Shown here: positions 1-64,000 of the stretch, piece after piece
How positions within the stretch are numbered: the stretch's first letter is position 1
Layout: every line of letters begins with the position of its first letter
NCBI GenBank assembly: GCA_019326865.1
Contig: GCA_019326865.1_4101.1
Strand: one strand, 5' to 3'
Length of the DNA: 64,000 bases
DNA from: a phage
The notes under the pieces: model-generated
The model's database searches: none
The model's input: only the letters and a program-made list of their open reading frames with translations
Told to the model about the DNA's origin: nothing
Translations under genes and position numbers: made by a program

Positions 1-95
1 AATAATTGAATCATATAATGTACAAGAACTTGATGTGAACAGTATTAAGTAGTATAATAAATAATAATATATTATATGTTAAAGGAGGGCACACG

Positions 96-1337
96 ATGCC
101 TAGTGATTATAATAATGGTGATATGAAGCACAGAAATGGTGCAATTGTTCAACATTCAAAACGCAAGTCGGAGTACCGCCCTGCTGGAAACTATCATAGT
201 GGTAGAAAAATGAGTCGTAACCAAAGCACTGGTGCACAAGGTGTAGAAAATGCAAAGCCAGGTGAAGTAACAGATACTTCCAAAATGAATCAACATGAAA
301 AATTAAAATACATGAATGCTTTGGGATTACTTAATGCTCATCAAAAAGAGCAACTAGCTGCAATGGATAAAGCACAAGAACGACCAGAAGCAGCAGAAGC
401 CCCCGCACAATCAAAAGCGACTAACCCTGTCAAAGAACTGTCTGATAAGTTAGGTAAGATCTTTGCAAATAAACCCCAACTTATTCAAGGTATTGTCAAA
501 GAATTGCAATCTGTACCTAAAGAAGAATTAAAAGTCAAAGCACAAGCTGTTCTGGATGCAATGAAAGGAAATACCAGTACTGAACCAACCGAAGTATTCA
601 GTACTATTATGCGTGCACTGGAAGGTAAACAACAAGGTGAAGAACGTGGTGATGAAGTAAGTCTTGAACGTGTTCTTAAAACATTTGATAGTATTGGGAA
701 AGAAGACCGTGTTAATGCACAACAGGTTAAAAATGTACTAGCAAAATTGGAAAACCGTCTAGAAGGTAAAGATGATAAGATTAAATTGGTATCCGATGCA
801 GTTGAAAATGCACTTAAATCTTATGTACAAGGTGAAAAGAGTCGTTTTGTAACTGCTATGGATGCTGCATTCAATACTATGAAAAAGTACGAAGCGGATC
901 ATGGAGAGAAGGTAACACGAGATGGTTATTTGATGCGTGATGATGAAGAAGGTGCAGTGGAACAGAATGATGTTCATTCTGACGAAGATATTGATGACAT
1001 GGAAGCAGAACTGTCACAGGACCGCCAAATGACTGAAAAATCTCACAATGAACTAAAGAAATTAATGCAGTGGGTTGCAGACGTAGGTGAAAAGGCGGGT
1101 GCTGACAAGAAGAGTATCAACCGAAACCTAAGTTGGATTAAAGATAAGGTTGGTAATAACGCTCGTAAACTACAAAAAGCATGGACTGATGTAGTGAATG
1201 GTGCAGTAGATATTGACGTTGAATCTGGTGAAGCATATGATTATGCATTGATTACACTTGATGATTCTTTTCGTGACTACGAAAAAGGAAACGTGACTCC
1301 TTGGGAAAAAGACATAATGAGCAAATACGGTAAATGA
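96..1337 (+). CDS. hypothetical protein (413 aa), highly charged/acidic, helix-rich
   Basis: Long ORF; SD aaaggaggg ~7 nt upstream of ATG; hairpin terminator directly downstream. Confidence 0.7.
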   Translation: MPSDYNNGDMKHRNGAIVQHSKRKSEYRPAGNYHSGRKMSRNQSTGAQGVENAKPGEVTDTSKMNQHEKLKYMNALGLLNAHQKEQLAAMDKAQERPEAAEAPAQSKATNPVKELSDKLGKIFANKPQLIQGIVKELQSVPKEELKVKAQAVLDAMKGNTSTEPTEVFSTIMRALEGKQQGEERGDEVSLERVLKTFDSIGKEDRVNAQQVKNVLAKLENRLEGKDDKIKLVSDAVENALKSYVQGEKSRFVTAMDAAFNTMKKYEADHGEKVTRDGYLMRDDEEGAVEQNDVHSDEDIDDMEAELSQDRQMTEKSHNELKKLMQWVADVGEKAGADKKSINRNLSWIKDKVGNNARKLQKAWTDVVNGAVDIDVESGEAYDYALITLDDSFRDYEKGNVTPWEKDIMSKYGK

Positions 1338-1344
1338 TAACAAA

Positions 1345-1372
1345 AAGGTTGACCTCGGTCAGCCTTTTTTGT
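1345..1372 (+). terminator. rho-independent terminator hairpin (ggttgac..gtcagcc + T-run); also carries TTGAC -35-like box
   Basis: Inverted repeat followed by tttttt, immediately after stop of 96..1337. Confidence 0.6.
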
Positions 1373-1406
1373 TATCATAGCTTTCCTAACTACAAAGGAT
1401 GACGTG

Positions 1407-2048
1407 ATGACTAAGCAAGAAATATTCAAAACATTAATTGACATTTTACGTTCATCTAAAACTCGTTGTGCAATGGAGTTTGATATTCCTTACGCTGAAC
1501 GAGTCATCTTTCCACAAGTAAAAGAGGCAGGGCTTACTTTACTTGGTATGGGGATGTACTCTGTAGTAGTTGAACATAAAAACTATCCAGGTCGTGCATT
1601 TAAAGTAACCACGTCACGATGGGATGGTTTTCGTGCTTATGCAAAGTACTGTATTGATAACACAGGAACTAAGTTTCTTCCTGTAATATACAGTGCAAAC
1701 GAGCAAGGAAACTTTGGATGGTATGAGATGGATAAGTACTACCCTATCATTAAACAAAAAAACAATTATGATGACTTTGTTAGCACTAAAATTGGAGATT
1801 TGTATTCGTATGCACATGCTGGTCAGCACGTAACTTCAGTGAATGAACTGCGTGGAAATTCAGAAGAGATTGCAATTGCAACTGTTGTAGCTAACATAAT
1901 GAAAGAGTTTCATGGTCGTTTTGTACCAGACATTCATTCCAGTAATGTAATGATGGATAAAGATGGAAATTTATTCATCACTGACCCTATTTCGTGTGAT
2001 GTACGTCGAGAAATACCAATCACTGAAGAAGACCCAATTTTTTATTGA
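1407..2048 (+). CDS. hypothetical protein, protein-kinase-fold-like (Gly-rich loop, AFKV lysine motif, C-terminal HSSNVMMDKDGNLFITDP)
   Basis: ORF with SD aaaggatg; alternative GTG start at 1404; motif order resembles kinase subdomains but catalytic Asp not canonical. Confidence 0.55.
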   Translation: MTKQEIFKTLIDILRSSKTRCAMEFDIPYAERVIFPQVKEAGLTLLGMGMYSVVVEHKNYPGRAFKVTTSRWDGFRAYAKYCIDNTGTKFLPVIYSANEQGNFGWYEMDKYYPIIKQKNNYDDFVSTKIGDLYSYAHAGQHVTSVNELRGNSEEIAIATVVANIMKEFHGRFVPDIHSSNVMMDKDGNLFITDPISCDVRREIPITEEDPIFY

Positions 2049-2111
2049 CAGAACTTGTGTTCTGGTGTATATTAAGTGAATTATAAACAAATTGTGACAC
2101 AGGATTAAATC

Positions 2112-2393
2112 ATGCGTTCATTTGAAAACTTAATAGGTAAACTTCTTTTATCTGAAATTAGTGAAGACGTTAAGGAATTATGCAAATCAAAAAGTTACAT
2201 TCATTTGGATGAACTGTTTGTTAAGTACGGAGAGATTAGTTTTAAATCATTATTTGTTTTTACTATGAAAGTACATAGTTTAAAGTACTTCGATTTAAGT
2301 TATAAAAATGGTCAACCAAATCTTTATCATATGTATTATCTCAAGAATATAGAAGAAGCTCATATCTTATTTTCTGAATATCTGAAGGTATAA
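2112..2393 (+). CDS. hypothetical protein
   Basis: ORF in operon-like spacing. Confidence 0.5.
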   Translation: MRSFENLIGKLLLSEISEDVKELCKSKSYIHLDELFVKYGEISFKSLFVFTMKVHSLKYFDLSYKNGQPNLYHMYYLKNIEEAHILFSEYLKV

Positions 2394-2394
2394 A

Positions 2395-2733
2395 ATGGAA
2401 CAATATTTTGAATTAGTTAATAAAGTGTCATTCTATGTAGTGTCATTGATTTGGGTTTATTTCATGTTTTGCTACATTATTGCATTCTTCCGATATACTA
2501 CTTTATATGAACGTATCTATTATGATGCACCAATTTCATTCTTGGTGTTCTGTGCATGTACCTTGGGAATATTAGAAGTACTGATATGTGGATATAGTAC
2601 TGATGGATTAAATCTGGTATCGGTATTGACTGGGTTATCACTTGGTGTTATGATATCTTTCTTTCCAGTATGGTTGTTCTTTGAACTGATCCATCGCATT
2701 GATGTATGGCGTTCTAATATCCCTGAAAAATAA
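2395..2733 (+). CDS. small multi-TM membrane protein, family A (C-terminal R.NIPEK-type tail)
   Basis: Hydrophobic ORF; paralogous to neighbours and to 11430-14210 cluster. Confidence 0.65.
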   Translation: MEQYFELVNKVSFYVVSLIWVYFMFCYIIAFFRYTTLYERIYYDAPISFLVFCACTLGILEVLICGYSTDGLNLVSVLTGLSLGVMISFFPVWLFFELIHRIDVWRSNIPEK

Positions 2734-2736
2734 GGA

Positions 2737-3084
2737 TTGATAATGATTTATTACACTAACGTGTTTGCCTATGCTGTTGCTTGCATTTACATTGTTTACT
2801 TCTTATTTGGTGGAGTGCTTTGCTTCTTTAAGTACAAAACACTGTTTAATAGGATGTATCCAAATCATCCTATTGTAGTTGTACTTTTGATTCTTTCTCT
2901 TTCCCAAATAATCGTTGAAACTACATTGGGTATCAGTAGTGTACATTATAGTTTTGGCACTATAGTAATTATTACTATGCTTATTGCATACATTTTAGTA
3001 CTTGGATATGGTATATTTGGTAATGTTGGAATGAAAATGTATCATCGAATTAAAACCTTACGTGATAATCTACCGGAGCGTTAA
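2737..3084 (+). CDS. small multi-TM membrane protein, family A
   Basis: Paralog; C-terminal RDNLPER. Confidence 0.65.
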   Translation: MIMIYYTNVFAYAVACIYIVYFLFGGVLCFFKYKTLFNRMYPNHPIVVVLLILSLSQIIVETTLGISSVHYSFGTIVIITMLIAYILVLGYGIFGNVGMKMYHRIKTLRDNLPER

Positions 3085-3085
3085 G

Positions 3086-3430
3086 ATGTATAATTTAAAC
3101 CTAATCTCATATATTATAACAACCCTGTTTACATTTTATGTCTATGTTGGTATAATCCTACTGTACTTTAAATTTTATAAAGTGTTTAACCGTTTCTATC
3201 CTTCAATGGAGAATGAGTTCTTCTTTGTGTTGTACGTCTGCTACACGCTAATGGCTACTTGTTTCACTGTAGTTGATGGTATCATTGGTATTAAAGCAGA
3301 TGGACCAAATGGTAGTACGCTGGTTGCATTTATTCTTACCGGATTCTTGGCAACTTATATTACCTTCATTTCAACATGGTCAGTGGTTGAATTTCTCTTA
3401 CGACTACGAAAGAATATGCCGAATCGATAG
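3086..3430 (+). CDS. small multi-TM membrane protein, family A
   Basis: Paralog; start chosen at ATG after SD ggag and upstream stop; C-terminal RKNMPNR. Confidence 0.6.
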   Translation: MYNLNLISYIITTLFTFYVYVGIILLYFKFYKVFNRFYPSMENEFFFVLYVCYTLMATCFTVVDGIIGIKADGPNGSTLVAFILTGFLATYITFISTWSVVEFLLRLRKNMPNR

Positions 3431-3439
3431 GAGACATAT

Positions 3440-3697
3440 ATGTTTGCATTGCGTAACAAAAACACTAAAGAATTATTATGTATTGATACAGTATGGGATT
3501 GTGCGGGTTCAACTACTGTTCTTGAAGAAGGTACTGGATATTGCGTGTTTGTTGTTCATGATAGGAATGAACTCGAATCATTGCTTGCTGAGTTTAATGC
3601 TGGTGGTAATCCTAACAGTACTAAATTCCCTGTGATTGTTAATCCTGCACCACCTGGTTCTTATGAAATTCTAACACTATGTGAGATGGATAAGTAA
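3440..3697 (+). CDS. hypothetical protein
   Basis: ORF, tightly packed. Confidence 0.5.
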   Translation: MFALRNKNTKELLCIDTVWDCAGSTTVLEEGTGYCVFVVHDRNELESLLAEFNAGGNPNSTKFPVIVNPAPPGSYEILTLCEMDK

Positions 3698-4077
3698 TGC
3701 GTCAAATGTACAAAGTGACCGAGCTAAACAAGCGTCTAGTTAAACAATCAATGTTCGAGGATAAAGAGTCTTATTATAACTTTAAACGTGCTGTAGAGGC
3801 TGCTATCCACATTCAGAAGCTTAAAGAACGTGGTTGTATTATTTTGGAAAATGGATCGGAAGTTGTATCGGATGACTTTAGTGTAGCGTTTGATGTTTCA
3901 CCTGATGGGACGCTATCAATGCCCCGCTTAGGAACTGGAAACATGACTGTTTGGGTTGGCTTCACTATGGGTAATGTACCAGGCACAGTGTATGTAGATG
4001 ATATGGAGTTGAAAGAAAGCTTCAAAAACTTATCTTATCTTGAACCACAATACGCACATGAAATGAATTTATTTTGA
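3697..4077 (+). CDS. hypothetical protein
   Basis: ORF overlapping upstream stop (ATGA-type coupling). Confidence 0.55.
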   Translation: MRQMYKVTELNKRLVKQSMFEDKESYYNFKRAVEAAIHIQKLKERGCIILENGSEVVSDDFSVAFDVSPDGTLSMPRLGTGNMTVWVGFTMGNVPGTVYVDDMELKESFKNLSYLEPQYAHEMNLF

Positions 4078-4153
4078 GTTGACAAACACATTCAGTACTG
4101 TATAATGCTTATCAAGGGGATGAACTTCTCATCCCTACAATCGAGGAACGACC

Positions 4154-4708
4154 ATGATTACTTTTAAGAAAACTGCTAACCACATCCATGAAATCTACAT
4201 TAACGGTCACAAAGCTGGCCTTCTTCGTTTACTCAGCCATCATCCTGATGTTATTGTATCTGATAATGAACCCAAAGATTGGCGTGTCTTTTTCTTTGGG
4301 AAGTACAGTGATTTTCAAGTATCAAATCTGAAGAACATTCGTTCAGTATGCACGTTAACTGAAATTAAAGAAAAGTTAGTAAAAGCATTGAAAACTAATC
4401 CAGATGCAGTTCTTCCACCAGATAACTTTGTAGAGAAAGGTTATGCCTTAGCTCATTTCAAAGATGGCACTATTCAATCTATCAGCACTGCATATGAATA
4501 TCAATGGACTGAGTACTTCACTTATGGCTCCCGTGAAACTTTGATGGCTTCACGTAGTAAATTGGAAGAAGTAATAACTATTATAAATGAACGTGAACGT
4601 CATTTATATGATAAACCTGAAATGTGGAGTTCAAATTACATTGACCGTATTGACTATGTTATTATGACTCCAATCTTTGACACTGCTTACTATGATTCTT
4701 TGAAATAA
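4154..4708 (+). CDS. hypothetical protein (184 aa)
   Basis: ORF with SD gaggaacgacc-ATG. Confidence 0.6.
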   Translation: MITFKKTANHIHEIYINGHKAGLLRLLSHHPDVIVSDNEPKDWRVFFFGKYSDFQVSNLKNIRSVCTLTEIKEKLVKALKTNPDAVLPPDNFVEKGYALAHFKDGTIQSISTAYEYQWTEYFTYGSRETLMASRSKLEEVITIINERERHLYDKPEMWSSNYIDRIDYVIMTPIFDTAYYDSLK

Positions 4709-4719
4709 GGATAACTTAT

Positions 4720-4896
4720 ATGAAACTACGTACTCGTAATCGTTTGATGGATGCACTGTACCACGAACAATGTACAATGAATGATGTAAAGCGTCAGTTA
4801 ATGTATACATATCAGTTACCAGCCCGTGCTGCGAAACAACGTTCCAAAGAATTACTGAAAGAAGCTATCGAGTACTGGGAATCTGATTCGTACTAA
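4720..4896 (+). CDS. hypothetical small protein (58 aa)
   Basis: Short ORF filling gap, SD aagga upstream; below track cutoff. Confidence 0.4.
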   Translation: MKLRTRNRLMDALYHEQCTMNDVKRQLMYTYQLPARAAKQRSKELLKEAIEYWESDSY

Positions 4897-4935
4897 TATT
4901 ACGTGATATGTCACGTTAATTAAGTGAGACTATAA

Positions 4936-5196
4936 ATGAAAATTTTATTAGTTCTAATACTACTAATACTACTAATTGTTTTACCATTTACTTTAGTATC
5001 TCCTGAACTTGCATGGAATGTGTTTGTGTACTTAGTATGTACTATTGCGGTAAATGGTATCTTGTTCTTAGTTCTATTCATAAATGGAATAGGACACGGG
5101 GGTGGGTGGACCAGTACTGCTGATATTGTACATAAAACCACTATGTCTTTATTTGTAGTGTGGAATTTATTCTGGACTTGGTTTGTGTTCTTCTAA
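4936..5196 (+). CDS. small hydrophobic membrane protein
   Basis: ORF encoding Leu/Ile-rich TM segments. Confidence 0.5.
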   Translation: MKILLVLILLILLIVLPFTLVSPELAWNVFVYLVCTIAVNGILFLVLFINGIGHGGGWTSTADIVHKTTMSLFVVWNLFWTWFVFF

Positions 5197-5209
5197 ATGA
5201 AAAAAAAAT

Positions 5210-5581
5210 ATGAATATAGATTTGAAAGGTGCAACCAGAACTGTTATCCTCATTGGTGAATACGCTATCAAGATTCCAACCTTCAAAAGCTGGAAGTTAT
5301 TCTTAACGGGAATGATAGCTAACCTAAATGAACGTTCGTGGATGCAGTACTCCAATCGTAGTGACAGTAGTATCTGTCCTACGTTGTGGTCATCATGTAC
5401 TGGACTAATAACTGTACAGAAACGTTGTAAGCCAGTACAACATAGGGGTTTATTTTGGGTGGAGTTGTGTGCTTTAGCATTGAATTCTGAGTTAAGTATT
5501 GACTTCTTCTATTCAGATGCGAAGCCAGAAAACTTTGGGTATCTGGGTGGTAAGTTAGTTAAACTTGATTATGGAGATTAA
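5210..5581 (+). CDS. hypothetical protein, kinase-fold-like (AIKIP; DAKPENF catalytic-loop-like; DYG at C-terminus)
   Basis: Motifs D-x-K-P-E-N and D-Y-G seen in translation; protein ends right after DYG. Confidence 0.5.
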   Translation: MNIDLKGATRTVILIGEYAIKIPTFKSWKLFLTGMIANLNERSWMQYSNRSDSSICPTLWSSCTGLITVQKRCKPVQHRGLFWVELCALALNSELSIDFFYSDAKPENFGYLGGKLVKLDYGD

Positions 5582-5582
5582 T

Positions 5583-5852
5583 ATGTACGCATTGTATAAT
5601 AAAGAAAAGAAACAATTTGCTAAGGTTGAAATTTCGATTGATACATTTGATATGTTGGAGTACTGTATTGTAACGGACCCATGTGCTAACTTGTATTACG
5701 TTCATGATGACGTATCAGTACTGCAACGATTGCTTGAGAGTTCAAAAAGTCAATGTCAGGGAATCCATGATGGTTCATCCTATGAAACTCCTGAGTGTTC
5801 ATATGGCTGTCTGGATGGATATGAGATTGTTAAGTTAGGGATCGTTGAATAA
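5583..5852 (+). CDS. hypothetical protein
   Basis: ORF; start at ATG after SD ggag and upstream stop. Confidence 0.5.
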   Translation: MYALYNKEKKQFAKVEISIDTFDMLEYCIVTDPCANLYYVHDDVSVLQRLLESSKSQCQGIHDGSSYETPECSYGCLDGYEIVKLGIVE

Positions 5853-5858
5853 AGAAAA

Positions 5859-5885
5859 GGGTTGACTTTAGTCAGCCCTTTTTTC
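5859..5885 (+). terminator. terminator hairpin gggttgac-ttta-gtcagccc + T-run
   Basis: Perfect 8-bp stem, T-run; recurs at 9255 and 10539. Confidence 0.7.
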
Positions 5886-5891
5886 TATAAT
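5862..5891 (+). promoter_or_regulatory. sigma70-like promoter embedded in terminator hairpin (TTGACT -18- TATAAT)
   Basis: -35 lies in hairpin loop, -10 tataat just after T-run, SD and ATG follow. Confidence 0.55.
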
Positions 5892-5919
5892 CATTTCATC
5901 GGAACGGAAGGATGTTGAA

Positions 5920-6402
5920 ATGAACTATTTAGATTTAATTAATACGTATGTCATCAGCCCATATCTTAACGATGAAAGTATCAAATGTGTAGTATCTGTT
6001 GATAATCATCCAAATGGTGCATTAGAACTATTCGGTGCAGGACAGATTAACAATCGTTGTGGGTATACTTTTGAGTACTTACCAGAAAGAGATGTATTTG
6101 GTTGTTATGACCACAAAATCAAAAAAGGTGCTATATGGGGTAATCACAAAGATATTGCACAATCTTCACTTTTCGAAGATCATAATGGATATATGTGGCG
6201 TTCTCTTGGTGCAGTCCTACTTGATATCGCCCGTAGATATAAAAAGCGTATAACTCTTACTTATACACATACAGTTGAATATAAAAATGAAGTACAAGTA
6301 GAAGATGAAGAATTTTTTAAAAGTATCCCGTACATTGAATTCAACTTCCAAAACGGGTATGCTATATATCCTGATGATTTTATTGGTGAAAAATATTTTT
6401 AA
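5920..6402 (+). CDS. hypothetical protein (160 aa)
   Basis: ORF downstream of promoter/terminator element, SD ggaaggatg. Confidence 0.6.
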   Translation: MNYLDLINTYVISPYLNDESIKCVVSVDNHPNGALELFGAGQINNRCGYTFEYLPERDVFGCYDHKIKKGAIWGNHKDIAQSSLFEDHNGYMWRSLGAVLLDIARRYKKRITLTYTHTVEYKNEVQVEDEEFFKSIPYIEFNFQNGYAIYPDDFIGEKYF

Positions 6403-6493
6403 AAAATATTTGAAAAGAAAAGAATAAGTGCTATAATTATTACATCAAGACAACAAACACTAACATGTAAACGCTACTAATTAGGAGACACAC

Positions 6494-6904
6494 ATGATTA
6501 ACAAACATTTCGCAGTTTCTAAAACAGTAACCATCGATAACGAATGGGAAATTACTATTCTTAATGATCCTGCTCGTGGGTTGCTTGCAGAGAATCTTGT
6601 ACAGAAATACATCGACTGTAAGTCTGAATTGATTATTCACGACCGTACCAAATTTCTTCTCATCAATGGCAAGAAGTGTAAAGTATTAGTATTCACGGAT
6701 AAAATGAGCCGTGCAGACATTATCACCAAATTGGTAAGTTCTTCACGTCACCGCCCAGGAGTTAACAAATCTATCGAAGAAGTTAAAGATATGAAGCCTG
6801 GTGATTTATTCATTATTGCGGGTTTTGATTCTAAAACAAGAGAAATGTACATTTCAGAAATGTACACTAATGCTGAAATGCGTAACAAATTCTTCTCTAA
6901 CTAA
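6494..6904 (+). CDS. hypothetical protein (136 aa)
   Basis: ORF with SD aggagac. Confidence 0.6.
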   Translation: MINKHFAVSKTVTIDNEWEITILNDPARGLLAENLVQKYIDCKSELIIHDRTKFLLINGKKCKVLVFTDKMSRADIITKLVSSSRHRPGVNKSIEEVKDMKPGDLFIIAGFDSKTREMYISEMYTNAEMRNKFFSN

Positions 6905-6935
6905 TCAACCTAATTATGTATTATACAAATCTATA

Positions 6936-8153
6936 ATGGATAAAAATATGATCTTCGAAACAGAAAAAACTTTACTTGAAACTTATACTTTAGAAAATCT
7001 TGTACAACTTAATCTGGCCCGTCCTGATATTCAACGAAACTGGCAATGGAAAAGTAATAATCAAAATAATCTTATAATTTCTATTCTAAAGAATTCACCA
7101 ATTGGACAATTTTTGGTATGGAATGAAACTTCTTCAAATACAATGTACATTACTGATGGACGCCATCGTTATACTGTAATTTCAAACTTCATTAATAATA
7201 AGTTCCCAGTAACAGTTAAAACCGAAAGTGGAACCAAAGATTATTATTATGGTTCTGACGATCCAATCGAAGAAGAAAACATTTCACTAAAACTTGGTGG
7301 TAAAAGTAAGACTTGGAATTTCTTATCAAAAGAAGAGCGTAATGCTTTTCGCAATAAAGAAGTATCAGTAACATTTGTTCATACAGATGATGCTGAGAAG
7401 ATTTCTGAAATGTTTATGGCTATCAACACTGCTTCATCTAATTTGTGTAAAGTAGACTTGCTGGTATGCAAGCACCACAAAAATGCATACATGAAACGTA
7501 TTGATAAACTATTTTCAATTGAGATTGAAAAAGATGACCAAATGGCAGTTCTAGTTAGCGATTTCTATCGTGCAATCGGACACTGTAATGTCAACGGTAA
7601 TTACGAGAAACATTTAGCTAAACTTAAAGCTAACCCAAAAGTTCAGAAGCGTGAATTTTTTGAGATGTATTTTATGGTACGAGCCTTCACCAAATTGTGT
7701 CGTGATGCTTTAAACGATACATTGAATTCATATCGTATGCCTAAGATGAATAAACAAATTGAAGATGCTATTATTAGTACTGAATCACTGAGTGAACAGC
7801 AAGCTAACGCCGATTTTGTTCAGTTCGTGAATGCAGTTCGTGAGATGAACCTTGTATCTCCAATAAAAGATTTACAAAAGTTTCAATTCATCCACGAAGA
7901 TATGAAGAATACCTTTAACAAGCGTCTTTTTTGTATCTTAATGGGATTATATTATGCTTACGGTACACGTTTACCATTGCATTTTCGTGATGTTTGGTGT
8001 GCCATTTATAATGAAATGTCAGAAAAAAGTACTGAACTACCAACAAACGGGACTGATAGTTCTTCTGCTATTGTAGCTGGTATCCAATTGATTGAACCGT
8101 ACTTTAGTTCAGCCTTTAATAATATTTCATTGAGTGCTCGCGTGGGAAAGTGA
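6936..8153 (+). CDS. DUF262/ParB-like (GmrS-like) domain protein; motifs PDIQRNWQW and ITDGRHRYT
   Basis: N-terminal motifs resemble DUF262 signature (QR..W ... DGQQR); start placed after upstream stop; ends GTG-GGA-AAG-TGA. Confidence 0.55.
   Translation: MDKNMIFETEKTLLETYTLENLVQLNLARPDIQRNWQWKSNNQNNLIISILKNSPIGQFLVWNETSSNTMYITDGRHRYTVISNFINNKFPVTVKTESGTKDYYYGSDDPIEEENISLKLGGKSKTWNFLSKEERNAFRNKEVSVTFVHTDDAEKISEMFMAINTASSNLCKVDLLVCKHHKNAYMKRIDKLFSIEIEKDDQMAVLVSDFYRAIGHCNVNGNYEKHLAKLKANPKVQKREFFEMYFMVRAFTKLCRDALNDTLNSYRMPKMNKQIEDAIISTESLSEQQANADFVQFVNAVREMNLVSPIKDLQKFQFIHEDMKNTFNKRLFCILMGLYYAYGTRLPLHFRDVWCAIYNEMSEKSTELPTNGTDSSSAIVAGIQLIEPYFSSAFNNISLSARVGK
8144..8150 (+). other. candidate -1 programmed frameshift heptamer G_GGA_AAG immediately before stop
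   Basis: X_XXY_YYZ heptamer in zero frame of DUF262 ORF; -1 frame continues directly into HNH ORF. Confidence 0.4.
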
Positions 8154-8362
8154 AAAATCGTGGAATACTAAATATTTCACAAAAACAATATATTTTGAAA
8201 AAATATCCCGTTTGTTATCTTTGTAAACAATTTATATTAGATACAGATAAACCACACTTTGATCATGTACAGTCATTGAAAAATGGTGGTAGTAATGACC
8301 TAGAAAATATTAGACCAACGCACCCCATTTGTAATTTACGCAAAGGTGCTAAAAGTATGTAG
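8150..8362 (+). CDS. HNH endonuclease domain (C-x2-C, DH, N, H-x2-C-N), possibly expressed as fusion with upstream ORF
   Basis: CYLC...FDHVQSLKNGGSNDLENIRPTHPICNLRKG; GTG start overlaps upstream stop. Confidence 0.65.
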   Translation: MKNRGILNISQKQYILKKYPVCYLCKQFILDTDKPHFDHVQSLKNGGSNDLENIRPTHPICNLRKGAKSM

Positions 8363-8367
8363 AATAA

Positions 8368-8394
8368 AGACTCCCATTGACTGGGAGTCTTGTT
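8368..8394 (+). terminator. hairpin agactccca-ttgac-tgggagtct
   Basis: 9-bp perfect inverted repeat after stop of HNH ORF. Confidence 0.5.
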
Positions 8395-8411
8395 ATATTA
8401 AAAGGATTTAT

Positions 8412-9248
8412 ATGAGTATTAAAAATAAATTAGATCAGTATTATACAAAACCAGAGTATGCTGTAGATTGTTATACTAAATCATTAGAATTAATTTCTGA
8501 ACGTATGGATATTAGTTCATCGTATTTTATGGAACCATGTGTCGGTACTGGTTCATTTTATCTACAATTTCCTGAAGAACGTCGTTTTGGTTGTGATATC
8601 GAACCAGTACATCTTGATGAAAATGTTATACATTCTGATTTTTTGCTTGAGTTCGGGATTAATGCAAGAAGTAAAGGTGAGCCAATAATTGTTATAAGTA
8701 ATCCACCATTTGGTAAGATTTCTTCTTTGGCTATCAAATTCTTTAATAAATGTGCATCTATGCCTGAAGTGAAATATATTTGTTTTATTGTACCTAAGAC
8801 ATTCCGTAAAGTTGCAACACAGAATAAACTAAACGAGATGTTCCATCTTGTTCTTGATGAAGATTCACCACATGATGCTTTTATTCTGCATGGCGAACCG
8901 CATCATGTACCATGTGTATTTCAGATATGGGAGCGTAGAGATGAAGTTCGTGAACAACACGAAATTAAAAATAAATCAAACTACTTCCAGTTTTGTACTA
9001 AGGATGAAGCGGATATTTACATTAAGCGTGTAGGAACTAAAGCTGGTGAGTATGCTGCACCTGGTAAAGAACACAAAGATGCAAGTATGTACTACATTAA
9101 AACTGATTATGTTGATGAAATTATTAGAATTTTGCAAAGTGAAGACTACATTGACGAGATTAAACGTATACGCAAAACCACCGCTGGTGTATTCTGTGTA
9201 TCTAAATCTGAACTTGTACTGAACATTGAAAAACGTTTGAATTTTTAA
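8412..9248 (+). CDS. putative DNA amino-methyltransferase (N6-adenine or N4-cytosine), motif I VGTGSF then motif IV NPPFG
   Basis: Motif I before motif IV with short spacing suggests gamma-like order; start at ATG with SD aaagga (track start 8346 overlaps HNH). Confidence 0.6.
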   Translation: MSIKNKLDQYYTKPEYAVDCYTKSLELISERMDISSSYFMEPCVGTGSFYLQFPEERRFGCDIEPVHLDENVIHSDFLLEFGINARSKGEPIIVISNPPFGKISSLAIKFFNKCASMPEVKYICFIVPKTFRKVATQNKLNEMFHLVLDEDSPHDAFILHGEPHHVPCVFQIWERRDEVREQHEIKNKSNYFQFCTKDEADIYIKRVGTKAGEYAAPGKEHKDASMYYIKTDYVDEIIRILQSEDYIDEIKRIRKTTAGVFCVSKSELVLNIEKRLNF

Positions 9249-9254
9249 AATACA

Positions 9255-9280
9255 GGGTTGACTTAGGTCAGCCCTTTTTG
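9255..9280 (+). terminator. terminator hairpin gggttgac-ttag-gtcagccc + T-run
   Basis: Same element as 5859. Confidence 0.7.
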
Positions 9281-9315
9281 CTAAAATTCTTTCATCGAAA
9301 CGTGAGGATGAATAC

Positions 9316-9831
9316 ATGACACGCATTAACTTAGTACACGTTAAAGAACTTGCAGACCAACATCTGATGGCTGAATATCGTGAACTACCACGTGTATTTG
9401 GTGCTGTACAAAAACACGTTCAAGCACGTAAGCGTGTACGTGATTTCAAAATTAACAGTACTTATCTGTTAGGTTCAGGTCATGTGACATTCTTTTACGA
9501 CAAGTTGCTGTACTTACAGAAGCGTCATATCGATATTGTCAACGAATGTTTGCGTCGTGGTATGAAGATTCAAAATACTGAAGTAAACGACATTAGCAGC
9601 TTCCCTGCTGAGTTTTGTAATGACTATGTACCATCGGAGTCAGAGATTGAAATGTCTCGTAAGCGTTTGATTGAGAAGCTTCAGATGAAGCCTACGTGGT
9701 ATAAGTTTACTGATGTTGAATGTCCACAGTACGTTACAGATATGCTGAACGTAAGTAGTAAGTTCGAATATAGTACGGCTATGTTAGACGAAATTGAAGA
9801 ACAAATCAAAGATGAAATGAATAATTATTAA
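9316..9831 (+). CDS. denV: endonuclease V-type pyrimidine dimer DNA glycosylase/AP lyase
   Basis: N-terminal ~130 aa closely resemble T4 endonuclease V as I recall it ([50 protein letters not shown]), with a C-terminal extension. Confidence 0.85.
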
Positions 9832-9869
9832 AGGAAAGGATTGACTTCGGTCACATAAAGGAACATAAC

Positions 9870-10064
9870 ATGTTATTAGTATATTCAAAGCGTTTCTGGA
9901 TTTCTTTTATTGTACTATCGCTAATCGGCTTCGGTGTGAGTATACTCTTTTCGTGGGATGAATTGGGCACATGGTATTATGAAGTCCCGTGGTACATGAA
10001 GATAGCTCCTTGTTACGCGGCATTGTTCGTATCATTCCTTATTGTTGTCTTCAGCGAGGATTAG
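9870..10064 (+). CDS. small membrane protein
   Basis: Hydrophobic ORF. Confidence 0.45.
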   Translation: MLLVYSKRFWISFIVLSLIGFGVSILFSWDELGTWYYEVPWYMKIAPCYAALFVSFLIVVFSED

Positions 10065-10171
10065 TTGATGTAGTATGTTCTACATCAAAAGTATTTGGAT
10101 ATTTGAGATATAAACATTGACACATGTTCTATCTTTCTGTATTATGTACATCACCAAATGAGGAATACAAC

Positions 10172-10531
10172 ATGGCATCTTTAAGTGAAATCGCGGAATA
10201 CAATCCACTAACAATCTCAACAATTCAACGTACAAAAACTTTTTATTTCCGTCCTGTTGATGGATGGAAACGTGGAATGAATAGTGACTATCGAGTACTG
10301 GAAGATTCACTCATCGAGCGTATCAACTCTGAACTACAGAAGTATGAAGGTGTTAAAGTTGTACGTTCAACTTCTCGTTATTTTGAGTACTATATTGAGT
10401 CTTTAACAGTAAATGAAAACTCATCATCATCTGTGGATAACACTGATATTCTTCGTAATGCAGTTGGTCTGTTATGCAACATTGCAGAAGAAATGGGATT
10501 AACTATCACAACAATGAGTGAAATAGAATAA
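10172..10531 (+). CDS. hypothetical protein
   Basis: ORF; start at MASLSEI with SD gagga (track start 10124 lies in promoter region). Confidence 0.55.
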   Translation: MASLSEIAEYNPLTISTIQRTKTFYFRPVDGWKRGMNSDYRVLEDSLIERINSELQKYEGVKVVRSTSRYFEYYIESLTVNENSSSSVDNTDILRNAVGLLCNIAEEMGLTITTMSEIE

Positions 10532-10538
10532 CAAAAAA

Positions 10539-10564
10539 GGGTTGACTTTAGTCAGCCCTTTTTG
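10539..10564 (+). terminator. terminator hairpin gggttgac-ttta-gtcagccc + T-run
   Basis: Identical to 5859 element. Confidence 0.7.
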
Positions 10565-10571
10565 CTATAAT
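10542..10571 (+). promoter_or_regulatory. promoter embedded in terminator (TTGACT..TATAAT)
   Basis: Same architecture as 5862. Confidence 0.55.
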
Positions 10572-10599
10572 CATTTCATCAACTGATGAGGATAACGAA

Positions 10600-11373
10600 A
10601 TGAACCGTACAGAGAAAGCACTCCAAATTGAAAAGAACTTCAACTCCATGATGGCAGCACTGGAATGTCTTCTTGATACACAAACTAACTCGATCAACTC
10701 GCTGATCGTTTCTGGTAAAGGTGGTGTTGGTAAAACTTACAATGTTGACCAACGGTTACAGAAAGCTGATGACAACTTTGAAATCGACTACAAGAAAATC
10801 AGTGGTAAAGTAACTACTGTAGGTCTGTACGAAGCACTGTATCGTTCACGTCATGCTGCTTCAGTACTGTTACTTGACGACGTTGATATCTTCTCTGATG
10901 AAACGAATATTGATTTGCTTAAAGCTGTATTGGATACTTCTGAGAAGCGTGTAGTGTCTTATGCTACATCTGCGAAGTACCTGGAACAGCAGGGTATCCC
11001 TAAACAGTTTGAATTCCGTGGTAAAGTAATCTTTCTGACTAACAAAAATCTGTCACAGATTGCTAAAGGTAAAAGCAGTTTAGCACCACACATTGATGCA
11101 CTGATTACTCGTAGTATCTTTGTTGACCTGCAACTGTTCACCAACGAAGAAGTTATGATTCACATTGAGAATATCATGAACAAAACTAACATCCTTGAGA
11201 ACAATGGTGTTAACAAAAATGGTTGTAAAGCAATTTTGAACTGGATGTTGAGTAATGAAGATCGTCTGCGTTCACCTTCACTGCGTATGCCAGTACTGAT
11301 CGCTGGACTGTATAATAAATTCCCATATGATTGGGAGTCAATGGCAGAGAATATGTTCCTTGAGAAAAATTGA
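10600..11373 (+). CDS. P-loop NTPase, AAA-like (Walker A GKGGVGKT, Walker B LLLDDVD)
   Basis: Walker motifs with ~55 aa spacing seen in translation. Confidence 0.6.
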   Translation: MNRTEKALQIEKNFNSMMAALECLLDTQTNSINSLIVSGKGGVGKTYNVDQRLQKADDNFEIDYKKISGKVTTVGLYEALYRSRHAASVLLLDDVDIFSDETNIDLLKAVLDTSEKRVVSYATSAKYLEQQGIPKQFEFRGKVIFLTNKNLSQIAKGKSSLAPHIDALITRSIFVDLQLFTNEEVMIHIENIMNKTNILENNGVNKNGCKAILNWMLSNEDRLRSPSLRMPVLIAGLYNKFPYDWESMAENMFLEKN

Positions 11374-11429
11374 TCACGAGCATTAACCGAACTAACAATG
11401 TGTAGTATTTAATTTACTGGAGACACCCA

Positions 11430-11771
11430 ATGTGTGAGTTTTTTGAATCTAATATAATGCTTGGTATTACATTGATATACATGTATGTATTCTTGTTTTA
11501 TCATTCAATTGTAATTAGTCTTTGGTATTTTAAAAGGAAAATGGTTTTTAAATTATATTCATATGATAATGTATTCTTAGTTATATATAGTATCATACAA
11601 GGTGGGTTTGTTCTATTTGGTATTATGACGTATGTGATTTATAGATTACAAATTGATAACACACCATACATTACACAATATGTTGTGTTTTCAGGACTAA
11701 TCGTATGGTTATTGGTGTGTATAATTTATTTTATAATTAAAGCTCGTGATAAAATTAAAGGGGATTTCTAA
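11430..11771 (+). CDS. small multi-TM membrane protein, family A (C-terminal RDKIKGDF)
   Basis: Paralog array, hydrophobic. Confidence 0.65.
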   Translation: MCEFFESNIMLGITLIYMYVFLFYHSIVISLWYFKRKMVFKLYSYDNVFLVIYSIIQGGFVLFGIMTYVIYRLQIDNTPYITQYVVFSGLIVWLLVCIIYFIIKARDKIKGDF

Positions 11772-12109
11772 TGTTAGAATTTTTTAAATCAGATGTGATG
11801 CTTAGTATTACATTGATTTATATGTTTGGTTTTTTATTTTATCATCTACTAGTTGTAGTTCTATGGTATTTTAAAAAGAAAATAGTTTTCAAACTGTATC
11901 CACCTAGTAACATTTTATTGTTTCTTTACACACTTATTCAAGGTATGTTTGTTATTATTGGTGTTATCACACACTTAATCTATTGTTATAATCCACATTT
12001 AAAATCAATAACACAATATATTGTTTTCTTTGGGTTGTTCATTTGGTTAATTATATACTTAATTGAACTCATTATTCATAGTAGAGAAAAAATTCGTGGA
12101 GACTTCTAA
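11771..12109 (+). CDS. small multi-TM membrane protein, family A
   Basis: Close paralog of 11430 gene (C-terminal REKIRGDF). Confidence 0.65.
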   Translation: MLEFFKSDVMLSITLIYMFGFLFYHLLVVVLWYFKKKIVFKLYPPSNILLFLYTLIQGMFVIIGVITHLIYCYNPHLKSITQYIVFFGLFIWLIIYLIELIIHSREKIRGDF

Positions 12110-12456
12110 TGTTTGAAGCTTATCTTGATTTTTTAAGAAATAGTCCAGTTGCACATTCACTTGCAGGAATTATACTAACAACTTATATCACATTTTGGGG
12201 AGTTATGTTTCTAGGATGGTATTTTAAACGACAATTCTATAAACGTAATGGCGAACATTTTATGAATTCTGTCATTAATCAATCGTTGTTTGCATCAACA
12301 TTTATAGCATCTATTTTAGCCATACTCACAGGAAAGGTTCTGCCAGCGTATTCAGTAACTTACGGAACACTTTGGATGATATGTTTAACTTTTATATTGA
12401 CCATTAAAATTTGTTGTGTTATGATTGAACTTCGAAATAAGATACCGGAGGAATGA
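12109..12456 (+). CDS. small multi-TM membrane protein, family A
   Basis: Paralog (RNKIPEE tail). Confidence 0.6.
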   Translation: MFEAYLDFLRNSPVAHSLAGIILTTYITFWGVMFLGWYFKRQFYKRNGEHFMNSVINQSLFASTFIASILAILTGKVLPAYSVTYGTLWMICLTFILTIKICCVMIELRNKIPEE

Positions 12457-12791
12457 TGGAGTATTTTATTGATTTACTGCCGTGGTATATGAAAGTGAGT
12501 ATTTTATACTATATTATTAGTACTGGATTCTACTTCCTGATGTGGTTTTTTAAACGACCAATTTCAGTGTACATTGCTAATAACATGCTGCAATTAAAAT
12601 TACACGCATGGTTTTTTATGGCGATGTTTATGCCTATTATTCACTACTCAATGATTAGTATAGGTTTACGTTCTAATGGTGAACCAATTGTATTAGTATT
12701 CTATTGGGGTTCAACTATAGTATATTTCGGTTTGCTATTGTTCCCCATCATTCATAAATTACGTGCTAAAGTTCCTGATGCGAGGTATTAA
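12453..12791 (+). CDS. small multi-TM membrane protein, family A
   Basis: Paralog (RAKVPDARY tail). Confidence 0.6.
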   Translation: MMEYFIDLLPWYMKVSILYYIISTGFYFLMWFFKRPISVYIANNMLQLKLHAWFFMAMFMPIIHYSMISIGLRSNGEPIVLVFYWGSTIVYFGLLLFPIIHKLRAKVPDARY

Positions 12792-13105
12792 TGGATATCG
12801 TAACATTGATCTACACGTTGTATTCATTCTATTTCATTATGTGTTGGGTTGGATTTTTATTTGTACTCAAGATGTTTGATTATGTTGAAAAACAGATAAA
12901 AGATTTTTGTATTCCTTTTATCGGTTCAACCATTATTAGTGTTTCTTGTGTTTATTTTTTAGTGTTTGATCCACCAGATAACACTGCGATGATTGACTTC
13001 ATGTTACTACCAACCACTGTAATTTTTTTATGTAGTCTGATGCCACCTATTAGTCGTGGATTAACTGAATTTAGACGCAAACAAAAGCGTAAAAGAGGGA
13101 TGTAA
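12791..13105 (+). CDS. small multi-TM membrane protein, family A
   Basis: Paralog, basic tail. Confidence 0.6.
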   Translation: MDIVTLIYTLYSFYFIMCWVGFLFVLKMFDYVEKQIKDFCIPFIGSTIISVSCVYFLVFDPPDNTAMIDFMLLPTTVIFLCSLMPPISRGLTEFRRKQKRKRGM

Positions 13106-13473
13106 TGGAAATTGCTCTTATTATCTTAACTGCTATGCTGTTTATTAGTACATTGGTTATAATTGGCAAATTCTTTTGTGTATCATTTTTAGAAACGGTA
13201 TACGATGAAATTGCTGATGATTATGAATTACACGCCGGATTTTTCATTACGTATTGGCTTAGTTTATTTTGTCTAGTCATTGTTTGGATTTTACATATCT
13301 TTAAATGGGGTATGGTGGACGGTGATCCTATCATGGCAATTATTGTTCTAGTGTTTGGTATCCTAGGTGGTGCAGTACATAATATGATGGTTATTTGGCA
13401 AACTGTTCAATGTGTATTGGTTCCTTATTTCGAAAAAATGCACAGTACAATTAAAAAACGTAAACGAGGTTAG
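13105..13473 (+). CDS. small multi-TM membrane protein, family A
   Basis: Paralog, basic tail KKRKRG. Confidence 0.6.
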   Translation: MEIALIILTAMLFISTLVIIGKFFCVSFLETVYDEIADDYELHAGFFITYWLSLFCLVIVWILHIFKWGMVDGDPIMAIIVLVFGILGGAVHNMMVIWQTVQCVLVPYFEKMHSTIKKRKRG

Positions 13474-13474
13474 T

Positions 13475-13837
13475 ATGAACGGGATTGAATTATCTTTCAT
13501 TGGTCAAATACTAGTAATGGTGAATACTTTCTTTTTCTCACTTATTGCATTAATGTGCATTGGAAAGTATTTTCATAAACAACCATTCTCAAATTTATAT
13601 GATGTAATAAAAAAGAAATATAGTCCTGCACATAGTGTACTTATTTGCAGTTTCAATTTTGGTTTTGTTGTATTAATAATTGGATTGTTAACATCAACGT
13701 CAAATGTAATGATCTTCGGTCTTATGATCTGTTCATTGGTATTAGCAGTAATTGTATGTTGTTTAGTACTGCACCTTGTAGTACTATTATATATAAAGCT
13801 CGTTGAAATCCATCAACGTTTAGGTATGAGGAAATAA
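13475..13837 (+). CDS. small multi-TM membrane protein, family A
   Basis: Start at ATG after upstream stop. Confidence 0.55.
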   Translation: MNGIELSFIGQILVMVNTFFFSLIALMCIGKYFHKQPFSNLYDVIKKKYSPAHSVLICSFNFGFVVLIIGLLTSTSNVMIFGLMICSLVLAVIVCCLVLHLVVLLYIKLVEIHQRLGMRK

Positions 13838-13838
13838 T

Positions 13839-14210
13839 ATGAGTTACCGTGAGATATTTTCCATTATTTCAATTATTATGTTCAGTGCTGGGACATTGGT
13901 GTGGGTATTATATTTTTTCTGTGTATCACCAGTGTATAATATGTTATGTAATATTAAATCAAGTTCTGGATATATGACTTTTATGATCTTTATGGGATAT
14001 TATTGTCTAAGCATTTTAGGTGTTGTTTTGGTTGTTATATTTGATGTAGGGCCAAATAAGGATGGTCTGAAAATGTATGAGTTAATAACTATGTTTGGGT
14101 GTATGATACCAACTGCACTAATGTTTGTAGCTATTGGTGCTGGATGTATAAAGTTATACAATTATTTAAAATCCATTCATCATTCCATTCATAATAAACG
14201 TATGTCATAA
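13839..14210 (+). CDS. small multi-TM membrane protein, family A
   Basis: Paralog. Confidence 0.6.
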   Translation: MSYREIFSIISIIMFSAGTLVWVLYFFCVSPVYNMLCNIKSSSGYMTFMIFMGYYCLSILGVVLVVIFDVGPNKDGLKMYELITMFGCMIPTALMFVAIGAGCIKLYNYLKSIHHSIHNKRMS

Positions 14211-14217
14211 TAAAAAT

Positions 14218-14237
14218 CCAGTACTGAATAGTACTGG
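14218..14237 (+). terminator. hairpin ccagtac-tgaata-gtactgg
   Basis: Perfect 7-bp stem after membrane array. Confidence 0.45.
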
Positions 14238-14251
14238 ACTAATAAGGAGTT

Positions 14252-14902
14252 ATGATGAAATCAAAATTAGGTTTGTTTTATGGAAACTACTTCATTAAAC
14301 AGCGTAAATTCATAAAAAAATACTTCTCCACAGAGAAATCTAGTCCTATAATTTTTAAAAGACCAAAATATAATTTTTACTTAGCAGGTGCTAAACAGTC
14401 TAAGAAATTCATTACATTTTTAAATAAAAACAAAATTAAAGCTTCTTATGTTGAAACTAGAAAGAACTCATCGATAATTCCTGGTGATTTCATTGAATAC
14501 GGATGTTTCAATATTAAGTACAATGATAGCACATACTGTATGGATATTGATTGCAATACATCAAATCTTTTTAACATTGTAATAAATCCATCGAAACAAT
14601 ATAATGTTTATGGTGATTCAATTATCAAATTAATAAAAAACAAAGATTGGTTTGATTTTGAAATAAATGTTTTAGATGAAAATTATGATGAAGTTCCAGT
14701 TAACCCTGAAATATGTGATATATTAAACAGTTTAAAAGGTAGTAGCTACAATATACCATCTGATTTAATGTTTCAGTACTCTTTAATACATAAAGATATT
14801 GAACATTATATTGTGTGTGCTAAAATCTTGAATTATCTGTATGATGAATTTAAAATGAGTTCTAAAATAACAGCATATACTCTTTATAATATTTCTATAT
14901 AA
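14252..14902 (+). CDS. hypothetical protein (216 aa), very AT-rich
   Basis: ORF with SD aaggag. Confidence 0.55.
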   Translation: MMKSKLGLFYGNYFIKQRKFIKKYFSTEKSSPIIFKRPKYNFYLAGAKQSKKFITFLNKNKIKASYVETRKNSSIIPGDFIEYGCFNIKYNDSTYCMDIDCNTSNLFNIVINPSKQYNVYGDSIIKLIKNKDWFDFEINVLDENYDEVPVNPEICDILNSLKGSSYNIPSDLMFQYSLIHKDIEHYIVCAKILNYLYDEFKMSSKITAYTLYNISI

Positions 14903-14913
14903 TTTAAAATATT

Positions 14914-14939
14914 AAAGCCAGTACGAGAGCACTGGCTTT
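14914..14939. terminator. bidirectional hairpin aaagccagt..actggcttt between convergent genes
   Basis: Inverted repeat with flanking A/T runs on both strands. Confidence 0.55.
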
Positions 14940-14943
14940 AATA

Positions 14944-16089
14944 TTATTTTTTCCAAGGAAGTAACGAAGTTGGAATCTTGATAGGTATATTTGATGCAAC
15001 AACATCAGGAAAATTTGCATCTCCACAAACATACAAATTATCGATTTCGTCTATCAATAATGTATAGTTGTAACTTCTACAAAAACCACTTAAGACTCTT
15101 CCCTCTAATGCAGATAAATTCATTTCAGTGAATTGAGTGATATATGTTTCATTTGAACCAACACCACATTGACCATTAGCATTTATACCACAAGTAAGCA
15201 ATTTATTATTGTTTTGAATTACACATGATGGTCCAGCAAGGTTCGTACCTAGTTCACCTACAACATTAACTTCACCTTTTAATGATAAATTTGGGATCAC
15301 TGTACTCATTGGGACTCGAGATGTATTTCCGACACCTGCTTGCCCTGAGCCATTAGTGGATGCTACTTTAACAGTACCGTCATTAAGAAAAATATAAGAT
15401 GTTTCGATTGTATTAACTGCTTGAGTAGCTGATGTTATTGACGTATCCTGTTTGAATTTAAGTACATTTGTCGTTGTTGAACCAGAGATAAATGTAGCAC
15501 CTGCGTACCAATATGTTCCATCCTGGAGTACTAAACCAGTACTTCTAATTGAACACCCAGCACTTCGAACATTTTCTATATGACTATATGTAAAGGTTGA
15601 TACGATTGAAGATTCACCATTACCGAACACCCCACCAGTACCTGCACCACAGAAAAACCATTTACCGTTTTTCAAAAATACACGCATACAAGCAGAAATA
15701 ACCACACTATCAATATCACTTGCAGTTACACCAAAATCGGTAAATAAATGAGTTATATCAATCCAATTACCACCAGTATTTGATGGGAGATGTGGAATTA
15801 CAACTCTAGTCCCTGTGTACCAGATTGTATCATCATCTTTAATAACAAGCGTACCTTGAACACCACCCCAATACCTGGTTACATTAGTATTAACAAGTGT
15901 CCACTCATTAGATGATTCCGTTGAGCCATTACCACCTTGACCATATGATGATGAACCGCACCAGTATAAATTGCCATTTTTATTTAAATAAAATTTTGCA
16001 TCAGCCGAGCATTGTAATCTGTATTTGAATACGGTTTTTGGTGCTGGTGCAATATTTGCATACTTAATCATTCTTCCAAAAGGTAACAT
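14944..16089 (-). CDS. RCC1-repeat-like (beta-propeller) protein, paralog 1; N-terminus MLPFGRMIKYAN
   Basis: Repeated G-x-N-x-x-GQ-x-G-like motifs (e.g. LYWCGSSSYGQGGNG); conserved 5' cassette. Confidence 0.7.
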   Translation of the reverse strand: MLPFGRMIKYANIAPAPKTVFKYRLQCSADAKFYLNKNGNLYWCGSSSYGQGGNGSTESSNEWTLVNTNVTRYWGGVQGTLVIKDDDTIWYTGTRVVIPHLPSNTGGNWIDITHLFTDFGVTASDIDSVVISACMRVFLKNGKWFFCGAGTGGVFGNGESSIVSTFTYSHIENVRSAGCSIRSTGLVLQDGTYWYAGATFISGSTTTNVLKFKQDTSITSATQAVNTIETSYIFLNDGTVKVASTNGSGQAGVGNTSRVPMSTVIPNLSLKGEVNVVGELGTNLAGPSCVIQNNNKLLTCGINANGQCGVGSNETYITQFTEMNLSALEGRVLSGFCRSYNYTLLIDEIDNLYVCGDANFPDVVASNIPIKIPTSLLPWKK

Positions 16090-16138
16090 AATTTCTCTCC
16101 TTCATTCATTATACTGTATTTAACCCAATTAAGAAAAG

Positions 16139-16155
16139 CCAGTATCAAGTACTGG
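16139..16155 (-). terminator. hairpin ccagtatcaagtactgg
   Basis: Perfect inverted repeat after stop of 16163..17512; recurs at 17561 and 19997. Confidence 0.55.
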
Positions 16156-16162
16156 TATTTTA

Positions 16163-17512
16163 TTATTGTAATGGAATTTCAGTGAGTGTTTTATATGTAC
16201 TTCCGTTATACACCCCTCTCCAATATACTTTACCATCAGTACTAACCACTAATAATCCATATGTTGTAAACCCAAGAGTACCACCAACATACATAGCATC
16301 TTTGATTCTAATACCAATGTCTTCATATGTAAATGACGCGACTGCACCCGCTTGCCATGAAGGACTAGCGTAGTAATCACTATAAACACCATGTGCTTTA
16401 TATATTGATGTTGTTCCTGGTTCAAAAATTACAGTTCCACAGTAGTTCATTCGTATTTTAGTACTGGATGAAGTTGGTACATTTATACCTACGTCATCTT
16501 TTATCCCTGTGGTTAGGACGTTAAAACCACCCGCCACACGGTTGACGTCATTCGCACCGATTAAATACATACCAACGTTGTAGCCCATATAAAACACACT
16601 AGAGCTTCCATTCCAGAAAGAAAAACCACCACCATTCCCACAGCGATATAGTTGTGAATTTGAGCAGTACATCATACCTTCGTTTGTCGCATCAAATTCA
16701 TCTGCTTTTCCTATTGTAGCTACTGTAGTCCAAGTTTTAATTACTTGGTTTGTACTAGCTGGTGTTTGTATACCATATCGTATATTATACCCTTTACCGA
16801 CTATTGTACCATCTTCTAATTTGGCATAAAGTACAGGTCTATTACCAACAAAATACATATTATTGTGTGACATGTCTATTGTGCATCTTAATGAAACTAC
16901 TTTTTGTTTCAATTGATTATCTTTAGTAAAAGAAGTAAAGTAGTAATCTGATGTTGAGTTGTTTATTAAACCTTGTATTGACAACCCCATATACCAGATT
17001 TCTCCATTACTGTTCAATGCTGCCAAAATACAACTATATTTTGAAGTATATGCTGGGGTTACTGATGTTGCTGGTCCTTTATCATATCCACCACAGAATA
17101 CCATCTCCACAACTTCACCCACGTTAGCAAAATAAGAAGATACATTGATAAAACCATTTGTTATAAAAGGTGCTGTATTTATACTTGAATGTGTGAATAT
17201 CCCATTTGCATATACACCACAAAAATGATATGAACCATCATTATCTTGGACTATTATTCCATTTGATAGTAACCAAAAATTGTTTACATTTTTTCTTACT
17301 AATTCGATTCCTGCCCCATTAGTTGGCGTTATACCAAAAGAAACATATTTTGTTTGACCAATTCCATATAAATTTCCATTTGATGCTAATATTGCACCAA
17401 ACCAATTACCACCACCATTCTTGTTATGACCCATACCTATAGAATCAAATTTCTTAACAGTAGGAGCTTGTACTTTGTTCCCATAATTCACCATTCTTCC
17501 AAAAGGTAACAT
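16163..17512 (-). CDS. RCC1-repeat-like protein, paralog 2; N-terminus MLPFGRMVNYGN
   Basis: Conserved N-terminus and upstream motif; G/S/T/N-rich repeats. Confidence 0.65.
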   Translation of the reverse strand: MLPFGRMVNYGNKVQAPTVKKFDSIGMGHNKNGGGNWFGAILASNGNLYGIGQTKYVSFGITPTNGAGIELVRKNVNNFWLLSNGIIVQDNDGSYHFCGVYANGIFTHSSINTAPFITNGFINVSSYFANVGEVVEMVFCGGYDKGPATSVTPAYTSKYSCILAALNSNGEIWYMGLSIQGLINNSTSDYYFTSFTKDNQLKQKVVSLRCTIDMSHNNMYFVGNRPVLYAKLEDGTIVGKGYNIRYGIQTPASTNQVIKTWTTVATIGKADEFDATNEGMMYCSNSQLYRCGNGGGFSFWNGSSSVFYMGYNVGMYLIGANDVNRVAGGFNVLTTGIKDDVGINVPTSSSTKIRMNYCGTVIFEPGTTSIYKAHGVYSDYYASPSWQAGAVASFTYEDIGIRIKDAMYVGGTLGFTTYGLLVVSTDGKVYWRGVYNGSTYKTLTEIPLQ

Positions 17513-17560
17513 ATTTCCCTCCTTTATTCATTATACTATATTTAATACTAAAAGAAAAAG

Positions 17561-17577
17561 CCAGTATCAAGTACTGG
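17561..17577 (-). terminator. hairpin ccagtatcaagtactgg
   Basis: Same hairpin, after stop of 17585..18694. Confidence 0.55.
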
Positions 17578-17584
17578 CATTATG

Positions 17585-18694
17585 TCATTTTGGTAAATTA
17601 ATTTTAGTAAAGGCTGCAACATCCTCGATTGCACCAGGAATTGCGTAATACGATCCAGTACTATATACATCTCCGTCTTTGGTTAATATTGATGTTAAAC
17701 CATCACTAAAAAGAACATCCCTAATCTCACTAACTTCAACGGGTAATTGTAAATTAGTAGCACTATATATTGCACCAGTTTGAGAATTGTTTAATCCCAA
17801 ACCACGGTTCGCCCCAACACCCTTCTGATATGTACTAGTAATTACCATTTGTGTAGCAGTATTTAAGGCAGGTGAATTCGTCATAAACAACGGTGAACTA
17901 TTAGGCAAAGTACTTGCAGGAACTGCACGAAATGTAGTTGTATCTGAACTAAGAAAGTTTGGCGTTTGACCACATACGAAATATGATGTACCATTATAGT
18001 AATTAAATGCATTACCACCAATGACTGCATCGATTACACCAGAGCTACGTAATCCCCACGTGTTAATTTGTGTTCGGTTCCCCGTGCCATGCTGACCCCT
18101 GTCATTCCACCCAGAACTATATAACTTATTATCTAATGTAATATACATACTGTCATTTGCATTCGTCATTACTTTACGCACATTAGTAGCACATTGAGTT
18201 AATGTGTAAATTGATGATGAACCAATACCTAAAGCACCACGATATCCATTAGCTCCTGCACCATAGAGTACTGAACTAGTGCTAAGTACAAATATTAAAC
18301 CATACGAACATACAATATTAGCAATTTCACTCACTGGTATAGCACTGGTAAACCAATTAGTTCTTTCAACTAATACTGTGCTGTAAGAAGTAGTTGTAGA
18401 CGATGTGAACCAATATGTTTCCCCTGATGTCCATATAGTATTATCATTTTTAATAATAACAAGTGCACGATCACCTACGAAAAAATTAGAAACATCTGCA
18501 CTTACTAATATCCATGAAGATACCGTGTTTTTATTACCATTTCCAGATTCACCACCTTGATTTCTACCTATGTAATATAAATCATGTGAATCAGTTAATA
18601 AGAATTGACCCTGTGTAGATGCACCAACTTTAATTATATTTTTAGGACCAGGTACAATATTCCCATAATCAAACATTCTTACAAAAGGTAACAT
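17585..18694 (-). CDS. RCC1-repeat-like protein, paralog 3; N-terminus MLPFVRMFDYGN
   Basis: Start placed at conserved MLPF methionine with SD ggag (track start is 15 nt upstream); motifs LYYIGRNQGGESGNG, LYSSGWNDRGQHGTGN. Confidence 0.65.
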   Translation of the reverse strand: MLPFVRMFDYGNIVPGPKNIIKVGASTQGQFLLTDSHDLYYIGRNQGGESGNGNKNTVSSWILVSADVSNFFVGDRALVIIKNDNTIWTSGETYWFTSSTTTSYSTVLVERTNWFTSAIPVSEIANIVCSYGLIFVLSTSSVLYGAGANGYRGALGIGSSSIYTLTQCATNVRKVMTNANDSMYITLDNKLYSSGWNDRGQHGTGNRTQINTWGLRSSGVIDAVIGGNAFNYYNGTSYFVCGQTPNFLSSDTTTFRAVPASTLPNSSPLFMTNSPALNTATQMVITSTYQKGVGANRGLGLNNSQTGAIYSATNLQLPVEVSEIRDVLFSDGLTSILTKDGDVYSTGSYYAIPGAIEDVAAFTKINLPK

Positions 18695-18768
18695 AACTAA
18701 AATCTCCATATAATAATTATAATGTATTTACAAAAAAATACCAGTACGTATTTCAGTACTGGTATCAT

Positions 18769-19950
18769 TTATGGTAAAATGATAGATTGTAACGAACTCA
18801 TACCCAATGCTGGAACACTAGCCTGTGGTGCTGGAGAATTCAATTTTGGTGATGAAACCGCATATGACATTCCTGAACCCAAATCTGGATCAAAAACTAC
18901 AGCACAATAATTCCCACTATATATAAGTCCATTCTTGTATCCTTGTGCACTTTGAATGCATTTCGTGAACGTACCAATATCTGTCGTGGCATTTATTAAG
19001 TTCCTCCCACGATAACCGCAGGTGTATATGAAATTATCATCGCCTATGTACATACTAGAATCCCCAGAAGAACTACATAGATACGACATATAAGCACGCA
19101 TGTTTTTAGGAGCAACTGACAATGTACCTGCATAGAATTTATTATTCGAACCCGTAATATCACCATCACCCAATGCACCAAAACTTCCCCAGCCAGTACC
19201 GTAATATCTCTTATCACTCAAAAATATAATACAGTTGTTATTACACATCTTGATTTGATATATCAATGAAGGATCAACCCCAGGGAATGATTCAGTGAAT
19301 GTTAGAACAGCCGGATCAGTACTAGCATTACATTGATGATATGTATTAGTACCAGCGGACAAGATTGTTCCATTAGCTAACAGAATTCTCGCAGTACCAG
19401 TACCAGCAGTACAAGCAACTGCACTTCCTGCACTTCCGGTGTATATTTGTCTGAAAGTAAAGAAACCAACAGTTTTACTTCCCTGCCCACTCCAACCAGT
19501 ATTATCAACTCCACACGCCCATACTGAACCATCTTGCATGATCATCATTACACCAAAGCGTTCTATTGAAATATAAACAATCTTCGTTGTATCAACTGCA
19601 CTAAATCTAGAAGTTATATCAGTCCATACCTTAACACTTACCGCCGTCGCACTGGAAGTAGGATCTTCACCAGCTATCATTATCCTCCCATTGTTAGTAA
19701 GATACATTGTCTGACTATAACCAGTACTACAAAACTTAACACTATCAGTCTCTGGAACTTTTAACCACTCGTTGTAACGTGTTACGTTAGTGTTATTACC
19801 TAACTGATAATAGTTATTCATCCCAGATACATATAACACACCATCCTTTATTAAACTATAAGTCGCACTATAGTCACTACAGGTATAACGTGTACCCACA
19901 GGTCGCTCAACGACGTTCCCGTACTTAACCATTCTCCCAAAAGGTAACAT
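18769..19950 (-). CDS. RCC1-repeat-like protein, paralog 4; N-terminus MLPFGRMVKYGN
   Basis: Motifs LYVSGMNNYYQLGNN, VWACGVDNTGWSGQG. Confidence 0.7.
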   Translation of the reverse strand: MLPFGRMVKYGNVVERPVGTRYTCSDYSATYSLIKDGVLYVSGMNNYYQLGNNTNVTRYNEWLKVPETDSVKFCSTGYSQTMYLTNNGRIMIAGEDPTSSATAVSVKVWTDITSRFSAVDTTKIVYISIERFGVMMIMQDGSVWACGVDNTGWSGQGSKTVGFFTFRQIYTGSAGSAVACTAGTGTARILLANGTILSAGTNTYHQCNASTDPAVLTFTESFPGVDPSLIYQIKMCNNNCIIFLSDKRYYGTGWGSFGALGDGDITGSNNKFYAGTLSVAPKNMRAYMSYLCSSSGDSSMYIGDDNFIYTCGYRGRNLINATTDIGTFTKCIQSAQGYKNGLIYSGNYCAVVFDPDLGSGMSYAVSSPKLNSPAPQASVPALGMSSLQSIILP

Positions 19951-19996
19951 ATTTTCCTCCTTTATTCATTATACTATATTTAATACAAAAAGAAAT

Positions 19997-20015
19997 GCCA
20001 GTATCAAGTACTGGC
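19997..20015 (-). terminator. hairpin gccagtatcaagtactggc
   Basis: Same hairpin, after stop of 20024..21172. Confidence 0.55.
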
Positions 20016-20023
20016 ATATTAAT

Positions 20024-21172
20024 TCATTGTATAAATGACATATCTACTTCTGTATAATTAAGAACGTTCTGTCCAGAAATACCACCCATTACTACTATTG
20101 CAAGGCCACAATAATATAATTTTCCAGTATCCGTAAGTATAAGTGATCCAGATGGACTGCGTACCAAATCACACGAACTATTAAAAGAAGTATAAGAAGG
20201 AGTATAGGAGTACTGATTATTATTATTACCAACACCTAATTGCCCAAACCCATTCGATCCAGAAGCATATAGAACTTCATCTGCTTTGACAATATGTGAT
20301 GCCATGTTACCAACACAAGTATATAGAGTATAAACTCCTGAACTCAATAATGTCGGAGTTTTATATTGTATATCTGTAGATGTAGAAGTACCACCTGTAC
20401 CAAATTCGTTCCCATATTGTGCACCGAACTGTTTACCACAAGCGTACAAATTATTATCCGATTTGATAAAAAATGTACTCTGATAACTTACATTAAAATC
20501 TATAACATCCGAAGAAATCATCGTCACCCCAGTAATAGAAGTTTGATTACCCGTGCCCAACTGGTAGTAATAGTTAAAACCACAACCCCATAAAGTATTA
20601 TCTTCTCGCAAATAAATGTTACCAACTGCCTTTTTAACCGAAGTTATAGTATCTACTCTTTTGAATGTGTTAAAAGAATTAATGTTTGTACCATCACCAA
20701 ATGATGATATGTTCGATATATTGTTAACTCCACAACAATACAATGTACCATCTTTTGTTATCAAATTCACCTTCATATCATAAAAACTACTCATGTATTT
20801 TATATCAGAAACATTAACACCACTTGATGTTATCCACGTAGTACAGTCCGTCCACAAAGTTTTTCTATCAGTTACACCAGTGAATGCCTTCGTGTTACCA
20901 GTGATAAAAACTTTTCCAGTACCTTTCTCTTCATACAATTGACAATCACTACTGTTATCTTCCAATAGAACTCGTTTAACATTCTCCGCACAAAGAATAA
21001 ATTTACTCGATGCTACACCTGTACCAGTACCCCAATTCGTCGCAGAAGATGCATACAACTTATCAGTATAAGTATCATGAAGATACATAGAATCACTGGA
21101 ATATATTTTAAAACGCCCTTCTTTCTCAGGTATAATATTCCCGTACTTAACCATTCTCCCAAAAGGTAACAT
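20024..21172 (-). CDS. RCC1-repeat-like protein, paralog 5; N-terminus MLPFGRMVKYGN
   Basis: Clearest RCC1-like motifs: LYASGSNGFGQLGVGN, LWGCGFNYYYQLGTGN. Confidence 0.75.
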   Translation of the reverse strand: MLPFGRMVKYGNIIPEKEGRFKIYSSDSMYLHDTYTDKLYASSATNWGTGTGVASSKFILCAENVKRVLLEDNSSDCQLYEEKGTGKVFITGNTKAFTGVTDRKTLWTDCTTWITSSGVNVSDIKYMSSFYDMKVNLITKDGTLYCCGVNNISNISSFGDGTNINSFNTFKRVDTITSVKKAVGNIYLREDNTLWGCGFNYYYQLGTGNQTSITGVTMISSDVIDFNVSYQSTFFIKSDNNLYACGKQFGAQYGNEFGTGGTSTSTDIQYKTPTLLSSGVYTLYTCVGNMASHIVKADEVLYASGSNGFGQLGVGNNNNQYSYTPSYTSFNSSCDLVRSPSGSLILTDTGKLYYCGLAIVVMGGISGQNVLNYTEVDMSFIQ

Positions 21173-21268
21173 ATCCCCTCCTTATTCATTATATCATATT
21201 TACCCAAAAAACACTTGACACCCTTTCAGTACTGTTGTACGATAGAAGGAATATTAGGAGAACTACAC

Positions 21269-21496
21269 ATGACAAATACCCTTAAGTACTACCTCAATAC
21301 TCTGCCCGACCTAGAGTACGGGAAGTTTCTCGCAGATAGTTCGTGGCTGATTGAGCTAAAAACACATAACAGCCCTGGATGCACCCTTATGATGAACAAT
21401 GCAATTGATACCCTTATAGTGAGTATTTTACATAGCAATATCTACGAGGATAACAATAAACAATTAACAAAAATCTTAGTACTGCTATCTCTATGA
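21269..21496 (+). CDS. small protein, family C (MHKEFY...LIYRY-type)
   Basis: Start at ATG with SD aggag; tandem paralog. Confidence 0.5.
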   Translation: MTNTLKYYLNTLPDLEYGKFLADSSWLIELKTHNSPGCTLMMNNAIDTLIVSILHSNIYEDNNKQLTKILVLLSL

Positions 21497-21705
21497 ACAC
21501 TATGAGCACTGAACAGTTCTACATCAATGCACTACCAACTAAAAGTCTTCAAGAAAGCTTACTGTATACACAAAAGAATTTTAAAAACTTCAAACGTTGC
21601 CCTAAACTACTGAACTCGTACAGGAATAATATTATAAGAAATGTTTTACAAGGAGAAGAAAGTATGCAATACTATCACATCCTTATCCTTATATTGGAGT
21701 ACTAA
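21493..21705 (+). CDS. small protein, family C
   Basis: Tandem paralog, ATGA overlap. Confidence 0.5.
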   Translation: MNTMSTEQFYINALPTKSLQESLLYTQKNFKNFKRCPKLLNSYRNNIIRNVLQGEESMQYYHILILILEY

Positions 21706-21706
21706 T

Positions 21707-21916
21707 ATGAATACTGAACATAAAGAATTCTACACCAAATACCTCAGTAACGAAGAACAATTGTTTCTAAGAAGTGTATCACCTGTAAGTACCAATACTC
21801 AATTCGGTAGAGATTGCTTTAATAATTGTATACGTAGTACCCTAGAAGCTATCGAATACAATAACAAAAATATTATGTACTCAGGTTTAATAGGACTAAT
21901 ATTCTTCTATGAATAA
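21707..21916 (+). CDS. small protein, family C (MNTEHKEFY..)
   Basis: Start at family-typical N-terminus. Confidence 0.55.
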   Translation: MNTEHKEFYTKYLSNEEQLFLRSVSPVSTNTQFGRDCFNNCIRSTLEAIEYNNKNIMYSGLIGLIFFYE

Positions 21917-22103
21917 TCATAAAGATTTCTATGGTAGTAAACTACACAAACATGAACAGCTATCATTCTCTTTAGCACCACCTATGAGAAAGGATAATCT
22001 ATATTATAATTACGATTTCAGGATGGCGACACGTTATGCAATAGAACATCAGTTCCCTGAAACTAAGTACCGCTCTATCCTGAACCTCATCTTTAAGTTC
22101 TAA
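21909..22103 (+). CDS. small protein, family C (MNNHKDFY..LIFKF)
   Basis: Tandem paralog. Confidence 0.55.
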   Translation: MNNHKDFYGSKLHKHEQLSFSLAPPMRKDNLYYNYDFRMATRYAIEHQFPETKYRSILNLIFKF

Positions 22104-22150
22104 AAACCGCACCAGGGTCCGAGTACTTTAACATAGTAAGGCTAATTACA

Positions 22151-22336
22151 ATGAATCACATAAGCTACTACTACCAACAACTATCCGACAGAGACAAGTA
22201 CAGCCACAATTCCCATGTATGGTACTACAAACGCGGCAGTATAAGAGACAAACAACATTACTTCTGTATTTCTATTAAAGAAGCACTAACAACTAAGTAC
22301 ACGTACAGAGCAGTACTTAAACTAATCTCTATCTAA
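22151..22336 (+). CDS. small protein, family C
   Basis: Tandem paralog. Confidence 0.5.
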   Translation: MNHISYYYQQLSDRDKYSHNSHVWYYKRGSIRDKQHYFCISIKEALTTKYTYRAVLKLISI

Positions 22337-22344
22337 GGAATACT

Positions 22345-22524
22345 ATGCAAGAATTCTATATAGAACATATAACCATAAAAGACCGTTTCATGTACGACAC
22401 CTTCGTGAAATACTACAAACTGGGAACAAAAAGTACTAAAAATATTAATCTCAATAGCTGCATACACCAAGCACTAACAAAAGATAATCCCTTCAGGGAA
22501 ATCCTCGCTCTCGCATCTGTATAA
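22345..22524 (+). CDS. small protein, family C (MQEFYIEH..), 59 aa
   Basis: Below track cutoff; found by translating gap. Confidence 0.45.
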   Translation: MQEFYIEHITIKDRFMYDTFVKYYKLGTKSTKNINLNSCIHQALTKDNPFREILALASV

Positions 22525-22534
22525 AGGAAACCAA

Positions 22535-23194
22535 ATGAAACTTAATCAACACAGCAAACAATACCTTAAACACTTTAAGTACCTCAACAGTATTCAAGCA
22601 GAATCTTTTACACCAGCATATACGTATCACCCAAATGTACTAAAGAAACGAAATAAAAAGAAAAAATCCAGAAATGTTCTCGTATCTAAGAACCTCAAAT
22701 CGTACTTGAAGAAAAATAATATAGCTCTTGCTTTTATTAATATCTATAATACTGATTTAAAAGTATTGAGTACTAATACCAGCACAAAAGCACTAAAGAA
22801 TGCATCTATCTATATACACATGGATAATATCCCGTGCACTATAATTCTATCTTCCGGGAATGTATACTTCTTCGGGAATTGTAATAGCACCCATGATATC
22901 AGTACTGCACAATTCCAAATCGGAGATATGTACTGCATGGGTTCAGAAAAAATACACGATAACATGCACTTCTTCCAAAAGCAACGTACTAACGAAACTG
23001 ATACAGTACTGCAATTCCTCAAAGAATTACAAAACAAAGAATTATCCGAGGAAGAAGAATTCATGTACAGTACTGTAATCGATAATCCAGGACTCTATAA
23101 AAACGCGTACAAACTAACAAAACATGTACAGGAACTTATCAGTACTGATAAGAAATTCCATCACCTCATTACGTATATTTCAAACTATGTATAA
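22535..23194 (+). CDS. hypothetical protein (219 aa) within family C array
   Basis: Longer ORF. Confidence 0.55.
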   Translation: MKLNQHSKQYLKHFKYLNSIQAESFTPAYTYHPNVLKKRNKKKKSRNVLVSKNLKSYLKKNNIALAFINIYNTDLKVLSTNTSTKALKNASIYIHMDNIPCTIILSSGNVYFFGNCNSTHDISTAQFQIGDMYCMGSEKIHDNMHFFQKQRTNETDTVLQFLKELQNKELSEEEEFMYSTVIDNPGLYKNAYKLTKHVQELISTDKKFHHLITYISNYV

Positions 23195-23369
23195 AGAATT
23201 CTACAAAGATAAAATCCCAATGCATCTACAACACCATATACCAAACGTTGCATTGGGCATAAAAGATCACGCAAAGATAATGTTCCAACAATGTACTAAG
23301 TACACGCTCATATACGATGATAATCCATATATGCTGTACTACGTAGTAATGCTAACATTCAGGTACTAA
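23187..23369 (+). CDS. small protein, family C (MYKEFYKD..LTFRY)
   Basis: Tandem paralog. Confidence 0.55.
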   Translation: MYKEFYKDKIPMHLQHHIPNVALGIKDHAKIMFQQCTKYTLIYDDNPYMLYYVVMLTFRY

Positions 23370-23370
23370 T

Positions 23371-23550
23371 ATGCACAAATATAAAGAATTCTACCTCTCG
23401 TACCTTAATTCCGATATAGTAACATCCAATACCTTCAGTACTAAAATTATCTATAATGAAGTAATGAAAGAATGTATTAAAGGTGCTATTAACCCTAAAG
23501 ATACGTATGACTTGTACTATGCAGTACTAACCCTTGTTTTCACGAAATAA
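23371..23550 (+). CDS. small protein, family C (MHKYKEFY..), 59 aa
   Basis: Found by translating gap. Confidence 0.45.
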   Translation: MHKYKEFYLSYLNSDIVTSNTFSTKIIYNEVMKECIKGAINPKDTYDLYYAVLTLVFTK

Positions 23551-23558
23551 CACATAAT

Positions 23559-23747
23559 ATGAATAACCACAAAGAATACTACATACAATTTCTCCCCAGT
23601 ATTTTTGAACACTACGCCAGATATAAAGTCCCCCTGGATAACGATTTGGCAGTACTGGGATTCAATCACTGCATAGAACGAAGTATAGAAAATAGTAATA
23701 GCTATGAACAATTATATAACACTATCCTACTTATATTCAGGTACTAA
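23559..23747 (+). CDS. small protein, family C (MNNHKEYY..LIFRY)
   Basis: Tandem paralog. Confidence 0.55.
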   Translation: MNNHKEYYIQFLPSIFEHYARYKVPLDNDLAVLGFNHCIERSIENSNSYEQLYNTILLIFRY

Positions 23748-23748
23748 T

Positions 23749-23937
23749 ATGCACAAAGAATACTACGCAAAATATTTCCCAATGTATCTCAGAACTAATC
23801 TATTAGATAAACCTCGCGATATCAATGCACAAAACGATAAAGTGTACTTTATTATGTGCACTAAAGCATGTATACTAGATCATGACAGCTACCATCGAGT
23901 ACTGTATCATACACTGTACCTAGCTTTCGTATTCTAA
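23749..23937 (+). CDS. small protein, family C (MHKEYY..LAFVF)
   Basis: Tandem paralog. Confidence 0.55.
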   Translation: MHKEYYAKYFPMYLRTNLLDKPRDINAQNDKVYFIMCTKACILDHDSYHRVLYHTLYLAFVF

Positions 23938-23946
23938 GAGAACAAT

Positions 23947-24132
23947 ATGCATAAAGAATTCTACTTAAGCCATCTGGATCTAAACTCCCAAATGCTTATA
24001 CCACTAATCCCAATAGATATCAAGGATAAGAAAAATACCGAACAATTCATTTACCATACACAGTGTGCGATCACCCCAAATTACATTCCATATGAATTGT
24101 ACTACATTCTCGCCCTAATATATAGGTACTAA
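23947..24132 (+). CDS. small protein, family C (MHKEFY..LIYRY)
   Basis: Tandem paralog. Confidence 0.55.
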   Translation: MHKEFYLSHLDLNSQMLIPLIPIDIKDKKNTEQFIYHTQCAITPNYIPYELYYILALIYRY

Positions 24133-24133
24133 T

Positions 24134-24319
24134 ATGCATAGAGAATACTACACACAATTTGTTAAAGGGAACTACAAACATGCCGTACCCAGAACCCCTT
24201 TAAATTCTCATGACCCAAGTACTATATTCCTGTTTAATGACGCAATACGTACAGTACTCAATACTAAAGATGAACAAGTGCAGTACGTATTCTTACTTTT
24301 ACTTATATACAGACACTAA
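24134..24319 (+). CDS. small protein, family C (MHREYY..LIYRH)
   Basis: Tandem paralog. Confidence 0.55.
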   Translation: MHREYYTQFVKGNYKHAVPRTPLNSHDPSTIFLFNDAIRTVLNTKDEQVQYVFLLLLIYRH

Positions 24320-24342
24320 CTAATATACAGACACTAACTAAT
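24307..24342. repeat. perfect 18-bp tandem duplication (atacagacactaactaat x2) spanning stop codon
   Basis: Two identical adjacent 18-mers read directly. Confidence 0.8.
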
Positions 24343-24525
24343 ATGAATAAAGAACATAAAGACTTCTACATAAGAAAACTAACATTCGTCCCCGTAAGAA
24401 TATACAAAGAATGCGACCCAAGATTATACCTATGGCACTTCAATGAGTGCATAAAAGATTCTATATACCCTAAGAACTATAAAGAACAATTGTGCTCAGT
24501 ACTAACACTAGTACTATCATATTAA
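24343..24525 (+). CDS. small protein, family C (MNKEHKDFY..)
   Basis: Tandem paralog. Confidence 0.55.
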   Translation: MNKEHKDFYIRKLTFVPVRIYKECDPRLYLWHFNECIKDSIYPKNYKEQLCSVLTLVLSY

Positions 24526-24538
24526 TAGAGATAATACT

Positions 24539-24730
24539 ATGTATAAAGAGTACTATATAAGTAAACTCAAAGAGAATGAACAAGCATGGATTAAATCTAT
24601 AATAGCACTTGCATTTAATAGATATGCATTTAACAGATGCACAGAGATTGCTATAGAACCTTGTCCTATTAAAGAGAAGGCACAGTACAATCAGTACTAC
24701 TATATGTTAATGCTTATATATAGAAAGTAA
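24539..24730 (+). CDS. small protein, family C (MYKEYY..LIYRK)
   Basis: Tandem paralog. Confidence 0.55.
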   Translation: MYKEYYISKLKENEQAWIKSIIALAFNRYAFNRCTEIAIEPCPIKEKAQYNQYYYMLMLIYRK

Positions 24731-25386
24731 TTCAACATAGAGACAGGGGAAGCTCCGCAGGGTAAGCATTGGACAGGCTTTAACATATGTTATATATGTT
24801 AAAATTCAGCCTGGACAAATGCGATCACTAGGATTCTCCCCAGGCTAAACCCCGTAATCATATATAAACATTTAAGTAATCATTTATAATCATTGTGGTG
24901 ATCAGTAGTGATTAGTATTGAGTACTAGAGTGTAATAGAGTACAGGAATGTGCACGTTTAATCAAGAACGTAGCAGTACTGATATGCCACTAAGTAGGCA
25001 GAGGAAGTCTGCCGTACTTTGTAGTTTCCAAGCTCCTTTTCCATTTTGCAAATTACATCAAATGTAATCAAAAGTAATCACGTAATGATTAGTACTGAAA
25101 TATTAGTTTCATCTTTTTTCAAATACCTTTTTACCCTTCGGGATAAATGTATTTTTATCCATTTACCTTTGGGGTAAAATCCCATTACCCCTTGAGGCTC
25201 CAGCAAAAAGTTGGAAAGTACTCCATCGTAAATATGGATCGTAAAAATTTTGGAGTACCTATGAAATAAAAGTTGGATCTTCGAAAGTTGAAATTTACGT
25301 TGGGACATTGATGTTTTTTGGGATATAATGAGTTTTGTAGTGATGAAGTTTGTACGATTACAGTACTGAATAATGAAAGAAAGCTA

Positions 25387-25414
25387 TTGACATTATGATT
25401 CAGTACTGTATAAT
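25387..25414 (+). promoter_or_regulatory. orphan sigma70-like promoter (TTGACA -16- TATAAT) with no ORF downstream
   Basis: Consensus hexamers; only a ~20-codon ORF follows. Confidence 0.45.
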
Positions 25415-25785
25415 GTTCTACATAGAGAGATGAGTTGCCGCAAACAATTCATTCACTCTACCTCCTGTCGTGAGACAGTACAGAAAAGATAGTTCCTCCT
25501 ATGCGTGGTACATCTTTTTATAACCTCTTTTTTCGTAATATAAACAGTACTGGTATTAACAGAATGGTATCAGTACTGACTTTAATCTAATACATTATGC
25601 CACCAGCACAAGCTGGTGGATTCCCTCTAACAGTATTCAGTACTACATGATAGTCTTCATCCTCCTAGGGTAACATAGTGAGGGCTATTGTGGGAGTACT
25701 GAATACTCCTTTCAAAAGATAGAATAATGGTATAGTACCGACGGATTTTGGGCGTAGTTACCCTGGGTGGATTTTGGACGTAGAT

Positions 25786-25930
25786 ATGTCTAGCCCTCCA
25801 GAAGTCTGGAAGTAAAGATGGCTATCCATCTAGACGGCTAAACGGATAGATTTCTAGATGGCTGTATGGCTAGACGTTTGGATGGCTAAACGGCTAGATG
25901 GTTACACGTCTGGAAGTATAGACGGCTAAA
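25786..25930. repeat. cluster of short direct repeats (ggctaaacgg / ctagatgg / tctggaagta units), iteron-like
   Basis: Repeated 8-12 nt units in noncoding DNA. Confidence 0.5.
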
Positions 25931-26619
25931 TCAAAATTTTTATTTTGTTTTTCCAATAGTTCCCCTACCGCGTGAGGATATTTTTCCCCGCAGTATCTGG
26001 AGTTAGATTTTTCTGAATCTGGAATCATTATCTAATAAACTGGGGGCAATGTCAACCGCCTGGATGAATATTTTTAAAAATAATCTAGTACTGAATTTTG
26101 GGCGTAACTATGCACCCGGTGGGCTTGAGTCTTTCTCGACTTGATGAAACTATTATACAGTACTAGAAAAATAAAGCAATACCCTAAACGCAAAAAATTT
26201 AATTAATTTGCTTGCTATCCTGGGCCGTACTATGGTACTATTAGTTCAGTACTGAGAAAGTGCTTTAACCTGCTAGGGTGCGGGAGTGTATCCTTTTTAA
26301 ATTATATGAATTTTGGACGCAATCCCGCACCCTGTGGGTTAGTGCCTTGTGTCCGGCTTATGTAGTAATTATACGCTTTTTCAGTACTGAGTCAATAGCT
26401 AAAAACAAAAATAATTGAAAATAATTTAACGCGTTTAAACGGCCCGTAAAGCCCTGGAGTGATTGGAATGGTACAAATGTATAGCTTAGGTGTATTAATG
26501 CGTTAGAATGCGTCTGAGGCCGTTTTACGGGGTGTAGTGGTGATTTGGTTGATTCAGTACTGAATGATAGTATTCCTATATAGAAAGAAAACTATTTTAA
26601 AAGTACATGTAGAAAGTAC

Positions 26620-26647
26620 TTGCAAAGTATTGGGAAAGGTGTAGAAT
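26620..26647 (+). promoter_or_regulatory. early-type promoter TTGCAA -16- TAGAAT, followed by leader hairpin gcgggaacacttcccgc
   Basis: Hexamers and spacing read from sequence. Confidence 0.55.
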
Positions 26648-26702
26648 GTTTTACATCGAGAGCGGGAACACTTCCCGCTGCACATAAAGAGAGATTAAAA
26701 CG

Positions 26703-27065
26703 ATGGCTACTCAAATCAATAAAATTATTGCTAACCTGGTTAACTTCCGCGACGAGATGAAAGGTCTTCCGGCTGAAACGGTAAAAATTCACATTTCAGC
26801 TTATCGGGAACTTATTGCAATGTTACCGCTTAAGCGTGAACAATACGCCGCTACCGTGATGCTTGATGCGATGATCCATGAGATGATCGCCAGTGATTTA
26901 ACGATGGTTTATCAGTACATGGGCGAAAATTTCGCGGTGTCTGGTAAGCCAGTACCAGGGATGGCAACTACTGAGGAATTGCACGGTTTAAATTTAAAAC
27001 AAGATGCATGGGATAATATGCCTCGTTTCCTGGTATGGGCTGACAGTGGCAAAATTTACAAATAA
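26703..27065 (+). CDS. hypothetical protein (120 aa)
   Basis: ORF after promoter + leader hairpin; starts ATGGCT. Confidence 0.65.
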   Translation: MATQINKIIANLVNFRDEMKGLPAETVKIHISAYRELIAMLPLKREQYAATVMLDAMIHEMIASDLTMVYQYMGENFAVSGKPVPGMATTEELHGLNLKQDAWDNMPRFLVWADSGKIYK

Positions 27066-27079
27066 GTTTAATAAAGTAC

Positions 27080-27107
27080 TTGCATACTAAGTTAAAACAA
27101 GTATAAT
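27080..27107 (+). promoter_or_regulatory. early-type promoter TTGCAT -16- TATAAT
   Basis: Followed by two leader stem-loops (27127-27146, 27151-27165). Confidence 0.6.
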
Positions 27108-27150
27108 ACTTTCTATCAGGTGCAACGGGAAGTTTTTAAACTTCCCTATA

Positions 27151-27165
27151 GGGGAATAGTTCCCC
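27151..27165 (+). other. 5' leader palindrome ggggaatagttcccc
   Basis: Perfect 6-bp stems; same motif class upstream of >25 genes in 26.6-44.5 kb. Confidence 0.6.
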
Positions 27166-27186
27166 ACTATATAAGAGGATTAAAAA

Positions 27187-27426
27187 ATGGCTAAATCAAA
27201 AATGTTCTTAGGTCACAAAAACAAAACTCATTGGAATGTAAGCCTTTGGATTAATAACGATGAGTCATTGTACCGGTTGGCCCAGGACTTTATTGCCGCC
27301 AACACTAATCGCAATGATGCGGCCCGTCATATGATGTTATTTTTAGAACAGACTGGACAAGATAAAACACCGGACGGATTCAAATATAGCACTACTGCGA
27401 TCCGTGCGGCGATGGTTGGAATGTAA
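27187..27426 (+). CDS. hypothetical protein (79 aa), paralog of 29223 gene
   Basis: Shares HKNKTHWNVSLWINNDESLYR and GFKYSTTAIRAAMVGM with 29223..29462. Confidence 0.7.
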   Translation: MAKSKMFLGHKNKTHWNVSLWINNDESLYRLAQDFIAANTNRNDAARHMMLFLEQTGQDKTPDGFKYSTTAIRAAMVGM

Positions 27427-27511
27427 TAGAATTTATTTAAAGTACTATCGCAAAAAATGATAGTACTTTATAATAGTGTTTTATTCATACACCAACGATA
27501 AGGGCAACAGC

Positions 27512-27778
27512 ATGAATATTAAGTATTTTGCGACGCGTGAACAAGCTCGGAAGGCGGCGAAAGTGGAAGGTGCAACGTTTAAAGATATGGGCATACAATC
27601 GGAACGTGGTAAACGTTGGGCCATTGTAAAGCGTAGTACAGCCAGATCATTACAGTACTGGTTATCAGCTTTAAAAAGTCCTGATAGTGTATCGCGTCGA
27701 GTGGTAGAAATAAAGCTCGACCGTAAGGGGAATCGTGTTACCGTGTACCGTACTAAAAAGATTGCAGTACTTGAATAA
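27512..27778 (+). CDS. hypothetical protein, paralog of 39936 gene
   Basis: Shares KYFATREQAR..FKDMG..RKGNRVTVY; start at MNIKYF. Confidence 0.65.
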   Translation: MNIKYFATREQARKAAKVEGATFKDMGIQSERGKRWAIVKRSTARSLQYWLSALKSPDSVSRRVVEIKLDRKGNRVTVYRTKKIAVLE

Positions 27779-27784
27779 AAGTAC

Positions 27785-27812
27785 TTGCAAAGTAAGTTAA
27801 AAGGCGTATAAT
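27785..27812 (+). promoter_or_regulatory. early-type promoter TTGCAA -16- TATAAT + leader hairpin ggggaatacttcccc
   Basis: Read from sequence. Confidence 0.6.
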
Positions 27813-27862
27813 ACTTTCTATCAGGTGGGGAATACTTCCCCACTACATAAGAGGATTTAAAA

Positions 27863-28093
27863 ATGGCTACCATGTACATGACCGAAGTTAAAACCGTAAA
27901 AGATACTACCACAAATAAAACTACTTACTTACAGCGGATCTGTGGTGTATGGCAACGTATTAGTAAAGTAAAGTACTTTAAATTAACATCATATGCCAAT
28001 CGTTCGGATTCATTCAGTACTGAAATAAAAGGTAATAAAGTACACCAATACGGCACTTATTATTATTATAGCCTGGACGCGATTGCAGTATAA
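27863..28093 (+). CDS. hypothetical protein
   Basis: ORF after promoter cassette. Confidence 0.6.
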   Translation: MATMYMTEVKTVKDTTTNKTTYLQRICGVWQRISKVKYFKLTSYANRSDSFSTEIKGNKVHQYGTYYYYSLDAIAV

Positions 28094-28519
28094 GCAGTTT
28101 ACAAATCTTTACAATTGCCGGTATTGACTTAAAATGTCAGTACTGGCATAATGTATCTATTGAAACGAACAATTTGGCCCACGGGGTGCGGGAGTGTATC
28201 TATAGAAAAAGTAGTTTAGTACAGTTACAATTGTGCACCCGGTGGGTTAGCTGTTGTCATGGGGTATATTATGCCAGTACTTGATAATGCTGTCAATACC
28301 TTTTTACTATTCAGTACTGAAAACTATTTGATAAAAAGTACTTGCAAACTATGTTTAAAGGCGTATAATGTTTTACATCAGGACGGGGAACGAAATAAGT
28401 AACTTCCCGTTAAGTAGCCCAGGAGTAAGGCATACGAAAAACTCCCCTGATAAAATAGTTTGACAATTGTTTTTAAAAGCGTATAATACTTACATCAACT
28501 ACTTAATGAGGGTTACAAA

Positions 28520-29131
28520 ATGAAAACTATCACTACTACTACTTATGTTATGGATTTTTCTGAATTAAACGCAGAACAAAAAACGTCAGCTATCGAACTG
28601 GTTCGGGAACGTGAAAAAAACTTAAACGACGATTATTTTTCTGAAAGTGAAATTGAATACTATAAAGAAACAGTACTACCGGAATATGGCATTAATGAAG
28701 CTGAAATACAATTCAGTGGTTTTTGGTCGCAGGGTGACGGTGCATCAATTAGTACTGACCACGTTGACGCAGTGAAGTTTTTACGTAAGGTAAGAGCATT
28801 AACTAAGTATCGCTCAATCCGTCACCTGCTGAATGAAGATGATTTGGCGATGAGTGTAAAGCGTTCTCACTCCCGCTACTCACATGAGAACACTGTAAGC
28901 GGGTACATTGAATCGGCTTACACTGATTTAACCGCAAAACAAGAAACGTTAGTTAATGGGCTTGAGGAACTGCTCACTGATACTATTCGTGAATTGTCAC
29001 GCAAGTTATACCGTGATTTAGAGAATGCATATGAGGATCAATTCACTACTGAAAACATCGTATCACTGATTGAGGGTAACGAATATCAATTCAATGTTAT
29101 TGATGGCGTAGTAGAATCAATTGCATATTAA
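28520..29131 (+). CDS. hypothetical protein (203 aa)
   Basis: ORF after promoter TTGACA..TATAAT. Confidence 0.65.
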   Translation: MKTITTTTYVMDFSELNAEQKTSAIELVREREKNLNDDYFSESEIEYYKETVLPEYGINEAEIQFSGFWSQGDGASISTDHVDAVKFLRKVRALTKYRSIRHLLNEDDLAMSVKRSHSRYSHENTVSGYIESAYTDLTAKQETLVNGLEELLTDTIRELSRKLYRDLENAYEDQFTTENIVSLIEGNEYQFNVIDGVVESIAY

Positions 29132-29138
29132 AAAGTAC

Positions 29139-29166
29139 TTGCAAACTAAGTTTAAAAGCGTATAAT
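29139..29166 (+). promoter_or_regulatory. early-type promoter TTGCAA -16- TATAAT + leader hairpin gggggaatggttcccc
   Basis: Read from sequence. Confidence 0.6.
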
Positions 29167-29222
29167 ACTTTATATCGAGGCGGGGGAATGGTTCCCCTGC
29201 TCAAACAAACGAGGATTTAAAA

Positions 29223-29462
29223 ATGGCTAGTACTAAAACTTACAACGGACACAAAAACAAAACTCATTGGAATGTTTCATTGTGGATTAATAACGATGAA
29301 TCATTATACCGGATTGCTCAAAATTGCATCGCTCAAAGTAAAACGAAAGATATTGCAGCGGAATTTATGTACCGCAGATTAAAAGCCAACGGTACTACTA
29401 CAACGCCGGACGGATTCAAGTATAGCACTACGGCGATCCGTGCTGCAATGGTTGGAATGTAA
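29223..29462 (+). CDS. hypothetical protein, paralog of 27187 gene
   Basis: High identity to 27187..27426. Confidence 0.7.
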   Translation: MASTKTYNGHKNKTHWNVSLWINNDESLYRIAQNCIAQSKTKDIAAEFMYRRLKANGTTTTPDGFKYSTTAIRAAMVGM

Positions 29463-29518
29463 CATTCAGTACTGAATCAATGGCGGGTGTGGTTCCCGCC
29501 TTTACTGAGGATTATCTA

Positions 29519-29800
29519 ATGAGTAAAGTAATTAACTATACAGTACTAAGCAAGTCATTATCTATTAGCCAGTGCACCGATGGTTTTTGGCTGTACGATG
29601 AAACGCGTGGCATGAATTTAGCTATGCAGGAGAAAACTGCTGATGCGGCATATCTTAAAGCACTGGAATACTACCAGAAGCGTTTAACGGAAGTAGAAAA
29701 CGATTATAATAACCTTAAAGCGAAAGTGGATAATTTCGTTGGTCAATTCGTTGACGATGACGAGGGGCACTACTGCGACCGTTGTGGATCTTACAGTTAA
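29519..29800 (+). CDS. hypothetical protein
   Basis: Start at MSKVINY with SD gagga. Confidence 0.55.
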   Translation: MSKVINYTVLSKSLSISQCTDGFWLYDETRGMNLAMQEKTADAAYLKALEYYQKRLTEVENDYNNLKAKVDNFVGQFVDDDEGHYCDRCGSYS

Positions 29801-29817
29801 GTACTAAGGATTATATA

Positions 29818-30021
29818 ATGAGTGATTTAATTGAACGTATCAAAGAGCTTGAAGAAAAAGAATTGCAGTTGATCGGTTTACAGAATAAAATCTATCATGA
29901 TTTGGGGAGTTTTATCAATGCGTGGGATAATGGCGATCCTGATGCGTTACCTGCTAACCGCCAGGCAATGATCAATGATGTGCGTGGTGTCTTTGAGTAT
30001 GTTTTAAAGCAATTAAATTAA
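29818..30021 (+). CDS. hypothetical protein
   Basis: Start at MSDLIERIK. Confidence 0.55.
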   Translation: MSDLIERIKELEEKELQLIGLQNKIYHDLGSFINAWDNGDPDALPANRQAMINDVRGVFEYVLKQLN

Positions 30022-30031
30022 AAAAAAGTAC

Positions 30032-30059
30032 TTGCAATTAGTTTTTAGTACTGTATAAT
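30032..30059 (+). promoter_or_regulatory. early-type promoter TTGCAA -16- TATAAT + leader hairpin ggggagaaatggttctccc
   Basis: Read from sequence. Confidence 0.6.
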
Positions 30060-30109
30060 GTTTTACATAGAGGGGAGAAATGGTTCTCCCTGGTAATGAG
30101 GAAAATACA

Positions 30110-30331
30110 ATGGCTAATATCACTACTCTTTCTCAACTGGAAGCACTGGTTAAATCTATGCGGGAACATGCCGACAAAATCGGCGTAAAAGATCCAGCCG
30201 TTTGCTTCTGCGACGAAATGAATGATGATACATTGGTAATAGCAGAAGTTCAGGACGTTTCTAACTATTCATCGCGTTACACTGGCGGCGTAGCAAATAA
30301 AGGTGACTTCTGTTTATACCTTACCAAATAA
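30110..30331 (+). CDS. hypothetical protein
   Basis: Start at MANITTL; track start 30080 lies inside leader hairpin. Confidence 0.6.
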   Translation: MANITTLSQLEALVKSMREHADKIGVKDPAVCFCDEMNDDTLVIAEVQDVSNYSSRYTGGVANKGDFCLYLTK

Positions 30332-30574
30332 CAACGCGGGGAGATAATAACTCCCCGTTACTTTTTCAGTACTGAATAATTTAATAGACGGATCTATGCA
30401 CCCAGTGGGTTAGTGACTGTTTCGTCTTTATGTAGTAATTATGCCAGTACTGGATGCACTTGTCAACAACTATTTTTCAAATACTTTTTATTAAAATACT
30501 TGCAATTAGTTTTTAAACGCGTATAATGTTTTGCATAGGGGGAGCGGTTCCCCTGGTAACTAAGGAATAAGAAA

Positions 30575-30811
30575 ATGGTCGAACAAATCAAATCAACGTC
30601 TTCGAATGTAACGGGAACGGTAGCACACTTTACTTGTGATGAATCGCGGGGCGTTCCCTATTGTGCTGTACATGTAAACACTGAGGGTAACTACTGGTTT
30701 ACGGTTTACGGATCATATTCATTTGGACGGCCAGGGCATCAAAAAATTCTGGATAAAGTACAACCAACGGGTAAAAATATCACTGCCGAAATGTTTTATA
30801 AAAACAAATAA
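30575..30811 (+). CDS. hypothetical protein
   Basis: Promoter cassette upstream. Confidence 0.6.
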   Translation: MVEQIKSTSSNVTGTVAHFTCDESRGVPYCAVHVNTEGNYWFTVYGSYSFGRPGHQKILDKVQPTGKNITAEMFYKNK

Positions 30812-30905
30812 AAGTACTTGATAATAGTTTGACTATGTATTACAGTACTGTATAATAGATACATAAGGGGCGAATAGTTTGCCCCTAGTACAAAGGGGAA
30901 ACATT

Positions 30906-31136
30906 ATGCCAGGCCGAATAGTTTTACTTAACGCTGGAAGTACTACACAACTCCTTAACGCCGTGTATTATGATATTGAAACGAGCGTCAATCTTATCAG
31001 TACTGTAGTATTGTTGGACACTGGAAAGGTCGCAAATGATAAAGCGATTGCAGGTATACTAACGGATCTTAAACCAGGTTGCAGTACTCCAATAACTTTA
31101 AATGATAAAGTGTTTAATATTTTACTAACTGATTAA
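30906..31136 (+). CDS. hypothetical protein
   Basis: Start after leader hairpin ggggcgaatagtttgcccc. Confidence 0.55.
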   Translation: MPGRIVLLNAGSTTQLLNAVYYDIETSVNLISTVVLLDTGKVANDKAIAGILTDLKPGCSTPITLNDKVFNILLTD

Positions 31137-31143
31137 GTACATA

Positions 31144-31165
31144 GCCCACCTGGTGGGCTTTTTTG
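31144..31165 (+). terminator. terminator gcccac-ctg-gtgggc + T-run
   Basis: GC stem then tttttt. Confidence 0.6.
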
Positions 31166-31360
31166 TTTTTGTAGTACTGCATACTTTGAAAATAGTTTTA
31201 AAAAAGTAGTTGACATTACCGCAAAAAGGCGTAGAATGTATTACATCAAGACGGGGAGCACTAAGTAGACCGCCAGTAAGTCGAACGAAAAACTGGACAC
31301 GTCGAGAAAACTTTGATACACTAACTAACATAAACTAAACTTTAATTGAGGATTTATAAA

Positions 31361-31843
31361 ATGGCTAATGTAAAATCATTTCTGAAAGCACTGATTTCTA
31401 ACGATACTGCTATTGCTGCTGAATTGCTGGCGGATCTGGATAGCGATACCATGAAAGCGGTACGCAACAATTTTAACATTGCGTACAGTGAAGCTAAAGA
31501 ACTGCAAGCCAAAAAGATAGCAGAACTGGAAGAACAGAAAAAAGCCCGTGAAGAAGAATTACAAGCAACAATTGAAAGTATTCAGGCGGCGGTTGCAGGG
31601 TTGGATCTGGAAGTAGTTATTGAAATGGCACATAAAGCCCTGGCAGTTAAGTACGGTGAAGATAAGCCAGTATCTAAACCTAAAAAATGGATTCAGGAAC
31701 GCGTAACGGTTGTTCTTGATAATGGCGAGGAACATTTAATTCCCGTGCGTGGTAACTGCATTGCGGTAGTTCTGGATGCTATCAAAGAAAGCGGATTGAC
31801 TCGCGAGGAATGGATCGAAGCTCACCGCAAGATTGAAGCATAA
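31361..31843 (+). CDS. hypothetical protein (160 aa), charged/helical
   Basis: Start MANVKSF. Confidence 0.65.
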   Translation: MANVKSFLKALISNDTAIAAELLADLDSDTMKAVRNNFNIAYSEAKELQAKKIAELEEQKKAREEELQATIESIQAAVAGLDLEVVIEMAHKALAVKYGEDKPVSKPKKWIQERVTVVLDNGEEHLIPVRGNCIAVVLDAIKESGLTREEWIEAHRKIEA

Positions 31844-31864
31844 CAATTAAAGTACTGAATCACT

Positions 31865-31892
31865 AGCCCACTTCTTATAGTGGGCTTTTTTG
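31865..31892 (+). terminator. terminator agcccac..gtgggct + T-run
   Basis: Stem-loop then tttttt. Confidence 0.6.
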
Positions 31893-32107
31893 TGTTTATC
31901 GTTTACCAGTCCACTAGCACCGCCTAGAATCGATTCTAACGCATTAAACTGGTCGCCCTAGCTGGTGGCATTAATGCCGTTAGAACGCGATTGAGGACGT
32001 TTAAAGTATTTTTGCAAAAAGTAATAAAAAGTACTTGCACGATTAAGAGATTAGAGTATAATTAATTACATCAAGACAAGACACCTTAACTAACTGAGGA
32101 TATAAAG

Positions 32108-32260
32108 ATGAATACTTATGAACTGGATTGTTTTACTTTACAAGTAATGTCAGTATGCAGTAAAAAAGATTGGTCATCAAAGGAATTTAAAGCAGTTATT
32201 GCGTGTGCAAAACACGGCAAGACTATCAATGAAACGGCATCAATCATTGATAAACTTTAA
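32108..32260 (+). CDS. hypothetical small protein (50 aa)
   Basis: Short ORF after promoter, SD gagga. Confidence 0.4.
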   Translation: MNTYELDCFTLQVMSVCSKKDWSSKEFKAVIACAKHGKTINETASIIDKL

Positions 32261-32331
32261 AAAATAGTTTGACAATAGTTTTAAGTACTGCGATAATACA
32301 TACATCAACTACTGAATAGGAATAAAAAACA

Positions 32332-32559
32332 ATGGCTATCGTAATCACTCGCGTAACTGGTACTACTGGCACTGCTTCAAATGTTGCTGTAATTACTAAT
32401 AAGAAAGGTGCAGAATTACATTTTGCAATGGATAAATGGGCCGTTAATGAGTTTGGTCAGTGGGCAAGTGTAGCATACATTGAAACCTATCAAGTGCCAT
32501 CGATTAGCTTAACTGATTTAGGTGTAGAACGTATCCTTTGCCTGGATGAATTAAATTAA
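32332..32559 (+). CDS. hypothetical protein
   Basis: Starts ATGGCT after promoter. Confidence 0.6.
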   Translation: MAIVITRVTGTTGTASNVAVITNKKGAELHFAMDKWAVNEFGQWASVAYIETYQVPSISLTDLGVERILCLDELN

Positions 32560-32645
32560 AAAAGTACTTGCAAAGTAAATCGAATAAAGTATAATACATT
32601 ACATCAAGGGGAGAAAATGGTTCTCCCCACTAAGAGGAAACTAAT

Positions 32646-32789
32646 ATGAAAACTTGTCAATGTGGTAAAAAATCTATTACTGGTTTGAAACGGGGCGTTG
32701 CACTTTGCCAGTACCATTATAATTTACAAGTATGGGGTAAAGAATGGGCCGATCAGGTGGAAGCAATAAAGAAAGCAAAAAGTAAGTAA
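32646..32789 (+). CDS. hypothetical small Cys-containing protein (47 aa)
   Basis: Short ORF after promoter + hairpin. Confidence 0.4.
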   Translation: MKTCQCGKKSITGLKRGVALCQYHYNLQVWGKEWADQVEAIKKAKSK

Positions 32790-32869
32790 AAAATATTATC
32801 ACAGTACTATTGACATAGATTGATAGTACTGGCATAATAGATTTTATTAAAACAACTGAGGAAATTAAA

Positions 32870-33082
32870 ATGGCTATCATTACTAAAATCAAAGTAAACA
32901 AAACACTGGTTAAGCTGGAACAAGTGAAAGAAGGTTATAAAGTATCTTGGTGCGGTATGTATCGGACGTTCGCAGATGTAGACGATGCAATCAATTACTA
33001 CACTGACACGGTTAAAAACTTTGTTCGTGCTGATGTGGTTATGGCAGTGGCAACATATAAAGCATCAAAAGAAAGTAAGTAA
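32870..33082 (+). CDS. hypothetical protein, paralog of 35824 gene
   Basis: Identical promoter block upstream; N-terminus MAII. Confidence 0.6.
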   Translation: MAIITKIKVNKTLVKLEQVKEGYKVSWCGMYRTFADVDDAINYYTDTVKNFVRADVVMAVATYKASKESK

Positions 33083-33164
33083 AAATATTATCACAGTACT
33101 ATTGACATAGATTGATAGTACTGGCATAATAGATTTTATCAAGACAACTAAGAGGAAATTAAAA

Positions 33165-33509
33165 ATGGCTAACATCAATACTATAGCAGCACAAAATATC
33201 AACCTGTCTTCTGTTGAAGTTGTACACATTGCCGCCCGGCGTTGGTTCCAGGCGTCTTATGGTAATACGTATTTCTCTTTAACGGTAGATGTTGAAATCA
33301 ATGGCGAATTTATTGAAGTAGTAAACGTGCCGTTCCAATATGGCTACGGGGATCATTTTGACACTGTAGCAATGGAAGAATTTAGCAAGGTTATTAATAT
33401 GGAAGGTAAAGAGTTTTTACGCGGTTCTTATCTTTCCCGTTTTTGCCGTGATAATAATATCACTGTTTATAGTTCTGTTAGTGATGTTAAACGCAAAAAA
33501 GATCTTTAA
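33165..33509 (+). CDS. hypothetical protein, paralog of 39526 gene (C-terminal VKRKKD)
   Basis: Shared C-terminal motif. Confidence 0.6.
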   Translation: MANINTIAAQNINLSSVEVVHIAARRWFQASYGNTYFSLTVDVEINGEFIEVVNVPFQYGYGDHFDTVAMEEFSKVINMEGKEFLRGSYLSRFCRDNNITVYSSVSDVKRKKDL

Positions 33510-33589
33510 TTAGCTTTACTTTATGCAGATACTTTGATATAGTGTCTGCATAGGGGAAAGAAATTAAATCAACTTAAGAGGATAGTAAA

Positions 33590-33859
33590 ATGAAAAATAT
33601 CAGTACTTTAATCGATGCAGGTACACATGTTCGTCGGTCTATGGTTGCAACCAGTTCTACAAAACAAGTAGCGAGCGGTTATCTTGTATTTGTGCACGAT
33701 GGAAAACTCCTGGAACGTTCAATCAATTTTGATGTTAAAAACAATTGCCGTTTTATTATCTTTCGCCGTGAACAATACAAGATCGACATTCCAGCAAAGC
33801 CCATTAGCGGGGCGTACAACGTGCAATCATTGTTTGAGCGTCAACCATACACCTATTAA
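33590..33859 (+). CDS. hypothetical protein
   Basis: ORF with SD gagga. Confidence 0.55.
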   Translation: MKNISTLIDAGTHVRRSMVATSSTKQVASGYLVFVHDGKLLERSINFDVKNNCRFIIFRREQYKIDIPAKPISGAYNVQSLFERQPYTY

Positions 33860-33910
33860 TCAAAACATCGTTAGCGGTCGATTTAGGCCGCTTATACTGG
33901 GGATTATATA

Positions 33911-34183
33911 ATGAATACTAATCAAGTACTGAATGAGATTGAAAGCATCATTAAACCGATGAAGCGTACTGATGCAATGTTAACACCGGAAGAATGCCGC
34001 CTATATGAGCGTTATAGCGTCGAACAAGTCCAGGAAATGGCTATGGCTATCCCTGCCGTTCAACAGCCTGAGAATGCGTCACAGGACGTTACAGGGGATT
34101 ATAACATCAATCCAGTACTAGGGAAGATTACACCAATTACCGAAGAAGAAAAAGACTACTTAAGCCAGTACTTAAAAGGTTAA
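33911..34183 (+). CDS. hypothetical protein
   Basis: ORF. Confidence 0.55.
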   Translation: MNTNQVLNEIESIIKPMKRTDAMLTPEECRLYERYSVEQVQEMAMAIPAVQQPENASQDVTGDYNINPVLGKITPITEEEKDYLSQYLKG

Positions 34184-34188
34184 TTAAT

Positions 34189-34398
34189 ATGCTTACTGTA
34201 CAGGATAAGATCGACATCTTAAAGGTTAATATGTATGTGATTGATGCAGATCCTGAAAAAGTATTTGCATACGATGATTCTAATCGTAGTCCTTTTTATT
34301 GTAGTCATGTAGTTGGATATGTGCCGTTATCGTATGTTATCGAAAGAGTGGTTGATTCAGCATACAAACATTTTTTAGAAAATAGTACTTGCAATTAG
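34189..34398 (+). CDS. hypothetical protein
   Basis: ORF. Confidence 0.5.
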   Translation: MLTVQDKIDILKVNMYVIDADPEKVFAYDDSNRSPFYCSHVVGYVPLSYVIERVVDSAYKHFLENSTCN

Positions 34399-34466
34399 TT
34401 TTTAGTACTGTATAATGTTTTACATGAAGGGGGGAAATGATTCTCCCCAATAACAGGAGAAACAAA

Positions 34467-34619
34467 ATGAAACAATACAACGCTCGGTTTGATGTTACTA
34501 TCGGCAACGGCAAAGGTCAATTCTCTTTCAGTGCTCGTAAGAGTTATACAGAAAACTTCTTGCGTAATTGTGCACTGACCGCCGCACAAATTAAACATTA
34601 TTTTCAGGCTAAAAAATGA
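34467..34619 (+). CDS. hypothetical small protein (50 aa)
   Basis: Start after leader hairpin, SD aggag. Confidence 0.45.
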   Translation: MKQYNARFDVTIGNGKGQFSFSARKSYTENFLRNCALTAAQIKHYFQAKK

Positions 34620-34850
34620 AATCATTAGCTTATTATAGCTCGGCCCTGGTCGGTGCATTGATCGCGGCATTGTTAGTAGCTTATCTATTCTTTATGGTGA
34701 TTTAAATGAATCCTAACGGTATAATTTACAGTACTCCTAAAACTAAAGCAGATAAAGCGGAAGCACGTAAAGCGAAAGTAAAGGAGTACATCAAGCAAGG
34801 TATGACACGAAAGGCGGCGATTCTAAAAGCTAAAAATAAATGAAAAAAAG

Positions 34851-34940
34851 TGGTTGACTTCGGTCAGCCATTTTGCTATTATATATTCATTGAGAGATAG
34901 CTCACTAGCCCACAGGGTGCGGGAGTGTATCTATTATATA
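34851..34940 (+). repeat. ~90-bp repeat element copy 1 (hairpin ggttgacttcggtcagcc + ...tagcccacagggtgcgggagtgtatc...)
   Basis: Near-identical copies at 38578, 41587, 43870. Confidence 0.75.
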
Positions 34941-35065
34941 AGTATTGAGTACTGAAAACTATTTTAAAAGTACATGTATAAAGTACTTGCAAACTATCTC
35001 AATTGGCGTATAATGTTTTACATCGAGAGGGGAAACGGTTTCCCCTAGTAATAAGGAATAAAATC

Positions 35066-35407
35066 ATGACTATTGCAATTGTACAATCTAACTTTGAAAA
35101 TGAAATCATCGCCCAAGCACTGCGTTTAAATGATGGTCGGGCCGAAATTAATTACGGTTTCAATTCAGGCGGTTGTGAAAAATATCAGTACTTTATAACT
35201 GCTGATGGCGGTGTCCTGGGTATTAATACAGTTATTGTAAACATTCAGAAAATTAATTTCAATGATCCAGACGATAGCCAGTTTTACATTGTAGGCGTAG
35301 ACGTGAACTATGAGGATGACTCACTAACTGATGATTACACTGGCGAGAAGTTAGAAAGTGCATACGGTGAAGATGATTATCAGTCAGTACCGGAAGATTT
35401 TGAATAA
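35066..35407 (+). CDS. hypothetical acidic protein
   Basis: Start at MTIAIVQ after leader hairpin. Confidence 0.55.
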   Translation: MTIAIVQSNFENEIIAQALRLNDGRAEINYGFNSGGCEKYQYFITADGGVLGINTVIVNIQKINFNDPDDSQFYIVGVDVNYEDDSLTDDYTGEKLESAYGEDDYQSVPEDFE

Positions 35408-35531
35408 TATTAAAAAATAGTTTGACAATAGATTATAGTACTGTATAATAGTTTACATCAAGGGCGACGGGAAGTTTTAAAAACTTCCCTATAGGGAGAA
35501 TAGTTCTCCCCACTAACAGAGAGAAAACAAA

Positions 35532-35744
35532 ATGGCTAATATCTGCACTGTACTGAAAAATGCAAAACAAGTTTTATTTTCTGATCACGATCATTTAAAC
35601 AAGGATATTACTGGCGTTCGGAATATCAAAGATGTAAAACGTGTTATGGGTATCTATTGCAATATGAAACGTGTCGGCACGTTCGGTAATAAATTTCTAT
35701 ACCAGGCGGGGGATTACAATTTTACACTGACTATCATTAACTAA
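35532..35744 (+). CDS. hypothetical protein
   Basis: Promoter with two leader stem-loops upstream. Confidence 0.6.
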   Translation: MANICTVLKNAKQVLFSDHDHLNKDITGVRNIKDVKRVMGIYCNMKRVGTFGNKFLYQAGDYNFTLTIIN

Positions 35745-35823
35745 AAATATTATCACAGTACTATTGACATAGATTGATAGTACTGGCATAATAGATTTTA
35801 TTAAAACAACTGAGGAAATTAAA

Positions 35824-36003
35824 ATGGCTATCATCGCAAAAACTGAAATCATCGGCCTGGATTCTATCATCATGACGTTTGAAGATCAAAAAGGTATGTA
35901 TGTAGTTTCCTATGGTGATTATGTTCGGGAGTATGAAACGGTAGACGAAGCCTTTGAAAGTTACATTCGCCAGGTGAATAAAGCATACGACGATTACCGC
36001 TAA
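35824..36003 (+). CDS. hypothetical protein (59 aa), paralog of 32870 gene
   Basis: Same promoter block as 32790-32869. Confidence 0.5.
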   Translation: MAIIAKTEIIGLDSIIMTFEDQKGMYVVSYGDYVREYETVDEAFESYIRQVNKAYDDYR

Positions 36004-36104
36004 AATATATTACCAGTACTATCAAAGCTATTGACAACGTTTGATAGTACTGTATAATAAGTTTTATCAACTGTAGTTAACTTAACAAAAGAGAGAGAAA
36101 CAAA

Positions 36105-36248
36105 ATGATCGCACTGGATTCATTCATCGATGCAGTTCTGGCAAAAACTGGCGAGGATCTGACCGCAGAACAATACGCGATGATCGAGCAATGCCAGCAA
36201 GACGGTAAATCGGTGAAAGATACTGTTAAGATTATCCGCAAGATGTAA
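36105..36248 (+). CDS. hypothetical small protein (47 aa)
   Basis: After promoter with AGTACTATCAA inverted repeat around TTGACA. Confidence 0.4.
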   Translation: MIALDSFIDAVLAKTGEDLTAEQYAMIEQCQQDGKSVKDTVKIIRKM

Positions 36249-36354
36249 GATTATAAGCCCATTAGTTAACGCTGGTGGGCTTTAATCATTTACCCTATAC
36301 AATGCCAGTACTAAACCGTTTATCTCGTTAGAATGCATTACAGGACGTTTAACA

Positions 36355-36552
36355 ATGATTAGCATGAAATCAGTACAAAAACAAATAGAAACATTATCAA
36401 AAATTAAACGTAAACAGTACTCATTAGAATATAATATCAATGGTAACTATCATCTAATGAAAGAGAATAATTTTATCGTCATTGATGAATCATTGCAAAT
36501 TATTAGTATAGTACTGAAAGCATTAATTAATGATAGAAAAAGGTTAAAATAA
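36355..36552 (+). CDS. hypothetical protein
   Basis: ORF. Confidence 0.45.
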   Translation: MISMKSVQKQIETLSKIKRKQYSLEYNINGNYHLMKENNFIVIDESLQIISIVLKALINDRKRLK

Positions 36553-36809
36553 TGGCAGTAGGATTCGCGAAAGATGGAGCCGAGCAAGATGAGATTAACG
36601 CAGTTATTCAAGCCGCCGTTAACCACGCTAGAAAGCAAATTAACGCACAAATAGAATCACTGATACATTGCCTCGACTGCGGCGATAAAATCCCTGAGAA
36701 TCGCCGACAGGCTGTTAAGGGATGTAAGTACTGCATAACCTGCCAGGAAGATCATGATAGTACTTTTAAACGAGATCCGCGTAATTGTTGGCATAGATCT
36801 ATGAGATAA
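36552..36809 (+). CDS. TraR/DksA-like C4 zinc-finger protein
   Basis: C-x2-C-x13-C-x2-C-x2-C with IPENRR motif. Confidence 0.55.
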   Translation: MAVGFAKDGAEQDEINAVIQAAVNHARKQINAQIESLIHCLDCGDKIPENRRQAVKGCKYCITCQEDHDSTFKRDPRNCWHRSMR

Positions 36810-36873
36810 AAAGTAATTGACAGTACTGAAAGATAGTGTATAATGTTTTATATCTTAACTGAGGATAGAAATC

Positions 36874-37230
36874 ATGGGAATACAACATATCACGCTGACC
36901 ACTGACAATGGCGAGATCACTGGTTATCAAGTACAGGGCAAAGTAGCACAATTGCAGTACTGGTTTGTTAAACGTGGAATCATTGCACCGGATCTTGATT
37001 ATGACCGTGTAGCGTTTATTGATTCTCTTTATGTTGATCCTGAAAGTCGGGGCAATGGTGAAGGTAACGAATTAATGAATGCCTTTATTGATGCCGCCGA
37101 TGATTCAGATTGTATCATTTTAGAATGCGATACGGGAGAAGATAACGCCTTCAATCTTAAAGAATGGTATGAAGGTTTCGGATTCGAAGTACTGATCGAT
37201 AGTGAATATCCTATCATGATTTTATCATAG
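36874..37230 (+). CDS. hypothetical acidic protein
   Basis: ORF with SD gagga. Confidence 0.6.
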   Translation: MGIQHITLTTDNGEITGYQVQGKVAQLQYWFVKRGIIAPDLDYDRVAFIDSLYVDPESRGNGEGNELMNAFIDAADDSDCIILECDTGEDNAFNLKEWYEGFGFEVLIDSEYPIMILS

Positions 37231-37319
37231 TACTAAAAAAGTAATTGACAGTACTATCAGATAGTATATAATGTTTTACATAGAGGGGAAACATCTTCCC
37301 CTACTAAGAGGAAAGAAAA

Positions 37320-37508
37320 ATGGAAAACTTATCAAGTATTTTAGTACAAGATGATTTTGGTAATCCTGGAAGTGCTATCATTGTTCGGGGTAATAAAGCA
37401 ACGTTTGTTATTGCTGGTGGACCTGTACAGCGTAGCATTAAAAACAATGCTGTTACTATTAATAATGTACGCTATCGCTTAGATAAAGAATTGATTCATA
37501 AACTGTAA
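37320..37508 (+). CDS. hypothetical protein
   Basis: After promoter + hairpin ggggaaacatcttcccc. Confidence 0.55.
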   Translation: MENLSSILVQDDFGNPGSAIIVRGNKATFVIAGGPVQRSIKNNAVTINNVRYRLDKELIHKL

Positions 37509-37535
37509 TATTAATTTAATAGAGGATAACAATAA

Positions 37536-37859
37536 ATGTACATTCATACTACTATCACAAAGGAAGTCCGTTGCCAGTTCGAAAGTATTCCGGGCGTATG
37601 TTTCATCACTGGTACGTTTTCCCCTGGTGATCGTGATAATCCAGTACTGTTACAGTTACGCCATCCATTATGGGATAAAGCATTTGATCTACCGTTGAAT
37701 GAATTCGCAACTACTGCTGAAAAGTACATTAAAAATATTCGCGAGAATGATCGACTATTCATTAATGCTTTTAGTGATTCCGCGTTAAGCGAGATCCACG
37801 GCGTATTGGTTGCAATCATGGAATCAATGGAGAAAACTAAATTCAAACAAGGTGAATAA
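37536..37859 (+). CDS. hypothetical protein
   Basis: ORF with SD gagga. Confidence 0.6.
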   Translation: MYIHTTITKEVRCQFESIPGVCFITGTFSPGDRDNPVLLQLRHPLWDKAFDLPLNEFATTAEKYIKNIRENDRLFINAFSDSALSEIHGVLVAIMESMEKTKFKQGE

Positions 37860-37943
37860 AAACTATTGACAATGTAATCTAGTACTGTATAATAAGTTAC
37901 ATGAAGGGGAGAAATGATTCTCCCTACTAAGAGGAAAGAAAAA

Positions 37944-38156
37944 ATGCAAGGTCAACTAATCGTTCGTAAATGGTCTGATACTAATGAAAAACCGTGGGAT
38001 GTACAATACATCGGACCGGATGGGGTATCACGTTATCAGCCTGGCGTAACGCATAGTACTGAGCAATATGCCGCCGCTCATCGTGAACGCCTGTTAGAAT
38101 CTATGCAACAGGGTTTAGGTGAAAAATTCATTCAAGATCATTGGCTGAAAGATTAA
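37944..38156 (+). CDS. hypothetical protein
   Basis: Start after leader hairpin ggggagaaatgattctccc. Confidence 0.55.
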   Translation: MQGQLIVRKWSDTNEKPWDVQYIGPDGVSRYQPGVTHSTEQYAAAHRERLLESMQQGLGEKFIQDHWLKD

Positions 38157-38242
38157 AAAGTACTTGTGTAGTATAGAAAATAAAGTATAATGTTTAATAC
38201 AGGAAGGGGAATAGTTCCCCTCCTAACAAAAAGGAAAGTAAC

Positions 38243-38416
38243 ATGATTCATGTAGAATTGTCAGTACTGAGAGATTTGTTTTATCGGATGGGTACTACTG
38301 GCGAATATCCGAAGGGTGATACTGCAAAACTTTTTGTATCTCTCGACTTATGGCAACGCGAACAATTAGTAATGTCGTGGCGTAAAGGTAAAGCAGATCG
38401 CGAGGTGAAAGCATGA
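38243..38416 (+). CDS. hypothetical small protein (57 aa)
   Basis: After promoter + hairpin. Confidence 0.45.
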   Translation: MIHVELSVLRDLFYRMGTTGEYPKGDTAKLFVSLDLWQREQLVMSWRKGKADREVKA

Positions 38417-38562
38417 AAGAATTTTTATTCGAAGTAGTTTTTATTGGTGTAAGTAGTCACCAATTGATTCGCTCAAGTGGTTACAATGTTTGCCAGGCAT
38501 GGAATAACATTAAACAAATGTACCCGAACGCTATCACATATCGCAACCCAAAACAAGTTTAA
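38413..38562 (+). CDS. hypothetical small protein (49 aa)
   Basis: ATGA-coupled to upstream ORF. Confidence 0.35.
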   Translation: MKEFLFEVVFIGVSSHQLIRSSGYNVCQAWNNIKQMYPNAITYRNPKQV

Positions 38563-38577
38563 AAATAATTAAAAAAA

Positions 38578-38667
38578 GGATTGACTTCGGTCAGTCCTTT
38601 TTGCTATTATATATTCATTGAGAGATAGCTCACTAGCCCACAGGGTGCGGGAGTGTATCTATTATAT
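38578..38667 (+). repeat. ~90-bp repeat element copy 2
   Basis: Matches 34851 copy. Confidence 0.75.
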
Positions 38668-38894
38668 GTTGGTGGGTGTATTATCTAGTACTGAAAACTA
38701 TTTGATAAAAAGTACTTGCATTGTACTTAGAATCAAGTATAATGTTTTACATCAGGACAGGGAACGAAATAAGTAACTTCCCGTTAAGTAGCCCAGGAGT
38801 AAGGCATACGAAAAACTCCCCTGATAAAATAGTTTGACAATAGTTTTAAGTACTGATAAAATAATCACATCAACTACTGATAAGGAAACATAAA

Positions 38895-39170
38895 ATGCGG
38901 GTTCTTCTGACAGCTAACGAAATCGAGCAAGTACTTACTACTAACCTGGAACAATGGAAACGTGAAGCAGATATCCAGGCGGTTCAATTGTTAAATGAGA
39001 AGTTAACGCCGGATGATTTAAGTAAGATTGTAGATCCTCAATTCTACGAAGATATTCACGACACCGCGTTAAGCGTCGAGGATGTACTAGATAAACACTA
39101 CATTGATACTAATTTACAGGGTTACGGTCGTAAAAATTTTATTACTATTCACGACATTTACAATAATTAA
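38895..39170 (+). CDS. hypothetical protein
   Basis: ORF after promoter. Confidence 0.6.
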   Translation: MRVLLTANEIEQVLTTNLEQWKREADIQAVQLLNEKLTPDDLSKIVDPQFYEDIHDTALSVEDVLDKHYIDTNLQGYGRKNFITIHDIYNN

Positions 39171-39256
39171 GTATTGACAAAGTATCTTAGTACTGTATAA
39201 TAGTTTACATCAAGTGAGGGGAATGGTTCCCCTCCTAACAAAGAGAGAAATAAAAA

Positions 39257-39439
39257 ATGGCTAAGTGCACTATCTGTAAGAAAGAAATAGTATTAGTTCC
39301 AAGTGCCCGTGAGCGTGCAGCTCGGTTCGGTGGCAAAGCGTCAGACTATACAAAAATGTTTACTACTCATGCAAATTGCCAGGTAGCAAAACGTTCACAA
39401 GAAAGCGTAGAATTAATGCGTAAACTTTCCAAAAAATAA
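39257..39439 (+). CDS. hypothetical small Cys-containing protein
   Basis: Promoter block duplicated at 39440-39525. Confidence 0.55.
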   Translation: MAKCTICKKEIVLVPSARERAARFGGKASDYTKMFTTHANCQVAKRSQESVELMRKLSKK

Positions 39440-39525
39440 GTATTGACAAAGTATCTTAGTACTGTATAATAGATTACATCAAGTGAGGGGAAACGGTTCC
39501 CCTCCTAACAAAGAGAGAAATAAAA

Positions 39526-39849
39526 ATGACTATGATCCTTGCCCAGAAAGTAGAACTGAAAATTGTAACTTCCTTTGACATTAAAGTTAATCGCTGGACT
39601 GATCGGAACGGTAATACTTACCACTCTTGCTACGTGTCTGCATTGATTGGTGATCGTTGGGAAGACTTGGGACACGAAACCTTTACATACGGTTACGGTA
39701 CGCAAGGCGAATACACTGGTTTGGAGATCATTAAAGAAACCGTTATAGGTTTCAACCCGAAAGAAAAAGTTATTCACCGCATCGAAAAAGAGATTAATAA
39801 AGAAATAACAGTTCGCTACTACGATGTAAAACGTAAGAAAGACATGTAA
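39526..39849 (+). CDS. hypothetical protein, paralog of 33165 gene
   Basis: Shared C-terminal VKRKKD motif. Confidence 0.6.
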   Translation: MTMILAQKVELKIVTSFDIKVNRWTDRNGNTYHSCYVSALIGDRWEDLGHETFTYGYGTQGEYTGLEIIKETVIGFNPKEKVIHRIEKEINKEITVRYYDVKRKKDM

Positions 39850-39935
39850 TAGAATCCATTTAAAGTACTATTTGACATTACACAGATAGTACTTTATAAT
39901 AGACTCTAACTTGTAGTATTAACTTAACTAATAGG

Positions 39936-40340
39936 ATGTATACCATGATTACTAAATTCTACGCTACCCGTGAAGCTGCCCGTATTGTTGCACGCGAGGA
40001 AGGAGCGGCATTTAAAGACATGGGCAAAGATGCACCGAAAGGCCAACGCTGGAGCGTACAGTTCAAAGAAATCTCTGATATTGTGAATTCACCTGAACCA
40101 GTACTGACAGCAGCAGAACAGAAGAAAGCTGATGAACTGGCGGCAATTCTTAACGCTCAAGATGAATTCGTCGAGGGTGCTGATATCCAGGTTGTAGTAA
40201 ATTCGAATGCATGGACTCACGCGGATCATCTGGCTAACCTGAAGCGTCCAAGCGTATTGATTCGCAACCATAAAGAGATCCGACACGACCGCAAGGGCAA
40301 CCGTGTTACTGTATACAGTAAACGCCGCCAGGTTATCTAA
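39936..40340 (+). CDS. hypothetical protein, paralog of 27512 gene
   Basis: Shared KFYATREAAR..FKDMG..RKGNRVTVY; alternative start 39945. Confidence 0.6.
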   Translation: MYTMITKFYATREAARIVAREEGAAFKDMGKDAPKGQRWSVQFKEISDIVNSPEPVLTAAEQKKADELAAILNAQDEFVEGADIQVVVNSNAWTHADHLANLKRPSVLIRNHKEIRHDRKGNRVTVYSKRRQVI

Positions 40341-40362
40341 TACCTAGCAGTACTAACAACAC

Positions 40363-40387
40363 GGCGGGATCTGTTCCCGCCTTTTTT
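40363..40387 (+). terminator. terminator ggcggga-tctg-ttcccgcc + T-run
   Basis: GC stem then tttttt. Confidence 0.65.
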
Positions 40388-40402
40388 ACAGGATAAACTA
40401 AA

Positions 40403-40657
40403 ATGATTAAGGTAAAACTATCTAAAGATAATATCTTGCGGGTACACTATAAAGCCCCTCAGAGAATCATCACAAAGGCCGTACAGCTTGCGAATGAGTT
40501 TATTAATGGTAATCTATTACCTAGGAAGTTAAGCAACGGAAAACTGCGTGTAATCGATGTAGACACTAACAACAGAATAGTAATAGAGAATACCGGAAAG
40601 ATAAACCTATATGAACACCAACAATATAATAAGAAAATAAAACTAATTAGTCGTTGA
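40403..40657 (+). CDS. hypothetical basic protein
   Basis: ORF. Confidence 0.55.
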   Translation: MIKVKLSKDNILRVHYKAPQRIITKAVQLANEFINGNLLPRKLSNGKLRVIDVDTNNRIVIENTGKINLYEHQQYNKKIKLISR

Positions 40658-40711
40658 CAGTACTCAAATGTTTTAGTACTATATATCTATACCAACACGG
40701 AGAGAAACAAA

Positions 40712-40930
40712 ATGAAATTATCTAAAATCGAAAAGAAAACTATTGACGTAGCTATCCAACATGGTTACACCTTTCGTAATGATTTACATTTTACCAATTT
40801 TCAACAAGGGTATCGTACTATTAAAAAACTAATTGACAAAGGTTTATTAGTTAAAGTAGACAACGGCAACGGCGTTGAATATCAACCAACACAGGACGCA
40901 TTTAATTTTAAGAAATATAATATTATCTAA
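40712..40930 (+). CDS. hypothetical protein
   Basis: ORF with SD ggagag. Confidence 0.55.
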   Translation: MKLSKIEKKTIDVAIQHGYTFRNDLHFTNFQQGYRTIKKLIDKGLLVKVDNGNGVEYQPTQDAFNFKKYNII

Positions 40931-40987
40931 TTGACAGTACTCAAATGTTTTAGTACTATATCTATACCAACACAGGAAAAAAACAAA

Positions 40988-41572
40988 ATGCGTAATTATA
41001 CTAAATTCATCCGTACACTGTCAGAAATGGAAACCAACAAAGAGATCTTGACAGCTTGTCGGTTAGCTGGTCTGGAGATCATCGGTGCGGGGTCTTCCCG
41101 TATTGTATTCGCTTTAAATGATCGGTTAGTGATTAAGGTCGCGAATTGTGATGCGGGTGTAGAACAAAATGAAACAGAATGTAAAGTATGGAATTTTTTA
41201 GATTATGACCGACCTCAGTTGAAACAGTTCTTTGCTAAAGTACATATGCATTTAAGCGATCCTGATAATATGTTTATTGTTATGGATCGGTTGAGTACTG
41301 CAAGTAAAGGCAGTGTAAAGCACGTTAACGCGTGCAACGAATTAAAGTACAATATTAAACGTAATGCAATCGAACGCCAGCACCGCTTTGCTGATGCACT
41401 ACAACACGTCGATGATACATTATCAACACTAACGATCAGAGATATCAGAAAACAGAATATCGGACAGGATCGAAATGGACTGATTAAAGTACTTGATTAT
41501 GGTTTAACCCGCAATATCTGGAATCAGTACTATAAAAAGCGTGATGTAAAAGCCGTAACTATAACACGATAA
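40988..41572 (+). CDS. hypothetical protein, kinase-fold-like (IIGAGSSRIVF, VIKV, DIRKQN, LDYG)
   Basis: Gly-rich loop, lysine motif and catalytic/DFG-like motifs in canonical order; start at MRNYTKF. Confidence 0.5.
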   Translation: MRNYTKFIRTLSEMETNKEILTACRLAGLEIIGAGSSRIVFALNDRLVIKVANCDAGVEQNETECKVWNFLDYDRPQLKQFFAKVHMHLSDPDNMFIVMDRLSTASKGSVKHVNACNELKYNIKRNAIERQHRFADALQHVDDTLSTLTIRDIRKQNIGQDRNGLIKVLDYGLTRNIWNQYYKKRDVKAVTITR

Positions 41573-41586
41573 AAAAGATTAAAAAA

Positions 41587-41675
41587 GGGATTGACTCCGG
41601 TCAGTCCCTTTGCTATTATATATTCATTGAGAGATAGCTCACTAGCCCACAGGGTGCGGGAGTGTATCTATTATA
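41587..41675 (+). repeat. ~90-bp repeat element copy 3
   Basis: Matches 34851 copy. Confidence 0.75.
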
Positions 41676-41787
41676 TAAGTATTGAGTACTGAAAACTATT
41701 TTTAAAAAGTACTTGCATTGTACTTAGATTCAAGTATAATGTTTTATATCGAGAGGGGGAACGTCCCTGATAATAAGGAATAAAATC

Positions 41788-42009
41788 ATGACTACAATGA
41801 CTTGCATTTACGCTTCCAATCTTCTGAATGATGCTGTTTTTAATGTTGATTCAGAATATCAATGTTATCGGGATGAAAATAAAAAAGTTTTTGTAGTTGA
41901 TAATAATGGTTTCCATATTGAATTACAATCCGGCTTCACTGGTGTTGATGGTAAATCAGTATGGGGCGTACAGGATGATAAAGGCACATATCATTTTAAA
42001 CGTAATTAA
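41788..42009 (+). CDS. hypothetical protein
   Basis: ORF after promoter. Confidence 0.55.
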   Translation: MTTMTCIYASNLLNDAVFNVDSEYQCYRDENKKVFVVDNNGFHIELQSGFTGVDGKSVWGVQDDKGTYHFKRN

Positions 42010-42124
42010 GTATTGACAAAGTATCTTAGTACTGTATAATAGTTTACATCAAGGGCAACGGGAAGTTTTAAAAACTTCCCTATAGGGAGAACAGTTCTCC
42101 CCGATACTAAAAGGAAACAAAAAT

Positions 42125-42397
42125 ATGTCTAGCTACTCCGCTACTATGATCATTAAAGATATGAACGGTAATCCTACTGCTGCTGGTGGATCATTTGGAA
42201 ACATTAACTTAGATGGTCGGTTAACCATGCAATCAGCCATCAATGCAGCGAAAGAAGTTTTTAAGAATGAATGCACTGTAAGTAAGCTGGATTATATGGG
42301 ATTCGCTATCGAGAAAACTAATCGTTTTGTGAACTACAAAAATCCACTGATGATTGATACTAACCTGAAAGCTAACGAAGTGGAATACTTATTATGA
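42125..42397 (+). CDS. hypothetical protein
   Basis: ORF after promoter with two leader stem-loops. Confidence 0.6.
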   Translation: MSSYSATMIIKDMNGNPTAAGGSFGNINLDGRLTMQSAINAAKEVFKNECTVSKLDYMGFAIEKTNRFVNYKNPLMIDTNLKANEVEYLL

Positions 42398-42585
42398 CAG
42401 TTGAAGAAGTTAAAAAAGTACTGGCAGTTCTACGCTATCATAACCATTGCAAGGTGAAGAATGATTCTGATTATCTTGATTCATCCCTTGAGGAAGACAC
42501 ATTAAACGCAATAAGCTATATGCAAACATTATTAAAACGTATGACCGAAAAGAATAGACCGGACTATATCGGAAATAAAATTTAA
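42394..42585 (+). CDS. hypothetical protein
   Basis: ATGA-coupled. Confidence 0.5.
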   Translation: MTVEEVKKVLAVLRYHNHCKVKNDSDYLDSSLEEDTLNAISYMQTLLKRMTEKNRPDYIGNKI

Positions 42586-42671
42586 AAAGTACTTGCATTG
42601 TAGTTAGATTAACGTATAATGTTTTATATCGAGAGGGGAAATGGTTTCCCCTCAAGTCCAGGAGATACACA

Positions 42672-42935
42672 ATGAACACTATCGAAATCACTATCAATGC
42701 TCACGTATACGACAACGTAGTACTGCAAACTACTATGACCGCTAATGATACCAGTACTTTGCGGAATACTGTTATTAGTGCTGTATGTGCCGCTATCGGT
42801 GATGTCGCCCTGGAAAATGCAAAACACGTAAACGATGGTTTCACTATGTGCAAGCGTGATAACGCAAAACATATCATCGTAGAAGGTTACGGCGGTGTAG
42901 AATATAATGTTTATATGAAAAAAGTACTTGCATAA
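42672..42935 (+). CDS. hypothetical protein
   Basis: ORF after promoter + hairpin. Confidence 0.6.
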   Translation: MNTIEITINAHVYDNVVLQTTMTANDTSTLRNTVISAVCAAIGDVALENAKHVNDGFTMCKRDNAKHIIVEGYGGVEYNVYMKKVLA

Positions 42936-43002
42936 TAACTAAAACAAAGTATAATGTTTTGCATAGGGGGAGATATCCTCCCCCACTAAAAGGAGTAATA
43001 AA

Positions 43003-43227
43003 ATGGCTAACTTTGATGAACTGATGCGGGAAGTAGCTAACCTGGCAGAAGAGAAGAAATCATTCGATTCTATCTATAACACCTCTTACCGTGATTCAGT
43101 ACTGGCATGTAACCAGGATCAAAAAGATGAACTAATCGCCACCTATTATGAAGCATGGAAGTACTACCGACAATGGGAGAAAGAAGAAAGTGAGTCTACC
43201 ATTGACGGCCTCAATAATCTAATCTAA
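43003..43227 (+). CDS. hypothetical protein
   Basis: ORF after promoter + hairpin gggggagatatcctccccc. Confidence 0.6.
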   Translation: MANFDELMREVANLAEEKKSFDSIYNTSYRDSVLACNQDQKDELIATYYEAWKYYRQWEKEESESTIDGLNNLI

Positions 43228-43302
43228 AGTTTTATTTCAGTACTATTGACATAGATTGATAGTACTGATATGATAACTTTACTATCTACAAGGGGAAACA
43301 TC

Positions 43303-43560
43303 ATGGAACAATTCACACAATATCGGGTAAATCCTCAAGCTATGGCATACGTAGAAGACCATAAAACGTTACCAGTACAAACACCAATTAAAGGCCATAT
43401 CTATCGTGCAATGTCATGGAATCCGGCCCAGTATGGCTATAACACCGTAGCCGTGGGCATGTACTGCGGCAATGGTGAATGGTTTGATCCTAACAATCCG
43501 ATTGCACTTGATAGTACTGAAAAAATGAAATGGGCCGACTACATCGAAGATATTTCATAA
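43303..43560 (+). CDS. hypothetical protein
   Basis: Start at MEQFTQY. Confidence 0.55.
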   Translation: MEQFTQYRVNPQAMAYVEDHKTLPVQTPIKGHIYRAMSWNPAQYGYNTVAVGMYCGNGEWFDPNNPIALDSTEKMKWADYIEDIS

Positions 43561-43650
43561 AAATTATTTGACAGTACTAACCAGTAATGTATAATGTTTT
43601 ACATAGAGCGGGGGAATAGTTCTCCCGCCAATAGTTTGGAGTAAAACATT

Positions 43651-43851
43651 ATGTCTATCGCTATCGCCCTGGTCGAAGTACTGAAAGAAGCTAAAGCCAA
43701 CCTTATCGATGTACAGATTAAGGAATTGCAAAATGGCTTAATCGGCTGTACTTGTACCGCTGGTGGCCCGTCAGACTATCGGGAATTCGAATCACTTGAA
43801 TCGATGGTCCGTTATCTTACAATCATCGTAGAAGATTGGAGAATCATCTAA
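43651..43851 (+). CDS. hypothetical protein
   Basis: ORF after promoter + hairpin. Confidence 0.55.
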   Translation: MSIAIALVEVLKEAKANLIDVQIKELQNGLIGCTCTAGGPSDYREFESLESMVRYLTIIVEDWRII

Positions 43852-43869
43852 CAAAAAAAAAGAATAAAA

Positions 43870-43955
43870 AGGGATTGACTCCGGTCAGTCCCTTTGCTAT
43901 TATATACGCATAGACAAAAACTAGCCCACAGGGTGCATAGGTGTATCTTAAATAT
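43870..43955 (+). repeat. ~90-bp repeat element copy 4 (diverged 3' half)
   Basis: Matches 41587 copy at 5' end. Confidence 0.65.
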
Positions 43956-44097
43956 ATAGTTAATAACGGTGAGTAACTATCTGCTGGTGGGGTGAAAACT
44001 ATTAATAAAAAGTATTGACAAAGTATATCAGTACTGCAATAATGTATCTCGTAGGGCGGCAATGGTGCGACGGTCCACAAAGTTAGGAGATTCACAA

Positions 44098-44430
44098 ATG
44101 AGTACTTCAATCGCTATCGTTAAAGCTTTCATCCGTACCAACGTTTCATCTGTATTCATTGACGGACTGGATCGGGAAGTAGAATACTCAATCATTATCG
44201 CACAAACTGCAAACGGTGCTCGGTACATCCTTAATAATAGTGAAGCAAATCACTACTACTTCACTAAAGCCACTGGCTTTAAACGCATCGATGCTGATGT
44301 AGTATACGCTAAGATGAATAAGCTGGTAGACAAGATTAACGCGAAAGGTACTATCGATTTACAGTACTGGACCGAAACCGATCCAGAATATGGATCTCAC
44401 CGCTACCTGAATCCAGGTATTAAAATGTAA
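44098..44430 (+). CDS. hypothetical protein
   Basis: Start at MSTSIAIV with SD aggag. Confidence 0.6.
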   Translation: MSTSIAIVKAFIRTNVSSVFIDGLDREVEYSIIIAQTANGARYILNNSEANHYYFTKATGFKRIDADVVYAKMNKLVDKINAKGTIDLQYWTETDPEYGSHRYLNPGIKM

Positions 44431-44519
44431 AAAGTACTTGCATAGTACTTAGATTTAAGTATAATGTTTTTCATAGAGAGGGGGAAATGGTTCTCCCTCC
44501 TAAATTAAGGAGTTTTATC

Positions 44520-44921
44520 ATGACCTTCTCAATCACTTCCTTCGCTGACGTTTTAGTACTGGCTCGGACTTTCGGCAAAGCTGGCCTTGAGCACGCTGTA
44601 AGTAATGGTTATATGCACCCGGAATATTGCCGCATTATCGGTAGCTGTAAACGTTGGGCCGTGTCCCGTAATATTGAGATTGAAAACTTCAATGATGGTA
44701 ACAACGAATATACAGTTGATGCAGTATTCGAATCCGTTGATCTCGGCGGTATCTATAACACTAACCTGAATGATGTGCGTATTGTTCGCACGGGGTTCGG
44801 TGCTTATGATGTATCTATCCGTGAAGCGATGGACAAGGGATACATTAGCAAGGATCAGTTAGCTTACATTATGCAGCAGACTAAAGAGCGTAATGAAGCA
44901 CGCACTATCTTAGGTCTGTAA
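44520..44921 (+). CDS. hypothetical protein
   Basis: Start at MTFSITSF with SD aaggag. Confidence 0.6.
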   Translation: MTFSITSFADVLVLARTFGKAGLEHAVSNGYMHPEYCRIIGSCKRWAVSRNIEIENFNDGNNEYTVDAVFESVDLGGIYNTNLNDVRIVRTGFGAYDVSIREAMDKGYISKDQLAYIMQQTKERNEARTILGL

Positions 44922-44989
44922 GCATTACACATCACTAAACATCATAGGCCGCTCTCTAGCGGCCTTAACTATATCAGGAGTACATACAC

Positions 44990-45199
44990 ATGATCTATAC
45001 AGTATACAGTGTTCTAGGCACTATTGCAGGTGTACACGATAATGTCGATGATACTATGATTACAGTACTGCAACAGGTTCCACTAAAGCCTAAGACAGTT
45101 AAGAAGATGACCGCACGACTAACCAGGGCGACGGCTGGCGTGGAAGTATGGCAGGACTACGGGGATACACAGGTAATCGTAAGCGTAACGAGGGATTAA
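44990..45199 (+). CDS. hypothetical protein
   Basis: ORF with SD ggag. Confidence 0.5.
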   Translation: MIYTVYSVLGTIAGVHDNVDDTMITVLQQVPLKPKTVKKMTARLTRATAGVEVWQDYGDTQVIVSVTRD

Positions 45200-45448
45200 T
45201 ACGTAAAATGATTTAGTACTGATTCAGAAAAAAGTCAAGGCGTTTTTAAAATTATGCGTTAAAAAAATGCATAGGTAATCCCTTGACTTTTTTGAAATAA
45301 AAGGGATTGGACTATGGCAAAATGCGTAGGGGGGCTAAAGTGCGGGTAACTTAGCGGCTTCGATAAAGGGGTATTACGAATAAAATGTTATTGACTTTTT
45401 ATATAAATCGTATAAAATATGATTGATAATAATTTTAAGGGAGTCCCT

Positions 45449-45646
45449 GTGCGTATTTTAACTCAAGCAGAACACCACGAAAGACTTATCAATAACATGG
45501 CTATGATAATGTATAAGTCCCATGACCGTGGTATTGCCTATAAGCGTGAATTAGTACTGGAACTATTCATTGGAACTAACTTTCAGGAAAGGTATGTCAA
45601 CGATTGGATTTGGTATTTAATTGAAGATATAACGAGTAAACTATGA
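45449..45646 (+). CDS. GTNYQ-family small protein, member 1 (GTG start after SD aagggag)
   Basis: N-terminus VRILTQAEHHERL aligns with family M.IL..EY; C-terminal GTNFQERYV. Confidence 0.55.
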   Translation: MRILTQAEHHERLINNMAMIMYKSHDRGIAYKRELVLELFIGTNFQERYVNDWIWYLIEDITSKL

Positions 45647-45837
45647 TCATTTTAAATAAAGAAGAATATCAAGAACTGTTACGTAAAAACTTTGTAAAGA
45701 TTTATAATACAGACACACACGTAGAACGAATGGAGTTATACCTTTTGATTACATTGGGAACTAACTATCAGGAAAGATGGGTGATTCAATATATGGATAC
45801 ATTGAAAAATAAAATATTGTCCACGAGGAAACAATGA
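45643..45837 (+). CDS. GTNYQ-family small protein
   Basis: C-terminal LGTNYQERWV; ATGA-coupled. Confidence 0.65.
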   Translation: MIILNKEEYQELLRKNFVKIYNTDTHVERMELYLLITLGTNYQERWVIQYMDTLKNKILSTRKQ

Positions 45838-46043
45838 AAACTATAACACGAACCCAATCATTCGGACTTATCTTGAAATACATGGACTTAATGGTGGATA
45901 TCAGCAAAGACCTGCCTAAAACTGCAATTGAAGTTGCAAGAGCAGAGATCCGCATGTTGGCTGTACTGAACACAAACCATCAGGAAGAGTATGTTGACGA
46001 TTGGATTCGATTTTTAATAGAAGATATTAAGAGTAAACTATGA
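45834..46043 (+). CDS. GTNYQ-family small protein
   Basis: Family motif; coupled. Confidence 0.65.
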   Translation: MKTITRTQSFGLILKYMDLMVDISKDLPKTAIEVARAEIRMLAVLNTNHQEEYVDDWIRFLIEDIKSKL

Positions 46044-46252
46044 TTATATTAACACCTGAAGAATATAAGAAACGTTTTAATTCTGTCCAGACTGAAATAT
46101 TACTTATATACCTTTCAAATGCAGATCTTAACTTATCAAGGGTAATGGAGAAGGATTTACTTATGGGTGCATTTTTGGATACAGACTTTCAGGAGTATTA
46201 TGTAGGGGAATACTTTATTGCACTTCAGAACCACATTAAGAGTAAACTATGA
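46040..46252 (+). CDS. GTNYQ-family small protein
   Basis: Family motif; coupled. Confidence 0.65.
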   Translation: MIILTPEEYKKRFNSVQTEILLIYLSNADLNLSRVMEKDLLMGAFLDTDFQEYYVGEYFIALQNHIKSKL

Positions 46253-46464
46253 TTATTCTAGAAAAATCATATCAATATACTGAACGCATCGCTGCCAGAC
46301 AACTTGAAATCCTCATAATATACGAAGAGACTTCTGATTTAAACTTAGCCGAGGTATTGGAAAATGAAATACTTTTGGGTGCATTCTTGGGAACAGACTA
46401 TCAGGAGTATTATGAGGAAAAGTATTTGTCATCTCTTGAGAAATACGTCAGGAGCAAACTATGA
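46249..46464 (+). CDS. GTNYQ-family small protein
   Basis: Family motif; coupled. Confidence 0.65.
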   Translation: MIILEKSYQYTERIAARQLEILIIYEETSDLNLAEVLENEILLGAFLGTDYQEYYEEKYLSSLEKYVRSKL

Positions 46465-46688
46465 AACATTTAAGTAATATAGAGAAGAATAAAATTATCA
46501 TTGCTGTAATAAACAAATATTTTACACTTCCACAAAAAGAATGTTTATCTATAAGGGAACACAGGATAAACACCACCGAGATTCGCATGTTGGCTGTACT
46601 GGGGACTAACTTCCAAGAAGGCTATGTTCATGAGCACATCGTTGCACTCACTAATTACATAATGGACAAATGCAATGAACATCATTAA
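46461..46688 (+). CDS. GTNYQ-family small protein
   Basis: Family motif; coupled. Confidence 0.65.
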   Translation: MKHLSNIEKNKIIIAVINKYFTLPQKECLSIREHRINTTEIRMLAVLGTNFQEGYVHEHIVALTNYIMDKCNEHH

Positions 46689-46899
46689 TAACTTTGAATA
46701 CGAGGCCCGTGTTAAGAGTGCCAGAAAAAAAGAGAACACCATTTACTTCACTATGATGTACTTACAATGGACTGAAATTGAAGAAAAGGTTGCTGAAGTA
46801 TGGATGTTGGAATTCATGGGGACGCAGTATCAGAATAGGTTTGCGGGTGAGTATATCAATGTTCTTATGAAACAAATAGAAAGGAAGGAAAAGAACTAA
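46675..46899 (+). CDS. GTNYQ-family small protein
   Basis: Family motif (MGTQYQNRF). Confidence 0.6.
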   Translation: MNIINNFEYEARVKSARKKENTIYFTMMYLQWTEIEEKVAEVWMLEFMGTQYQNRFAGEYINVLMKQIERKEKN

Positions 46900-46984
46900 T
46901 GGAGGGATGCTGTACTTTATTGGAACTTTTATATATTCATGAACACATAGTTGCCCTCACAAATCTAATAAAGGATAAATGTAA
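46900..46984 (+). pseudogene. decayed fragment of a GTNYQ-family gene
   Basis: Translates in pieces to LYFIGT.. and EHIVALTNLIKDKCK, matching C-terminus of 46461 gene, without intact ORF. Confidence 0.5.
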
Positions 46985-47242
46985 ATGAAACACTTGACTG
47001 ATGATGAACATGAAACTATAATTCGTAAACTAACCCCCATCACAAGGATAGTCTACGGTGATCCCAGCCTCACATGGAACCAAATGCGAGCTAAAGTTAA
47101 TGAGCTATGGTTGCTGTACTTTATGGGGACTCAATATCAAGATAAGTTTTGCACAGAATATATCGAACAATTAACGAATGTTATACAGGATAAACTAAAT
47201 GAACGAATTGTGGAAAAATATGAAAACTTTATCAAGCATTGA
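46985..47242 (+). CDS. GTNYQ-family small protein (extended C-terminus; usual coupled stop lost)
   Basis: Family motif; junction aaactaAATGaa instead of aaactATGA. Confidence 0.6.
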   Translation: MKHLTDDEHETIIRKLTPITRIVYGDPSLTWNQMRAKVNELWLLYFMGTQYQDKFCTEYIEQLTNVIQDKLNERIVEKYENFIKH

Positions 47243-47471
47243 GTATCAGACTGCCCTCTTCTCTCTTCTAAACACCCTCCGCACGAACAATAAACTTTAT
47301 AATTCACGTGAAGCTGATATTGTCAACGCTGATGTATATCTTAATAAATTTATAGGGACTAACTATCAAGAACTGTTTGTTTTACGATATATCTCTGCAC
47401 TAAGAAACGAAATATCAGATAAAACCCGCCAAGCCAGAAGAGAATGGAAGAGACAATGCAACAAAGACTAA
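47199..47471 (+). CDS. GTNYQ-family small protein
   Basis: Family motif FIGTNYQELFV. Confidence 0.6.
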   Translation: MNELWKNMKTLSSIEYQTALFSLLNTLRTNNKLYNSREADIVNADVYLNKFIGTNYQELFVLRYISALRNEISDKTRQARREWKRQCNKD

Positions 47472-47707
47472 ATCACAAAATGTATTGTAAACTATTACAG
47501 AATCTAGGACAAAAACACTATGATACAGTATCTGAAATATTACCCTATGATATCATGCGTTTAATTCATAGTGAGGCAGAGATGCTTGTACTGATGACCG
47601 GTACTGATAAAACAGCAATCACCAGATCGATAGAGCAATATATTGATGCACACTGTCAATGTATTAGAACTGAGATATGGAGGCGAGTAAATGAAAGTAC
47701 TGAATGA
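47444..47707 (+). CDS. GTNYQ-family-like small protein (diverged motif MTGTDKTA)
   Basis: Position in array; weak motif. Confidence 0.45.
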   Translation: MEETMQQRLNHKMYCKLLQNLGQKHYDTVSEILPYDIMRLIHSEAEMLVLMTGTDKTAITRSIEQYIDAHCQCIRTEIWRRVNESTE

Positions 47708-47906
47708 GTATCAGTATCATTGGAGGTTACAAACTATAAGAGGGAAAGTTGTTAGTATTTCTTTAGACAAGTCTATTGCACAAGAGGACAAATGTGTTAT
47801 AATAGCTGAAATGAAGTTGGGTGTATTTGTAGGAACAAACTATCAAAACATCTACACTGACGTATTATTAAGTGCCTTACGCAACAAGGTGTTATCCAGA
47901 GAATGA
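47691..47906 (+). CDS. GTNYQ-family small protein
   Basis: Family motif. Confidence 0.65.
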   Translation: MKVLNEYQYHWRLQTIRGKVVSISLDKSIAQEDKCVIIAEMKLGVFVGTNYQNIYTDVLLSALRNKVLSRE

Positions 47907-48121
47907 GAAAATTAATAGGTTACGAATATGTTAAGCTTCTGAAAACCTGTAGTATTAGCAGGGTAAAGATTCAATCTGATAAGAGTATTCCTGTTGAACT
48001 AAAGTACGCAATGATGGCTGAACTTTATGTAGGTGCACTATTGGGGACAAACTATCAACAAATGTATGTAGACCTATGGGTTGACGCTCTACTGAAAGAG
48101 GTCCAAAGTAAATGCAAATGA
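47903..48121 (+). CDS. GTNYQ-family small protein
   Basis: Family motif. Confidence 0.65.
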   Translation: MRKLIGYEYVKLLKTCSISRVKIQSDKSIPVELKYAMMAELYVGALLGTNYQQMYVDLWVDALLKEVQSKCK

Positions 48122-48333
48122 TTCATTTATCTTACTATGAATATCAAAAACGTTTAAATGCATCAAGGGATATAAGGATTAAAATCTACAATAACAAAAG
48201 ATTGAAATCTGAAGCCAAAAAAATCAAAATGATAGAAGCTGAATTATGCAACTTCCTTGGGACGAACTATCAGGATGATAAGGTAACAAACTATCTTAGA
48301 GAACTAATGATTAGTATCAAGAGTAAATGTTAG
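48112..48333 (+). CDS. GTNYQ-family small protein
   Basis: Family motif. Confidence 0.65.
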   Translation: MQMIHLSYYEYQKRLNASRDIRIKIYNNKRLKSEAKKIKMIEAELCNFLGTNYQDDKVTNYLRELMISIKSKC

Positions 48334-48337
48334 GCAG

Positions 48338-48595
48338 ATGTACATGAAAATGATTAAATTATCTCAAGCAAAATATAAAGAACGCCTGGAAAAAATTACA
48401 CCTAGACTTAATGAAATCCATCACGGAGAAGTCATTAAACACGGAAATAAGATGATTATGAAACTTGAGTTAAAGGTGGGTGCATTCATAGGAACAAACT
48501 ATCAGGAGTATTATGTAGATGAATACATAATCGCACTTAAGAGATACATTGGAAGAAAACTATATCTACAAACTAAAGAATTGTATTGCAAATAA
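48338..48595 (+). CDS. GTNYQ-family small protein
   Basis: Family motif. Confidence 0.65.
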   Translation: MYMKMIKLSQAKYKERLEKITPRLNEIHHGEVIKHGNKMIMKLELKVGAFIGTNYQEYYVDEYIIALKRYIGRKLYLQTKELYCK

Positions 48596-48876
48596 ATGCA
48601 AGGATAATGAATATGAAAATGATCAATTTAAGTAAAGATGAATATACCGAGCGTATGACAAAAATTACGCACAAACGTAATACAATCTATCACAACCCAG
48701 AAATTCAACACAGTAAGAAAATGATTATGATGCGTGAGTTAAAGATGGGTGTATTCTTGGGAACAAACTATCAAGATACAGAAGTAAATCGCTTAATCGC
48801 GGAGTTACTACTGGAAATCAGAGGTAAGCTGTACTTTCATCAAATGACCCAACCACTGAGGTGTACTAAGAAATGA
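48586..48876 (+). CDS. GTNYQ-family small protein
   Basis: Family motif. Confidence 0.65.
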   Translation: MQINARIMNMKMINLSKDEYTERMTKITHKRNTIYHNPEIQHSKKMIMMRELKMGVFLGTNYQDTEVNRLIAELLLEIRGKLYFHQMTQPLRCTKK

Positions 48877-49088
48877 TCAACATCACATTGCAAGAAAGAT
48901 TCATCCGAATCAACTATGCAATTACCAAATTAGATGCTACTATAGGATTCCAAAGTCTACCGTTCCAAACAAGAATGATATTAGAGTGCGAAGCTAAATT
49001 GGGTGTACTGTTAGGAACGCAACACCAACAACGATATGTGGAAATCTGGATTGATCTTTTAACCCAAAATGTACATGAGAAAATGTAA
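48873..49088 (+). CDS. GTNYQ-family small protein
   Basis: Family motif (LGTQHQQRYV). Confidence 0.6.
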   Translation: MINITLQERFIRINYAITKLDATIGFQSLPFQTRMILECEAKLGVLLGTQHQQRYVEIWIDLLTQNVHEKM

Positions 49089-49325
49089 ATGAAAAATGAA
49101 ATGATATACTTAACGAATGAAGAGTTTCAAGAGAAGATGTTAAAAATCTATGATAATACTCTTGAGTACGTTCCAAATCAATCAATATATGAAGTGTCTG
49201 CGAATGTATTATTTCAGAAGCTACCATACGTTCTTGGAACGGATAAACAAGAATTTATGGTCAAAAATATGATTGAACATCTTATGATGAGTATTAAGGA
49301 AAAAGTGAATGCAAAAGAAAAATGA
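49089..49325 (+). CDS. GTNYQ-family small protein
   Basis: Family motif (LGTDKQEF). Confidence 0.6.
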   Translation: MKNEMIYLTNEEFQEKMLKIYDNTLEYVPNQSIYEVSANVLFQKLPYVLGTDKQEFMVKNMIEHLMMSIKEKVNAKEK

Positions 49326-49572
49326 AATGATATACTTAACACCTGCTGAGTTAACAGAAAGACTAGTTAAATCCAGAAGATATACAAATCAACTTCCTCA
49401 CAACCCAAATCAAACCCCAGCGGAAAGGAGTGCAGAAGTTTTATTCCAATCACTACCATACCTTCTTGGAACTAATAGACAAGAGTATCATATCGAACGT
49501 ATAATTAAATATCTTAAAATTACTATTAAGGAAAAAGTAAATGCTCAAGAATTTAAAAATCCTAACAGTTAA
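49309..49572 (+). CDS. GTNYQ-family small protein
   Basis: Family motif (LGTNRQEY). Confidence 0.6.
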   Translation: MQKKNEMIYLTPAELTERLVKSRRYTNQLPHNPNQTPAERSAEVLFQSLPYLLGTNRQEYHIERIIKYLKITIKEKVNAQEFKNPNS

Positions 49573-49783
49573 TGAATATCATAAGATTGTAATGAAAACT
49601 AATAGTGCAATTTCTAAAAAATCAAACCCAAAGTACATACTGGAACACACATTTGAAGAACGTCAATTAGCTTTAGTTGAAGCAAAACTTCTTGCACTCT
49701 TAGGAACAAACTATCAGGAAGAATACATCAGAAAACTAATATACCTTTTAACTAAACACATCAGGAAAAGAAAAAAAGCATGA
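49541..49783 (+). CDS. GTNYQ-family small protein
   Basis: Family motif. Confidence 0.65.
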   Translation: MLKNLKILTVNEYHKIVMKTNSAISKKSNPKYILEHTFEERQLALVEAKLLALLGTNYQEEYIRKLIYLLTKHIRKRKKA

Positions 49784-50010
49784 AGCACTTGACAGATGAT
49801 GAACATGGGCTTATAGTAATGGATGTAATCAACATCGAATACAAAAAGTTGATACGCTATCGTTGTTATGAAGATAAGCAACTAGTTCTAGCAGAACAGA
49901 AGTTGTTTCGACTCTTAAACACAAACTTCCAAGCACAATACGAAGAATCGTATATGTACCTTTTGGCGAGGAAAGCAAAAAGAGATTATGAAAATTTTAA
50001 GCAAAGGTGA
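49780..50010 (+). CDS. GTNYQ-family small protein
   Basis: Family motif (LNTNFQAQY). Confidence 0.6.
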   Translation: MKHLTDDEHGLIVMDVINIEYKKLIRYRCYEDKQLVLAEQKLFRLLNTNFQAQYEESYMYLLARKAKRDYENFKQR

Positions 50011-50209
50011 TTCAGTAATATTACTTATAGAGAGTTCAAATAAATTCTTAAACATAACACTGTCTGATATAGATGAAGATGATAAAGAAGTACTGAGAGC
50101 AGATTTAAGAGTACTGTTACATCTCGGAACAAACCTACAAGAAGAATATGTAGAGTACTACATTGATGAACTTAAAGAATCAGTACTGAGAAGATGCAAA
50201 TGCGAATGA
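49988..50209 (+). CDS. GTNYQ-family small protein
   Basis: Family motif. Confidence 0.6.
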   Translation: MKILSKGDSVILLIESSNKFLNITLSDIDEDDKEVLRADLRVLLHLGTNLQEEYVEYYIDELKESVLRRCKCE

Positions 50210-50421
50210 TTACCGACGAAGAATACCTAACAATTATAAATGGATTGTTTTTGAAGTTGTTTGTTATTAACACATCAGATATACCAGATATGGATAAAAT
50301 TATTAAGAGAAATGAAATCTATGTTCTAGCTACCCTGGGAACTAACTATCAAGAATGCAATATTAATGATTATATTAATACACTTAAAGGAGCGATTGAA
50401 CTAAAATGCCAAAACCACTAG
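50194..50421 (+). CDS. GTNYQ-family small protein
   Basis: Family motif. Confidence 0.65.
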   Translation: MQMRMITDEEYLTIINGLFLKLFVINTSDIPDMDKIIKRNEIYVLATLGTNYQECNINDYINTLKGAIELKCQNH

Positions 50422-50621
50422 GAACAGCAGAATACATTGAACTCATGGGATTACACTTCTCATCCTTTCAGAAACTTATGCGAGAATCAAAGAATGATTT
50501 AGAATATACCATCAGAGGTTCAGATTTAAGAATGCTTCTCACCCTAGACACAGATTCCCAAGAGAGATTTGTCAATGAGCATATTAGAGCACTTTTAATG
50601 GAAATTAAAAGTAAACTATGA
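50406..50621 (+). CDS. GTNYQ-family small protein
   Basis: Family motif (LDTDSQERF). Confidence 0.6.
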   Translation: MPKPLGTAEYIELMGLHFSSFQKLMRESKNDLEYTIRGSDLRMLLTLDTDSQERFVNEHIRALLMEIKSKL

Positions 50622-50833
50622 AGGTAATATCAAACCAAGAGTACTTGGCACTATTCAGGAAGAATAATCACAAATATATGGCACTTGATTCAAGAACTGA
50701 TATAGGGGAACTTGAAAAAAATCTTTTGCGTTCAGAGATGATAGTACTGACACTCTTAGGAACACAACATCAAGAGAGAACTGTTGATTCATATATTGAG
50801 ATTCTTAAGAAGCTTATACAGGAAAAACTATGA
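50618..50833 (+). CDS. GTNYQ-family small protein
   Basis: Family motif. Confidence 0.65.
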   Translation: MKVISNQEYLALFRKNNHKYMALDSRTDIGELEKNLLRSEMIVLTLLGTQHQERTVDSYIEILKKLIQEKL

Positions 50834-51060
50834 GAATCATAACACAAACAGACATATTTAAGTTAGCAAGGGAACATACATCTGAAATTGATGCTATAGT
50901 ATCAAAAAGTTACAATGACCCTTATACACAAGATGTGCACTACAATGAATTATGGGTGTATATACTTTTAGGTACAAATTATCAAGAGCAAGCAGTACAG
51001 AAGTATTTGGCAGCTTTAAGTACTGCTACTGCTAATAGTATAGGTATTAAAAAATGCTAG
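50830..51060 (+). CDS. GTNYQ-family small protein
   Basis: Family motif. Confidence 0.65.
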   Translation: MRIITQTDIFKLAREHTSEIDAIVSKSYNDPYTQDVHYNELWVYILLGTNYQEQAVQKYLAALSTATANSIGIKKC

Positions 51061-51290
51061 TACTGACAGAACTAGAAATGTATCATAGATTTAATAAGTA
51101 CTATCATTTACTTAAGCCTATACAGAGGATTAAATGTCCATTTGAAGAGAAACAGGTATTAATTTATGAGCATAAGTTATTTGTATCATTAGGTACGAAT
51201 GAACAAGAGTATTATTTGAAGTTGTACTTAATTACTTTAATTGAATTGATTAATCACAAAACACAGAAAGCTAAGAAATCTAAAAAATGA
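51054..51290 (+). CDS. GTNYQ-family small protein
   Basis: Family motif (LGTNEQEYY). Confidence 0.6.
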   Translation: MLVLTELEMYHRFNKYYHLLKPIQRIKCPFEEKQVLIYEHKLFVSLGTNEQEYYLKLYLITLIELINHKTQKAKKSKK

Positions 51291-51625
51291 AAACTAATAT
51301 TCAACTCAAGGTATACATATCTTATGAATCTATATACATCAAATGCAGTCTATGTAAAGATGTAATGGATTATAAAGGTAAGCCATTCACAATTACTTAC
51401 AGTCTAACAGGAGGCTTTTATATATCTTTTGTTGATTACGAAAATAAAATATACAAGCACATTGATATTAAAGATTTAAGTACCTTGTCAGATGAGGAAT
51501 ACTTTCAAGAATCATTAGTATGGGATTTAGAGTTTCCTATGACATTAGTACACAAAATGATAGTACTAATGAAAGAAACTAAACCTGAGCCGAGTGGTTA
51601 TGAAGAATTCATTATTGAGTATTAA
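51287..51625 (+). CDS. FQxSLV-family protein (EEYFQESLVWD) embedded in GTNYQ array
   Basis: Motif seen in translation. Confidence 0.6.
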   Translation: MKTNIQLKVYISYESIYIKCSLCKDVMDYKGKPFTITYSLTGGFYISFVDYENKIYKHIDIKDLSTLSDEEYFQESLVWDLEFPMTLVHKMIVLMKETKPEPSGYEEFIIEY

Positions 51626-51637
51626 GAGTACTGATAT

Positions 51638-51853
51638 ATGAAAAGATTATCATACAAAGATTACAGTAAACTTATCAGTACTTTACAACCAGAAATTAGA
51701 AGAATTAATTATCTTCCTATATCTAACGAAGAACGTGTAGTACTGAAAAATGAGTTAATATTAAAACGCACAGTAGGTACTAACTATCAAGATAATAGTG
51801 TTTGCGATTTAATTAGAGGGTTAATGATCACAATAAAGGCCAAGTGCTATTGA
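51638..51853 (+). CDS. GTNYQ-family small protein
   Basis: Family motif. Confidence 0.65.
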   Translation: MKRLSYKDYSKLISTLQPEIRRINYLPISNEERVVLKNELILKRTVGTNYQDNSVCDLIRGLMITIKAKCY

Positions 51854-51917
51854 CAGTACTTGACGGAGCTTTTCATTACTGATATAGTATACTAACGTTA
51901 ATCATAGGGTAGAAATT

Positions 51918-52163
51918 ATGTTAAAATTTTTAAATTTCCTTATCGTCTTGTGTATTGTTCTTGGGATTGCACCGTTTGTACTGGTGTATATGGATTCAGA
52001 TGAAATGCAAAAGATGAATTGCACAAAGACGGGACAGAGTAGAGAAGAGACGATTCTTATGCCTGTTACTGTTATTGTTAATAATATGCCCATTACAAAC
52101 ATGGTCCCTACCCTAACGACAACGTACCAGTACTCTTGTACAGACGGGGAGAGGTGGAGATGA
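51918..52163 (+). CDS. small protein with N-terminal hydrophobic segment
   Basis: ORF after TTGACA-like promoter. Confidence 0.45.
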   Translation: MLKFLNFLIVLCIVLGIAPFVLVYMDSDEMQKMNCTKTGQSREETILMPVTVIVNNMPITNMVPTLTTTYQYSCTDGERWR

Positions 52164-52480
52164 AATTTAATATAGCAAAAACATCGAATGTATGTATATT
52201 TGGTTATGCAGAAGAGTTAGGTGATATTGACATTCTTTTGTACAAAAAGGATGGTGTTATGCATTTCAAGTACCAGGATGAAGAGGCAGACAATTATCTT
52301 TTGCCTAATTTAGTACAAATGCAGGAAGAGGAATTATTCCAGTACAGCTTAGTATATGACATTGATATTTGCACGATGCCAGTACTAATTAATATTCAAA
52401 AAGTGATGCTCGATGTGTTTGATAGGCTAATACAAGGCACACAAGGAAGAACCATATATGTCAATGTACAAGACAATTAA
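52160..52480 (+). CDS. FQxSLV-family protein (EELFQYSLVYD)
   Basis: Start at MKFNIAK with SD ggag. Confidence 0.6.
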   Translation: MKFNIAKTSNVCIFGYAEELGDIDILLYKKDGVMHFKYQDEEADNYLLPNLVQMQEEELFQYSLVYDIDICTMPVLINIQKVMLDVFDRLIQGTQGRTIYVNVQDN

Positions 52481-52673
52481 TCAAGAATGGAAGAATCAAA
52501 AGTACAGAGAATTCAATAGGAATTTTACAAAAGACGAATTGAATATAAAAACAACAGAATTTGATATGTTTATTTTTCTCGGAACACGTTCTCAGGAGCA
52601 ATTTGTTCATTATTATATAAATTCGTTGCGAGCGGAGATAGTATGCAAAACAAAGGGTATTATAAAAAGGTAA
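52458..52673 (+). CDS. GTNYQ-family small protein (LGTRSQEQFV)
   Basis: Family motif, diverged. Confidence 0.55.
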   Translation: MSMYKTINQEWKNQKYREFNRNFTKDELNIKTTEFDMFIFLGTRSQEQFVHYYINSLRAEIVCKTKGIIKR

Positions 52674-52909
52674 ACCAACATTTGTACGCTACAAAGTACA
52701 GGGATTTTTGTTTAAAGGGTGGTGATGAAGATTTTTCTTTGCGATTATCAGAATTTAATCTGTTATTTTATCTTGGTACATCGGAACAAGAAGAAATGGC
52801 ACAGAAATTTCTCAATCACCTTGTACAAAAAATTAATATGCAAATTTTGATGCTTAAGTTACAGGATGAGATAAATGAATATGAACCCAACAATAGTACA
52901 GGATCTTAA
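52643..52909 (+). CDS. GTNYQ-family small protein (LGTSEQEEM)
   Basis: Family motif, diverged. Confidence 0.55.
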   Translation: MQNKGYYKKVNQHLYATKYRDFCLKGGDEDFSLRLSEFNLLFYLGTSEQEEMAQKFLNHLVQKINMQILMLKLQDEINEYEPNNSTGS

Positions 52910-53270
52910 ACAAGTAATATTCCTTTTGAATACAAGAAGTGAATTGTATACAGAGTTTAAAGAGATTAATGCATTTTATCAGAATTTTGTAATTCAAGAG
53001 TTCAGTGATTTAATTACAGATGCATTATTTGAATTATCGGAAAAATACAAAGGAACAGAGTTCAGTGTTAAAAATGTATTACGTTCTTTATCAACGCGTA
53101 TAATAAAATTAGATCATTTCAAATTTGAAAATAAAGATTTATTCAGTCACAATCCAAGTACAGCTTTATATTTTATTCCTGATTCAGACAAAAATCATCC
53201 TATTCATTACGGATGGATTTTGTCGTACATAGTACAAGGAAAGGAGTATCCTATTAAATGGAACGATTAG
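52875..53270 (+). CDS. hypothetical protein
   Basis: ORF in array, no family motif recognised. Confidence 0.5.
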   Translation: MNMNPTIVQDLKQVIFLLNTRSELYTEFKEINAFYQNFVIQEFSDLITDALFELSEKYKGTEFSVKNVLRSLSTRIIKLDHFKFENKDLFSHNPSTALYFIPDSDKNHPIHYGWILSYIVQGKEYPIKWND

Positions 53271-53418
53271 GGCGATTAGATTATTACACAATTAATACAA
53301 ATTATTTGTTGCGTAATATAAAATCCGATTACAAAATATGGATAAAGAACAGAGATAGCATGTGTTATGAATTTTATTTAGATTATGCTATCAAACGATT
53401 TTTAAGAGAAGAACATTA

Positions 53419-53622
53419 GTGCAAAATAGTAATACGATAACATTAAATGCATTACAGGATTCATTATTAGATAGTATTAAGATGTATTACAATATACATT
53501 TGAGGGGTGGCATTGATGATTATAATTATTATTTGAGTTTAATTGTAATTGAGCACCTTTCAGTACAGGACAGGATTTTACATCCTACAAATCCTAGGTA
53601 TCCATCGATAGGTAAATTATGA
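53419..53622 (+). CDS. hypothetical protein (GTG start)
   Basis: ORF from track. Confidence 0.35.
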   Translation: MQNSNTITLNALQDSLLDSIKMYYNIHLRGGIDDYNYYLSLIVIEHLSVQDRILHPTNPRYPSIGKL

Positions 53623-54176
53623 ATGAGATAGAGTTATTAGCACACAAGATAAGTACAATAATGCTTATCCTCAATAACAACCATCCTATATCGCAGATAG
53701 ATGGAATCCTGAGTCAGAGGACAGGTGGTAGTTTATATTTGTCCCTAAACGCAAATATCGCAAGGAAATACATTGACATTGGTGATGTTGATGCTGAAAT
53801 CGAATGTGATACAACTGGAATTGTTGATGTAGGTGCATTAATCAGTTCAAATCCTGTATCAGTATCCCCGTTGACCAAAGGTGTTAGTACAGGATTCGAA
53901 GGATATTTGTGGTATAATGCTAATGATAATTATTTTATATATCAGCATTCTAATACAAATTATGATGAAGATAAATTTGAGTTCATTGACCCTTATGATG
54001 AAGCTGGAGTATTTCAACAATCATTAATCACAAAACCACATCAAATGATGTATCTAATGTTATTCAGTACAATGAATTTGAATCCATTAATTAATGGTTT
54101 AAAGTTTTATATTCAATTGAATTTGGTTCATGTAGTTTATGATTTATTAATGCAAGGATATAGTTATGAAGTATAA
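53619..54176 (+). CDS. FQxSLV-family protein (AGVFQQSLITKP)
   Basis: Family motif. Confidence 0.6.
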   Translation: MNEIELLAHKISTIMLILNNNHPISQIDGILSQRTGGSLYLSLNANIARKYIDIGDVDAEIECDTTGIVDVGALISSNPVSVSPLTKGVSTGFEGYLWYNANDNYFIYQHSNTNYDEDKFEFIDPYDEAGVFQQSLITKPHQMMYLMLFSTMNLNPLINGLKFYIQLNLVHVVYDLLMQGYSYEV

Positions 54177-54468
54177 AATGATGTATACTCCAGATATGAT
54201 TTATGTTGAATTAGAAGACGATGACGACGGCTGGAATTTGATTTATTCAATTAGTTCAGGTTGGTACATGGCACATTTAAATGATAACAAAGTTACAGAT
54301 TATTTTGTAGATTTCAACACCTTATCCGATGAAGAATTGTTTCAACAACAATTAGTGATTGATACAGGTGGTTATGATGTGTTATTATTAAAAAAGATAC
54401 AGAAAGCTGTTATTGATTTTAAGCCCAATATGTTGCAAAGGAAATATTATGACATCGAAGTACAATAA
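54166..54468 (+). CDS. FQxSLV-family protein (EELFQQQLVID)
   Basis: Family motif. Confidence 0.6.
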   Translation: MKYKMMYTPDMIYVELEDDDDGWNLIYSISSGWYMAHLNDNKVTDYFVDFNTLSDEELFQQQLVIDTGGYDVLLLKKIQKAVIDFKPNMLQRKYYDIEVQ

Positions 54469-54802
54469 TGTATTTGATATTAAGAAATTAAAAGAATGGG
54501 TTTATAGTATTGAAATTGAAGCAATTCCTTATCATAGATACAAACAATATGATTTATGTAATATAGATATTCGTGAGTTGTACGCATATTATCAGAGTGC
54601 ATTAGAGATGCATAAGATATTTTTGAGTTCAAATTACATGACACGTTGTAATGATGCTTTTAAAGAATTTAATAATTATAATTTAGTACAAAAATATGTA
54701 GTATCAAAGTACATGTACAATCAAGGAATTAAAGGTTGTATTGAATTCAATTCGGTCTTTGCTTTAGTTGAGATAATTTTATGCAGTACATGTCTGATTT
54801 AG
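54449..54802 (+). CDS. hypothetical protein
   Basis: Start at MTSKYNNVF. Confidence 0.45.
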   Translation: MTSKYNNVFDIKKLKEWVYSIEIEAIPYHRYKQYDLCNIDIRELYAYYQSALEMHKIFLSSNYMTRCNDAFKEFNNYNLVQKYVVSKYMYNQGIKGCIEFNSVFALVEIILCSTCLI

Positions 54803-55278
54803 AGTTTAGTTTAGATGCTGCTTTTAAATTTGTACACAAGATAGAAACAATATATCGTACATTATGTGCAATACGATTAGTAACATCTGAACTTGATGTT
54901 GGTAAAAGGTATCAGGTATGGAATAACACATTTCTAGACAAAGAGCGTTGTTCAACTGGGTTTAATATTTTATCATTTAATCCAAGTAATTGTTACCCAG
55001 AGAAGCATGAGCGTTATCCGAATGATGACATGTGGTTTGAGTACAAAGAAGATGGTGATATGTCGTTCATTGAAGTTCCTGATGATTTTAATGCACAAGA
55101 TTTAACAGAAGAATGGTGGTTCCAGCAGAATTTAGTCCACGATGATATTGATTTATTTTTTTATGTAGTATTTAAAATGCTTTATCACAACAAGATAGTA
55201 CAAGATAGTGTATTTTTTTCATGTCTATATATTGATGATTTGTACAATGAAATTCAAATCAACATGCCTGTATCGTAA
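54781..55278 (+). CDS. FQxSLV-family protein (EEWWFQQNLVHD)
   Basis: Family motif. Confidence 0.6.
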   Translation: MQYMSDLEFSLDAAFKFVHKIETIYRTLCAIRLVTSELDVGKRYQVWNNTFLDKERCSTGFNILSFNPSNCYPEKHERYPNDDMWFEYKEDGDMSFIEVPDDFNAQDLTEEWWFQQNLVHDDIDLFFYVVFKMLYHNKIVQDSVFFSCLYIDDLYNEIQINMPVS

Positions 55279-55358
55279 GATATGGGCTTTTTTTGTTTTG
55301 GTATTGACATAGAAGTACAAAACTGTTATCATGGGTAATCATTTTAAAGGAGGAATTT

Positions 55359-55880
55359 ATGGCGAGTTTTATGGTTCCAAGTACATACGAAGATGCATCA
55401 AGTGCAGTGCATAAGGTTCATCATATTTTTAATTTAATTATTAATGCATCAAAAAATAAAATGTATGCACCTCTAGTGAAATTTAATAAAAATGAGGAAA
55501 TTTTTGTTAGTACAGAACAAACGATTTTTCCATATTTCAATAAAGATAGATTATGGTTCATGCATTCAGTTGCATTACAAAGATATAATATAACAAGATC
55601 CAACGAAAATCATAATCCAGGATATTTGCATATATCGTTATACCATCCCGATATTGGAGAGGATGTATATTTTCAGTACAGCACAGTACACTGCCATGAA
55701 GATATCTTTGCTGCTATGCTTATTGCTAAACTGAACACCGTTGATTTGGAGTACCACAAATACAATAATAAATCATTTAAGATCATAATCCCTGCATTCA
55801 TAGCTCTTTATGATTATGTGGTGCATAACAAAAAAGATGATACATATGCTTTCAATGAAGAGTATTTGGATTTTTTTTAA
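55359..55880 (+). CDS. FQxSLV-family protein (EDVYFQYSTVH)
   Basis: SD aaaggagg; family motif. Confidence 0.65.
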   Translation: MASFMVPSTYEDASSAVHKVHHIFNLIINASKNKMYAPLVKFNKNEEIFVSTEQTIFPYFNKDRLWFMHSVALQRYNITRSNENHNPGYLHISLYHPDIGEDVYFQYSTVHCHEDIFAAMLIAKLNTVDLEYHKYNNKSFKIIIPAFIALYDYVVHNKKDDTYAFNEEYLDFF

Positions 55881-55889
55881 GGAGAACAT

Positions 55890-56435
55890 ATGAGCAGTAC
55901 AACAGTACAGAAAGCAATGACATTCAATGAAATTGGTGCATTTAAAGATAAGATTATTGATAGTATTGAATATTTGATTTGTTGTAACATCAATAAGATA
56001 GATGTATATAACAAGGTAAATGGTTCATGTCACACAATGTACATGACAAACAACAATGGAACTATTCCATTTATTTCGGATAGTACAATATGGTACGCAT
56101 GTGATACAACAAAATACACAGCAGGTTCGTATGTGTTAGGGACACATAAGGAATTAATTATTCCTGAGCATTGTATACAAGAAGAAGAATATTTTCAAAT
56201 GCAGTTAGTACACGCACCATTAGAGATGGTTGCTTTATATATGATACCTTATATCTCTAAATGTGTTCATGAGAATAAAGCTCCATGGAATCATGAATTT
56301 GGTTCGTTGAAGTTATTGTATAATGTTTTAGCACAATATTATGATTACAGACACGAGGGTACAATCAGCGATGTATGGGATTTTGAATCACTAAGGGTGA
56401 AAACATACACAGGTGAATTATATGTCCAGAATTAA
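55890..56435 (+). CDS. FQxSLV-family protein (EEEYFQMQLVH)
   Basis: SD aaggag; family motif. Confidence 0.65.
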   Translation: MSSTTVQKAMTFNEIGAFKDKIIDSIEYLICCNINKIDVYNKVNGSCHTMYMTNNNGTIPFISDSTIWYACDTTKYTAGSYVLGTHKELIIPEHCIQEEEYFQMQLVHAPLEMVALYMIPYISKCVHENKAPWNHEFGSLKLLYNVLAQYYDYRHEGTISDVWDFESLRVKTYTGELYVQN

Positions 56436-57036
56436 AATGTGTGATTTGATGCAGTACAGTAAAATTGCAATTCCAGTACTTAATAAAGTTCTTGATGCAT
56501 TCATTGCAAAATACCCTGAGAATTCAGAATTACGTATTCCGTTTCGTGTACCAGACATAGATGATACATTCTATGTAAATGTCAGTACACGTGGTATTAC
56601 ATTGCAGCAGAAATACAGGGATACAGAATACTATGGAATAAAGTTGGATTCGGGGCAGGGTTCTAAATCATCCTATGATTTTTTTGTTCCTAATAATATA
56701 GAGTCATGGGAAACAAACATTTCAAAGAAAGATGAAAATGATGTTCCTATTAGTGGTGAATTAAGCAATAAAGTTTTTTATTATTACGAAACTGATAAAT
56801 TCCCTGAAGAGTTATATTACAATTCAGAAATGAGTGAAGATGTAGATGCATTCATGTTTCAATTATCTTTAGTACAGGATATAATTAATGTTCAAGAGTT
56901 AAGAGCAGAAATCAATTTAGCTAAAGAGTTGTCGGACATGTTGCCACCGTTTAGTATGATTTTTTGTGAAGGAGGTTATTTTACAAAAGAAGTGTTTGAA
57001 CATTTCGTAGATGTTGTAAAAGGGTTGGATATATAG
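56413..57036 (+). CDS. FQxSLV-family protein (DAFMFQLSLVQD)
   Basis: Family motif. Confidence 0.6.
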   Translation: MNYMSRIKMCDLMQYSKIAIPVLNKVLDAFIAKYPENSELRIPFRVPDIDDTFYVNVSTRGITLQQKYRDTEYYGIKLDSGQGSKSSYDFFVPNNIESWETNISKKDENDVPISGELSNKVFYYYETDKFPEELYYNSEMSEDVDAFMFQLSLVQDIINVQELRAEINLAKELSDMLPPFSMIFCEGGYFTKEVFEHFVDVVKGLDI

Positions 57037-57037
57037 T

Positions 57038-57268
57038 ATGCTTACTGATGATATTAAACAAAAATACCGTAAGTTTGATTGGTTCACCGACAGTTTCCAG
57101 CTTGAATTACTGCATTTGAATATAAGTGAGACATTATGTGCAGAAACACAAGATGAATTTGATGACAGAGTTCTTAACATAGTAATGCTTTCTTGCTTTA
57201 AACACTTTGGTTATTTTTCGAACAGGATTAAGGTACAAAATGCATCAACACAAGCATCATTCATATGA
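57038..57268 (+). CDS. hypothetical small protein
   Basis: ORF. Confidence 0.4.
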   Translation: MLTDDIKQKYRKFDWFTDSFQLELLHLNISETLCAETQDEFDDRVLNIVMLSCFKHFGYFSNRIKVQNASTQASFI

Positions 57269-57755
57269 TTTTGCAATTAACATTATGAAGTTCATTCGAG
57301 CGTTGGAGGATGGGAAGCTTAGTCATAAGTACAGGAAAGAGGGTAACAATTGGTTCAGAAATGATTCCGAGTTCAGGAGTCATAACATCGTGTATAGCAA
57401 TCAGTACAGTGCTAATTACCTACAAGATGTAGTGATGTGTTTTGAATATGTATTGCAGTTCAGGGGTACAATCCAGAATGAATTAATGGATCACATGTAC
57501 ATCCGATACCTTCCAATGCATAAAGATGAAAATGCATTATTAGGTTCAATATACCAACGAGTAAGGGAAATTGAGTGCAGGGATATATTAGATACAGAAG
57601 AATCGTATTTCCAGCAATCTCTTATTACTGCACCTGATTCATTACAGGCACATAATTTGTTTAATACATTACGTCAGAACATCAGTACAGACATATTTTT
57701 GTCATTATTGGATTATGATACATTTGTCAAAGATTTAGAGGAAATAGGTTTATGA
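57240..57755 (+). CDS. FQxSLV-family protein (EESYFQQSLITAP)
   Basis: Start at MHQHKHH with SD aagg; family motif. Confidence 0.55.
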   Translation: MHQHKHHSYDFAINIMKFIRALEDGKLSHKYRKEGNNWFRNDSEFRSHNIVYSNQYSANYLQDVVMCFEYVLQFRGTIQNELMDHMYIRYLPMHKDENALLGSIYQRVREIECRDILDTEESYFQQSLITAPDSLQAHNLFNTLRQNISTDIFLSLLDYDTFVKDLEEIGL

Positions 57756-58108
57756 GTATATTTTCGGTTTATATAGTAAACGTCCACAACGATGGTAGTT
57801 TAATTGAATTTGATCTAGTTGATAACGATGATAATGCATATGGTATTAAAGTGCAGGGAGATGAAGTGCAGTTCACTACAAGAACAAATTTTGAAAATCC
57901 AGTCCAAGTTCCTAATTTCATAGAAGATGAAGCTGCACGATTCCAATACGAAACGATATACGAGAATGTACATATGCATACTGTTATGCAACAAAGTTTA
58001 GTTCAATTAGTTCCTTTGTTTAAACAAAATATATATGTACATGAATTGTCGATTAATGACGTTCGCAGTTCCGTTTTGTTCGGTTCCAGTGATACCGATG
58101 ATATGTAA
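57752..58108 (+). CDS. FQxSLV-family protein (ARFQYETIY..MQQSLVQL)
   Basis: Family motif, diverged. Confidence 0.55.
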   Translation: MSIFSVYIVNVHNDGSLIEFDLVDNDDNAYGIKVQGDEVQFTTRTNFENPVQVPNFIEDEAARFQYETIYENVHMHTVMQQSLVQLVPLFKQNIYVHELSINDVRSSVLFGSSDTDDM

Positions 58109-58117
58109 GGAAGTGTT

Positions 58118-58666
58118 ATGAGTTTATTAGATACATTAGAAAAAGACCGAAGTGCAATTAAACGATTAAAAAAGCAAATTCAAAAGATTGTATACAACGT
58201 TGATAAGTTTGAGGTTCCTGGGAGAGTAGGTGATATTTCCCATACTGAGATCAAATCCCTTAAGTCAGATTTGTTGTTAAAAAATAAAAATGAGTTGATT
58301 TTAGTTTTGAGTTCAGATATGATGGGGGTAAGATATGGTTTTAATTCAGTATCAGTGCATCCTAAGAGTGAAGGGATATATCTATCACAGGGTTTCAATA
58401 GCAACGAGCAGAAGTGTTTTTACGATGCTGTACATGAACCTTTGAAGTTTACGAGAAGTGAAGCTCAAGCGTTATTAGAGCTATCAGACGAGAGTTTGTT
58501 TCAGTACAGTACAATGTACGACAATGACAAGCTTCGTTGTATGTACGCAGTGAAGCATTATGCACATGAGTTCTCTGGATTTGAATACCTTTTAGTTAGA
58601 ACCAATACAATGTATCTTGATATGTTAGAAGAATACATCGATAAAGTTGTTAATGAGTATCACTAA
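58118..58666 (+). CDS. FQxSLV-family protein (DESLFQYSTMYD)
   Basis: Family motif. Confidence 0.6.
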   Translation: MSLLDTLEKDRSAIKRLKKQIQKIVYNVDKFEVPGRVGDISHTEIKSLKSDLLLKNKNELILVLSSDMMGVRYGFNSVSVHPKSEGIYLSQGFNSNEQKCFYDAVHEPLKFTRSEAQALLELSDESLFQYSTMYDNDKLRCMYAVKHYAHEFSGFEYLLVRTNTMYLDMLEEYIDKVVNEYH

Positions 58667-58827
58667 TGAAAGAGTTATTTGAAGATCAGTTCAATACCTA
58701 TGTGGATAATATTCTTTATTCCAATCGTGCCAGTCAACGAGGAAATCGTGCTTACAATATTGATTACCTATTAGTGGTACTGAGTTCACAGTACACACAC
58801 GCTGTACAGAGGATGTATTATGAATAG
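58666..58827 (+). CDS. hypothetical small protein (53 aa)
   Basis: Gap-filling ORF coupled on both sides. Confidence 0.35.
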   Translation: MKELFEDQFNTYVDNILYSNRASQRGNRAYNIDYLLVVLSSQYTHAVQRMYYE

Positions 58828-59023
58828 TTATCACGATATTGCAAAGGAGAAGTTGGAGTGTAGTTTAGATTACGGTTTAAATAATTTTCTTACATGCACA
58901 ATGTACAGGGATGAAGATTATGAACAATCCGTAATTTCGTTGCATAGATATTTCGAAATAATTTACGCAAGATATCTTAGAAGGTTAGACGGGATAGGGG
59001 ATTGGAATTATGATTACGTTTGA
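58820..59023 (+). CDS. hypothetical small protein
   Basis: ORF. Confidence 0.45.
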   Translation: MNSYHDIAKEKLECSLDYGLNNFLTCTMYRDEDYEQSVISLHRYFEIIYARYLRRLDGIGDWNYDYV

Positions 59024-59264
59024 AGAACCTGAAACAATGAGTCCATATACGATGAAAGGTTTTGAATTCATGATGGATTCGATTTTGAAGAGTTCGTGTT
59101 TAGTACACAATCCTGGATGTGCTACAGTGAGGGAATATCAGGACAATGCATTGCATCGTGTAATGAATATGTACAGGAATACGAGCCGTAAGCTTTGTGC
59201 GATTAAAAGGATTAAAGAAATCAAGGCTTCTAAGATGAATAAAATCAATCCGTGTGATTTTTGA
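59010..59264 (+). CDS. hypothetical small protein
   Basis: ORF. Confidence 0.45.
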   Translation: MITFEEPETMSPYTMKGFEFMMDSILKSSCLVHNPGCATVREYQDNALHRVMNMYRNTSRKLCAIKRIKEIKASKMNKINPCDF

Positions 59265-59300
59265 AATCTTCGTATTCATATATCATAAGGTTTAATAAAA

Positions 59301-60029
59301 ATGAAATATAAAGAATTTTGTATAAAAACATGGATGTACACTGGTGAATTGCTTACGTGCTGTAATTTGTACAAGCGTGATGTAAACTTCACAAAGGACA
59401 AAGTTATCAAGTATGAAAATTCTCAATTTTATTTGATGGATTTTAGTACTGGGTTTCATGGTAAATCAACCGAGATGCTGGATTATACATTAATGGATGA
59501 GGCGGCACTATTTCAAGAATCATTAGTATTTGATAAGAAGTACATCTGTACATTAGAAGAGATGATTGAAATTCAGAATAAAATTAAATGTGTTCACAGG
59601 GAATGTATTGATAAATGGTGTAAAACTGGTGAAACTGATTTTAGTAATCATTTTAATTTAGGAGAAAGAGTGATGGAATTTGATTTTTTAATATCAGTGC
59701 ATACATTCAAGAATACACATCAGTACTTTTGTAATTTAAACAAAGGTGATTTAATGCACAGTGCGAATGAGTATATTCATTTTATGGATGGTAAATTCAC
59801 ATTCATTGATTACAGTTCATTACAATATCCACATCAAGATATGCCGGACTATACAATAATGAATGAGGCTGAACTATTTCAAGCTTCATTAGTATTTGAC
59901 AAGAAGTACATCTGTACATTTGAAGAAGTAATTACTATACAAAATGAAATGAAGGAGTATGCATCTTTGAATAAACCCAATGAAGGTATTAATCAAGAAT
60001 ACAAATTCAATATAGAGATTCCAAAATGA
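59301..60029 (+). CDS. FQxSLV-family protein with internal duplication (two ALFQESLVFDKKYICT units)
   Basis: Two ~30-aa near-identical segments in one ORF. Confidence 0.65.
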   Translation: MKYKEFCIKTWMYTGELLTCCNLYKRDVNFTKDKVIKYENSQFYLMDFSTGFHGKSTEMLDYTLMDEAALFQESLVFDKKYICTLEEMIEIQNKIKCVHRECIDKWCKTGETDFSNHFNLGERVMEFDFLISVHTFKNTHQYFCNLNKGDLMHSANEYIHFMDGKFTFIDYSSLQYPHQDMPDYTIMNEAELFQASLVFDKKYICTFEEVITIQNEMKEYASLNKPNEGINQEYKFNIEIPK

Positions 60030-60385
60030 CATATGATTATTCTATGTACTATTATAAGTTACCTAAAGGATGGGACTTGTGCTGTAATCTTATTAAGGGA
60101 GACTCGGAACATGAGTTGAATTTATATATGCACTACAAAGATTCTTGTTTTAAATTTATTCATGTATCACATGATGACTATGACTATGAATCTGAGAGTC
60201 TTATAGATTATACAGTACTGGACGATGGCGAACTATTTCAGGAAGCATTAGTGTTTGATAAGAATAAGTACTCCTGTACATTTGAAGAAATGGTTTCTTT
60301 GCAAACTGAAATGAAGAGATTTGAAAAAGAAAACGTATTTAATCCATCCCCATCAAGAACGAATAATTATTATTTCAATATATGA
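60026..60385 (+). CDS. FQxSLV-family protein (GELFQEALVFDKNKYSCTFEE)
   Basis: Close paralog of 59301 gene. Confidence 0.65.
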   Translation: MTYDYSMYYYKLPKGWDLCCNLIKGDSEHELNLYMHYKDSCFKFIHVSHDDYDYESESLIDYTVLDDGELFQEALVFDKNKYSCTFEEMVSLQTEMKRFEKENVFNPSPSRTNNYYFNI

Positions 60386-60394
60386 GATTATAAA

Positions 60395-60877
60395 ATGACA
60401 TTACAGAGTTCATTGGAAAAAGCAAAGAAGATTCATGAGTACATGAATATGGCAAAAGAAGGTTCAGTTTACGGTGTTTTCAAAGACACAAGTACTCAAT
60501 ATTATGTGCCGGATAACCTCCTTTATAATGACTACTCAGATACAGAAACGTGCGTACTGGATACCGACCCTAAAGATTATGAATGTTTCATTGATATGCA
60601 TTATGAGTACATGGTCTATATTAATGATGCAGATATTACCATATACAGTACTGACTGCGATTCTGATGACATTATAATTCCTAGTGAAGTTCTGAATGGC
60701 CCGTGGGATAGTGAAGAGTATTACTTCCAACAAAGTACTGTATACAATGAAGAAGTACTTGATGTTATTATAATTATGTGGTACTTTAAAAATATTGGTT
60801 CTGATAACTTCTATTTCGATTACAGATACGTAAAGAAAGCTATAGATAACGATATTAATAAACCACACGGGGGTTGA
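60395..60877 (+). CDS. FQxSLV-family protein, MSLQSALEKAKK subfamily (EEYYFQQSTVYNEEVLD)
   Basis: Subfamily with conserved N- and C-terminal blocks. Confidence 0.65.
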   Translation: MTLQSSLEKAKKIHEYMNMAKEGSVYGVFKDTSTQYYVPDNLLYNDYSDTETCVLDTDPKDYECFIDMHYEYMVYINDADITIYSTDCDSDDIIIPSEVLNGPWDSEEYYFQQSTVYNEEVLDVIIIMWYFKNIGSDNFYFDYRYVKKAIDNDINKPHGG

Positions 60878-60878
60878 A

Positions 60879-61349
60879 ATGAGTTTAGAAAGAGCATTAG
60901 AGATTGCGAAGTTAATTGATTTATGCAGCAAAGAAATTGTATCAAATTGTCTCAATGGATATCTATTCAAGGAAGGTAAATCATATTGTCGAATGAGATA
61001 CGATGACAGTAGTGAGTATATTCACATGTATGAAGAAGACCTTGATGATTCCGAAATAACACTGAATGGGTGTGATGTTAATCTGGAAGATAATTACATT
61101 TACTTCAGTCGTGGTGCTGATATTTTAATACAAGAAACATCAATTCAACATGTGAATCCAGATGTATATCTTCCATATTCAGTACTGGATAATGACTGGG
61201 GAAGTGAAGAGGTTTACTTTCAGCATAATACTATCTACGATGAAGATGTGCTTGACAAGCTTGTCATTCTGTGGTACTTTAAGAACACTGATACTCCCAA
61301 CTTCTATATGGATTTGGATCTACTACGAGTTATAAAAGAGGATATATGA
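60879..61349 (+). CDS. FQxSLV-family protein, same subfamily
   Basis: EEVYFQHNTIYDEDVLD..WYFKN. Confidence 0.65.
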   Translation: MSLERALEIAKLIDLCSKEIVSNCLNGYLFKEGKSYCRMRYDDSSEYIHMYEEDLDDSEITLNGCDVNLEDNYIYFSRGADILIQETSIQHVNPDVYLPYSVLDNDWGSEEVYFQHNTIYDEDVLDKLVILWYFKNTDTPNFYMDLDLLRVIKEDI

Positions 61350-61789
61350 GTTTAGCAAGTGCACTTAAACTGGCACACAAAATACATCACTTCCACGATA
61401 ACATAAAAAGTGGGTTCAATGGTGATAAAGTAAGTGCATTGGGTAATGAGTATTATCTATCAGGTATAAAGACATACTCTGATGATATTTTACTTATGGG
61501 ACATGATAAAGACAATACTATACAGTACTCTTCATGTAGTCAATATACTAGTTTTATGGTATATATTCCAGGTACTAAGATTACGTTTGACACATCAAAT
61601 TCACCTGTTGACTTCGGGGTACTTGATGGCCCGTGGGGTACTGAAGAGTATTACTTCCAACAGAGTCTTATTTTCAACCAAGAAATTCTTGATTCCTTGG
61701 TTGTTTTGTGGTACTTTAAGGAATTGAATTTTGAACCATTCTTTCTTGACTGGGGAGCATGTGAGTATTTAAGTACAGGGGATTTGTAA
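61346..61789 (+). CDS. FQxSLV-family protein, same subfamily
   Basis: EEYYFQQSLIFNQEILD..WYFKE. Confidence 0.65.
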   Translation: MSLASALKLAHKIHHFHDNIKSGFNGDKVSALGNEYYLSGIKTYSDDILLMGHDKDNTIQYSSCSQYTSFMVYIPGTKITFDTSNSPVDFGVLDGPWGTEEYYFQQSLIFNQEILDSLVVLWYFKELNFEPFFLDWGACEYLSTGDL

Positions 61790-62277
61790 TGTCGTTACAA
61801 AGTGCATTAAAAGAAGCAAAGAAAATCCATGAGTACATGATTATGGTACAAGAAGGTTCAGTCCCAGGTGTGTATAAAACATCTGATACTGAATTTTTTG
61901 TAAAAGACCGTGACGATTATGATGAGTCAGAGATATGTGCAGAAACGTTAGTACTGCACACTGATACTGGTGATAGTGATAACTGTGAATATCATATGTA
62001 CAATCAATACATTAGTTATTGCCGTAATGAAGATATTACCATCTACAACACAGATATTGATGCTGATGACACTATCATTCCGTATTCAGTACTGGAAGGT
62101 CCGTGGGATAGTGAAGAGTATTACTTTCAGAATAGTACTATCTACAATGAAGAAGAACTGGATGTTATTGTGATTATGTGGTACTTTAAAAGTATTGACT
62201 CCAGTAGTTTCTATTTTGATTATGAATATGTAGAGAATACAGTAGGAGAAGGTAATGTCATTACAAAGTGCTCTTGA
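61789..62277 (+). CDS. FQxSLV-family protein, same subfamily
   Basis: EEYYFQNSTIYNEEELD..WYFKS. Confidence 0.65.
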   Translation: MSLQSALKEAKKIHEYMIMVQEGSVPGVYKTSDTEFFVKDRDDYDESEICAETLVLHTDTGDSDNCEYHMYNQYISYCRNEDITIYNTDIDADDTIIPYSVLEGPWDSEEYYFQNSTIYNEEELDVIVIMWYFKSIDSSSFYFDYEYVENTVGEGNVITKCS

Positions 62278-62701
62278 AAAAGCAAAAGAACTACATGGAT
62301 ACTTTGAAGATATAAAGGCAGGAAAGTTCAAAGAAGTATACAAAGCCGAGAACGGTAACTACTACAAAGATGAAATATATAATAATTCCGTTGGTGTAAG
62401 GGTTATTCTTGGGTTGAATTCCAATAGTCCTGTGTCGTTTTCTGAATACAATAGAGATGCAGAATTCATTAGTTATGTTGAAAATGGTAGCATTCGTTTT
62501 ATTAATAGACAAAAACCATTAATTTTGAATTATGAAGTTCTGGATGGTCAATGGGATAATGAAGAGTATTACTTCCAAAACAGTACTGTATACGACGATG
62601 AAGTACTTGAAGCATTAGTTATTATGTGGTACTTCAAGAGTATTAACTGTCCTCGATTTTATTTGGATTTCGAAGAACTTGGTAAAGATCCAGAGGTATA
62701 G
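62255..62701 (+). CDS. FQxSLV-family protein, same subfamily
   Basis: EEYYFQNSTVYDDEVLE..WYFKS. Confidence 0.65.
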   Translation: MSLQSALEKAKELHGYFEDIKAGKFKEVYKAENGNYYKDEIYNNSVGVRVILGLNSNSPVSFSEYNRDAEFISYVENGSIRFINRQKPLILNYEVLDGQWDNEEYYFQNSTVYDDEVLEALVIMWYFKSINCPRFYLDFEELGKDPEV

Positions 62702-62702
62702 A

Positions 62703-63017
62703 ATGAAAAACTTATTCAGTGTTCAGTACGTTCCAGGTGAAATTAGTTTATTGTATCTCTTTGACCATGATAATTCATTATTACTAGTAGTAAAGAAATG
62801 TCAAGCTAGTTCGTTTGTTGAATACATTCACGATAATGAATATATACCTGATTTTTTAGAGTGCGATTATTACGATGATCATGAATCATTTATTTTTCAG
62901 GAATCGCTAGTATGGGACAAATCGATTAACTTCTTTACGTTAATTGAATTACAAAAGCAAGTGAAGTATCATTGGGATTATTTAATTACACAGGATTACA
63001 TTGAGATAGAAATATAA
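62703..63017 (+). CDS. FQxSLV-family protein (ESFIFQESLVWD)
   Basis: Start at MKNLFSV with SD gagg. Confidence 0.55.
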   Translation: MKNLFSVQYVPGEISLLYLFDHDNSLLLVVKKCQASSFVEYIHDNEYIPDFLECDYYDDHESFIFQESLVWDKSINFFTLIELQKQVKYHWDYLITQDYIEIEI

Positions 63018-63325
63018 TGACTAAAAATGAATTTGATTCACTTTGTACTGTTTATAATTCATTAACAGAAATACCTAACTTTATTAGTTATATTTCAGCT
63101 TTAAATCACATTATGCATAGTTTTGAACAATCGTTTGAGGAGAAATATGCTGGAAGAAAAGTTCTATGTCATATGCCAATGTACTTAGGAGATGGTGAGC
63201 CTTACACTACAAGTACTACATGTGAAATAAAAAAATATAATATATTATTGGGTACTATAGAATTCACAGTATCCAATGGCGGTAGTTATATGTACTTTAG
63301 AGATGGAGTGGTTGAATTATTATGA
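63017..63325 (+). CDS. hypothetical protein
   Basis: ORF. Confidence 0.45.
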   Translation: MTKNEFDSLCTVYNSLTEIPNFISYISALNHIMHSFEQSFEEKYAGRKVLCHMPMYLGDGEPYTTSTTCEIKKYNILLGTIEFTVSNGGSYMYFRDGVVELL

Positions 63326-63771
63326 GTTACGAAAGTGCAATCAAGAAAGCAAATGATATTCTACGCGTCGTTCAATTCTTCAAAGAAAATCCTGAATACG
63401 TAGATGATAAAAACCAAGAGCACGATGAGAGATTGAGACGAAAAATTATCTCTTTATTTGACACTAATAAAGATAATTGGAGTCTAATTGAGTTAGCATA
63501 CGATTATATTTCATTGAACCGAAATGATGATGTAGTTAAGATAGAAAGGCATGAATCAGAAGAATCTTTTAAAATTTCAGATATTTTATCCCTGAGTACT
63601 GAAGAAGGGTACTTCCAGGGTAGCACTCTTTATAATGAAGAAACACTTGACAATCTATGCACATTCAGTGTAATATATCAGAAATCTGTACTAGATATAT
63701 TTTATCTTGACACTGCTGAACTGCATACCCTAACCAATTTTGTTACTACCGAAGAGGCTACATTCGAGTGA
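63322..63771 (+). CDS. FQxSLV-family protein (EEGYFQGSTLYNEETLD)
   Basis: Family motif. Confidence 0.6.
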   Translation: MSYESAIKKANDILRVVQFFKENPEYVDDKNQEHDERLRRKIISLFDTNKDNWSLIELAYDYISLNRNDDVVKIERHESEESFKISDILSLSTEEGYFQGSTLYNEETLDNLCTFSVIYQKSVLDIFYLDTAELHTLTNFVTTEEATFE

Positions 63772-64000
63772 TGAAAGTTAACATTAATGACTTTGATGCA
63801 TTACAAGATTTATCAAAAAAGATTCGCACCATCGTACCAGTACTTAAAAAATGCAGTACTGGTTTAATCGATCCTAGTTCTGTTGTCAATGAGAAGTACA
63901 ATTTTCATCGTGTATTACAGGGGACAGGTGCATTTCAGAAGTGTGAGGTACGTGAGAAACATGTAATTGATACATCGTTGTTTTCTATTGGTGCACCTGT
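63771..64000 (+). CDS. hypothetical protein, 5' partial (runs off window)
   Basis: ATG overlapping upstream stop; ORF open to end. Confidence 0.4.
   Translation, partial: MKVNINDFDALQDLSKKIRTIVPVLKKCSTGLIDPSSVVNEKYNFHRVLQGTGAFQKCEVREKHVIDTSLFSIGAP

What the first reader, a model, noticed from the sequence alone, without database searches (positions are those of the whole stretch)
26600..45200. About 50 small genes each in a promoter + leader stem-loop cassette (PeSL-like)
Most genes here are preceded by AAAAGTAC-TTGCAA/TTGACA -16/17- TATAAT, then a palindromic leader GGGGA(A/G)-N3-5-TTCCCC (sometimes two stem-loops), then an SD and very often ATGGCT. Whole promoter blocks are duplicated verbatim (32790-32869, 33083-33164, 35745-35823; 39171-39256 and 39440-39525) in front of different genes, and several genes are paralog pairs. 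This matches the promoter-early-stem-loop cassettes reported in T4-type hyperplastic regions as I recall them. By eye, not computed, this block looks more GC-rich with different codon usage than its flanks.
Basis: partly seen in the sequence, partly recalled or inferred. Interest (0 to 1): 0.6.

Follow-up and report, generated by a model that had tools for sequence, protein, structure and literature searches.

The report
Early-gene promoter cassettes in phage terminal repeat
This block is the roughly 20-kb terminal repeat of a giant E. coli phage, holding 52 tiny genes, most with their own strong host-type promoter and about half with a short RNA hairpin at the start of the message; the repeated promoter units also appear to be the places where related phages swap these genes.

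Summary
The window comes from an Asteriusvirus, a PBECO4/121Q/G17-like jumbo coliphage. The flagged block lies inside its collapsed direct terminal repeat (DTR), window 24993-45354.

I curated 52 small + strand genes (median 77 aa).
- 39 have their own sigma-70-type promoter.
- 25 have a GC-rich hairpin that starts 12-14 nt after the -10 hexamer, so it lies in the transcribed leader.
- 13 start with ATGGCT.

The strict promoter pattern gives 29 hits against 0.6 expected. GGG..CCC hairpins give 25 against about 1.

Stems keep pairing through compensatory changes. Mismatches are G.U, not A.C (13 v 2), which points to a + sense RNA structure. No leader hairpin is followed by a T-run, so they are not intrinsic terminators.

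DTR genes are richer in GC and avoid AGA/AGG/ATA codons.

Against five relatives, 24 of 32 indel breakpoints lie between genes, with up to 78 nt of duplicated promoter at the junctions. Near-identical cassettes precede unrelated genes. Homologous genes occur, in another order, in a Klebsiella jumbo phage and in a Vequintavirinae phage.

Verdict: a PeSL-like shuffling system, but a new variant. It is not in a T4-like phage, it sits in a DTR, and the hairpin is in the 5' UTR.

The parts
24993..45354 (.). Direct terminal repeat (DTR) of the phage, present once here because the assembly collapsed the two copies
   Evidence: Window 24993 aligns to position 1 of vB_Ec-M-J (annotated DTR 1-21525) and of fEgEco12. 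In JP4 window 45354 is joined directly to window 24993 (L003 5907/5908). The G17 record ends at window 45350.
24993..26597 (.). ORF-free head of the DTR, with promoters on both strands and imperfect tandem repeats (25829-25914)
26703..45199 (+). Array of 52 small genes (29-203 aa, median 77), all on the + strand. Recognisable domains are DksA/TraR zinc finger (g29, 36552-36809), GNAT acetyltransferase (g30, 36874-37230), a kinase-like protein (g42, 40988-41572) and ParE-like (gene not identified); the rest are of unknown function
26620..26702 (+). Cassette g1: TTGCAA-16-TAGAAT; leader hairpin 26661-26679
27080..27186 (+). Cassette g2: TTGCAT-16-TATAAT; two hairpins, 27127-27146 and 27151-27165
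27447..27511 (+). Cassette g3: weak -35 (ATCGCA), TATAAT at 27469-27474; no hairpin
   Evidence: read from the sequence
27785..27862 (+). Cassette g4: TTGCAA-16-TATAAT; hairpin 27824-27844
28342..28519 (+). Cassette g5: TTGCAA-16-TATAAT, about 80-nt structured leader, then a second promoter TTGACA-16-TATAAT (28460-28487)
29139..29222 (+). Cassette g6: TTGCAA-16-TATAAT; hairpin 29180-29200 with one G.U pair
29482..29518 (+). Half cassette g7: hairpin 29482-29500 plus SD, no promoter here. The G17 homologue has the full cassette
30032..30109 (+). Cassette g9: TTGCAA-16-TATAAT; hairpin 30072-30091
30500..30574 (+). Cassette g10: TTGCAA-16-TATAAT; hairpin 30538-30554
30829..30905 (+). Cassette g11: TTGACT-16-TATAAT; hairpin 30866-30886
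31210..31360 (+). Cassette g12: TTGACA-16-TAGAAT; 123-nt leader
32035..32107 (+). Cassette g13: TTGCAC-16-TATAAT; no hairpin
32269..32331 (+). Cassette g14: TTGACA-17-GATAAT with TG before the -10; no hairpin
32568..32645 (+). Cassette g15: TTGCAA-16-TATAAT; hairpin 32608-32628. The cassette and gene are shared with Vequintavirinae phage UPEC06
32810..32869 (+). Cassette g16: TTGACA-17-CATAAT (TG-extended); no hairpin; copy 1 of the verbatim block
33102..33164 (+). Cassette g17: same block, copy 2
33515..33589 (+). Cassette g18: weak promoter TTTACT-17-TATAGT
34389..34466 (+). Cassette g21: TTGCAA-16-TATAAT; hairpin 34429-34448 with one G.U pair
34987..35065 (+). Cassette g24: TTGCAA-16-TATAAT; hairpin 35028-35046
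35422..35531 (+). Cassette g25: TTGACA-16-TATAAT; two hairpins, 35469-35489 and 35494-35510
35764..35823 (+). Cassette g26: verbatim block, copy 3 (79/79 identical to the g16 copy)
36031..36104 (+). Cassette g27: TTGACA-16-TATAAT; no hairpin
36817..36873 (+). Cassette g30: TTGACA-16-TATAAT; no hairpin
37245..37319 (+). Cassette g31: TTGACA-16-TATAAT; hairpin 37284-37302
37866..37943 (+). Cassette g33: TTGACA-16-TATAAT; hairpin 37906-37925
38164..38242 (+). Cassette g34: TTGTGT-16-TATAAT; hairpin 38205-38221
38716..38894 (+). Cassette g36: TTGCAT-16-TATAAT, long leader, second promoter at 38834-38862; 91% identical to the g5 cassette over 169 nt
39174..39256 (+). Cassette g37: TTGACA-16-TATAAT; hairpin 39216-39234
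39443..39525 (+). Cassette g38: 83/86 identical to the g37 cassette; hairpin 39485-39504
39872..39944 (+). Cassette g39: TTGACA-17-TATAAT; no hairpin
40654..40711 (+). Cassette g41: TTGACA-17-TACTAT; no hairpin
40931..40987 (+). Cassette g42: TTGACA-17-TACTAT; no hairpin
41713..41787 (+). Cassette g43: TTGCAT-16-TATAAT; short, degraded hairpin 41756-41768
42013..42124 (+). Cassette g44: TTGACA-16-TATAAT; two hairpins, 42060-42080 and 42085-42101
42593..42671 (+). Cassette g46: TTGCAT-16-TATAAT; hairpin 42633-42653 (-14.2 kcal/mol; SD and AUG unpaired)
42928..43002 (+). Cassette g47: TTGCAT-16-TATAAT; hairpin 42966-42984
43246..43302 (+). Cassette g48: TTGACA-17-TATGAT; no hairpin
43568..43650 (+). 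Cassette g49: TTGACA-16-TATAAT; hairpin 43608-43628 with one G.U pair
44015..44097 (+). Cassette g50: TTGACA-17-AATAAT; no GGG..CCC hairpin
44438..44519 (+). Cassette g51: TTGCAT-16-TATAAT; hairpin 44478-44499 with one G.U pair
30336..30358 (+). Intrinsic-terminator-like hairpin followed by a T-run, after g9
31143..31159 (+). Terminator-like hairpin followed by a T-run, after g11
31865..31886 (+). Terminator-like hairpin followed by a T-run, after g12
40363..40381 (+). Terminator-like hairpin followed by a T-run, after g39
34847..34935 (+). Composite terminator/promoter: the hairpin contains the -35 TTGACT, then 17 nt, then TATTAT. It is followed by the conserved CCCACAGGGTGC unit. This is the classic PeSL layout
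38573..38663 (+). Composite terminator/promoter plus CCCACAGGGTGC unit, copy 2
41584..41672 (+). Composite terminator/promoter plus CCCACAGGGTGC unit, copy 3
43868..43945 (+). Composite terminator/promoter plus CCCACAGGGTGC unit, copy 4

Best explanation
The block is the roughly 20.4-kb direct terminal repeat of an Asteriusvirus jumbo phage. It works as the immediate-early, host-takeover gene region.

Because a copy sits at each end of the packaged DNA, these 52 small genes are on whichever end enters the cell first, and they are present in double dose.

Thirty-nine of the genes are autonomous units read by unmodified host RNA polymerase. The promoters are near-consensus sigma-70 promoters with an A-rich/AGTAC upstream part and often a TG-extended -10. 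Intrinsic terminators occur only every 1-3 kb, so transcripts from successive promoters are nested.

In about two thirds of the units the mRNA begins, about 5 nt from its 5' end, with a stable GC-rich hairpin of about -13 kcal/mol. An unstructured A-rich Shine-Dalgarno region and the AUG follow.

I infer that the hairpin is a 5'-UTR element. It would protect the short early mRNAs from 5'-end-dependent decay and/or insulate the ribosome-binding site from upstream read-through RNA. I do not think it is a terminator.

Codon usage is adapted to the host tRNA pool, as expected for genes translated before phage functions appear.

The promoter parts of the cassettes, about 50 nt and highly similar to one another, act as portable homology. 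Recombination between them deletes, inserts, duplicates and reorders 'hairpin-SD-gene' modules within and between phages.

Shown here: the anatomy, the enrichment, the RNA-sense pairing pattern, the DTR identity, the codon bias, the breakpoint positions and the inter-phage sharing. Inferred: promoter activity and start sites, early timing, the stabiliser role, and the recombination mechanism.
For: DTR identity.
- The ends coincide with the record ends or DTR junctions of four relatives.
- DTRs of about 20-21 kb were established for fEgEco12 (PhageTerm plus restriction digests), Sharanji (PhageTerm) and G17 (sequence coverage).

Promoters.
- 29 strict hits against 0.59 expected, 26 of them on the + strand in the DTR.
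- Eleven sites match 12/12.

Hairpins.
- 25 against about 1 expected, at a fixed distance from the start codon.
- They start 12-14 nt after the -10 hexamer in 39 of 57 unique hairpins.
- In the 57 unique hairpins, from the window and seven related loci, stem pairs are 412 Watson-Crick, 13 G.U, 2 A.C and 4 other. Compensatory variants occur, such as GTGGGG..CCCCAC, GCGGGG..CCCCGC and GAGGGG..CCCCTC, and G-C/A-T exchange at pair 4.
- 0 of 100 unique leaders have 5 or more T after the hairpin. SD and AUG are unpaired in 84 of 100. Mean energy is -13.2 kcal/mol (folds).

Codon bias.

Early expression by analogy: in the related jumbo phage PA5oct many DTR genes are highly transcribed early (PMC7318152).

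Shuffling.
- 24 of 32 breakpoint clusters are intergenic against 30% expected (p = 1.6e-7). Six of the other eight lie within 37 nt of a gene end or 10 nt of a start.
- HSP overlaps of 48, 48, 57 and 78 nt show that the same cassette flanks both sides of inserted genes.
- Upstream 90 nt are 83-86/90 identical in front of genes with 15-27% protein identity. The true paralogues g2/g6 share only 56/90.
- JP4 carries a chimeric cassette.
- 8 DTR genes have homologues, in another order, in a 6-kb stretch of Vequintavirinae phage UPEC06. 12 have homologues in the DTR of Klebsiella phage fENko-Kae01.
Against: - No transcript data exist for this phage group in the searched library. Start sites, timing and promoter strength are all predicted.
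- If the start site is 7 nt after the -10 hexamer, the unpaired 5' tail is 4-7 nt in most leaders. That is at or beyond the length at which ompA-type hairpins are known to protect.
- About one third of the promoters have no hairpin, so it is not essential for expression.
- The G-run/C-run of the stem is more conserved than pairing alone requires, which could mean a sequence-specific ligand.
- Breakpoints at gene boundaries are also what selection for intact genes would leave. The duplicated-homology junctions are the stronger argument.
- The G.U cases are partly inherited, so the 13 v 2 count overstates the number of independent events.
Confidence: 0.7

Rival explanations
1. These are true PeSLs in the original sense. 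The stem-loop would be a transcription terminator or attenuator that isolates each gene from upstream transcription, and the promoter restarts transcription.
For: - PeSL stem-loops are often GGGG...CCCC, and one tested example terminated as well as rrnB T1 (PMC2839356).
- The hairpins lie between genes.
- Four other elements in the block, at 34847, 38573, 41584 and 43868, are a terminator hairpin fused to a promoter.
Against: - The 25 leader hairpins lie downstream of their own promoter's predicted start site.
- 0 of 100 unique leaders have a T-run after the stem, and none was picked up by the terminator scan.
- Canonical terminators with T-runs exist separately in the same block.
Confidence: 0.12
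2. The hairpin is an operator for a phage-encoded or host RNA-binding protein. This could be a translational repressor, an endoribonuclease or an anti-decay factor that switches the whole early gene set off, or marks it, at a later stage. T4 RegA and RegB act on early mRNAs in this way.
For: - The GGGGA(A/G)...(T/C)TCCCC core is conserved across E. coli and Klebsiella jumbo phages and a Vequintavirinae phage.
- Its position relative to the SD is fixed, 18-27 nt before the AUG.
- A shared mark on about 25 mRNAs would allow co-ordinated control.
Against: - Loops vary in length and sequence, with 22 different loops among 57 hairpins.
- Stems co-vary, which fits a structural requirement rather than a sequence-specific one.
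- No RNA-binding domain was recognised among the 52 DTR proteins.
- One third of the early promoters lack the hairpin.
Confidence: 0.18
3. The hairpin acts at the DNA level, as a cruciform or single-strand hairpin that is the recombination site itself (like integron attC) or a binding site for a DNA-binding protein.
For: - The stem core is palindromic, so it reads the same on both strands.
- The PeSL authors speculated about a protein that targets GGGG..CCCC.
- Some breakpoints abut the hairpin, at 27122, 29196-29209, 39482 and 42055.
Against: - Mismatches are G.T on the + strand (13) and hardly ever A.C (2). The - strand hairpin would therefore be disrupted, and a cruciform would be disfavoured.
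- Shared homology at junctions lies in the promoter segment upstream of the hairpin.
- No integrase or recombinase domain was found in the block.
Confidence: 0.05
4. The repeats are only the residue of recent tandem gene duplications, and the cassettes play no role in shuffling.
For: Three paralogue pairs exist, and g16/g26 show faint similarity.
Against: - Cassette identity is uncoupled from gene identity: 83-86/90 in front of unrelated genes, against 56/90 for the 67%-identical paralogues g2/g6.
- The same cassette types are found in phages of other genera and families.
Confidence: 0.05

Closest known systems
PeSL (promoter-early stem-loop) cassettes of T4-like phages (RB49/phi1, PST/T4, nt-1/KVP40; Arbiol 2010 PMC2839356, Comeau 2014 PMC4122927)
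   Same: - Repeated units of about 80-100 bp made of an AT-rich upstream part, a sigma-70-like promoter, a G-run/C-run stem-loop, an SD and an ATG.
- They sit directly upstream of ORFan genes.
- They are concentrated in the most variable part of the genome.
- Insertions, deletions and replacements between close relatives have their junctions in the units.
   Different: - The host genome is an Asteriusvirus, not a T4-like phage.
- The region is the direct terminal repeat.
- The main stem-loop lies after the predicted start site, in the 5' UTR, and lacks a T-run, so it is probably not a terminator.
- Homology at the junctions is in the promoter segment.
- Mini-circles were not tested.
- Four separate terminator-in-promoter composites in the same block do match the classic layout.
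Terminal-repeat early regions of large virulent phages: T5 pre-early genes in its 10-kb DTR (own knowledge); PA5oct 39-kb DTR with 105 genes, many highly transcribed early (PMC7318152); CBB 22.5-kb DTR with 51 ORFs and RpoD-like promoters (PMC5259590)
   Same: A long DTR packed with small genes of unknown function, transcribed by host polymerase from sigma-70-type promoters.
   Different: - Published descriptions of the Rak2-like/Asteriusvirus DTRs that I could read mention its length and, for CBB, three RpoD-like promoters.
- None mentions the per-gene cassette array, the leader hairpin, the codon bias or cassette-mediated shuffling.
- Two-step DNA entry, as in T5, is unknown here.
5'-terminal stabilising stem-loops of bacterial and phage mRNAs (ompA 5' UTR; T7 phi10 leader GGGAGACCACAACGGTTTCCC) (own knowledge)
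   Same: A GC-rich hairpin of 6-9 bp close to the 5' end, followed by an unstructured, strong ribosome-binding site.
   Different: - The start site is only predicted, and the unpaired 5' tail may be 4-7 nt.
- The element is repeated about 25 times in one 20-kb block, and it co-varies.
Early promoters of Vequintavirinae (rV5-like) phages (33 sigma-70 promoters predicted in rV5, 11 with extended -10; PMC3606486)
   Same: The same promoter-hairpin-SD layout occurs in UPEC06, and at least 8 DTR genes have homologues there.
   Different: It is a different phage family with a genome of about 140 kb. The region there is not a 20-kb DTR. AGTACT is not enriched in the fragment examined.

Membership tests
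PeSL cassettes (T4-like phages) | Strong sigma-70-like early promoter with an AT-rich upstream region | tested here: met
   29 strict matches against 0.59 expected. Eleven sites match 12/12. The upstream part is A-rich (AAAAAGTAC).
PeSL cassettes (T4-like phages) | Stem-loop placed upstream of, overlapping, or between the promoter hexamers, or just before the start site | tested here: not met
   The leader hairpins start 12-14 nt after the -10 hexamer in 39 of 57 unique cases, so they are transcribed. Only the four composites at 34847, 38573, 41584 and 43868 have the stem over the -35.
PeSL cassettes (T4-like phages) | Stem-loop acts as a transcription terminator or attenuator | tested here: not met
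   This is a sequence proxy only. 0 of 100 leaders have 5 or more T in the 8 nt after the stem, and none is listed by the terminator scan. Activity itself was not testable.
PeSL cassettes (T4-like phages) | The unit ends with the SD and start codon of a small ORFan gene | tested here: met
PeSL cassettes (T4-like phages) | Concentrated in hyperplastic (most variable) regions | tested here: met
   26 of the 29 strict promoter hits and 24 of the 25 hairpins are in the DTR. Relatives cover only 25-68% of the block at about 90% identity.
PeSL cassettes (T4-like phages) | Indel and replacement junctions between close relatives lie in the units | tested here: met
   24 of 32 breakpoint clusters are intergenic (p = 1.6e-7). 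Duplicated cassette homology of 48-78 nt is found at junctions.
PeSL cassettes (T4-like phages) | Formation of mini-circles by recombination between neighbouring units | not testable with these tools
   This needs inverse PCR or long reads from infected cells.
PeSL cassettes (T4-like phages) | Resident in a T4-like myovirus genome | tested here: not met
   The closest records are Asteriusvirus.
Direct terminal repeat of Asteriusvirus / Rak2-like jumbo phages | Homologous to a defined DTR, with the same ends | tested here: met
   the fEgEco12 DTR was confirmed by PhageTerm and restriction digests (PMC13070987).
Direct terminal repeat of Asteriusvirus / Rak2-like jumbo phages | Physical genome ends and two-fold read depth in this phage | not testable with these tools
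   No reads or virion DNA are available.
Direct terminal repeat of Asteriusvirus / Rak2-like jumbo phages | About 20-22 kb holding about 50 small ORFs on one strand | tested here: met
   20,362 bp and 52 genes.
5'-UTR stabilising stem-loop (ompA / T7 phi10 type) | Hairpin within a few nucleotides of the mRNA 5' end | tested here: inconclusive
   With a start site assumed 7 nt after the -10 hexamer, the unpaired tail is 0-7 nt and most often 4-6. The start site is not mapped.
5'-UTR stabilising stem-loop (ompA / T7 phi10 type) | The structure is selected at the RNA level and leaves the SD and AUG free | tested here: met
   13 G.U against 2 A.C mismatches, plus compensatory pairs. SD and AUG are unpaired in 84 of 100 leaders.
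5'-UTR stabilising stem-loop (ompA / T7 phi10 type) | Lengthens mRNA half-life | not testable with these tools
   This needs half-life measurements.
Integron-type gene cassettes | Integrase gene and attC/attI sites | tested here: not met
   No integrase or recombinase domain was found among the 52 proteins. Junction homology lies in promoters.

The most novel reading that the evidence does not exclude
The promoter(+hairpin) units may form a recombinase-free, integron-like exchange system for early, host-takeover genes. It would be shared across unrelated myovirus families that infect enterobacteria: the Asteriusvirus DTR, fENko-like Klebsiella jumbo phages and Vequintavirinae. The conserved early promoter would be the universal crossover site, and the 5'-UTR hairpin a portable expression module.

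In addition, the ten-fold excess of AGTACT across the Rak2-like clade, placed at the -35 and just before the -10 of these promoters, may be a DNA code read by an unknown phage protein or modification enzyme that controls the early-to-middle switch.
Probability: 0.3. Interest if true: 0.7.

Novelty: new variant of a known kind. Interest (0 to 1): 0.5.

Why it matters
Jumbo phages of this clade carry about 50 unknown genes in their terminal repeat, and these are probably the first genes expressed.

The work here has three uses.
- It gives a concrete map for testing host-takeover and anti-defence functions: each gene is a self-contained unit of strong sigma-70 promoter, 5' hairpin and strong ribosome-binding site, with host-adapted codons.
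- It explains why this region is the most variable part of otherwise collinear genomes.
- It extends the PeSL idea of regulatory cassettes as recombination linkers beyond T4-like phages and to exchange between phage families.

The cassettes are also compact, naturally insulated expression parts that could be reused in E. coli engineering.

Tried and rejected
- A simple SD-score gene caller missed genes with GAGAGA-type SDs and placed two starts inside hairpin loops. I replaced it with manual curation checked by translation.
- RNAalifold on a MAFFT alignment of 100 leaders predicted no structure, because the arms were out of register. I replaced it with a loop-anchored pair count.
- Rfam gathering-threshold search of the whole window gave no hit. 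ARAGORN found no tRNA.
- Folding the long leaders and the CCCACNGGGTGC units gave weak z-scores, from -0.1 to -2.4, so I make no ncRNA claim.
- Literature searches found no transcriptome or promoter description for Asteriusvirus, no AGTACT report, and no use of 'PeSL' outside T4-like phages.
- I considered and rejected three readings: the hairpins as intrinsic terminators (no T-runs), integron cassettes (no integrase), and chance clustering (shuffle controls).

Full report
**What the window is.** Megablast of the block and of its flanks finds only E. coli jumbo myoviruses of the genus Asteriusvirus (PBECO4, 121Q, G17, phAPEC6, fEgEco12, vB_Ec-M-J, JP4 and others). Identity is about 89-96%, and no record is identical.

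In vB_Ec-M-J the homologous stretch is annotated 'Direct Terminal Repeats', 1-21525, with 53 small genes. Four relatives fix the ends in the window:
- Window 24993 aligns with base 1 of vB_Ec-M-J and of fEgEco12.
- In JP4, whose record holds two adjacent copies, window 45354 is joined directly to window 24993.
- The G17 record ends at window 45350.

The flagged block is therefore the body of a 20,362-bp DTR, collapsed to one copy in this assembly.

DTRs of about 20-21 kb are reported for several relatives. fEgEco12 has 20,993 bp by PhageTerm and restriction digests (PMC13070987). Sharanji has 20,668 bp (PMC11895373). G17 has about 20 kb (PMC6563267). The more distant CBB has 22.5 kb with 51 ORFs (PMC5259590).

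**Checking the observation.** I curated 52 + strand genes between 26703 and 45199, median 77 aa.

Promoters:
- 36 genes have a promoter matching at least 10 of 12 positions, and three more have a 9/12 promoter.
- The strict pattern TTGMMW-N16-TATAAT occurs 29 times in 64 kb against 0.59 expected. 26 of these are on the + strand inside the DTR.
- The consensus scan lists eleven 12/12 sites.

Hairpins:
- Perfect GGG..CCC hairpins number 25 against about 1 in shuffles.
- 24 are in the DTR, and 22 lie at a fixed distance from a start codon.
- With imperfect stems counted, 25 genes have the hairpin and three have two.

Other claims:
- ATGGCT starts 13 of 52 genes, and none of 53 ORFs in the right flank.
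- The 'verbatim' blocks are confirmed at 79/79, 77 matches over 80-82 nt, and 83/86. Repeat families of 13-16 cassette copies are found.
- There are three paralogue pairs.
- The by-eye claim about composition holds. GC is 37.5% against 34.0% and 32.2%. DTR genes use AGA/AGG for 9% of Arg against 64% in the right flank, and ATA for 8% of Ile against 32%. They use more CTG, GGC, ATC and CCG. This is a shift towards host-preferred codons.

**Anatomy of a unit.** A typical unit reads AAAAAGTAC-TTGCAA (or TTGACA) - 16/17 nt - TATAAT, often preceded by AGTACTG, which gives a TG-extended -10. Next come G/A-TTTACAT-C/A-RAG, then the hairpin, 8-10 nt, an SD (AAGAGGA, AAGGAA or AGAGAGA), 7-9 nt and ATG.

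The hairpin begins 12-14 nt after the -10 hexamer in 39 of 57 unique hairpins. With a start site about 7 nt after the -10, it lies at roughly +5 to +8 of the mRNA.

Folding shows one stable hairpin, mean -13.2 kcal/mol. SD and AUG are unpaired in 84 of 100 unique leaders.

No leader hairpin is followed by a T-run (0 of 100), and none is listed by the terminator scan. That scan instead finds separate T-run terminators at 30336, 31143, 31865 and 40363, and four hairpins at 34847, 38573, 41584 and 43868. The block is thus cut into stretches of 1-3 kb, each containing several tandem promoters.

**Is the hairpin an RNA structure?** I collected 100 unique leaders from the window, five Asteriusvirus DTRs, the Klebsiella phage fENko-Kae01 and the Vequintavirinae phage UPEC06. 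They hold 57 unique hairpins. Their 431 stem pairs are 412 Watson-Crick, 13 G.U, 2 A.C and 4 other.
- Outer pairs vary in a compensatory way: GTGGGG..CCCCAC, GCGGGG..CCCCGC, GAGGGG..CCCCTC.
- Pair 4 alternates G-C and A-T, with G.T intermediates.
- G.T on the + strand would be A.C on the other strand. The asymmetry therefore favours a structure in the + sense RNA over a DNA cruciform.
- The cases are partly inherited, so the count overstates the number of independent events.
- Loops are variable, with 22 different loops.

**Shuffling.** I chained blastn alignments of the window DTR against five relatives. This gives 32 breakpoint clusters for indels or replacements of at least 60 bp.
- 24 clusters are intergenic, against 30% expected (binomial p = 1.6e-7).
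- Six of the other eight lie within 37 nt of a gene end or 10 nt of a start.
- At several junctions the alignments overlap in the window by 48, 48, 57 or 78 nt. One cassette in the window then matches both cassettes that flank an extra gene in the relative. Examples are window 27075-27122 against vB_Ec-M-J 2132-2179 and 2449-2496, and window 42008-42055.
- The shared stretch is the promoter, and homology often ends where the hairpin begins.
- Cassette identity is uncoupled from gene identity. The upstream 90 nt are 83-86/90 identical for g16/g17/g26 and g37/g38, whose proteins are 15-27% identical. The real paralogues g2/g6 (67%) share only 56/90.
- JP4 carries a chimeric leader, the g49-type hairpin joined to the g46-type SD.

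**Spread beyond the genus.** A 97-nt cassette finds 7-24 places per Asteriusvirus record. It also hits fENko-Kae01 (inside its annotated DTR), Salmonella and Klebsiella jumbo phages, and Vequintavirinae-sized phages of about 140 kb.
- The fENko-Kae01 DTR shows the same layout with GGGGGAAACATCTTCCCCC hairpins and holds homologues of 12 of the window's DTR genes, in another order.
- A 6-kb stretch of UPEC06 holds homologues of g2/g6, g14, g15, g24, g25, g26 and g44 (42-89% amino-acid identity), in another order. For g15 the cassette is homologous too.
- The promoter AGTACTTGCAW-N16-TATAAT recurs in IMG/VR contigs of the sizes of 121Q, GAP32, CBB, RaK2 and fHe-Yen9-04. In the last four it mostly lacks the hairpin. 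The promoter type is therefore older than the hairpin.

**Interpretation.** The DTR is the immediate-early region. This is inferred, not shown for this genus. It rests on sigma-70 promoters, host-adapted codons, domains typical of host-takeover genes (DksA/TraR, GNAT, kinase-like, ParE-like), and early transcription of DTR genes in the related PA5oct.

The hairpin is most simply a 5'-UTR stabiliser or insulator. An operator for an unknown RNA-binding protein cannot be excluded. A terminator role, as in PeSLs, is unlikely.

**Comparison with PeSLs.** Compared with PeSLs, the system works alike as a set of recombination linkers that carry their own promoter. It fails three membership features: stem-loop position, terminator signature and host phage family. 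I found no description of these cassettes in papers on this phage group. I therefore rate it a new variant of a known kind, of moderate interest.

Noticed in passing
whole window; densest 24993-45354; nearly absent 45600-50000: AGTACT is ten-fold over-represented, 227 sites against about 21 expected. CAGTAC, GTACTG and AGTACT are the three most enriched hexamers. It sits at the -35 (AAAAAGTACTTGCAA) and just before the -10 (TAGTACTGTATAAT) of the cassettes, but also inside genes in all three frames. The same density, 4-7 per kb, is seen in sampled stretches of fENko-Kae01 and of IMG/VR contigs the sizes of GAP32, CBB, RaK2 and fHe-Yen9-04. It is not seen in the Vequintavirinae fragment. Six other 6-bp palindromes have no sites at all. 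The function is unknown.
   Followed up: partly
45419-52909 (+): Directly after the DTR lies a tandem array of 27 paralogous genes of about 65-85 aa. Their stop and start codons overlap, and I saw no promoter cassette between them. ORFs in this flank use many AGA/AGG/ATA codons. This architecture is the opposite of the DTR.
   Followed up: partly
+ strand 28120-28210, 34840-34935, 38568-38663, 41577-41672, 43861-43945; - strand 26185-26100, 26400-26310, 28300-28225, 30470-30390: There are nine small units, each a promoter followed about 25-30 nt later by an invariant CCCACNGGGTGC. They lie on both strands, and two pairs are convergent. Four of the + strand copies start with a terminator hairpin that contains the -35 hexamer. 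The units are also present in the fENko-Kae01 DTR. There is no Rfam match and only a weak fold z-score.
   Followed up: partly
28305-28473 and 38679-38847; related 31244-31330; L006 2541-2625: A 169-nt repeat (91% identical) consists of a promoter, a leader of about 80 nt closed by AUCAGG...CCUGAU, and a second promoter. A related leader precedes g12 and also occurs in Vequintavirinae phage UPEC06. It could be a conserved leader or a small RNA.
   Followed up: partly
4079-4155: The same cassette occurs outside the DTR: TTGACA-16-TATAAT preceded by AGTACTG, hairpin GGGATGAACTTCTCATCCC, an SD and ATG.
   Followed up: no
24993-26597: The first 1.6 kb of the DTR has no credible ORF. It holds a 12/12 promoter at 25387 with no gene after it, and imperfect 24-nt and 16-nt tandem repeats at 25829-25914 (GGCTAAACGG / TAGATGG). 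These could be replication or packaging signals.
   Followed up: no
45229-45293: A long inverted repeat (AAAAAGTCAAGG ... CCCTTGACTTTTTT) lies about 60-120 nt before the right DTR boundary. It could be a terminator or a packaging-related structure.
   Followed up: no
L006 (UPEC06 126999-133081) and L007 (fENko-Kae01 1-15940): Eight DTR genes have homologues in a 6-kb stretch of a Vequintavirinae phage. Twelve have homologues in the DTR of a Klebsiella jumbo phage that has only about 29% ANI to an Asteriusvirus (fEgEco12). Both sets are in a shuffled order.
   Followed up: partly

What the first reader, a model, noticed from the sequence alone, without database searches (positions are those of the whole stretch)
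32790..32869. AGTACT-based inverted repeats bracket the -35 element of a subset of promoters
In several promoters the -35 TTGACA lies inside a perfect inverted repeat built from AGTACT half-sites: agtactat-TGACA-tagattg-atagtact here and at 33083, 35745 and 43230; agtactatcaa..TTGACA..ttgatagtact at 36011-36052; similar at 27441-27468 and 39865-39900. AGTACT and CAGTACTG are conspicuously frequent across the window. A palindrome overlapping the -35 is operator-like and suggests a dimeric regulator recognising AGTACT.
Basis: seen in the sequence. Interest (0 to 1): 0.55.

Follow-up and report, generated by a model that had tools for sequence, protein, structure and literature searches.

The report
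AGTACT hexamer saturating a jumbo phage
The six-base palindrome AGTACT is the commonest hexamer in this jumbo coliphage (about ten times chance), is kept by selection even inside genes, and sits at fixed spots in early promoters, so an unidentified factor probably reads it.

Summary
The window comes from a 121Q/PBECO4-like (Asteriusvirus) jumbo coliphage. AGTACT occurs 227 times against about 20 expected and is the most abundant hexamer. In a related full genome it occurs 913 times against 101 expected. Sites are under purifying selection with a footprint of exactly 6 bp: 92% are intact against 63% for any hexamer, and third codon positions inside sites are 96.5% identical against 83.9% elsewhere. 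They distort codon and dipeptide usage. They are enriched in RaK2, GAP32 and CBB but not in PA5oct, Atu_ph07, XacN1, T4 or an E. coli sample.

In the early region AGTACT sits at discrete registers in sigma70-type promoters, touching the -10 or the -35. There are often two sites 20-22 bp apart, and the same layout occurs in GAP32. Most other pairs are just two copies of a self-palindromic hexamer, and over 80% of sites lie outside promoters.

Best reading: a recognition site for an unidentified symmetric, clade-specific DNA-binding or DNA-modifying factor. It would act as an operator at early promoters and as a density-selected mark on phage DNA elsewhere. I found no report of the motif in the searchable literature, and I did not identify the reader protein.

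The parts
1..64000 (.). 227 copies of AGTACT across the window. The preferred context is CAGTACTG with A/T-rich outer flanks. Density is about 6 per kb at 21-46 kb.
32803..32830 (.).
   Evidence: the RNA hairpin is -13 kcal/mol, z = -4.8
32810..32838 (+). Predicted sigma70-type promoter TTGACA-17-CATAAT with TG (extended -10), driving the 70-aa ORF that starts at 32870.
33095..33122 (.). Copy of the same AGTACT-pair promoter cassette.
35757..35784 (.). Copy of the same AGTACT-pair promoter cassette.
43239..43266 (.). Diverged copy of the same cassette (-10 is TATGAT).
36015..36051 (.). Family member with 13-bp arms cAGTACTATCAAa / tTTGATAGTACTg around TTGACA. The distal AGTACT abuts TATAAT.
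   Evidence: hairpin -16 kcal/mol
39864..39893 (.). Family member with 11-bp arms around TTGACA. It lies upstream of the 131-aa ORF at 39945.
27441..27467 (.). Family member with 12-bp arms and no -35 between them. The distal AGTACT abuts TATAAT.
30027..30059 (+). Dual-site promoter AGTACTTGCAAttagtttttAGTACTGTATAAT. The sites are 20 bp apart, one fused to the -35 and one to the -10. A second copy is at 34384-34416.
29134..29166 (+). Register -27: AGTACT fused to the upstream edge of the -35 (AGTACTTGCAA-N16-TATAAT). There are seven such promoters.
39174..39201 (+). Register -7: consensus TTGACA-16-TATAAT with AGTACT (39189-39194) filling the spacer next to the -10. This is the commonest class, 21 promoters at -7 or -8.
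36817..36844 (+). Register -17: TTGACAGTACT, where AGTACT overlaps the last base of the -35.
46100..50000 (.). AGTACT-poor island with 1 site.
52000..60000 (.). AGTACT-poor island with 5 sites, roughly the chance level. It is conserved within the genus only.

Best explanation
AGTACT is the recognition word of an unidentified sequence-specific factor with two-fold symmetry that acts on double-stranded DNA. Most likely this is a homodimeric DNA-binding protein encoded by this phage clade.

At early sigma70-type promoters one or two sites lie between about -42 and -14, fused to the -35 and/or the -10, and typically two helical turns apart. A bound factor would therefore compete with sigma70 holoenzyme. 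The likeliest role is shutting off or throttling early transcription. Activation or recruitment is not excluded.

The roughly 900 further sites are spread evenly through the genome, about one per 450 bp. They are selected for density rather than position. They would load the same factor preferentially onto phage DNA, which carries roughly 40 times more sites per kb than the one host DNA sample examined.

Shown here: over-representation, selection, symmetry, promoter registers, clade distribution.
For: - Abundance: 227 against 20 expected in the window. 913 against 101 in a related genome, where it is the top-ranked hexamer.
- Sharp specificity: one-mismatch variants are at most 2.2x expected.
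- Symmetric flanks: C at -1 and G at +1, T at -3/-4 and A at +3/+4.
- Purifying selection with a 6-bp footprint: 92% of sites intact against 63% for any hexamer. This holds in coding, promoter and other intergenic sites.
- Third codon positions inside sites are 96.5% identical against 83.9% elsewhere, p = 3e-8.
- 598 coding sites against 172 +/- 10 after synonymous-codon shuffling.
- Ser-Thr dipeptides: 604 against 434 expected, and 320 of them are spelled AGT-ACT against 97 expected.
- Promoter registers are discrete: -7/-8 (21 sites), -27 (7), -30 (4), -17 (3). No sites lie from the -10 to +30.
- 10 of the 11 perfect 12/12 promoters carry a site in the spacer.
- The same registers and 20-22 bp pairing occur in GAP32, with unrelated intervening sequence.
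- Clade pattern: enriched in RaK2, GAP32 and CBB. Absent in PA5oct, Atu_ph07, XacN1 and T4. 3 sites in 50 kb of E. coli K-12.
- Density selection: equal density in coding and intergenic DNA outside the early region. Largest gap is 2.1 kb, with 1 gap over 2 kb against 7.3 expected.
- Only 17% of sites are positionally shared between genera, yet density is kept.
Against: - No candidate reader was found. The larger ORFs and the ORFs conserved across genera gave no HTH, RHH, methyltransferase or nuclease hit. A modelled 131-aa basic protein has no recognisable fold.
- A 6-bp (or 8-bp) site is short for a classical repressor operator.
- A pure repressor does not need about 900 sites inside genes.
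- Promoters and genes are predicted, not mapped.
- Promoter families are partly duplicated cassettes, so registers within one genome are not fully independent.
- Early promoters must fire before any phage protein is made, so any positive role would need a host or virion-borne factor.
- Comparator genomes were sampled as stretches of 12-50 kb.
Confidence: 0.45

Rival explanations
1. Epigenetic mark. AGTACT is the target of a DNA methyltransferase or other modifying enzyme, phage-encoded or host-encoded. The modification state at promoter sites (fully modified on the injected genome, hemi-modified or unmodified after replication) would time early transcription. Genome-wide sites would serve strand discrimination, repair or self-marking, in the way Dam/GATC does.
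For: - The site is a strict 6-bp palindrome with a sharp 6-bp selective footprint and symmetric flanks, which is typical of type II enzyme sites.
- Spacing is even, with almost no gaps over 2 kb. This is what a distance-limited, MutH-like system would need.
- These phages encode several methyltransferases (PMC11895373, PMC3622015; GAP32_068).
Against: - A modification target alone does not explain why sites should be enriched about 9-fold.
- The RaK2 paper reports methylation at a CpG-containing site and Dam/Dcm-type resistance, not AGTACT.
- No methyltransferase was found in the window's larger ORFs.
- No mismatch-repair genes were identified.
Confidence: 0.15
2. For the specific inverted-repeat promoters at 32803, 33095, 35757, 43239, 36015, 39864 and 27441: they are PeSL-type cassettes, an early promoter plus a stem-loop. 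The hairpin would attenuate read-through transcripts from upstream. The repeated sequence would serve as a recombination site for shuffling small genes. AGTACT would be only the building block of the stem.
For: - The seven promoters form one homologous family. Three copies have a nearly identical promoter and leader of about 100 nt.
- Stable RNA hairpins of -13 to -16 kcal/mol, z = -4.8 to -7.9.
- The PeSL paper describes sigma70 promoters with stem-loops over the -35 or between the -35 and -10, in hyperplastic regions of small ORFans (PMC2839356).
- The window also has unambiguous terminator/promoter hybrids.
Against: - The stems are A/T-rich and lack a following U-tract, unlike the GGGG...CCCC PeSL stems.
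- Most AGTACT-bearing promoters have no extended arms. The dual-site promoter at 30027 folds no better than shuffled sequence, z = -0.45.
- This does not explain single sites or the genome-wide motif.
- It is compatible with the main explanation rather than exclusive of it.
Confidence: 0.2
3. A host (Enterobacterales) DNA-binding protein reads AGTACT and this phage clade exploits it. One example would be titrating or activating the nucleoid-occlusion factor SlmA, whose site GTGAGTACTCAC has the same core. Another nucleoid protein is also possible.
For: - All enriched phages infect Enterobacterales. The non-enriched relatives infect Pseudomonas, Agrobacterium and Xanthomonas.
- A host factor is present at the moment early promoters fire.
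- The SlmA site shares the AGTACT core (PMC3020112).
Against: - SlmA needs G1, T2, A4 and G5 and tolerates changes at the centre.
- The phage has 0 copies of GTRAGTACTYAC. GAGTACTC occurs 4 times against 202 for CAGTACTG.
- T4, with the same host and similar GC, shows no enrichment: 7 against 9.4 expected.
- I know of no E. coli factor with a CAGTACTG site. That is from memory, not tested.
Confidence: 0.1
4. Non-adaptive drive. A sequence-specific repair or gene-conversion bias, like very-short-patch repair, steadily converts near-cognate words into AGTACT. This would inflate its count and mimic conservation.
For: - Enrichment is independent of coding status and, in the early region, of reading frame.
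- Near-cognate words are mildly enriched, 1.3-2.2x.
Against: - A 9-fold excess is far beyond the roughly 1.3-2x excess I recall for CCWGG under E. coli very-short-patch repair (from memory, not checked here).
- Discrete promoter registers are conserved across genera.
- The early region has 3-4x extra density.
- AGTACT-free islands persist within the same genomes.
- There is an excess of Ser-Thr and Val-Leu dipeptides.
Confidence: 0.05
5. AGTACT is an intrinsic promoter element contacted by host RNA polymerase itself, for example as an extended -10 or an extended -35. No extra factor would be involved.
For: - At register -8 the motif supplies a correctly placed TG of an extended -10 (AGTACTGnCATAAT).
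- The sites abut the two hexamers.
Against: - In GAP32 the site next to the -10 is AGTACTtTATAAT or AGTACTaTATAAT, with no TG.
- At register -7 the TG is out of register.
- Over 80% of sites are not in promoters and are still conserved.
- T4 early promoters, which use the same polymerase, lack the motif.
Confidence: 0.05

Closest known systems
PeSL (promoter-early stem-loop) regulatory cassettes of T4-type phages RB49/phi1 (Arbiol et al. 2010, PMC2839356)
   Same: A dense array of small ORFan genes, each preceded by a strong sigma70-like promoter with an A/T-rich upstream region and an associated stem-loop. The stem-loop can overlap the -35 or lie in the spacer. Cassettes are duplicated and shuffled. 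The window also has terminator/promoter hybrids and leader hairpins of the GGGG..CCCC type.
   Different: PeSLs are defined by a G/C-rich stem, not by a fixed hexamer. AGTACT is not part of their description. Here most promoter sites form no stem, and the hexamer is spread over the whole 350-kb genome, including genes.
Operators of phage repressors that overlap core promoter elements, and functionally the T4 early-promoter shut-off (AsiA blocking -35 recognition; from textbook knowledge)
   Same: Palindromic sites sit inside the polymerase footprint of early promoters, often two sites on the same face of the helix. Shut-off of early transcription is expected.
   Different: The site is only 6-8 bp. 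There are hundreds of copies outside promoters. No repressor gene was identified. T4 achieves shut-off through sigma binding, not through a DNA site.
Genome-wide over-represented functional words read by dedicated proteins: Chi, DNA uptake sequences, KOPS, GATC/SeqA-MutH (from general knowledge)
   Same: A short exact word far above expectation, maintained by selection in coding DNA through codon choice. It is selected for density with positional turnover and distinguishes one genome from others.
   Different: It is palindromic, so it carries no orientation. It is in a virus. It is additionally placed at fixed promoter registers.
SlmA-binding sequence GTGAGTACTCAC of E. coli (Tonthat et al. 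2011, PMC3020112)
   Same: The central hexamer AGTACT is identical, the site is palindromic, and the host clade is Enterobacterales.
   Different: The bases essential for SlmA (G1, T2) are absent. The phage prefers C/G directly flanking the core. There are 0 full sites in 350 kb.
ScaI / Eco255I-type restriction-modification site AGTACT (from memory)
   Same: The 6-bp palindrome is identical. The selective footprint is exactly the width of a type II site.
   Different: Phages normally avoid restriction sites. Here the site is enriched about 9-fold. No cognate enzyme gene was identified.

Membership tests
Repressor operator in a promoter | Palindromic or repeated site overlapping the -35, spacer or -10 of the regulated promoters | tested here: met
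   Registers -7/-8, -17, -27 and -30 relative to the -10. 19 of the 25 best promoters carry a site. No sites lie downstream of the -10. The same registers occur in GAP32.
Repressor operator in a promoter | A cognate sequence-specific DNA-binding protein exists | tested here: inconclusive
   No DNA-binding domain was found in 39 window ORFs scanned. One modelled candidate has no recognisable fold. The rest of the roughly 550-gene genome was not scanned.
Repressor operator in a promoter | Sites largely confined to regulatory regions | tested here: not met
   185 of 227 sites lie outside predicted promoter zones. Outside the early region the density is equal in coding and intergenic DNA, 2.2 against 2.3 per kb.
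PeSL cassette | Strong sigma70-like early promoter upstream of small ORFans in a hyperplastic region | tested here: met
   60 predicted plus-strand promoters against 12.8 in shuffles. There are eleven 12/12 matches in 20 kb, each before a small ORF.
PeSL cassette | Stable stem-loop associated with the promoter and acting as terminator or attenuator | tested here: inconclusive
   The seven-member AGTACT inverted-repeat family folds at -13 to -16 kcal/mol but lacks a U-tract. Other AGTACT promoters do not fold (z = -0.45). Termination cannot be tested with these tools.
PeSL cassette | Repeated cassette sequence shared between loci, as a substrate for recombination | tested here: met
   A nearly identical promoter and leader of about 100 nt is present at 32782, 33074 and 35736.
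SlmA-binding sequence | GT(R)AG(Y)/(R)CT(Y)AC, with G1, T2, A4 and G5 required | tested here: not met
   GTRAGTACTYAC occurs 0 times in the 350-kb relative. GAGTACTC occurs 4 times against 202 for CAGTACTG. The requirements are taken from PMC3020112.
Restriction-modification or methylation target | Site is chemically modified in virion DNA | not testable with these tools
   This needs a methylome or a ScaI digestion. The RaK2 paper reports other methylation types only.
Restriction-modification or methylation target | A cognate methyltransferase or endonuclease gene is present | not tested
   Methyltransferases are annotated in relatives. Their specificity is unknown. None was found in the window ORFs scanned.
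Selected genome-wide word (Chi / DUS / GATC type) | Exact word far above composition-based and codon-based expectation | tested here: met
   227 against 20. 913 against 101. 598 against 172 +/- 10 under synonymous shuffling.
Selected genome-wide word (Chi / DUS / GATC type) | Maintained by selection, with density conserved and positions turning over among relatives | tested here: met
   92% of sites intact against 63% within the genus. 17% positional sharing between genera, at similar densities of 2.2 and 1.8 per kb.
Selected genome-wide word (Chi / DUS / GATC type) | Known machinery that reads the word | tested here: inconclusive

The most novel reading that the evidence does not exclude
AGTACT is a sequence-encoded 'self' label for a clade of jumbo phages with chemically ordinary DNA. 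A dedicated factor reads about 900 evenly spaced copies, roughly 40 times denser than in the host sample. This would let it tell phage DNA from host DNA for transcription takeover, protection, repair or compaction. The copies embedded in early promoters would double as the switch that turns early genes off. This would be a route to self/non-self discrimination that does not use base modification or a phage nucleus.
Probability: 0.3. Interest if true: 0.85.

Novelty: new variant of a known kind. Interest (0 to 1): 0.72.

Why it matters
The Rak2/121Q-like jumbo phages are studied for therapy, and more than 80% of their genes have no known function. How they control transcription with the host polymerase, and how they distinguish their own unmodified DNA, is unknown.

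A single hexamer that outnumbers every other word, is conserved across genera, reshapes protein sequences and marks nearly every strong early promoter gives a direct experimental handle. It can be used as bait to fish out the factor. It predicts which promoters are co-regulated. It offers a simple signature for recognising members of the clade in metagenomes.

Tried and rejected
- **SlmA as reader.** The core matches but the essential flanks are absent. Rejected.
Order-3 and order-4 expectations (93 and 190) are circular, because the motif dominates its own sub-words. I used dinucleotide shuffles and a synonymous-codon shuffle instead.
- **Codon or amino-acid artefact.** Rejected by the synonymous shuffle and by third-position conservation.
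- **Repeat or duplication artefact.** Rejected. Density is uniform in unique structural genes of EC22 and RaK2.
- **Recent horizontal transfer as the cause of the AGTACT-poor islands.** The 52-60 kb island matches only Asteriusvirus genomes. No support.
- **Link to late (TATAAATA) or TGAAACG-type promoters.** None found, but few motif instances were recovered.
- **IMG/VR scan for triple sites.** Apart from Rak2-like contigs, the dense loci were tandem repeats or giant-virus contigs. The 278-kb contig L063 is a repeat artefact.
- **Candidate reader hunt.** Pfam and PHROGs were run on 39 ORFs. The only hits were GmrSD_N, endonuclease V, a weak kinase match and a ParE-like domain. Homologues of the basic 131-aa ORF at 39945 are all unannotated. 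Its model (pLDDT 70) has no PDB fold match. The 89-aa ORF at 33590 has only 6 homologues.
- **Literature.** No paper in the searchable library links AGTACT with these phages. The CBB, RaK2 and Sharanji papers do not mention it. The GAP32 paper could not be searched.
- **tRNA and Rfam scans of the window.** Nothing found.

Full report
**Source of the window.** Megablast places the window in the 121Q/PBECO4-like jumbo coliphages (Asteriusvirus). Identity to CMSTMSU, ph0011, UE-S1, 121Q and others is 90-96%. It covers the end of a block of larger genes, five paralogous minus-strand genes, and then a long array of small plus-strand genes. In the 21-46 kb part most of these have their own sigma70-type promoter.

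**Checking the observation.** The sequence at 32790-32869 reads ...atcacAGTACTatTGACAtagattgatAGTACTggCATAATag.... The same element is at 33095/33117, 35757/35779 and 43239/43261. Related inverted repeats lie at 36015-36051, 39864-39893 and 27441-27467.
- AGTACT occurs 227 times in 64 kb. Dinucleotide-preserving shuffles give 20.3 +/- 4.3, with a maximum of 31.
- It is the most frequent of all hexamers in a 35% GC sequence. No other palindromic hexamer exceeds 1.9 times expectation.
Order-3 and order-4 models predict 93 and 190 only because the motif dominates its own sub-words.

**The unit is the hexamer.**
- Information content around aligned sites falls to background outside the six bases. 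The exceptions are a symmetric preference for C at -1 and G at +1 (CAGTACTG in 47 of 227 sites) and for T at -3/-4 and A at +3/+4.
- Of 41 close pairs (40 bp or less apart), only about ten have complementary arms of 9 bp or more. The rest look like inverted repeats only because AGTACT is its own reverse complement.
- The seven promoters with extended arms align as one family, AGTACTAT...GATAGTACT. Three of them share a nearly identical promoter and leader of about 100 nt. They therefore count as one or two independent events.
- As RNA these seven fold into hairpins of -13 to -16 kcal/mol (z = -4.8 to -7.9). A dual-site promoter without extended arms folds no better than shuffled sequence.

**Promoter association in the early region.**
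- My scan finds 60 plus-strand sigma70-like promoters against 12.8 in shuffles. The independent tool scan finds eleven perfect TTGACA-N16/17-TATAAT matches in 26-46 kb.
- 32 promoters carry AGTACT between -45 and 0 relative to the -10 hexamer. This includes 19 of the 25 best and 10 of the 11 perfect ones.
- The first base of the site sits at discrete offsets from the first base of the -10:
  - -7 or -8: AGTACTG-TATAAT or AGTACTGn-CATAAT, 21 cases.
  - -27: AGTACTTGCAA, fused to the -35, 7 cases.
  - -30: 4 cases.
  - -17: TTGACAGTACT, 3 cases.
  - -38: 3 cases.
- No site lies from the -10 to +30.
- Promoter zones hold 17.2 sites per kb, coding DNA 2.4 per kb, and chance gives 0.3 per kb.
- Where two sites occur they are usually 20-24 bp apart. 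Two promoters have 31 bp.

**A genome-wide phenomenon.** I assembled the 350-kb genome of the relative EC22.5-2.
- AGTACT occurs 913 times against 101 expected and is again the top-ranked hexamer. Almost every 5-kb bin has at least 4 copies.
- Outside the early region the density is the same in intergenic (2.28 per kb) and coding DNA (2.22 per kb). The profile around start and stop codons is flat apart from a dip over the ribosome-binding site.
- Spacing is slightly more even than random: CV 0.87, largest gap 2.1 kb, one gap over 2 kb against 7.3 expected.
- One-mismatch variants reach at most 2.2 times expectation.
- Two islands in the window (46.1-50.0 kb and 52-60 kb) carry only chance-level numbers. 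The 52-60 kb island is conserved within the genus only, and there is no sign of recent import. I cannot explain this exemption.

**Selection.** The window and EC22.5-2 are 90.2% identical over 51.6 kb.
- 92% of aligned AGTACT sites are intact, against 63% for any hexamer.
- Per-base identity is 97-99% inside the six bases and about 91% in the flanks.
- This holds for coding sites (90% intact, 59% expected), promoter sites (90%, 57% expected) and other intergenic sites (97%, 56% expected).
- Third codon positions inside coding sites are 96.5% identical against 83.9% elsewhere, Fisher p = 3e-8.
- Shuffling synonymous codons within 371 confident genes gives 172 +/- 10 sites against 598 observed.
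- Ser-Thr dipeptides number 604 against 434 expected, while Thr-Ser number 430. 320 Ser-Thr dipeptides are spelled AGT-ACT against 97 expected. Val-Leu is similarly inflated. Selection on the DNA word therefore reaches into protein sequence.
- Between genera, only 14 of 83 RaK2 sites and 7 of 41 GAP32 sites sit at the homologous nucleotide in EC22.5-2. About 0.15 would be expected by chance. Densities stay similar. Selection therefore acts mainly on density, with turnover of positions.

**Distribution among phages.** AGTACT compared with expectation:

| Genome or sample | Observed | Expected |
|---|---|---|
| RaK2, structural-gene region | 117 | 12.3 |
| GAP32, early region | 253 | 13.8 |
| CBB | 27 | 2.8 |
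| PA5oct | 2 | 7.5 |
| Atu_ph07 | 1 | 1.4 |
| XacN1 | 0 | not computed |
| T4 | 7 | 9.4 |
| E. coli K-12, 50 kb | 3 | 4.8 |

- AGTACT is the top-ranked hexamer in RaK2, GAP32 and CBB.
- A scan of IMG/VR for triple sites recovered further Rak2-like contigs with high density. Otherwise it found only tandem repeats and giant-virus contigs.
- In GAP32, whose promoters have diverged, the same architecture recurs: aaaAGTACTtgcaa-N-AGTACTtTATAAT. The registers are -27 to -29 and -7, with spacing of 20-22 bp. The base after the -10-proximal site is T or A there, so the motif is not simply supplying an extended -10 TG.

**Interpretation.** The evidence points to recognition of duplex DNA by a two-fold symmetric reader:
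- an exact palindromic word with symmetric flanks;
- a six-base selective footprint;
- independence from reading frame in the early region;
- clade-specific distribution.

In early promoters the sites occupy the region contacted by sigma70, from about -42 to -14, and often lie two helical turns apart. A bound factor would therefore be expected to exclude polymerase. Since the promoters are near consensus, the most economical role is shutting off or damping early transcription. That is functionally what AsiA does for T4 (textbook knowledge). The evenly spread, density-selected sites elsewhere imply an additive, genome-wide role for the same reader. A plausible one is preferential loading onto phage DNA, because the host sample has roughly 40 times fewer sites per kb.

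I put 0.45 on this composite explanation. The existence of a specific reader is the best-supported part. Its phage origin and its repressive effect are inferences.

**Rivals.**
- A modification target with epigenetic timing or repair function (0.15) fits the palindrome and the even spacing. It lacks any supporting gene or methylation report.
- A PeSL-type hairpin or recombination cassette (0.2, for the seven inverted-repeat promoters only) fits the architecture described by Arbiol et al.. It explains neither single sites nor the genome-wide motif.
- A host factor (0.1) fits the host range. The one concrete candidate, SlmA, fails on its essential flanking bases, and T4 shows no enrichment.
- Biased repair (0.05) and an intrinsic polymerase contact (0.05) are contradicted by the promoter registers, the AGTACT-free islands, the GAP32 variants and the conserved non-promoter sites.

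Pfam and PHROGs scans of 39 window ORFs gave no DNA-binding, methyltransferase or nuclease domain relevant to the motif. A basic 131-aa protein encoded behind one inverted-repeat promoter has a strongly conserved N-terminal domain. Its homologues are unannotated and its model matches no solved fold. The rest of the roughly 550 genes could not be screened with the available caps.

**Novelty.** Full-text searches found no paper linking AGTACT to these phages. The CBB, RaK2 and Sharanji genome papers describe RpoD-like promoters or methyltransferases but not this motif. The GAP32 paper is not in the library, so prior mention there cannot be excluded. I classify the finding as a new variant of known kinds (promoter operators, and selected genome-wide words such as Chi, uptake sequences or GATC), with an unknown reader.

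**Limits.**
- Genes and promoters are predicted heuristically.
- There are no transcript or binding data.
- Comparator genomes other than EC22.5-2 were sampled as stretches of 12-50 kb.
- Duplicated cassettes inflate register counts within a single genome. The GAP32 comparison mitigates this.

Noticed in passing
window -35 hexamers at 1349, 5862, 9258, 10542, 34854, 38581, 41591, 43875: Terminator/promoter hybrids. An intrinsic-terminator hairpin (for example GGGTTGACTTTAGTCAGCCC, -18.7 kcal/mol) contains the -35 TTGAC in its stem. Its T-run forms the spacer before CTATAAT or CTATTAT. None of them carries AGTACT. They look like the PeSL subclass with the stem-loop over the -35.
   Followed up: partly
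window 26.6-44.6 kb, between the -10 and the ribosome-binding site of most early genes (e.g. 26655-26680, 27125-27165, 35460-35510): Conserved leader hairpins of the type GGGGAAnnnnTTCCCC or CGGGAAG...CTTCCCG in the 5' untranslated regions. They may be RNA-stability, processing or translational-control elements.
   Followed up: no
window 25270-26700: A 1.4-kb stretch with no ORF. It has 12 AGTACT sites, a 24-nt tandem repeat (25829-25900, TCTAGATGGCTAAACGGCTAGATG, 3 copies) and two strong promoters. There are no tRNA or Rfam hits. It could be an origin-like or non-coding RNA region.
   Followed up: partly
window 46100-50000 and 52000-60000: Two islands of tightly packed small genes with only chance-level AGTACT (1 and 5 sites) and lower GC. 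Both islands are also AGTACT-poor in the relative EC22.5-2. The 52-60 kb island is conserved across Asteriusvirus genomes and not found in other phage genera.
   Followed up: partly
window 6948-8150; 9316-9831; 40403-40657: A 401-aa protein with a GmrSD_N/DUF262 domain (type IV restriction-like N-terminal domain, E = 1e-17). A pyrimidine-dimer DNA glycosylase (endonuclease V). An 84-aa early protein with a ParE-like toxin domain (E = 6e-11).
   Followed up: no
window 14944-21172, minus strand: Five tandem paralogous genes (369-449 aa), annotated in relatives as RCC1-like 'regulator of chromosome condensation' repeat proteins. Each is separated from the next by a short spacer that often carries an AGTACT.
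   Followed up: no
relative EC22.5-2 (L001-L007), whole genome: AGTACT density follows a gradient: about 7 per kb in the early region, about 2.8 per kb at 70-150 kb, about 1.6 per kb at 165-300 kb. Ser-Thr and Val-Leu dipeptides are over-represented in the proteome as a by-product of the motif.
   Followed up: partly
window 39945-40340: A basic 131-aa ORF behind an inverted-repeat promoter. Its N-terminal 40 residues are very strongly conserved (MITKFYATREAARIVAREEGxxFKDMGKDAPKGxRWAV) and it has a basic C-terminal beta-hairpin. Homologues occur in many metagenomic contigs. There is no Pfam family and no fold match.
   Followed up: partly

What the first reader, a model, noticed from the sequence alone, without database searches (positions are those of the whole stretch)
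34851..34940. ~90-bp element present in four near-identical copies
Copies at 34851, 38578, 41587 and 43870 each contain a GGATTGACTTCGGTCAG(C/T)C hairpin, then ...TTGCTATTATATATTCATTGAGAGATAGCTCACTAGCCCACAGGGTGCGGGAGTGTATCTATTATAT, and each is followed by an early-type promoter. Conservation far exceeds neighbouring intergenic DNA. They could be recombination substrates for cassette shuffling, a small-RNA family or protein-binding sites. Shorter relatives of the GGGTGCGGGAGTGTATC core occur at ~26270 and ~28185.
Basis: seen in the sequence. Interest (0 to 1): 0.5.

Follow-up and report, generated by a model that had tools for sequence, protein, structure and literature searches.

The report
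Repeated promoter-driven two-hairpin RNA module
The repeat is one face of an apparently undescribed family of about ten tiny transcription units in the terminal repeat of 121Q/RaK2-like jumbo phages; each has its own host-type promoter and a short RNA with a 5' hairpin and an almost invariant CCC-loop-GGGUGC hairpin, and its function is unknown.

Summary
The window comes from an Asteriusvirus-like E. coli jumbo phage. The four + strand copies exist: three are 94% identical and the fourth 76-82%.

They belong to a family of ten members at 26.09-43.96 kb. Five of these lie on the minus strand, and two sets form convergent pairs. All ten lie inside the roughly 21-kb direct terminal repeat, and a related 352-kb genome has none elsewhere.

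Every member has a sigma70-like promoter at a fixed distance, found in 63 of 68 copies across six genomes against a 3.6% background. In the four + copies, the "hairpin" is the upstream gene's terminator, with the -35 box built into its stem.

The transcribed part has three sections:
- **H1:** a 5'-terminal hairpin whose stems covary (26 arm combinations; the four top mutual-information pairs).
- **H2:** an invariant hairpin, R-CCC-(3-4 nt)-GGG-U, followed by GC.
- **Tail:** a conserved single-stranded stretch.

Minus-strand solo copies end at intrinsic terminators, giving RNAs of about 100 nt. The family spans four named phage genera plus the unclassified Salmonella phage Munch. It matches no Rfam family, and I found no paper describing it.

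Best reading: a multi-copy immediate-early structured RNA that acts through a protein-binding hairpin. That function is inferred, not shown.

The parts
34847..34874 (+). Intrinsic terminator of the upstream gene (12-bp stem, UUCG loop, T-run). The -35 box TTGACT (34854-34859) lies in its 5' arm.
   Evidence: -15.9 kcal/mol, z -5.4
34854..34882 (+). Element promoter: TTGACT-17-TATTAT, with TG upstream of the -10 box.
   Evidence: position conserved in 63/68 copies
34883..34942 (+). Transcribed element, copy 1. Inferred start at A of CAT (34889). H1 34891-34894/34901-34904, H2 34908-34918, core CCCACAGGGTGC 34909-34920, tail from 34921.
   Evidence: (65.6 bits)
38573..38602 (+). Terminator with embedded -35 box, copy 2.
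38581..38610 (+). Element promoter, copy 2 (TTGACT-18-TATTAT).
38611..38670 (+). Transcribed element, copy 2. Converted to the copy 1/3 type in this lineage.
   Evidence: (66.1 bits)
41584..41611 (+). Terminator with embedded -35 box, copy 3.
41591..41619 (+). Element promoter, copy 3.
41620..41679 (+). Transcribed element, copy 3.
   Evidence: 65.6 bits
43868..43895 (+). Terminator with embedded -35 box, copy 4.
43875..43903 (+). Element promoter, copy 4.
43904..43958 (+). Transcribed element, copy 4. This is the H1-less subtype (A-rich leader catagacaaaaactag), with tail GCATAGGTGTATCT.
   Evidence: (42.1 bits)
30376..30466 (-). Minus-strand solo unit: promoter TTGACA-17-CATAAT (30466-30438) plus element (30435-30376).
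   Evidence: 47.9 bits
30337..30357 (-). Bidirectional intrinsic terminator that ends the minus-strand solo transcript, predicting an RNA of about 100 nt.
28124..28211 (+). Left half of a convergent pair: promoter 28124-28152 plus element 28151-28211.
   Evidence: 38 bits
28213..28296 (-). Right half of the convergent pair: promoter 28296-28268 plus element 28269-28213. The two cores are 58 bp apart.
   Evidence: 23.3 bits
26305..26395 (-). Right half of a convergent pair: promoter 26395-26368 plus element 26365-26305.
   Evidence: 42.2 bits
26212..26303 (+). Left, degenerate half of that pair: promoter-like TTGCTA-18-TACTAT plus element 26240-26303. Its H2 5' arm has decayed (CTAGGGTGCGGGAG).
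   Evidence: (21 bits, E 0.007)
26090..26179 (-). Minus-strand member: promoter TTGCTT-16-TATAAT (26179-26152) plus element 26149-26090.
   Evidence: (48.3 bits)

Best explanation
Each copy is a miniature transcription unit, not just a repeat. Host sigma70 RNA polymerase starts at a dedicated promoter. In + copies, that promoter's -35 box is built into the preceding gene's terminator stem. The resulting short RNA begins one or two bases before a small hairpin, H1. H1's sequence is free to change as long as it still pairs, which suggests a generic 5'-end stabiliser. After a yUA linker comes an almost invariant hairpin, H2: R-CCC-(3-4 nt loop)-GGG-U followed by GC. A conserved single-stranded tail follows (purine-rich and often GGAG-like, then U, then GUAUCU or CCGUCU). 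About ten units lie in each roughly 21-kb terminal repeat, so about twenty per packaged genome. That repeat also carries the dense early sigma70-promoter region. I infer that the RNA accumulates immediately after infection and that H2 plus the tail is the docking site for one conserved protein partner, host or phage, which it titrates or recruits. Minus-strand solo copies end at intrinsic terminators as RNAs of about 100 nt. Plus-strand copies run on through the next promoter and so also form an alternative 5' leader. Convergent pairs give transcripts that overlap at their 3' ends. Shown here: the family, its promoters, the two hairpins, the terminators and the distribution. Inferred: that transcription occurs, the start site, action as RNA in trans, and the protein partner. 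The confidence of 0.5 is for the whole statement; that it is a promoter-driven structured RNA module is about 0.8, and that it acts in trans through a protein is about 0.4-0.5.
For: Promoter: 63/68 copies in six genomes have TTGNNN-16..18-NANNNT ending 3-10 nt before a conserved CA(T/A), against 3.6% of random positions; 54/68 have TTGACN against 0.5%. H1: on 18 in-register copies, all four pairs show double changes, with 35 such cells against 11.3+-2.6 in shuffles (0/500), 96.5% of cells paired, and at most 51% when the partner is slid. On 68 model-aligned copies there are 105 double-change cells against 37+-4. A blind APC-corrected mutual-information scan puts exactly the four H1 pairs on top. 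RNAalifold returns the same two hairpins. There are 26 distinct arm combinations. Mean folding energy is -2.98 against -0.48 kcal/mol for shuffles, and 34/49 segments fall in their own top 5%. H2: CCC/GGG is invariant except for one CCT..AGG double change; the loop varies in sequence and length (ACA, ATA, TATA, TCAA, TAGA); the closing pair is A-U 35 times and G-U 30-31 times. Strand: 38 G-U/U-G cells against about 4 A-C cells, so the structure is selected on the promoter's sense strand. Discrete RNA: nine of the ten minus-strand solo copies examined in six genomes have an intrinsic terminator or terminator-like hairpin 35-50 nt past the tail; window 26113 has none (30337-30357 in the window). 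Orientation-independent placement (4 +, 2 -, 2 pairs) argues for a product rather than a cis effect. Conservation: 442 places in 95 phage records; the full-length matches are all in the 121Q/RaK2-like group (Asteriusvirus, Alcyoneusvirus, Mimasvirus, Eneladusvirus, Munch-like) at 3-11 places per genome, while hits in unrelated phages cover only the first ~35-49 nt, the terminator/promoter part. In a complete 352-kb relative all 10 members lie in 19 kb. That stretch corresponds to the terminal repeat.
Against: There are no expression data for any phage of this group, so transcription, the start site and the 3' ends are predictions. Plus-strand copies have no terminator of their own before the next promoter, so for them a cis role as a leader is equally possible. 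No partner protein is identified. The tail shows no covariation and no convincing target: the core's complement occurs nowhere else in the phage genome, and no similar sequence was found in E. coli genomes, though that search is insensitive to short matches. Single-sequence folds are not strongly better than shuffles (z -1.4 to -3.1). Some copies lack H1.
Confidence: 0.5

Rival explanations
1. Cis-acting 5' leader. The RNA stays on, or acts through, the polymerase or transcript that made it. It could be a put- or nut-like processive antitermination signal, letting polymerase from the element promoter read through later terminators. Or it could be a 5' stabiliser combining a terminal hairpin with an SD-like GGAG that binds 30S subunits.
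For: It consists of two hairpins directly downstream of a promoter. In all + solo copies of six genomes the unit is the first promoter after a strong terminator and reads into the next gene. Many H1 loops are GNRA-like plus A (GCGAAA, GAGAAA), which recalls boxB loops (from my own knowledge). A good share of the tails are GGAG/GGAGG-like (seen in the alignment rows; not counted). A -10-like TATNNT or TAAAAT follows the tail in many copies.
Against: Five of the ten window members point against or towards each other, and minus-strand solos run straight into a terminator, beyond which lies only antisense of a + gene. The next gene has its own promoter 50-90 nt downstream. There is no boxA-like sequence. 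H1 is missing in several copies.
Confidence: 0.2
2. DNA-level role through transcription. The G-rich transcript (GGGUGCGGGAG) forms an R-loop next to AT-rich DNA. That R-loop primes replication, as at T4-type origins, or stimulates recombination between the two terminal repeats. Convergent pairs would act as bidirectional initiation zones.
For: The family is confined to the terminal repeat. Convergent pairs sit in gene-free gaps with AT-rich centres, with cores 58 bp apart in about 10 of about 13 pairs. The same region is strongly enriched in Chi sites in one orientation. These phages are T4-related. T4 origins being a promoter plus an unwinding element is from my own knowledge.
Against: An R-loop does not need a covarying 5' hairpin or an invariant CCC/GGG hairpin. 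Only one or two G clusters are present, followed by sequence with no G skew. Ten origins in 18 kb is implausible.
Confidence: 0.1
3. A PeSL-like composite terminator/promoter cassette whose main significance is as dispersed homology for recombination and gene shuffling. On this reading the transcribed part has no function of its own.
For: The four + copies are terminator-plus-promoter composites in a plastic region of small ORFs, as described for PeSLs. One gene-conversion event between copies is visible.
Against: The most conserved part lies downstream of the promoter and is held across genera at the level of RNA structure. Minus-strand and paired copies have no upstream terminator. Indel breakpoints against relatives lie at the generic early promoters, not at the element.
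Confidence: 0.08
4. A duplex-DNA operator. On this reading CCCAYNGGGTGC is bound by a phage or host DNA-binding protein that regulates the adjacent promoters.
For: A 12-nt invariant block sits at a fixed distance from a promoter, and paired sites occur at a preferred spacing.
Against: The spacer between CCC and GGG varies from 3 to 4 nt and in sequence. One compensatory CCT..AGG change is present. The closing pair is G-U in about 45% of copies. The adjacent H1 covaries as a hairpin. All of this fits single-stranded nucleic acid.
Confidence: 0.05

Closest known systems
PeSL (promoter-early stem-loop) cassettes of T4-type phages (Arbiol et al. 2010, PMC2839356; Comeau et al. 2014, PMC4122927)
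   Same: Both are small composite terminator stem-loop plus sigma70-like early promoter motifs, repeated many times among small ORFs in plastic early regions of T4-related phages. Both show signs of recombination between copies.
   Different: Here the terminator and promoter overlap, with the -35 box inside the stem. The promoter drives a conserved structured RNA rather than the next ORF. Half of the members have no terminator upstream and lie on the other strand or in convergent pairs. Breakpoints are not concentrated at the element.
HK022 put and lambda nut promoter-proximal RNA elements (own knowledge, not tested against sequences)
   Same: All are short RNAs with hairpins made right after an early promoter in a phage early region rich in terminators.
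   Different: No boxA is present. Orientation is mixed, including convergent pairs, and minus-strand copies run straight into terminators. There are about ten copies per repeat instead of one per operon.
Highly transcribed ncRNA001/ncRNA002 in the terminal repeat of the related Pseudomonas jumbo phage PA5oct (Lood et al. 2020, PMC7318152)
   Same: Both are non-coding transcripts from ORF-free gaps of the long terminal repeat of a phage of the same broad clade, and both are of unknown function.
   Different: No sequence or motif similarity was found; the core is absent from both loci. The PA5oct RNAs are 236-451 nt, and no promoter is known for them.
Stand-alone bacterial/phage small RNA genes (promoter, ~100 nt, AU-rich stretch, intrinsic terminator)
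   Same: The minus-strand solo units have exactly this anatomy.
   Different: The conserved part is a hairpin plus tail rather than an obvious single-stranded seed. No target complementarity was found. The family is multi-copy with variable 5' hairpins.

Membership tests
Any Rfam 15 family | Match to a covariance model at or near its gathering score | tested here: not met
   There were no gathering-level hits in the 64 kb. In E-value mode on a solo copy and on a convergent pair, only terminator-like and long-hairpin (miRNA-model) noise appeared, far below the gathering scores.
tRNA / tmRNA | Cloverleaf or tmRNA detected by ARAGORN | tested here: not met
   No tRNA or tmRNA gene was found in the window.
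PeSL cassette | Composite stem-loop terminator followed by a sigma70-like early promoter | tested here: inconclusive
   This is met by the four + copies. It is not met by the six other members, which have no upstream stem-loop.
PeSL cassette | Preferentially at the boundaries of indels between close relatives | tested here: not met
   Breakpoints against EC22.5-2 and G17 lie at the generic early promoters. Copies 38.6, 41.6 and 43.9 kb are inside collinear blocks.
PeSL cassette | The promoter serves the adjacent ORF, with no conserved transcribed non-coding segment | tested here: not met
   A conserved structured segment of about 55 nt follows the promoter, and a second promoter serves the ORF.
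lambda-type nut site | boxA consensus (CGCUCUUA-like) next to a boxB hairpin with a GNRA-like pentaloop | tested here: not met
   No boxA-like block appears in the aligned family. H1 loops are often GNGAAA but vary, and H1 is absent in several copies. The consensus sequences are from my own knowledge.
HK022 put-type antiterminator RNA | Two stem-loops just downstream of a promoter | tested here: met
   H1 and H2 lie within about 35 nt of the inferred start.
HK022 put-type antiterminator RNA | Acts in cis to suppress downstream terminators of a co-directional operon | not testable with these tools
   The mixed orientations and the terminators directly after minus-strand copies argue against it, but only transcription assays can decide.
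   Stems are 12-13 bp, followed by TTT(T)G, and start 4-13 nt after the upstream stop codons. ARNOLD/ARNold terminator or stem-loop features are annotated in G17 and GAP32, several at positions matching copies of the element; I matched them by coordinates only.
Stand-alone sRNA gene | Own promoter, no ORF, own terminator, discrete transcript | tested here: inconclusive
   The promoter and terminator are predicted for minus-strand solo copies in six genomes. The transcript itself has not been observed, and + copies lack a terminator.

The most novel reading that the evidence does not exclude
A new class of multi-copy, immediate-early phage RNA. About twenty promoter-driven copies per packaged genome would fire from the terminal repeat, the region carrying the early promoters. 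Their invariant CCC-loop-GGGUGC hairpin plus tail would sequester or redirect a conserved host factor, such as an RNA-binding protein, a nuclease or a defence component. That would make it an RNA-based host-takeover or anti-defence device shared by all 121Q/RaK2-like jumbo phages.
Probability: 0.3. Interest if true: 0.8.

Novelty: new variant of a known kind. Interest (0 to 1): 0.55.

Why it matters
Jumbo phages of the 121Q/RaK2 group are used in phage-therapy work, yet the contents of their roughly 20-kb terminal repeats are almost entirely "hypothetical".

This analysis defines a conserved structured RNA family there, complete with promoters, boundaries and a covariance model. No genome record I inspected annotates it, and it matches no Rfam family.

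It gives a concrete handle on early host takeover: roughly ten to thirteen identical-core RNAs per repeat, which can be tested by a Northern blot and a pull-down. It would also improve annotation, because several short "hypothetical proteins" overlap these units.

If the RNA proves to be a decoy or a polymerase-modifying element, it would add an RNA-based mechanism to a field dominated by protein effectors.

Tried and rejected
- **3' UTR of a duplicated gene:** rejected. The flanking ORFs and the upstream 150 nt are unrelated.
- **Outer stem or pseudoknot between the 5' region (H1 loop) and the tail:** suggested by the window's own copies (AGAUA..UAUCU). There is no copy-specific complementarity across 64 copies: matched -4.24 against mismatched -4.08 kcal/mol, permutation p = 0.22. 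No long-range mutual information appears beyond H1.
- **Third hairpin in the tail (AGA..UCU):** the middle pair would be A-C in half of the copies, so rejected.
- **Mini-ORF starting at tail positions 5-7 (AUG/GUG-UAU-CUA-stop):** only about 60% of copies have NUG there. The SD-like GGAG abuts the codon with no spacing, and ORF lengths are erratic, so it was not pursued.
- **Homology with the PA5oct terminal-repeat ncRNAs:** none found.
- **Wider distribution:** an exact 16-mer scan of IMG/VR returned only CBB, GAP32, RaK2 and BF with the full architecture. The other hits are coding-sequence chance matches.
- **Host mimicry:** no blastn match in 5,426 E. coli genomes, but that search cannot see matches shorter than about 20 nt.
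- **Antisense targets in the phage:** the core's complement occurs only at the family's own minus-strand copies, plus one unrelated palindrome, in 352 kb.
- **Literature:** the motif string does not appear in any phage paper. The CBB, fEgEco12, Sharanji and fENko-Kae01 papers do not describe the element.

Full report
**Identity of the window.** A 5-kb stretch around the finding matches 79 phage records. The best are Escherichia jumbo phages of the 121Q/PBECO4/G17 group (Asteriusvirus), at 90-94% identity.

The region from about 25 to 45 kb is a dense array of small + strand ORFs with dozens of sigma70-like promoters. In vB_Ec-M-J the element equivalent to window 34845 lies at 10351 inside an annotated direct terminal repeat of 1-21525. 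Asteriusvirus terminal repeats of 20.7-21.5 kb are reported by PhageTerm and restriction mapping (PMC13070987 and PMC11895373). If the two genomes are collinear, the repeat spans roughly window 24.5-46.0 kb.

**The observation.**
- Copies 1-3 are 94% identical over about 94 nt. Copy 4 is 76-82% identical to them.
- The upstream 150 nt are 25-35% identical, which is random, and the flanking ORFs show no similarity. The refuting scenario of a UTR from a duplicated gene therefore fails.
- The 12-nt core CCCACNGGGTGC occurs nine times exactly, against 0.15 expected.

**Anatomy.** When each core is read on its own strand, a sigma70-type promoter always lies upstream. It is TTGAC(A/T), 16-18 bp, then TATTAT, CATAAT or TATAAT, often with TG upstream of the -10 box. 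The -10 box ends 21-29 nt before the core.

It has a 12-13 bp stem, a UUCG or UCCG loop and a T-run, with -15.9 kcal/mol and z = -5.4. Its 5' arm carries the -35 box.

Across 68 copies in six genomes, 63 have such a promoter ending 3-10 nt before a conserved CA(T/A). The background rate at random positions is 3.6%. I infer that transcription starts at that A. This is not shown.

**Relatives.** A 101-nt query finds 442 places in 95 phage records. Full-length matches occur in these groups:
- Asteriusvirus (E. coli and Salmonella hosts);
- Alcyoneusvirus (RaK2, K64-1);
- Mimasvirus (GAP32, CBB);
- Eneladusvirus (Serratia BF, Erwinia pEa phages, the latter with weaker and fewer matches);
- the Munch/SE_PL group.

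These genomes have 3-11 places each, and several hits fall under annotated terminal repeats. Hits in unrelated phages (Vibrio, Enterobacter, Brochothrix and others) cover only the first ~35-49 nt, the terminator/promoter part.

I fetched the early regions of G17, CBB, GAP32, RaK2, BF and Munch. None of these records annotates the element; only ARNold terminators or stem-loops are marked. Scans show the same layout everywhere:

promoter, CA(T/A), a 3-5 bp hairpin H1 with an A-rich 6-8 nt loop, a yUA(A/G) linker, CCCAYNGGGTGC, then a tail.

**Structure.**
- *H1, curated subset.* On 18 copies that are in register without gaps, all four H1 pairs show changes on both sides. There are 35 double-change cells against 11.3+-2.6 in shuffles (0/500). 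Of all cells in the two helices, 96.5% pair, against at most 51% when the 3' partner is slid.
- *H1, all copies.* A covariance model built from that subset (R1) recovers 68 copies in seven sources. On that alignment H1 has 105 double-change cells against 37+-4. That subset was chosen by eye, so I ran three checks that do not depend on it:
  - A blind APC-corrected mutual-information scan ranks exactly the four H1 pairs first.
  - RNAalifold predicts the same two hairpins.
  - The 49 distinct 5' segments fold at -2.98 kcal/mol on average against -0.48 for shuffles, and 34 are in their own top 5%. There are 26 different arm combinations.
- *H2.* CCC/GGG is invariant apart from one CCT..AGG double change in CBB. 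The loop varies in sequence and length (ACA, ATA, ACC, TATA, TCAA, TAGA). The closing pair is A-U in 35 copies and G-U in 30-31.
- *Strand.* G-U pairs (38 cells) greatly outnumber A-C pairs (about 4). The structure is therefore selected on the strand the promoter transcribes. This argues for RNA rather than a symmetrical DNA cruciform.
- *Tail.* The tail after GGGUGC is conserved in sequence only. Positions 1-5 are purine-rich (GGAGA, GGGAG or AUAGA). Position 6 is U in 64 of 68 copies. Then comes GUAUCU, CCGUCU or GUGUCC, with C at position 11 in 63 of 68. It ends in AU.. or AAAAUUCA. I found no pairing partner for the tail.

**Arrangements.** The window has ten members, all between 26.09 and 43.96 kb; the next hit has E = 0.58.
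- Four + solo units lie at 34.9, 38.6, 41.6 and 43.9 kb.
- Two minus-strand members lie at 26.1 and 30.4 kb.
- Two convergent pairs lie at 26.24-26.37 kb (left half degenerate) and 28.15-28.27 kb.

A complete, unannotated relative (EC22.5-2, 352 kb) has ten members in the same order and orientation. All sit within 19 kb and none elsewhere.

The two cores of a pair are 58 bp apart in about 10 of about 13 pairs seen. The Munch and BF exceptions are at 69 and about 76 bp (my arithmetic).

Nine of the ten minus-strand solo copies examined in six genomes are followed 35-50 nt after the tail by an intrinsic terminator or a terminator-like hairpin. This is usually the bidirectional terminator of the neighbouring + gene. 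The exception is window 26113, which has none. Such units predict discrete RNAs of about 100 nt (30337-30357 in the window).

Plus-strand solo copies have no terminator of their own. In every genome another sigma70-like promoter for the next gene follows 50-90 nt downstream.

**Recombination.**
- Breakpoints of collinearity with EC22.5-2 and G17 fall at the generic early promoters: 30857, 32856, 34437, about 35000-35072, 36849, 37236, 37858 and 42055.
- Three of the four + copies lie inside collinear blocks.
- Copy 38637 is 92% identical to copies 34909 and 41646. It is only 73-74% identical to its positional orthologues, which are of the H1-less type. The other three copies are 93-96% identical to theirs.
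- One gene conversion has therefore homogenised the copies in this lineage. It does not make the element a preferred shuffling junction.

**Comparison with known systems.**
- *Rfam and tRNA.* No Rfam family matches and ARAGORN finds nothing.
- *Literature.* The motif string appears in no phage paper. The papers on CBB, fEgEco12, Sharanji and fENko-Kae01 describe promoters or terminal repeats but not this element.
- *PeSL cassettes.* The closest described concept is the PeSL composite terminator/promoter cassette of T4-type phages. The + copies share that architecture. However, the family's defining part is the transcribed structured segment, and six of ten members have no terminator upstream.
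- *put and nut.* These elements share the promoter-proximal hairpins. The mixed orientations, the convergent pairs and the terminators straight after minus-strand copies do not fit a cis antiterminator, and there is no boxA.
- *PA5oct.* This phage has two abundant ncRNAs in its terminal repeat, but they share no motif with this family. They offer only an analogy.

**Mechanism, and how sure I am.**
- A promoter-driven structured RNA module conserved across four phage genera plus the unclassified Munch group: about 0.8.
- The RNA product itself is the functional entity, acting through a protein that reads H2 plus the tail, with H1 as a generic 5' stabiliser: about 0.4-0.5. This rests on the orientation-independent placement, the stand-alone minus-strand units, the multi-copy dosage in the early-promoter-rich terminal repeat, and invariance concentrated in one small hairpin and its flanks.
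- Rivals: a cis leader for antitermination or stabilisation (0.2), an R-loop for replication or recombination (0.1), a PeSL-like recombination cassette with no RNA function (0.08), and a duplex-DNA operator (0.05).
- None of these can be settled without expression and binding data.

**Verdict.** As far as these tools and libraries show, the family is undescribed. I rate it a new variant of a known kind (phage regulatory cassettes and small RNAs), with interest 0.55.

Noticed in passing
whole window, densest 20000-44000: The palindrome AGTACT occurs 227 times against about 22 expected; other 6-mer palindromes of the same composition occur 9-37 times. A 352-kb relative has 919. It sits at fixed places in promoters (AAAAAGTACTTGCA at the -35 box; cAGTACTGTATAAT and AGTACTGGCATAAT just before the -10 box), 10-22 nt after the element's tail, and as the arms of some terminators.
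   Followed up: partly
window 25612, 31961, 36271, 37413, 42182, 43759, 43983 (+ strand); 25600 (- strand): Chi sites (GCTGGTGG) are strongly enriched and co-oriented in the terminal-repeat region. There are 8 on the + strand in 64 kb against 0.21 expected, and 7 of them lie at 25.6-44.0 kb. In EC22.5-2, 9 of 16 + strand Chi sites lie in the homologous 19 kb. This may protect the repeat from RecBCD or promote its recombination.
   Followed up: partly
e.g. window 35026-35046, 30066-30087, 39218-39232, and after most early promoters at 26-45 kb: Nearly every early promoter is followed a few bases after the predicted start by a GC-rich 5'-UTR hairpin of the type GGGGAAAnnGTTTCCCC, just before the ribosome-binding site (families D1, D3 and D12). 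It is probably a 5' stabiliser.
   Followed up: no
window 28305-28473 and 38679-38847: A 169-nt duplicate (91% identical) comprises an early promoter, an ORF-free transcribed segment of about 85 nt that can fold into a closed multi-hairpin shape, and then a second promoter. There is no Rfam match and the folding z-scores are weak, -0.9 to -1.8 (family D14, 90, 91).
   Followed up: partly
window 23200-26700: This is a gene-poor stretch at the inferred left end of the terminal repeat. It contains the 26.1-26.4 kb members, an inverted Chi pair at 25600/25612 and several promoter-like sites on both strands.
   Followed up: no
window 14944-21172 (- strand): Five consecutive minus-strand ORFs of 374-449 aa lie immediately before the terminal-repeat region. 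They look like a tandem paralogous family. Near its start, GAP32 has two minus-strand genes, one annotated RCC1-like and one a virion structural protein.
   Followed up: no
window 46100-50000: Direct-repeat families D8, D11, D17 and D18 (motif TGGGTGCATTCTTGGGAACAAACTATCAGGAGTATTATG, spaced at about 212-270 and 950 nt) suggest a tandem array of short paralogous ORFs just past the last element.
   Followed up: no
L002 3793-3966 (CBB_7); window ORFs 26278-26418 and 28174-28284: Short ORFs, annotated or callable, overlap the convergent element pairs and are probably spurious.
   Followed up: no
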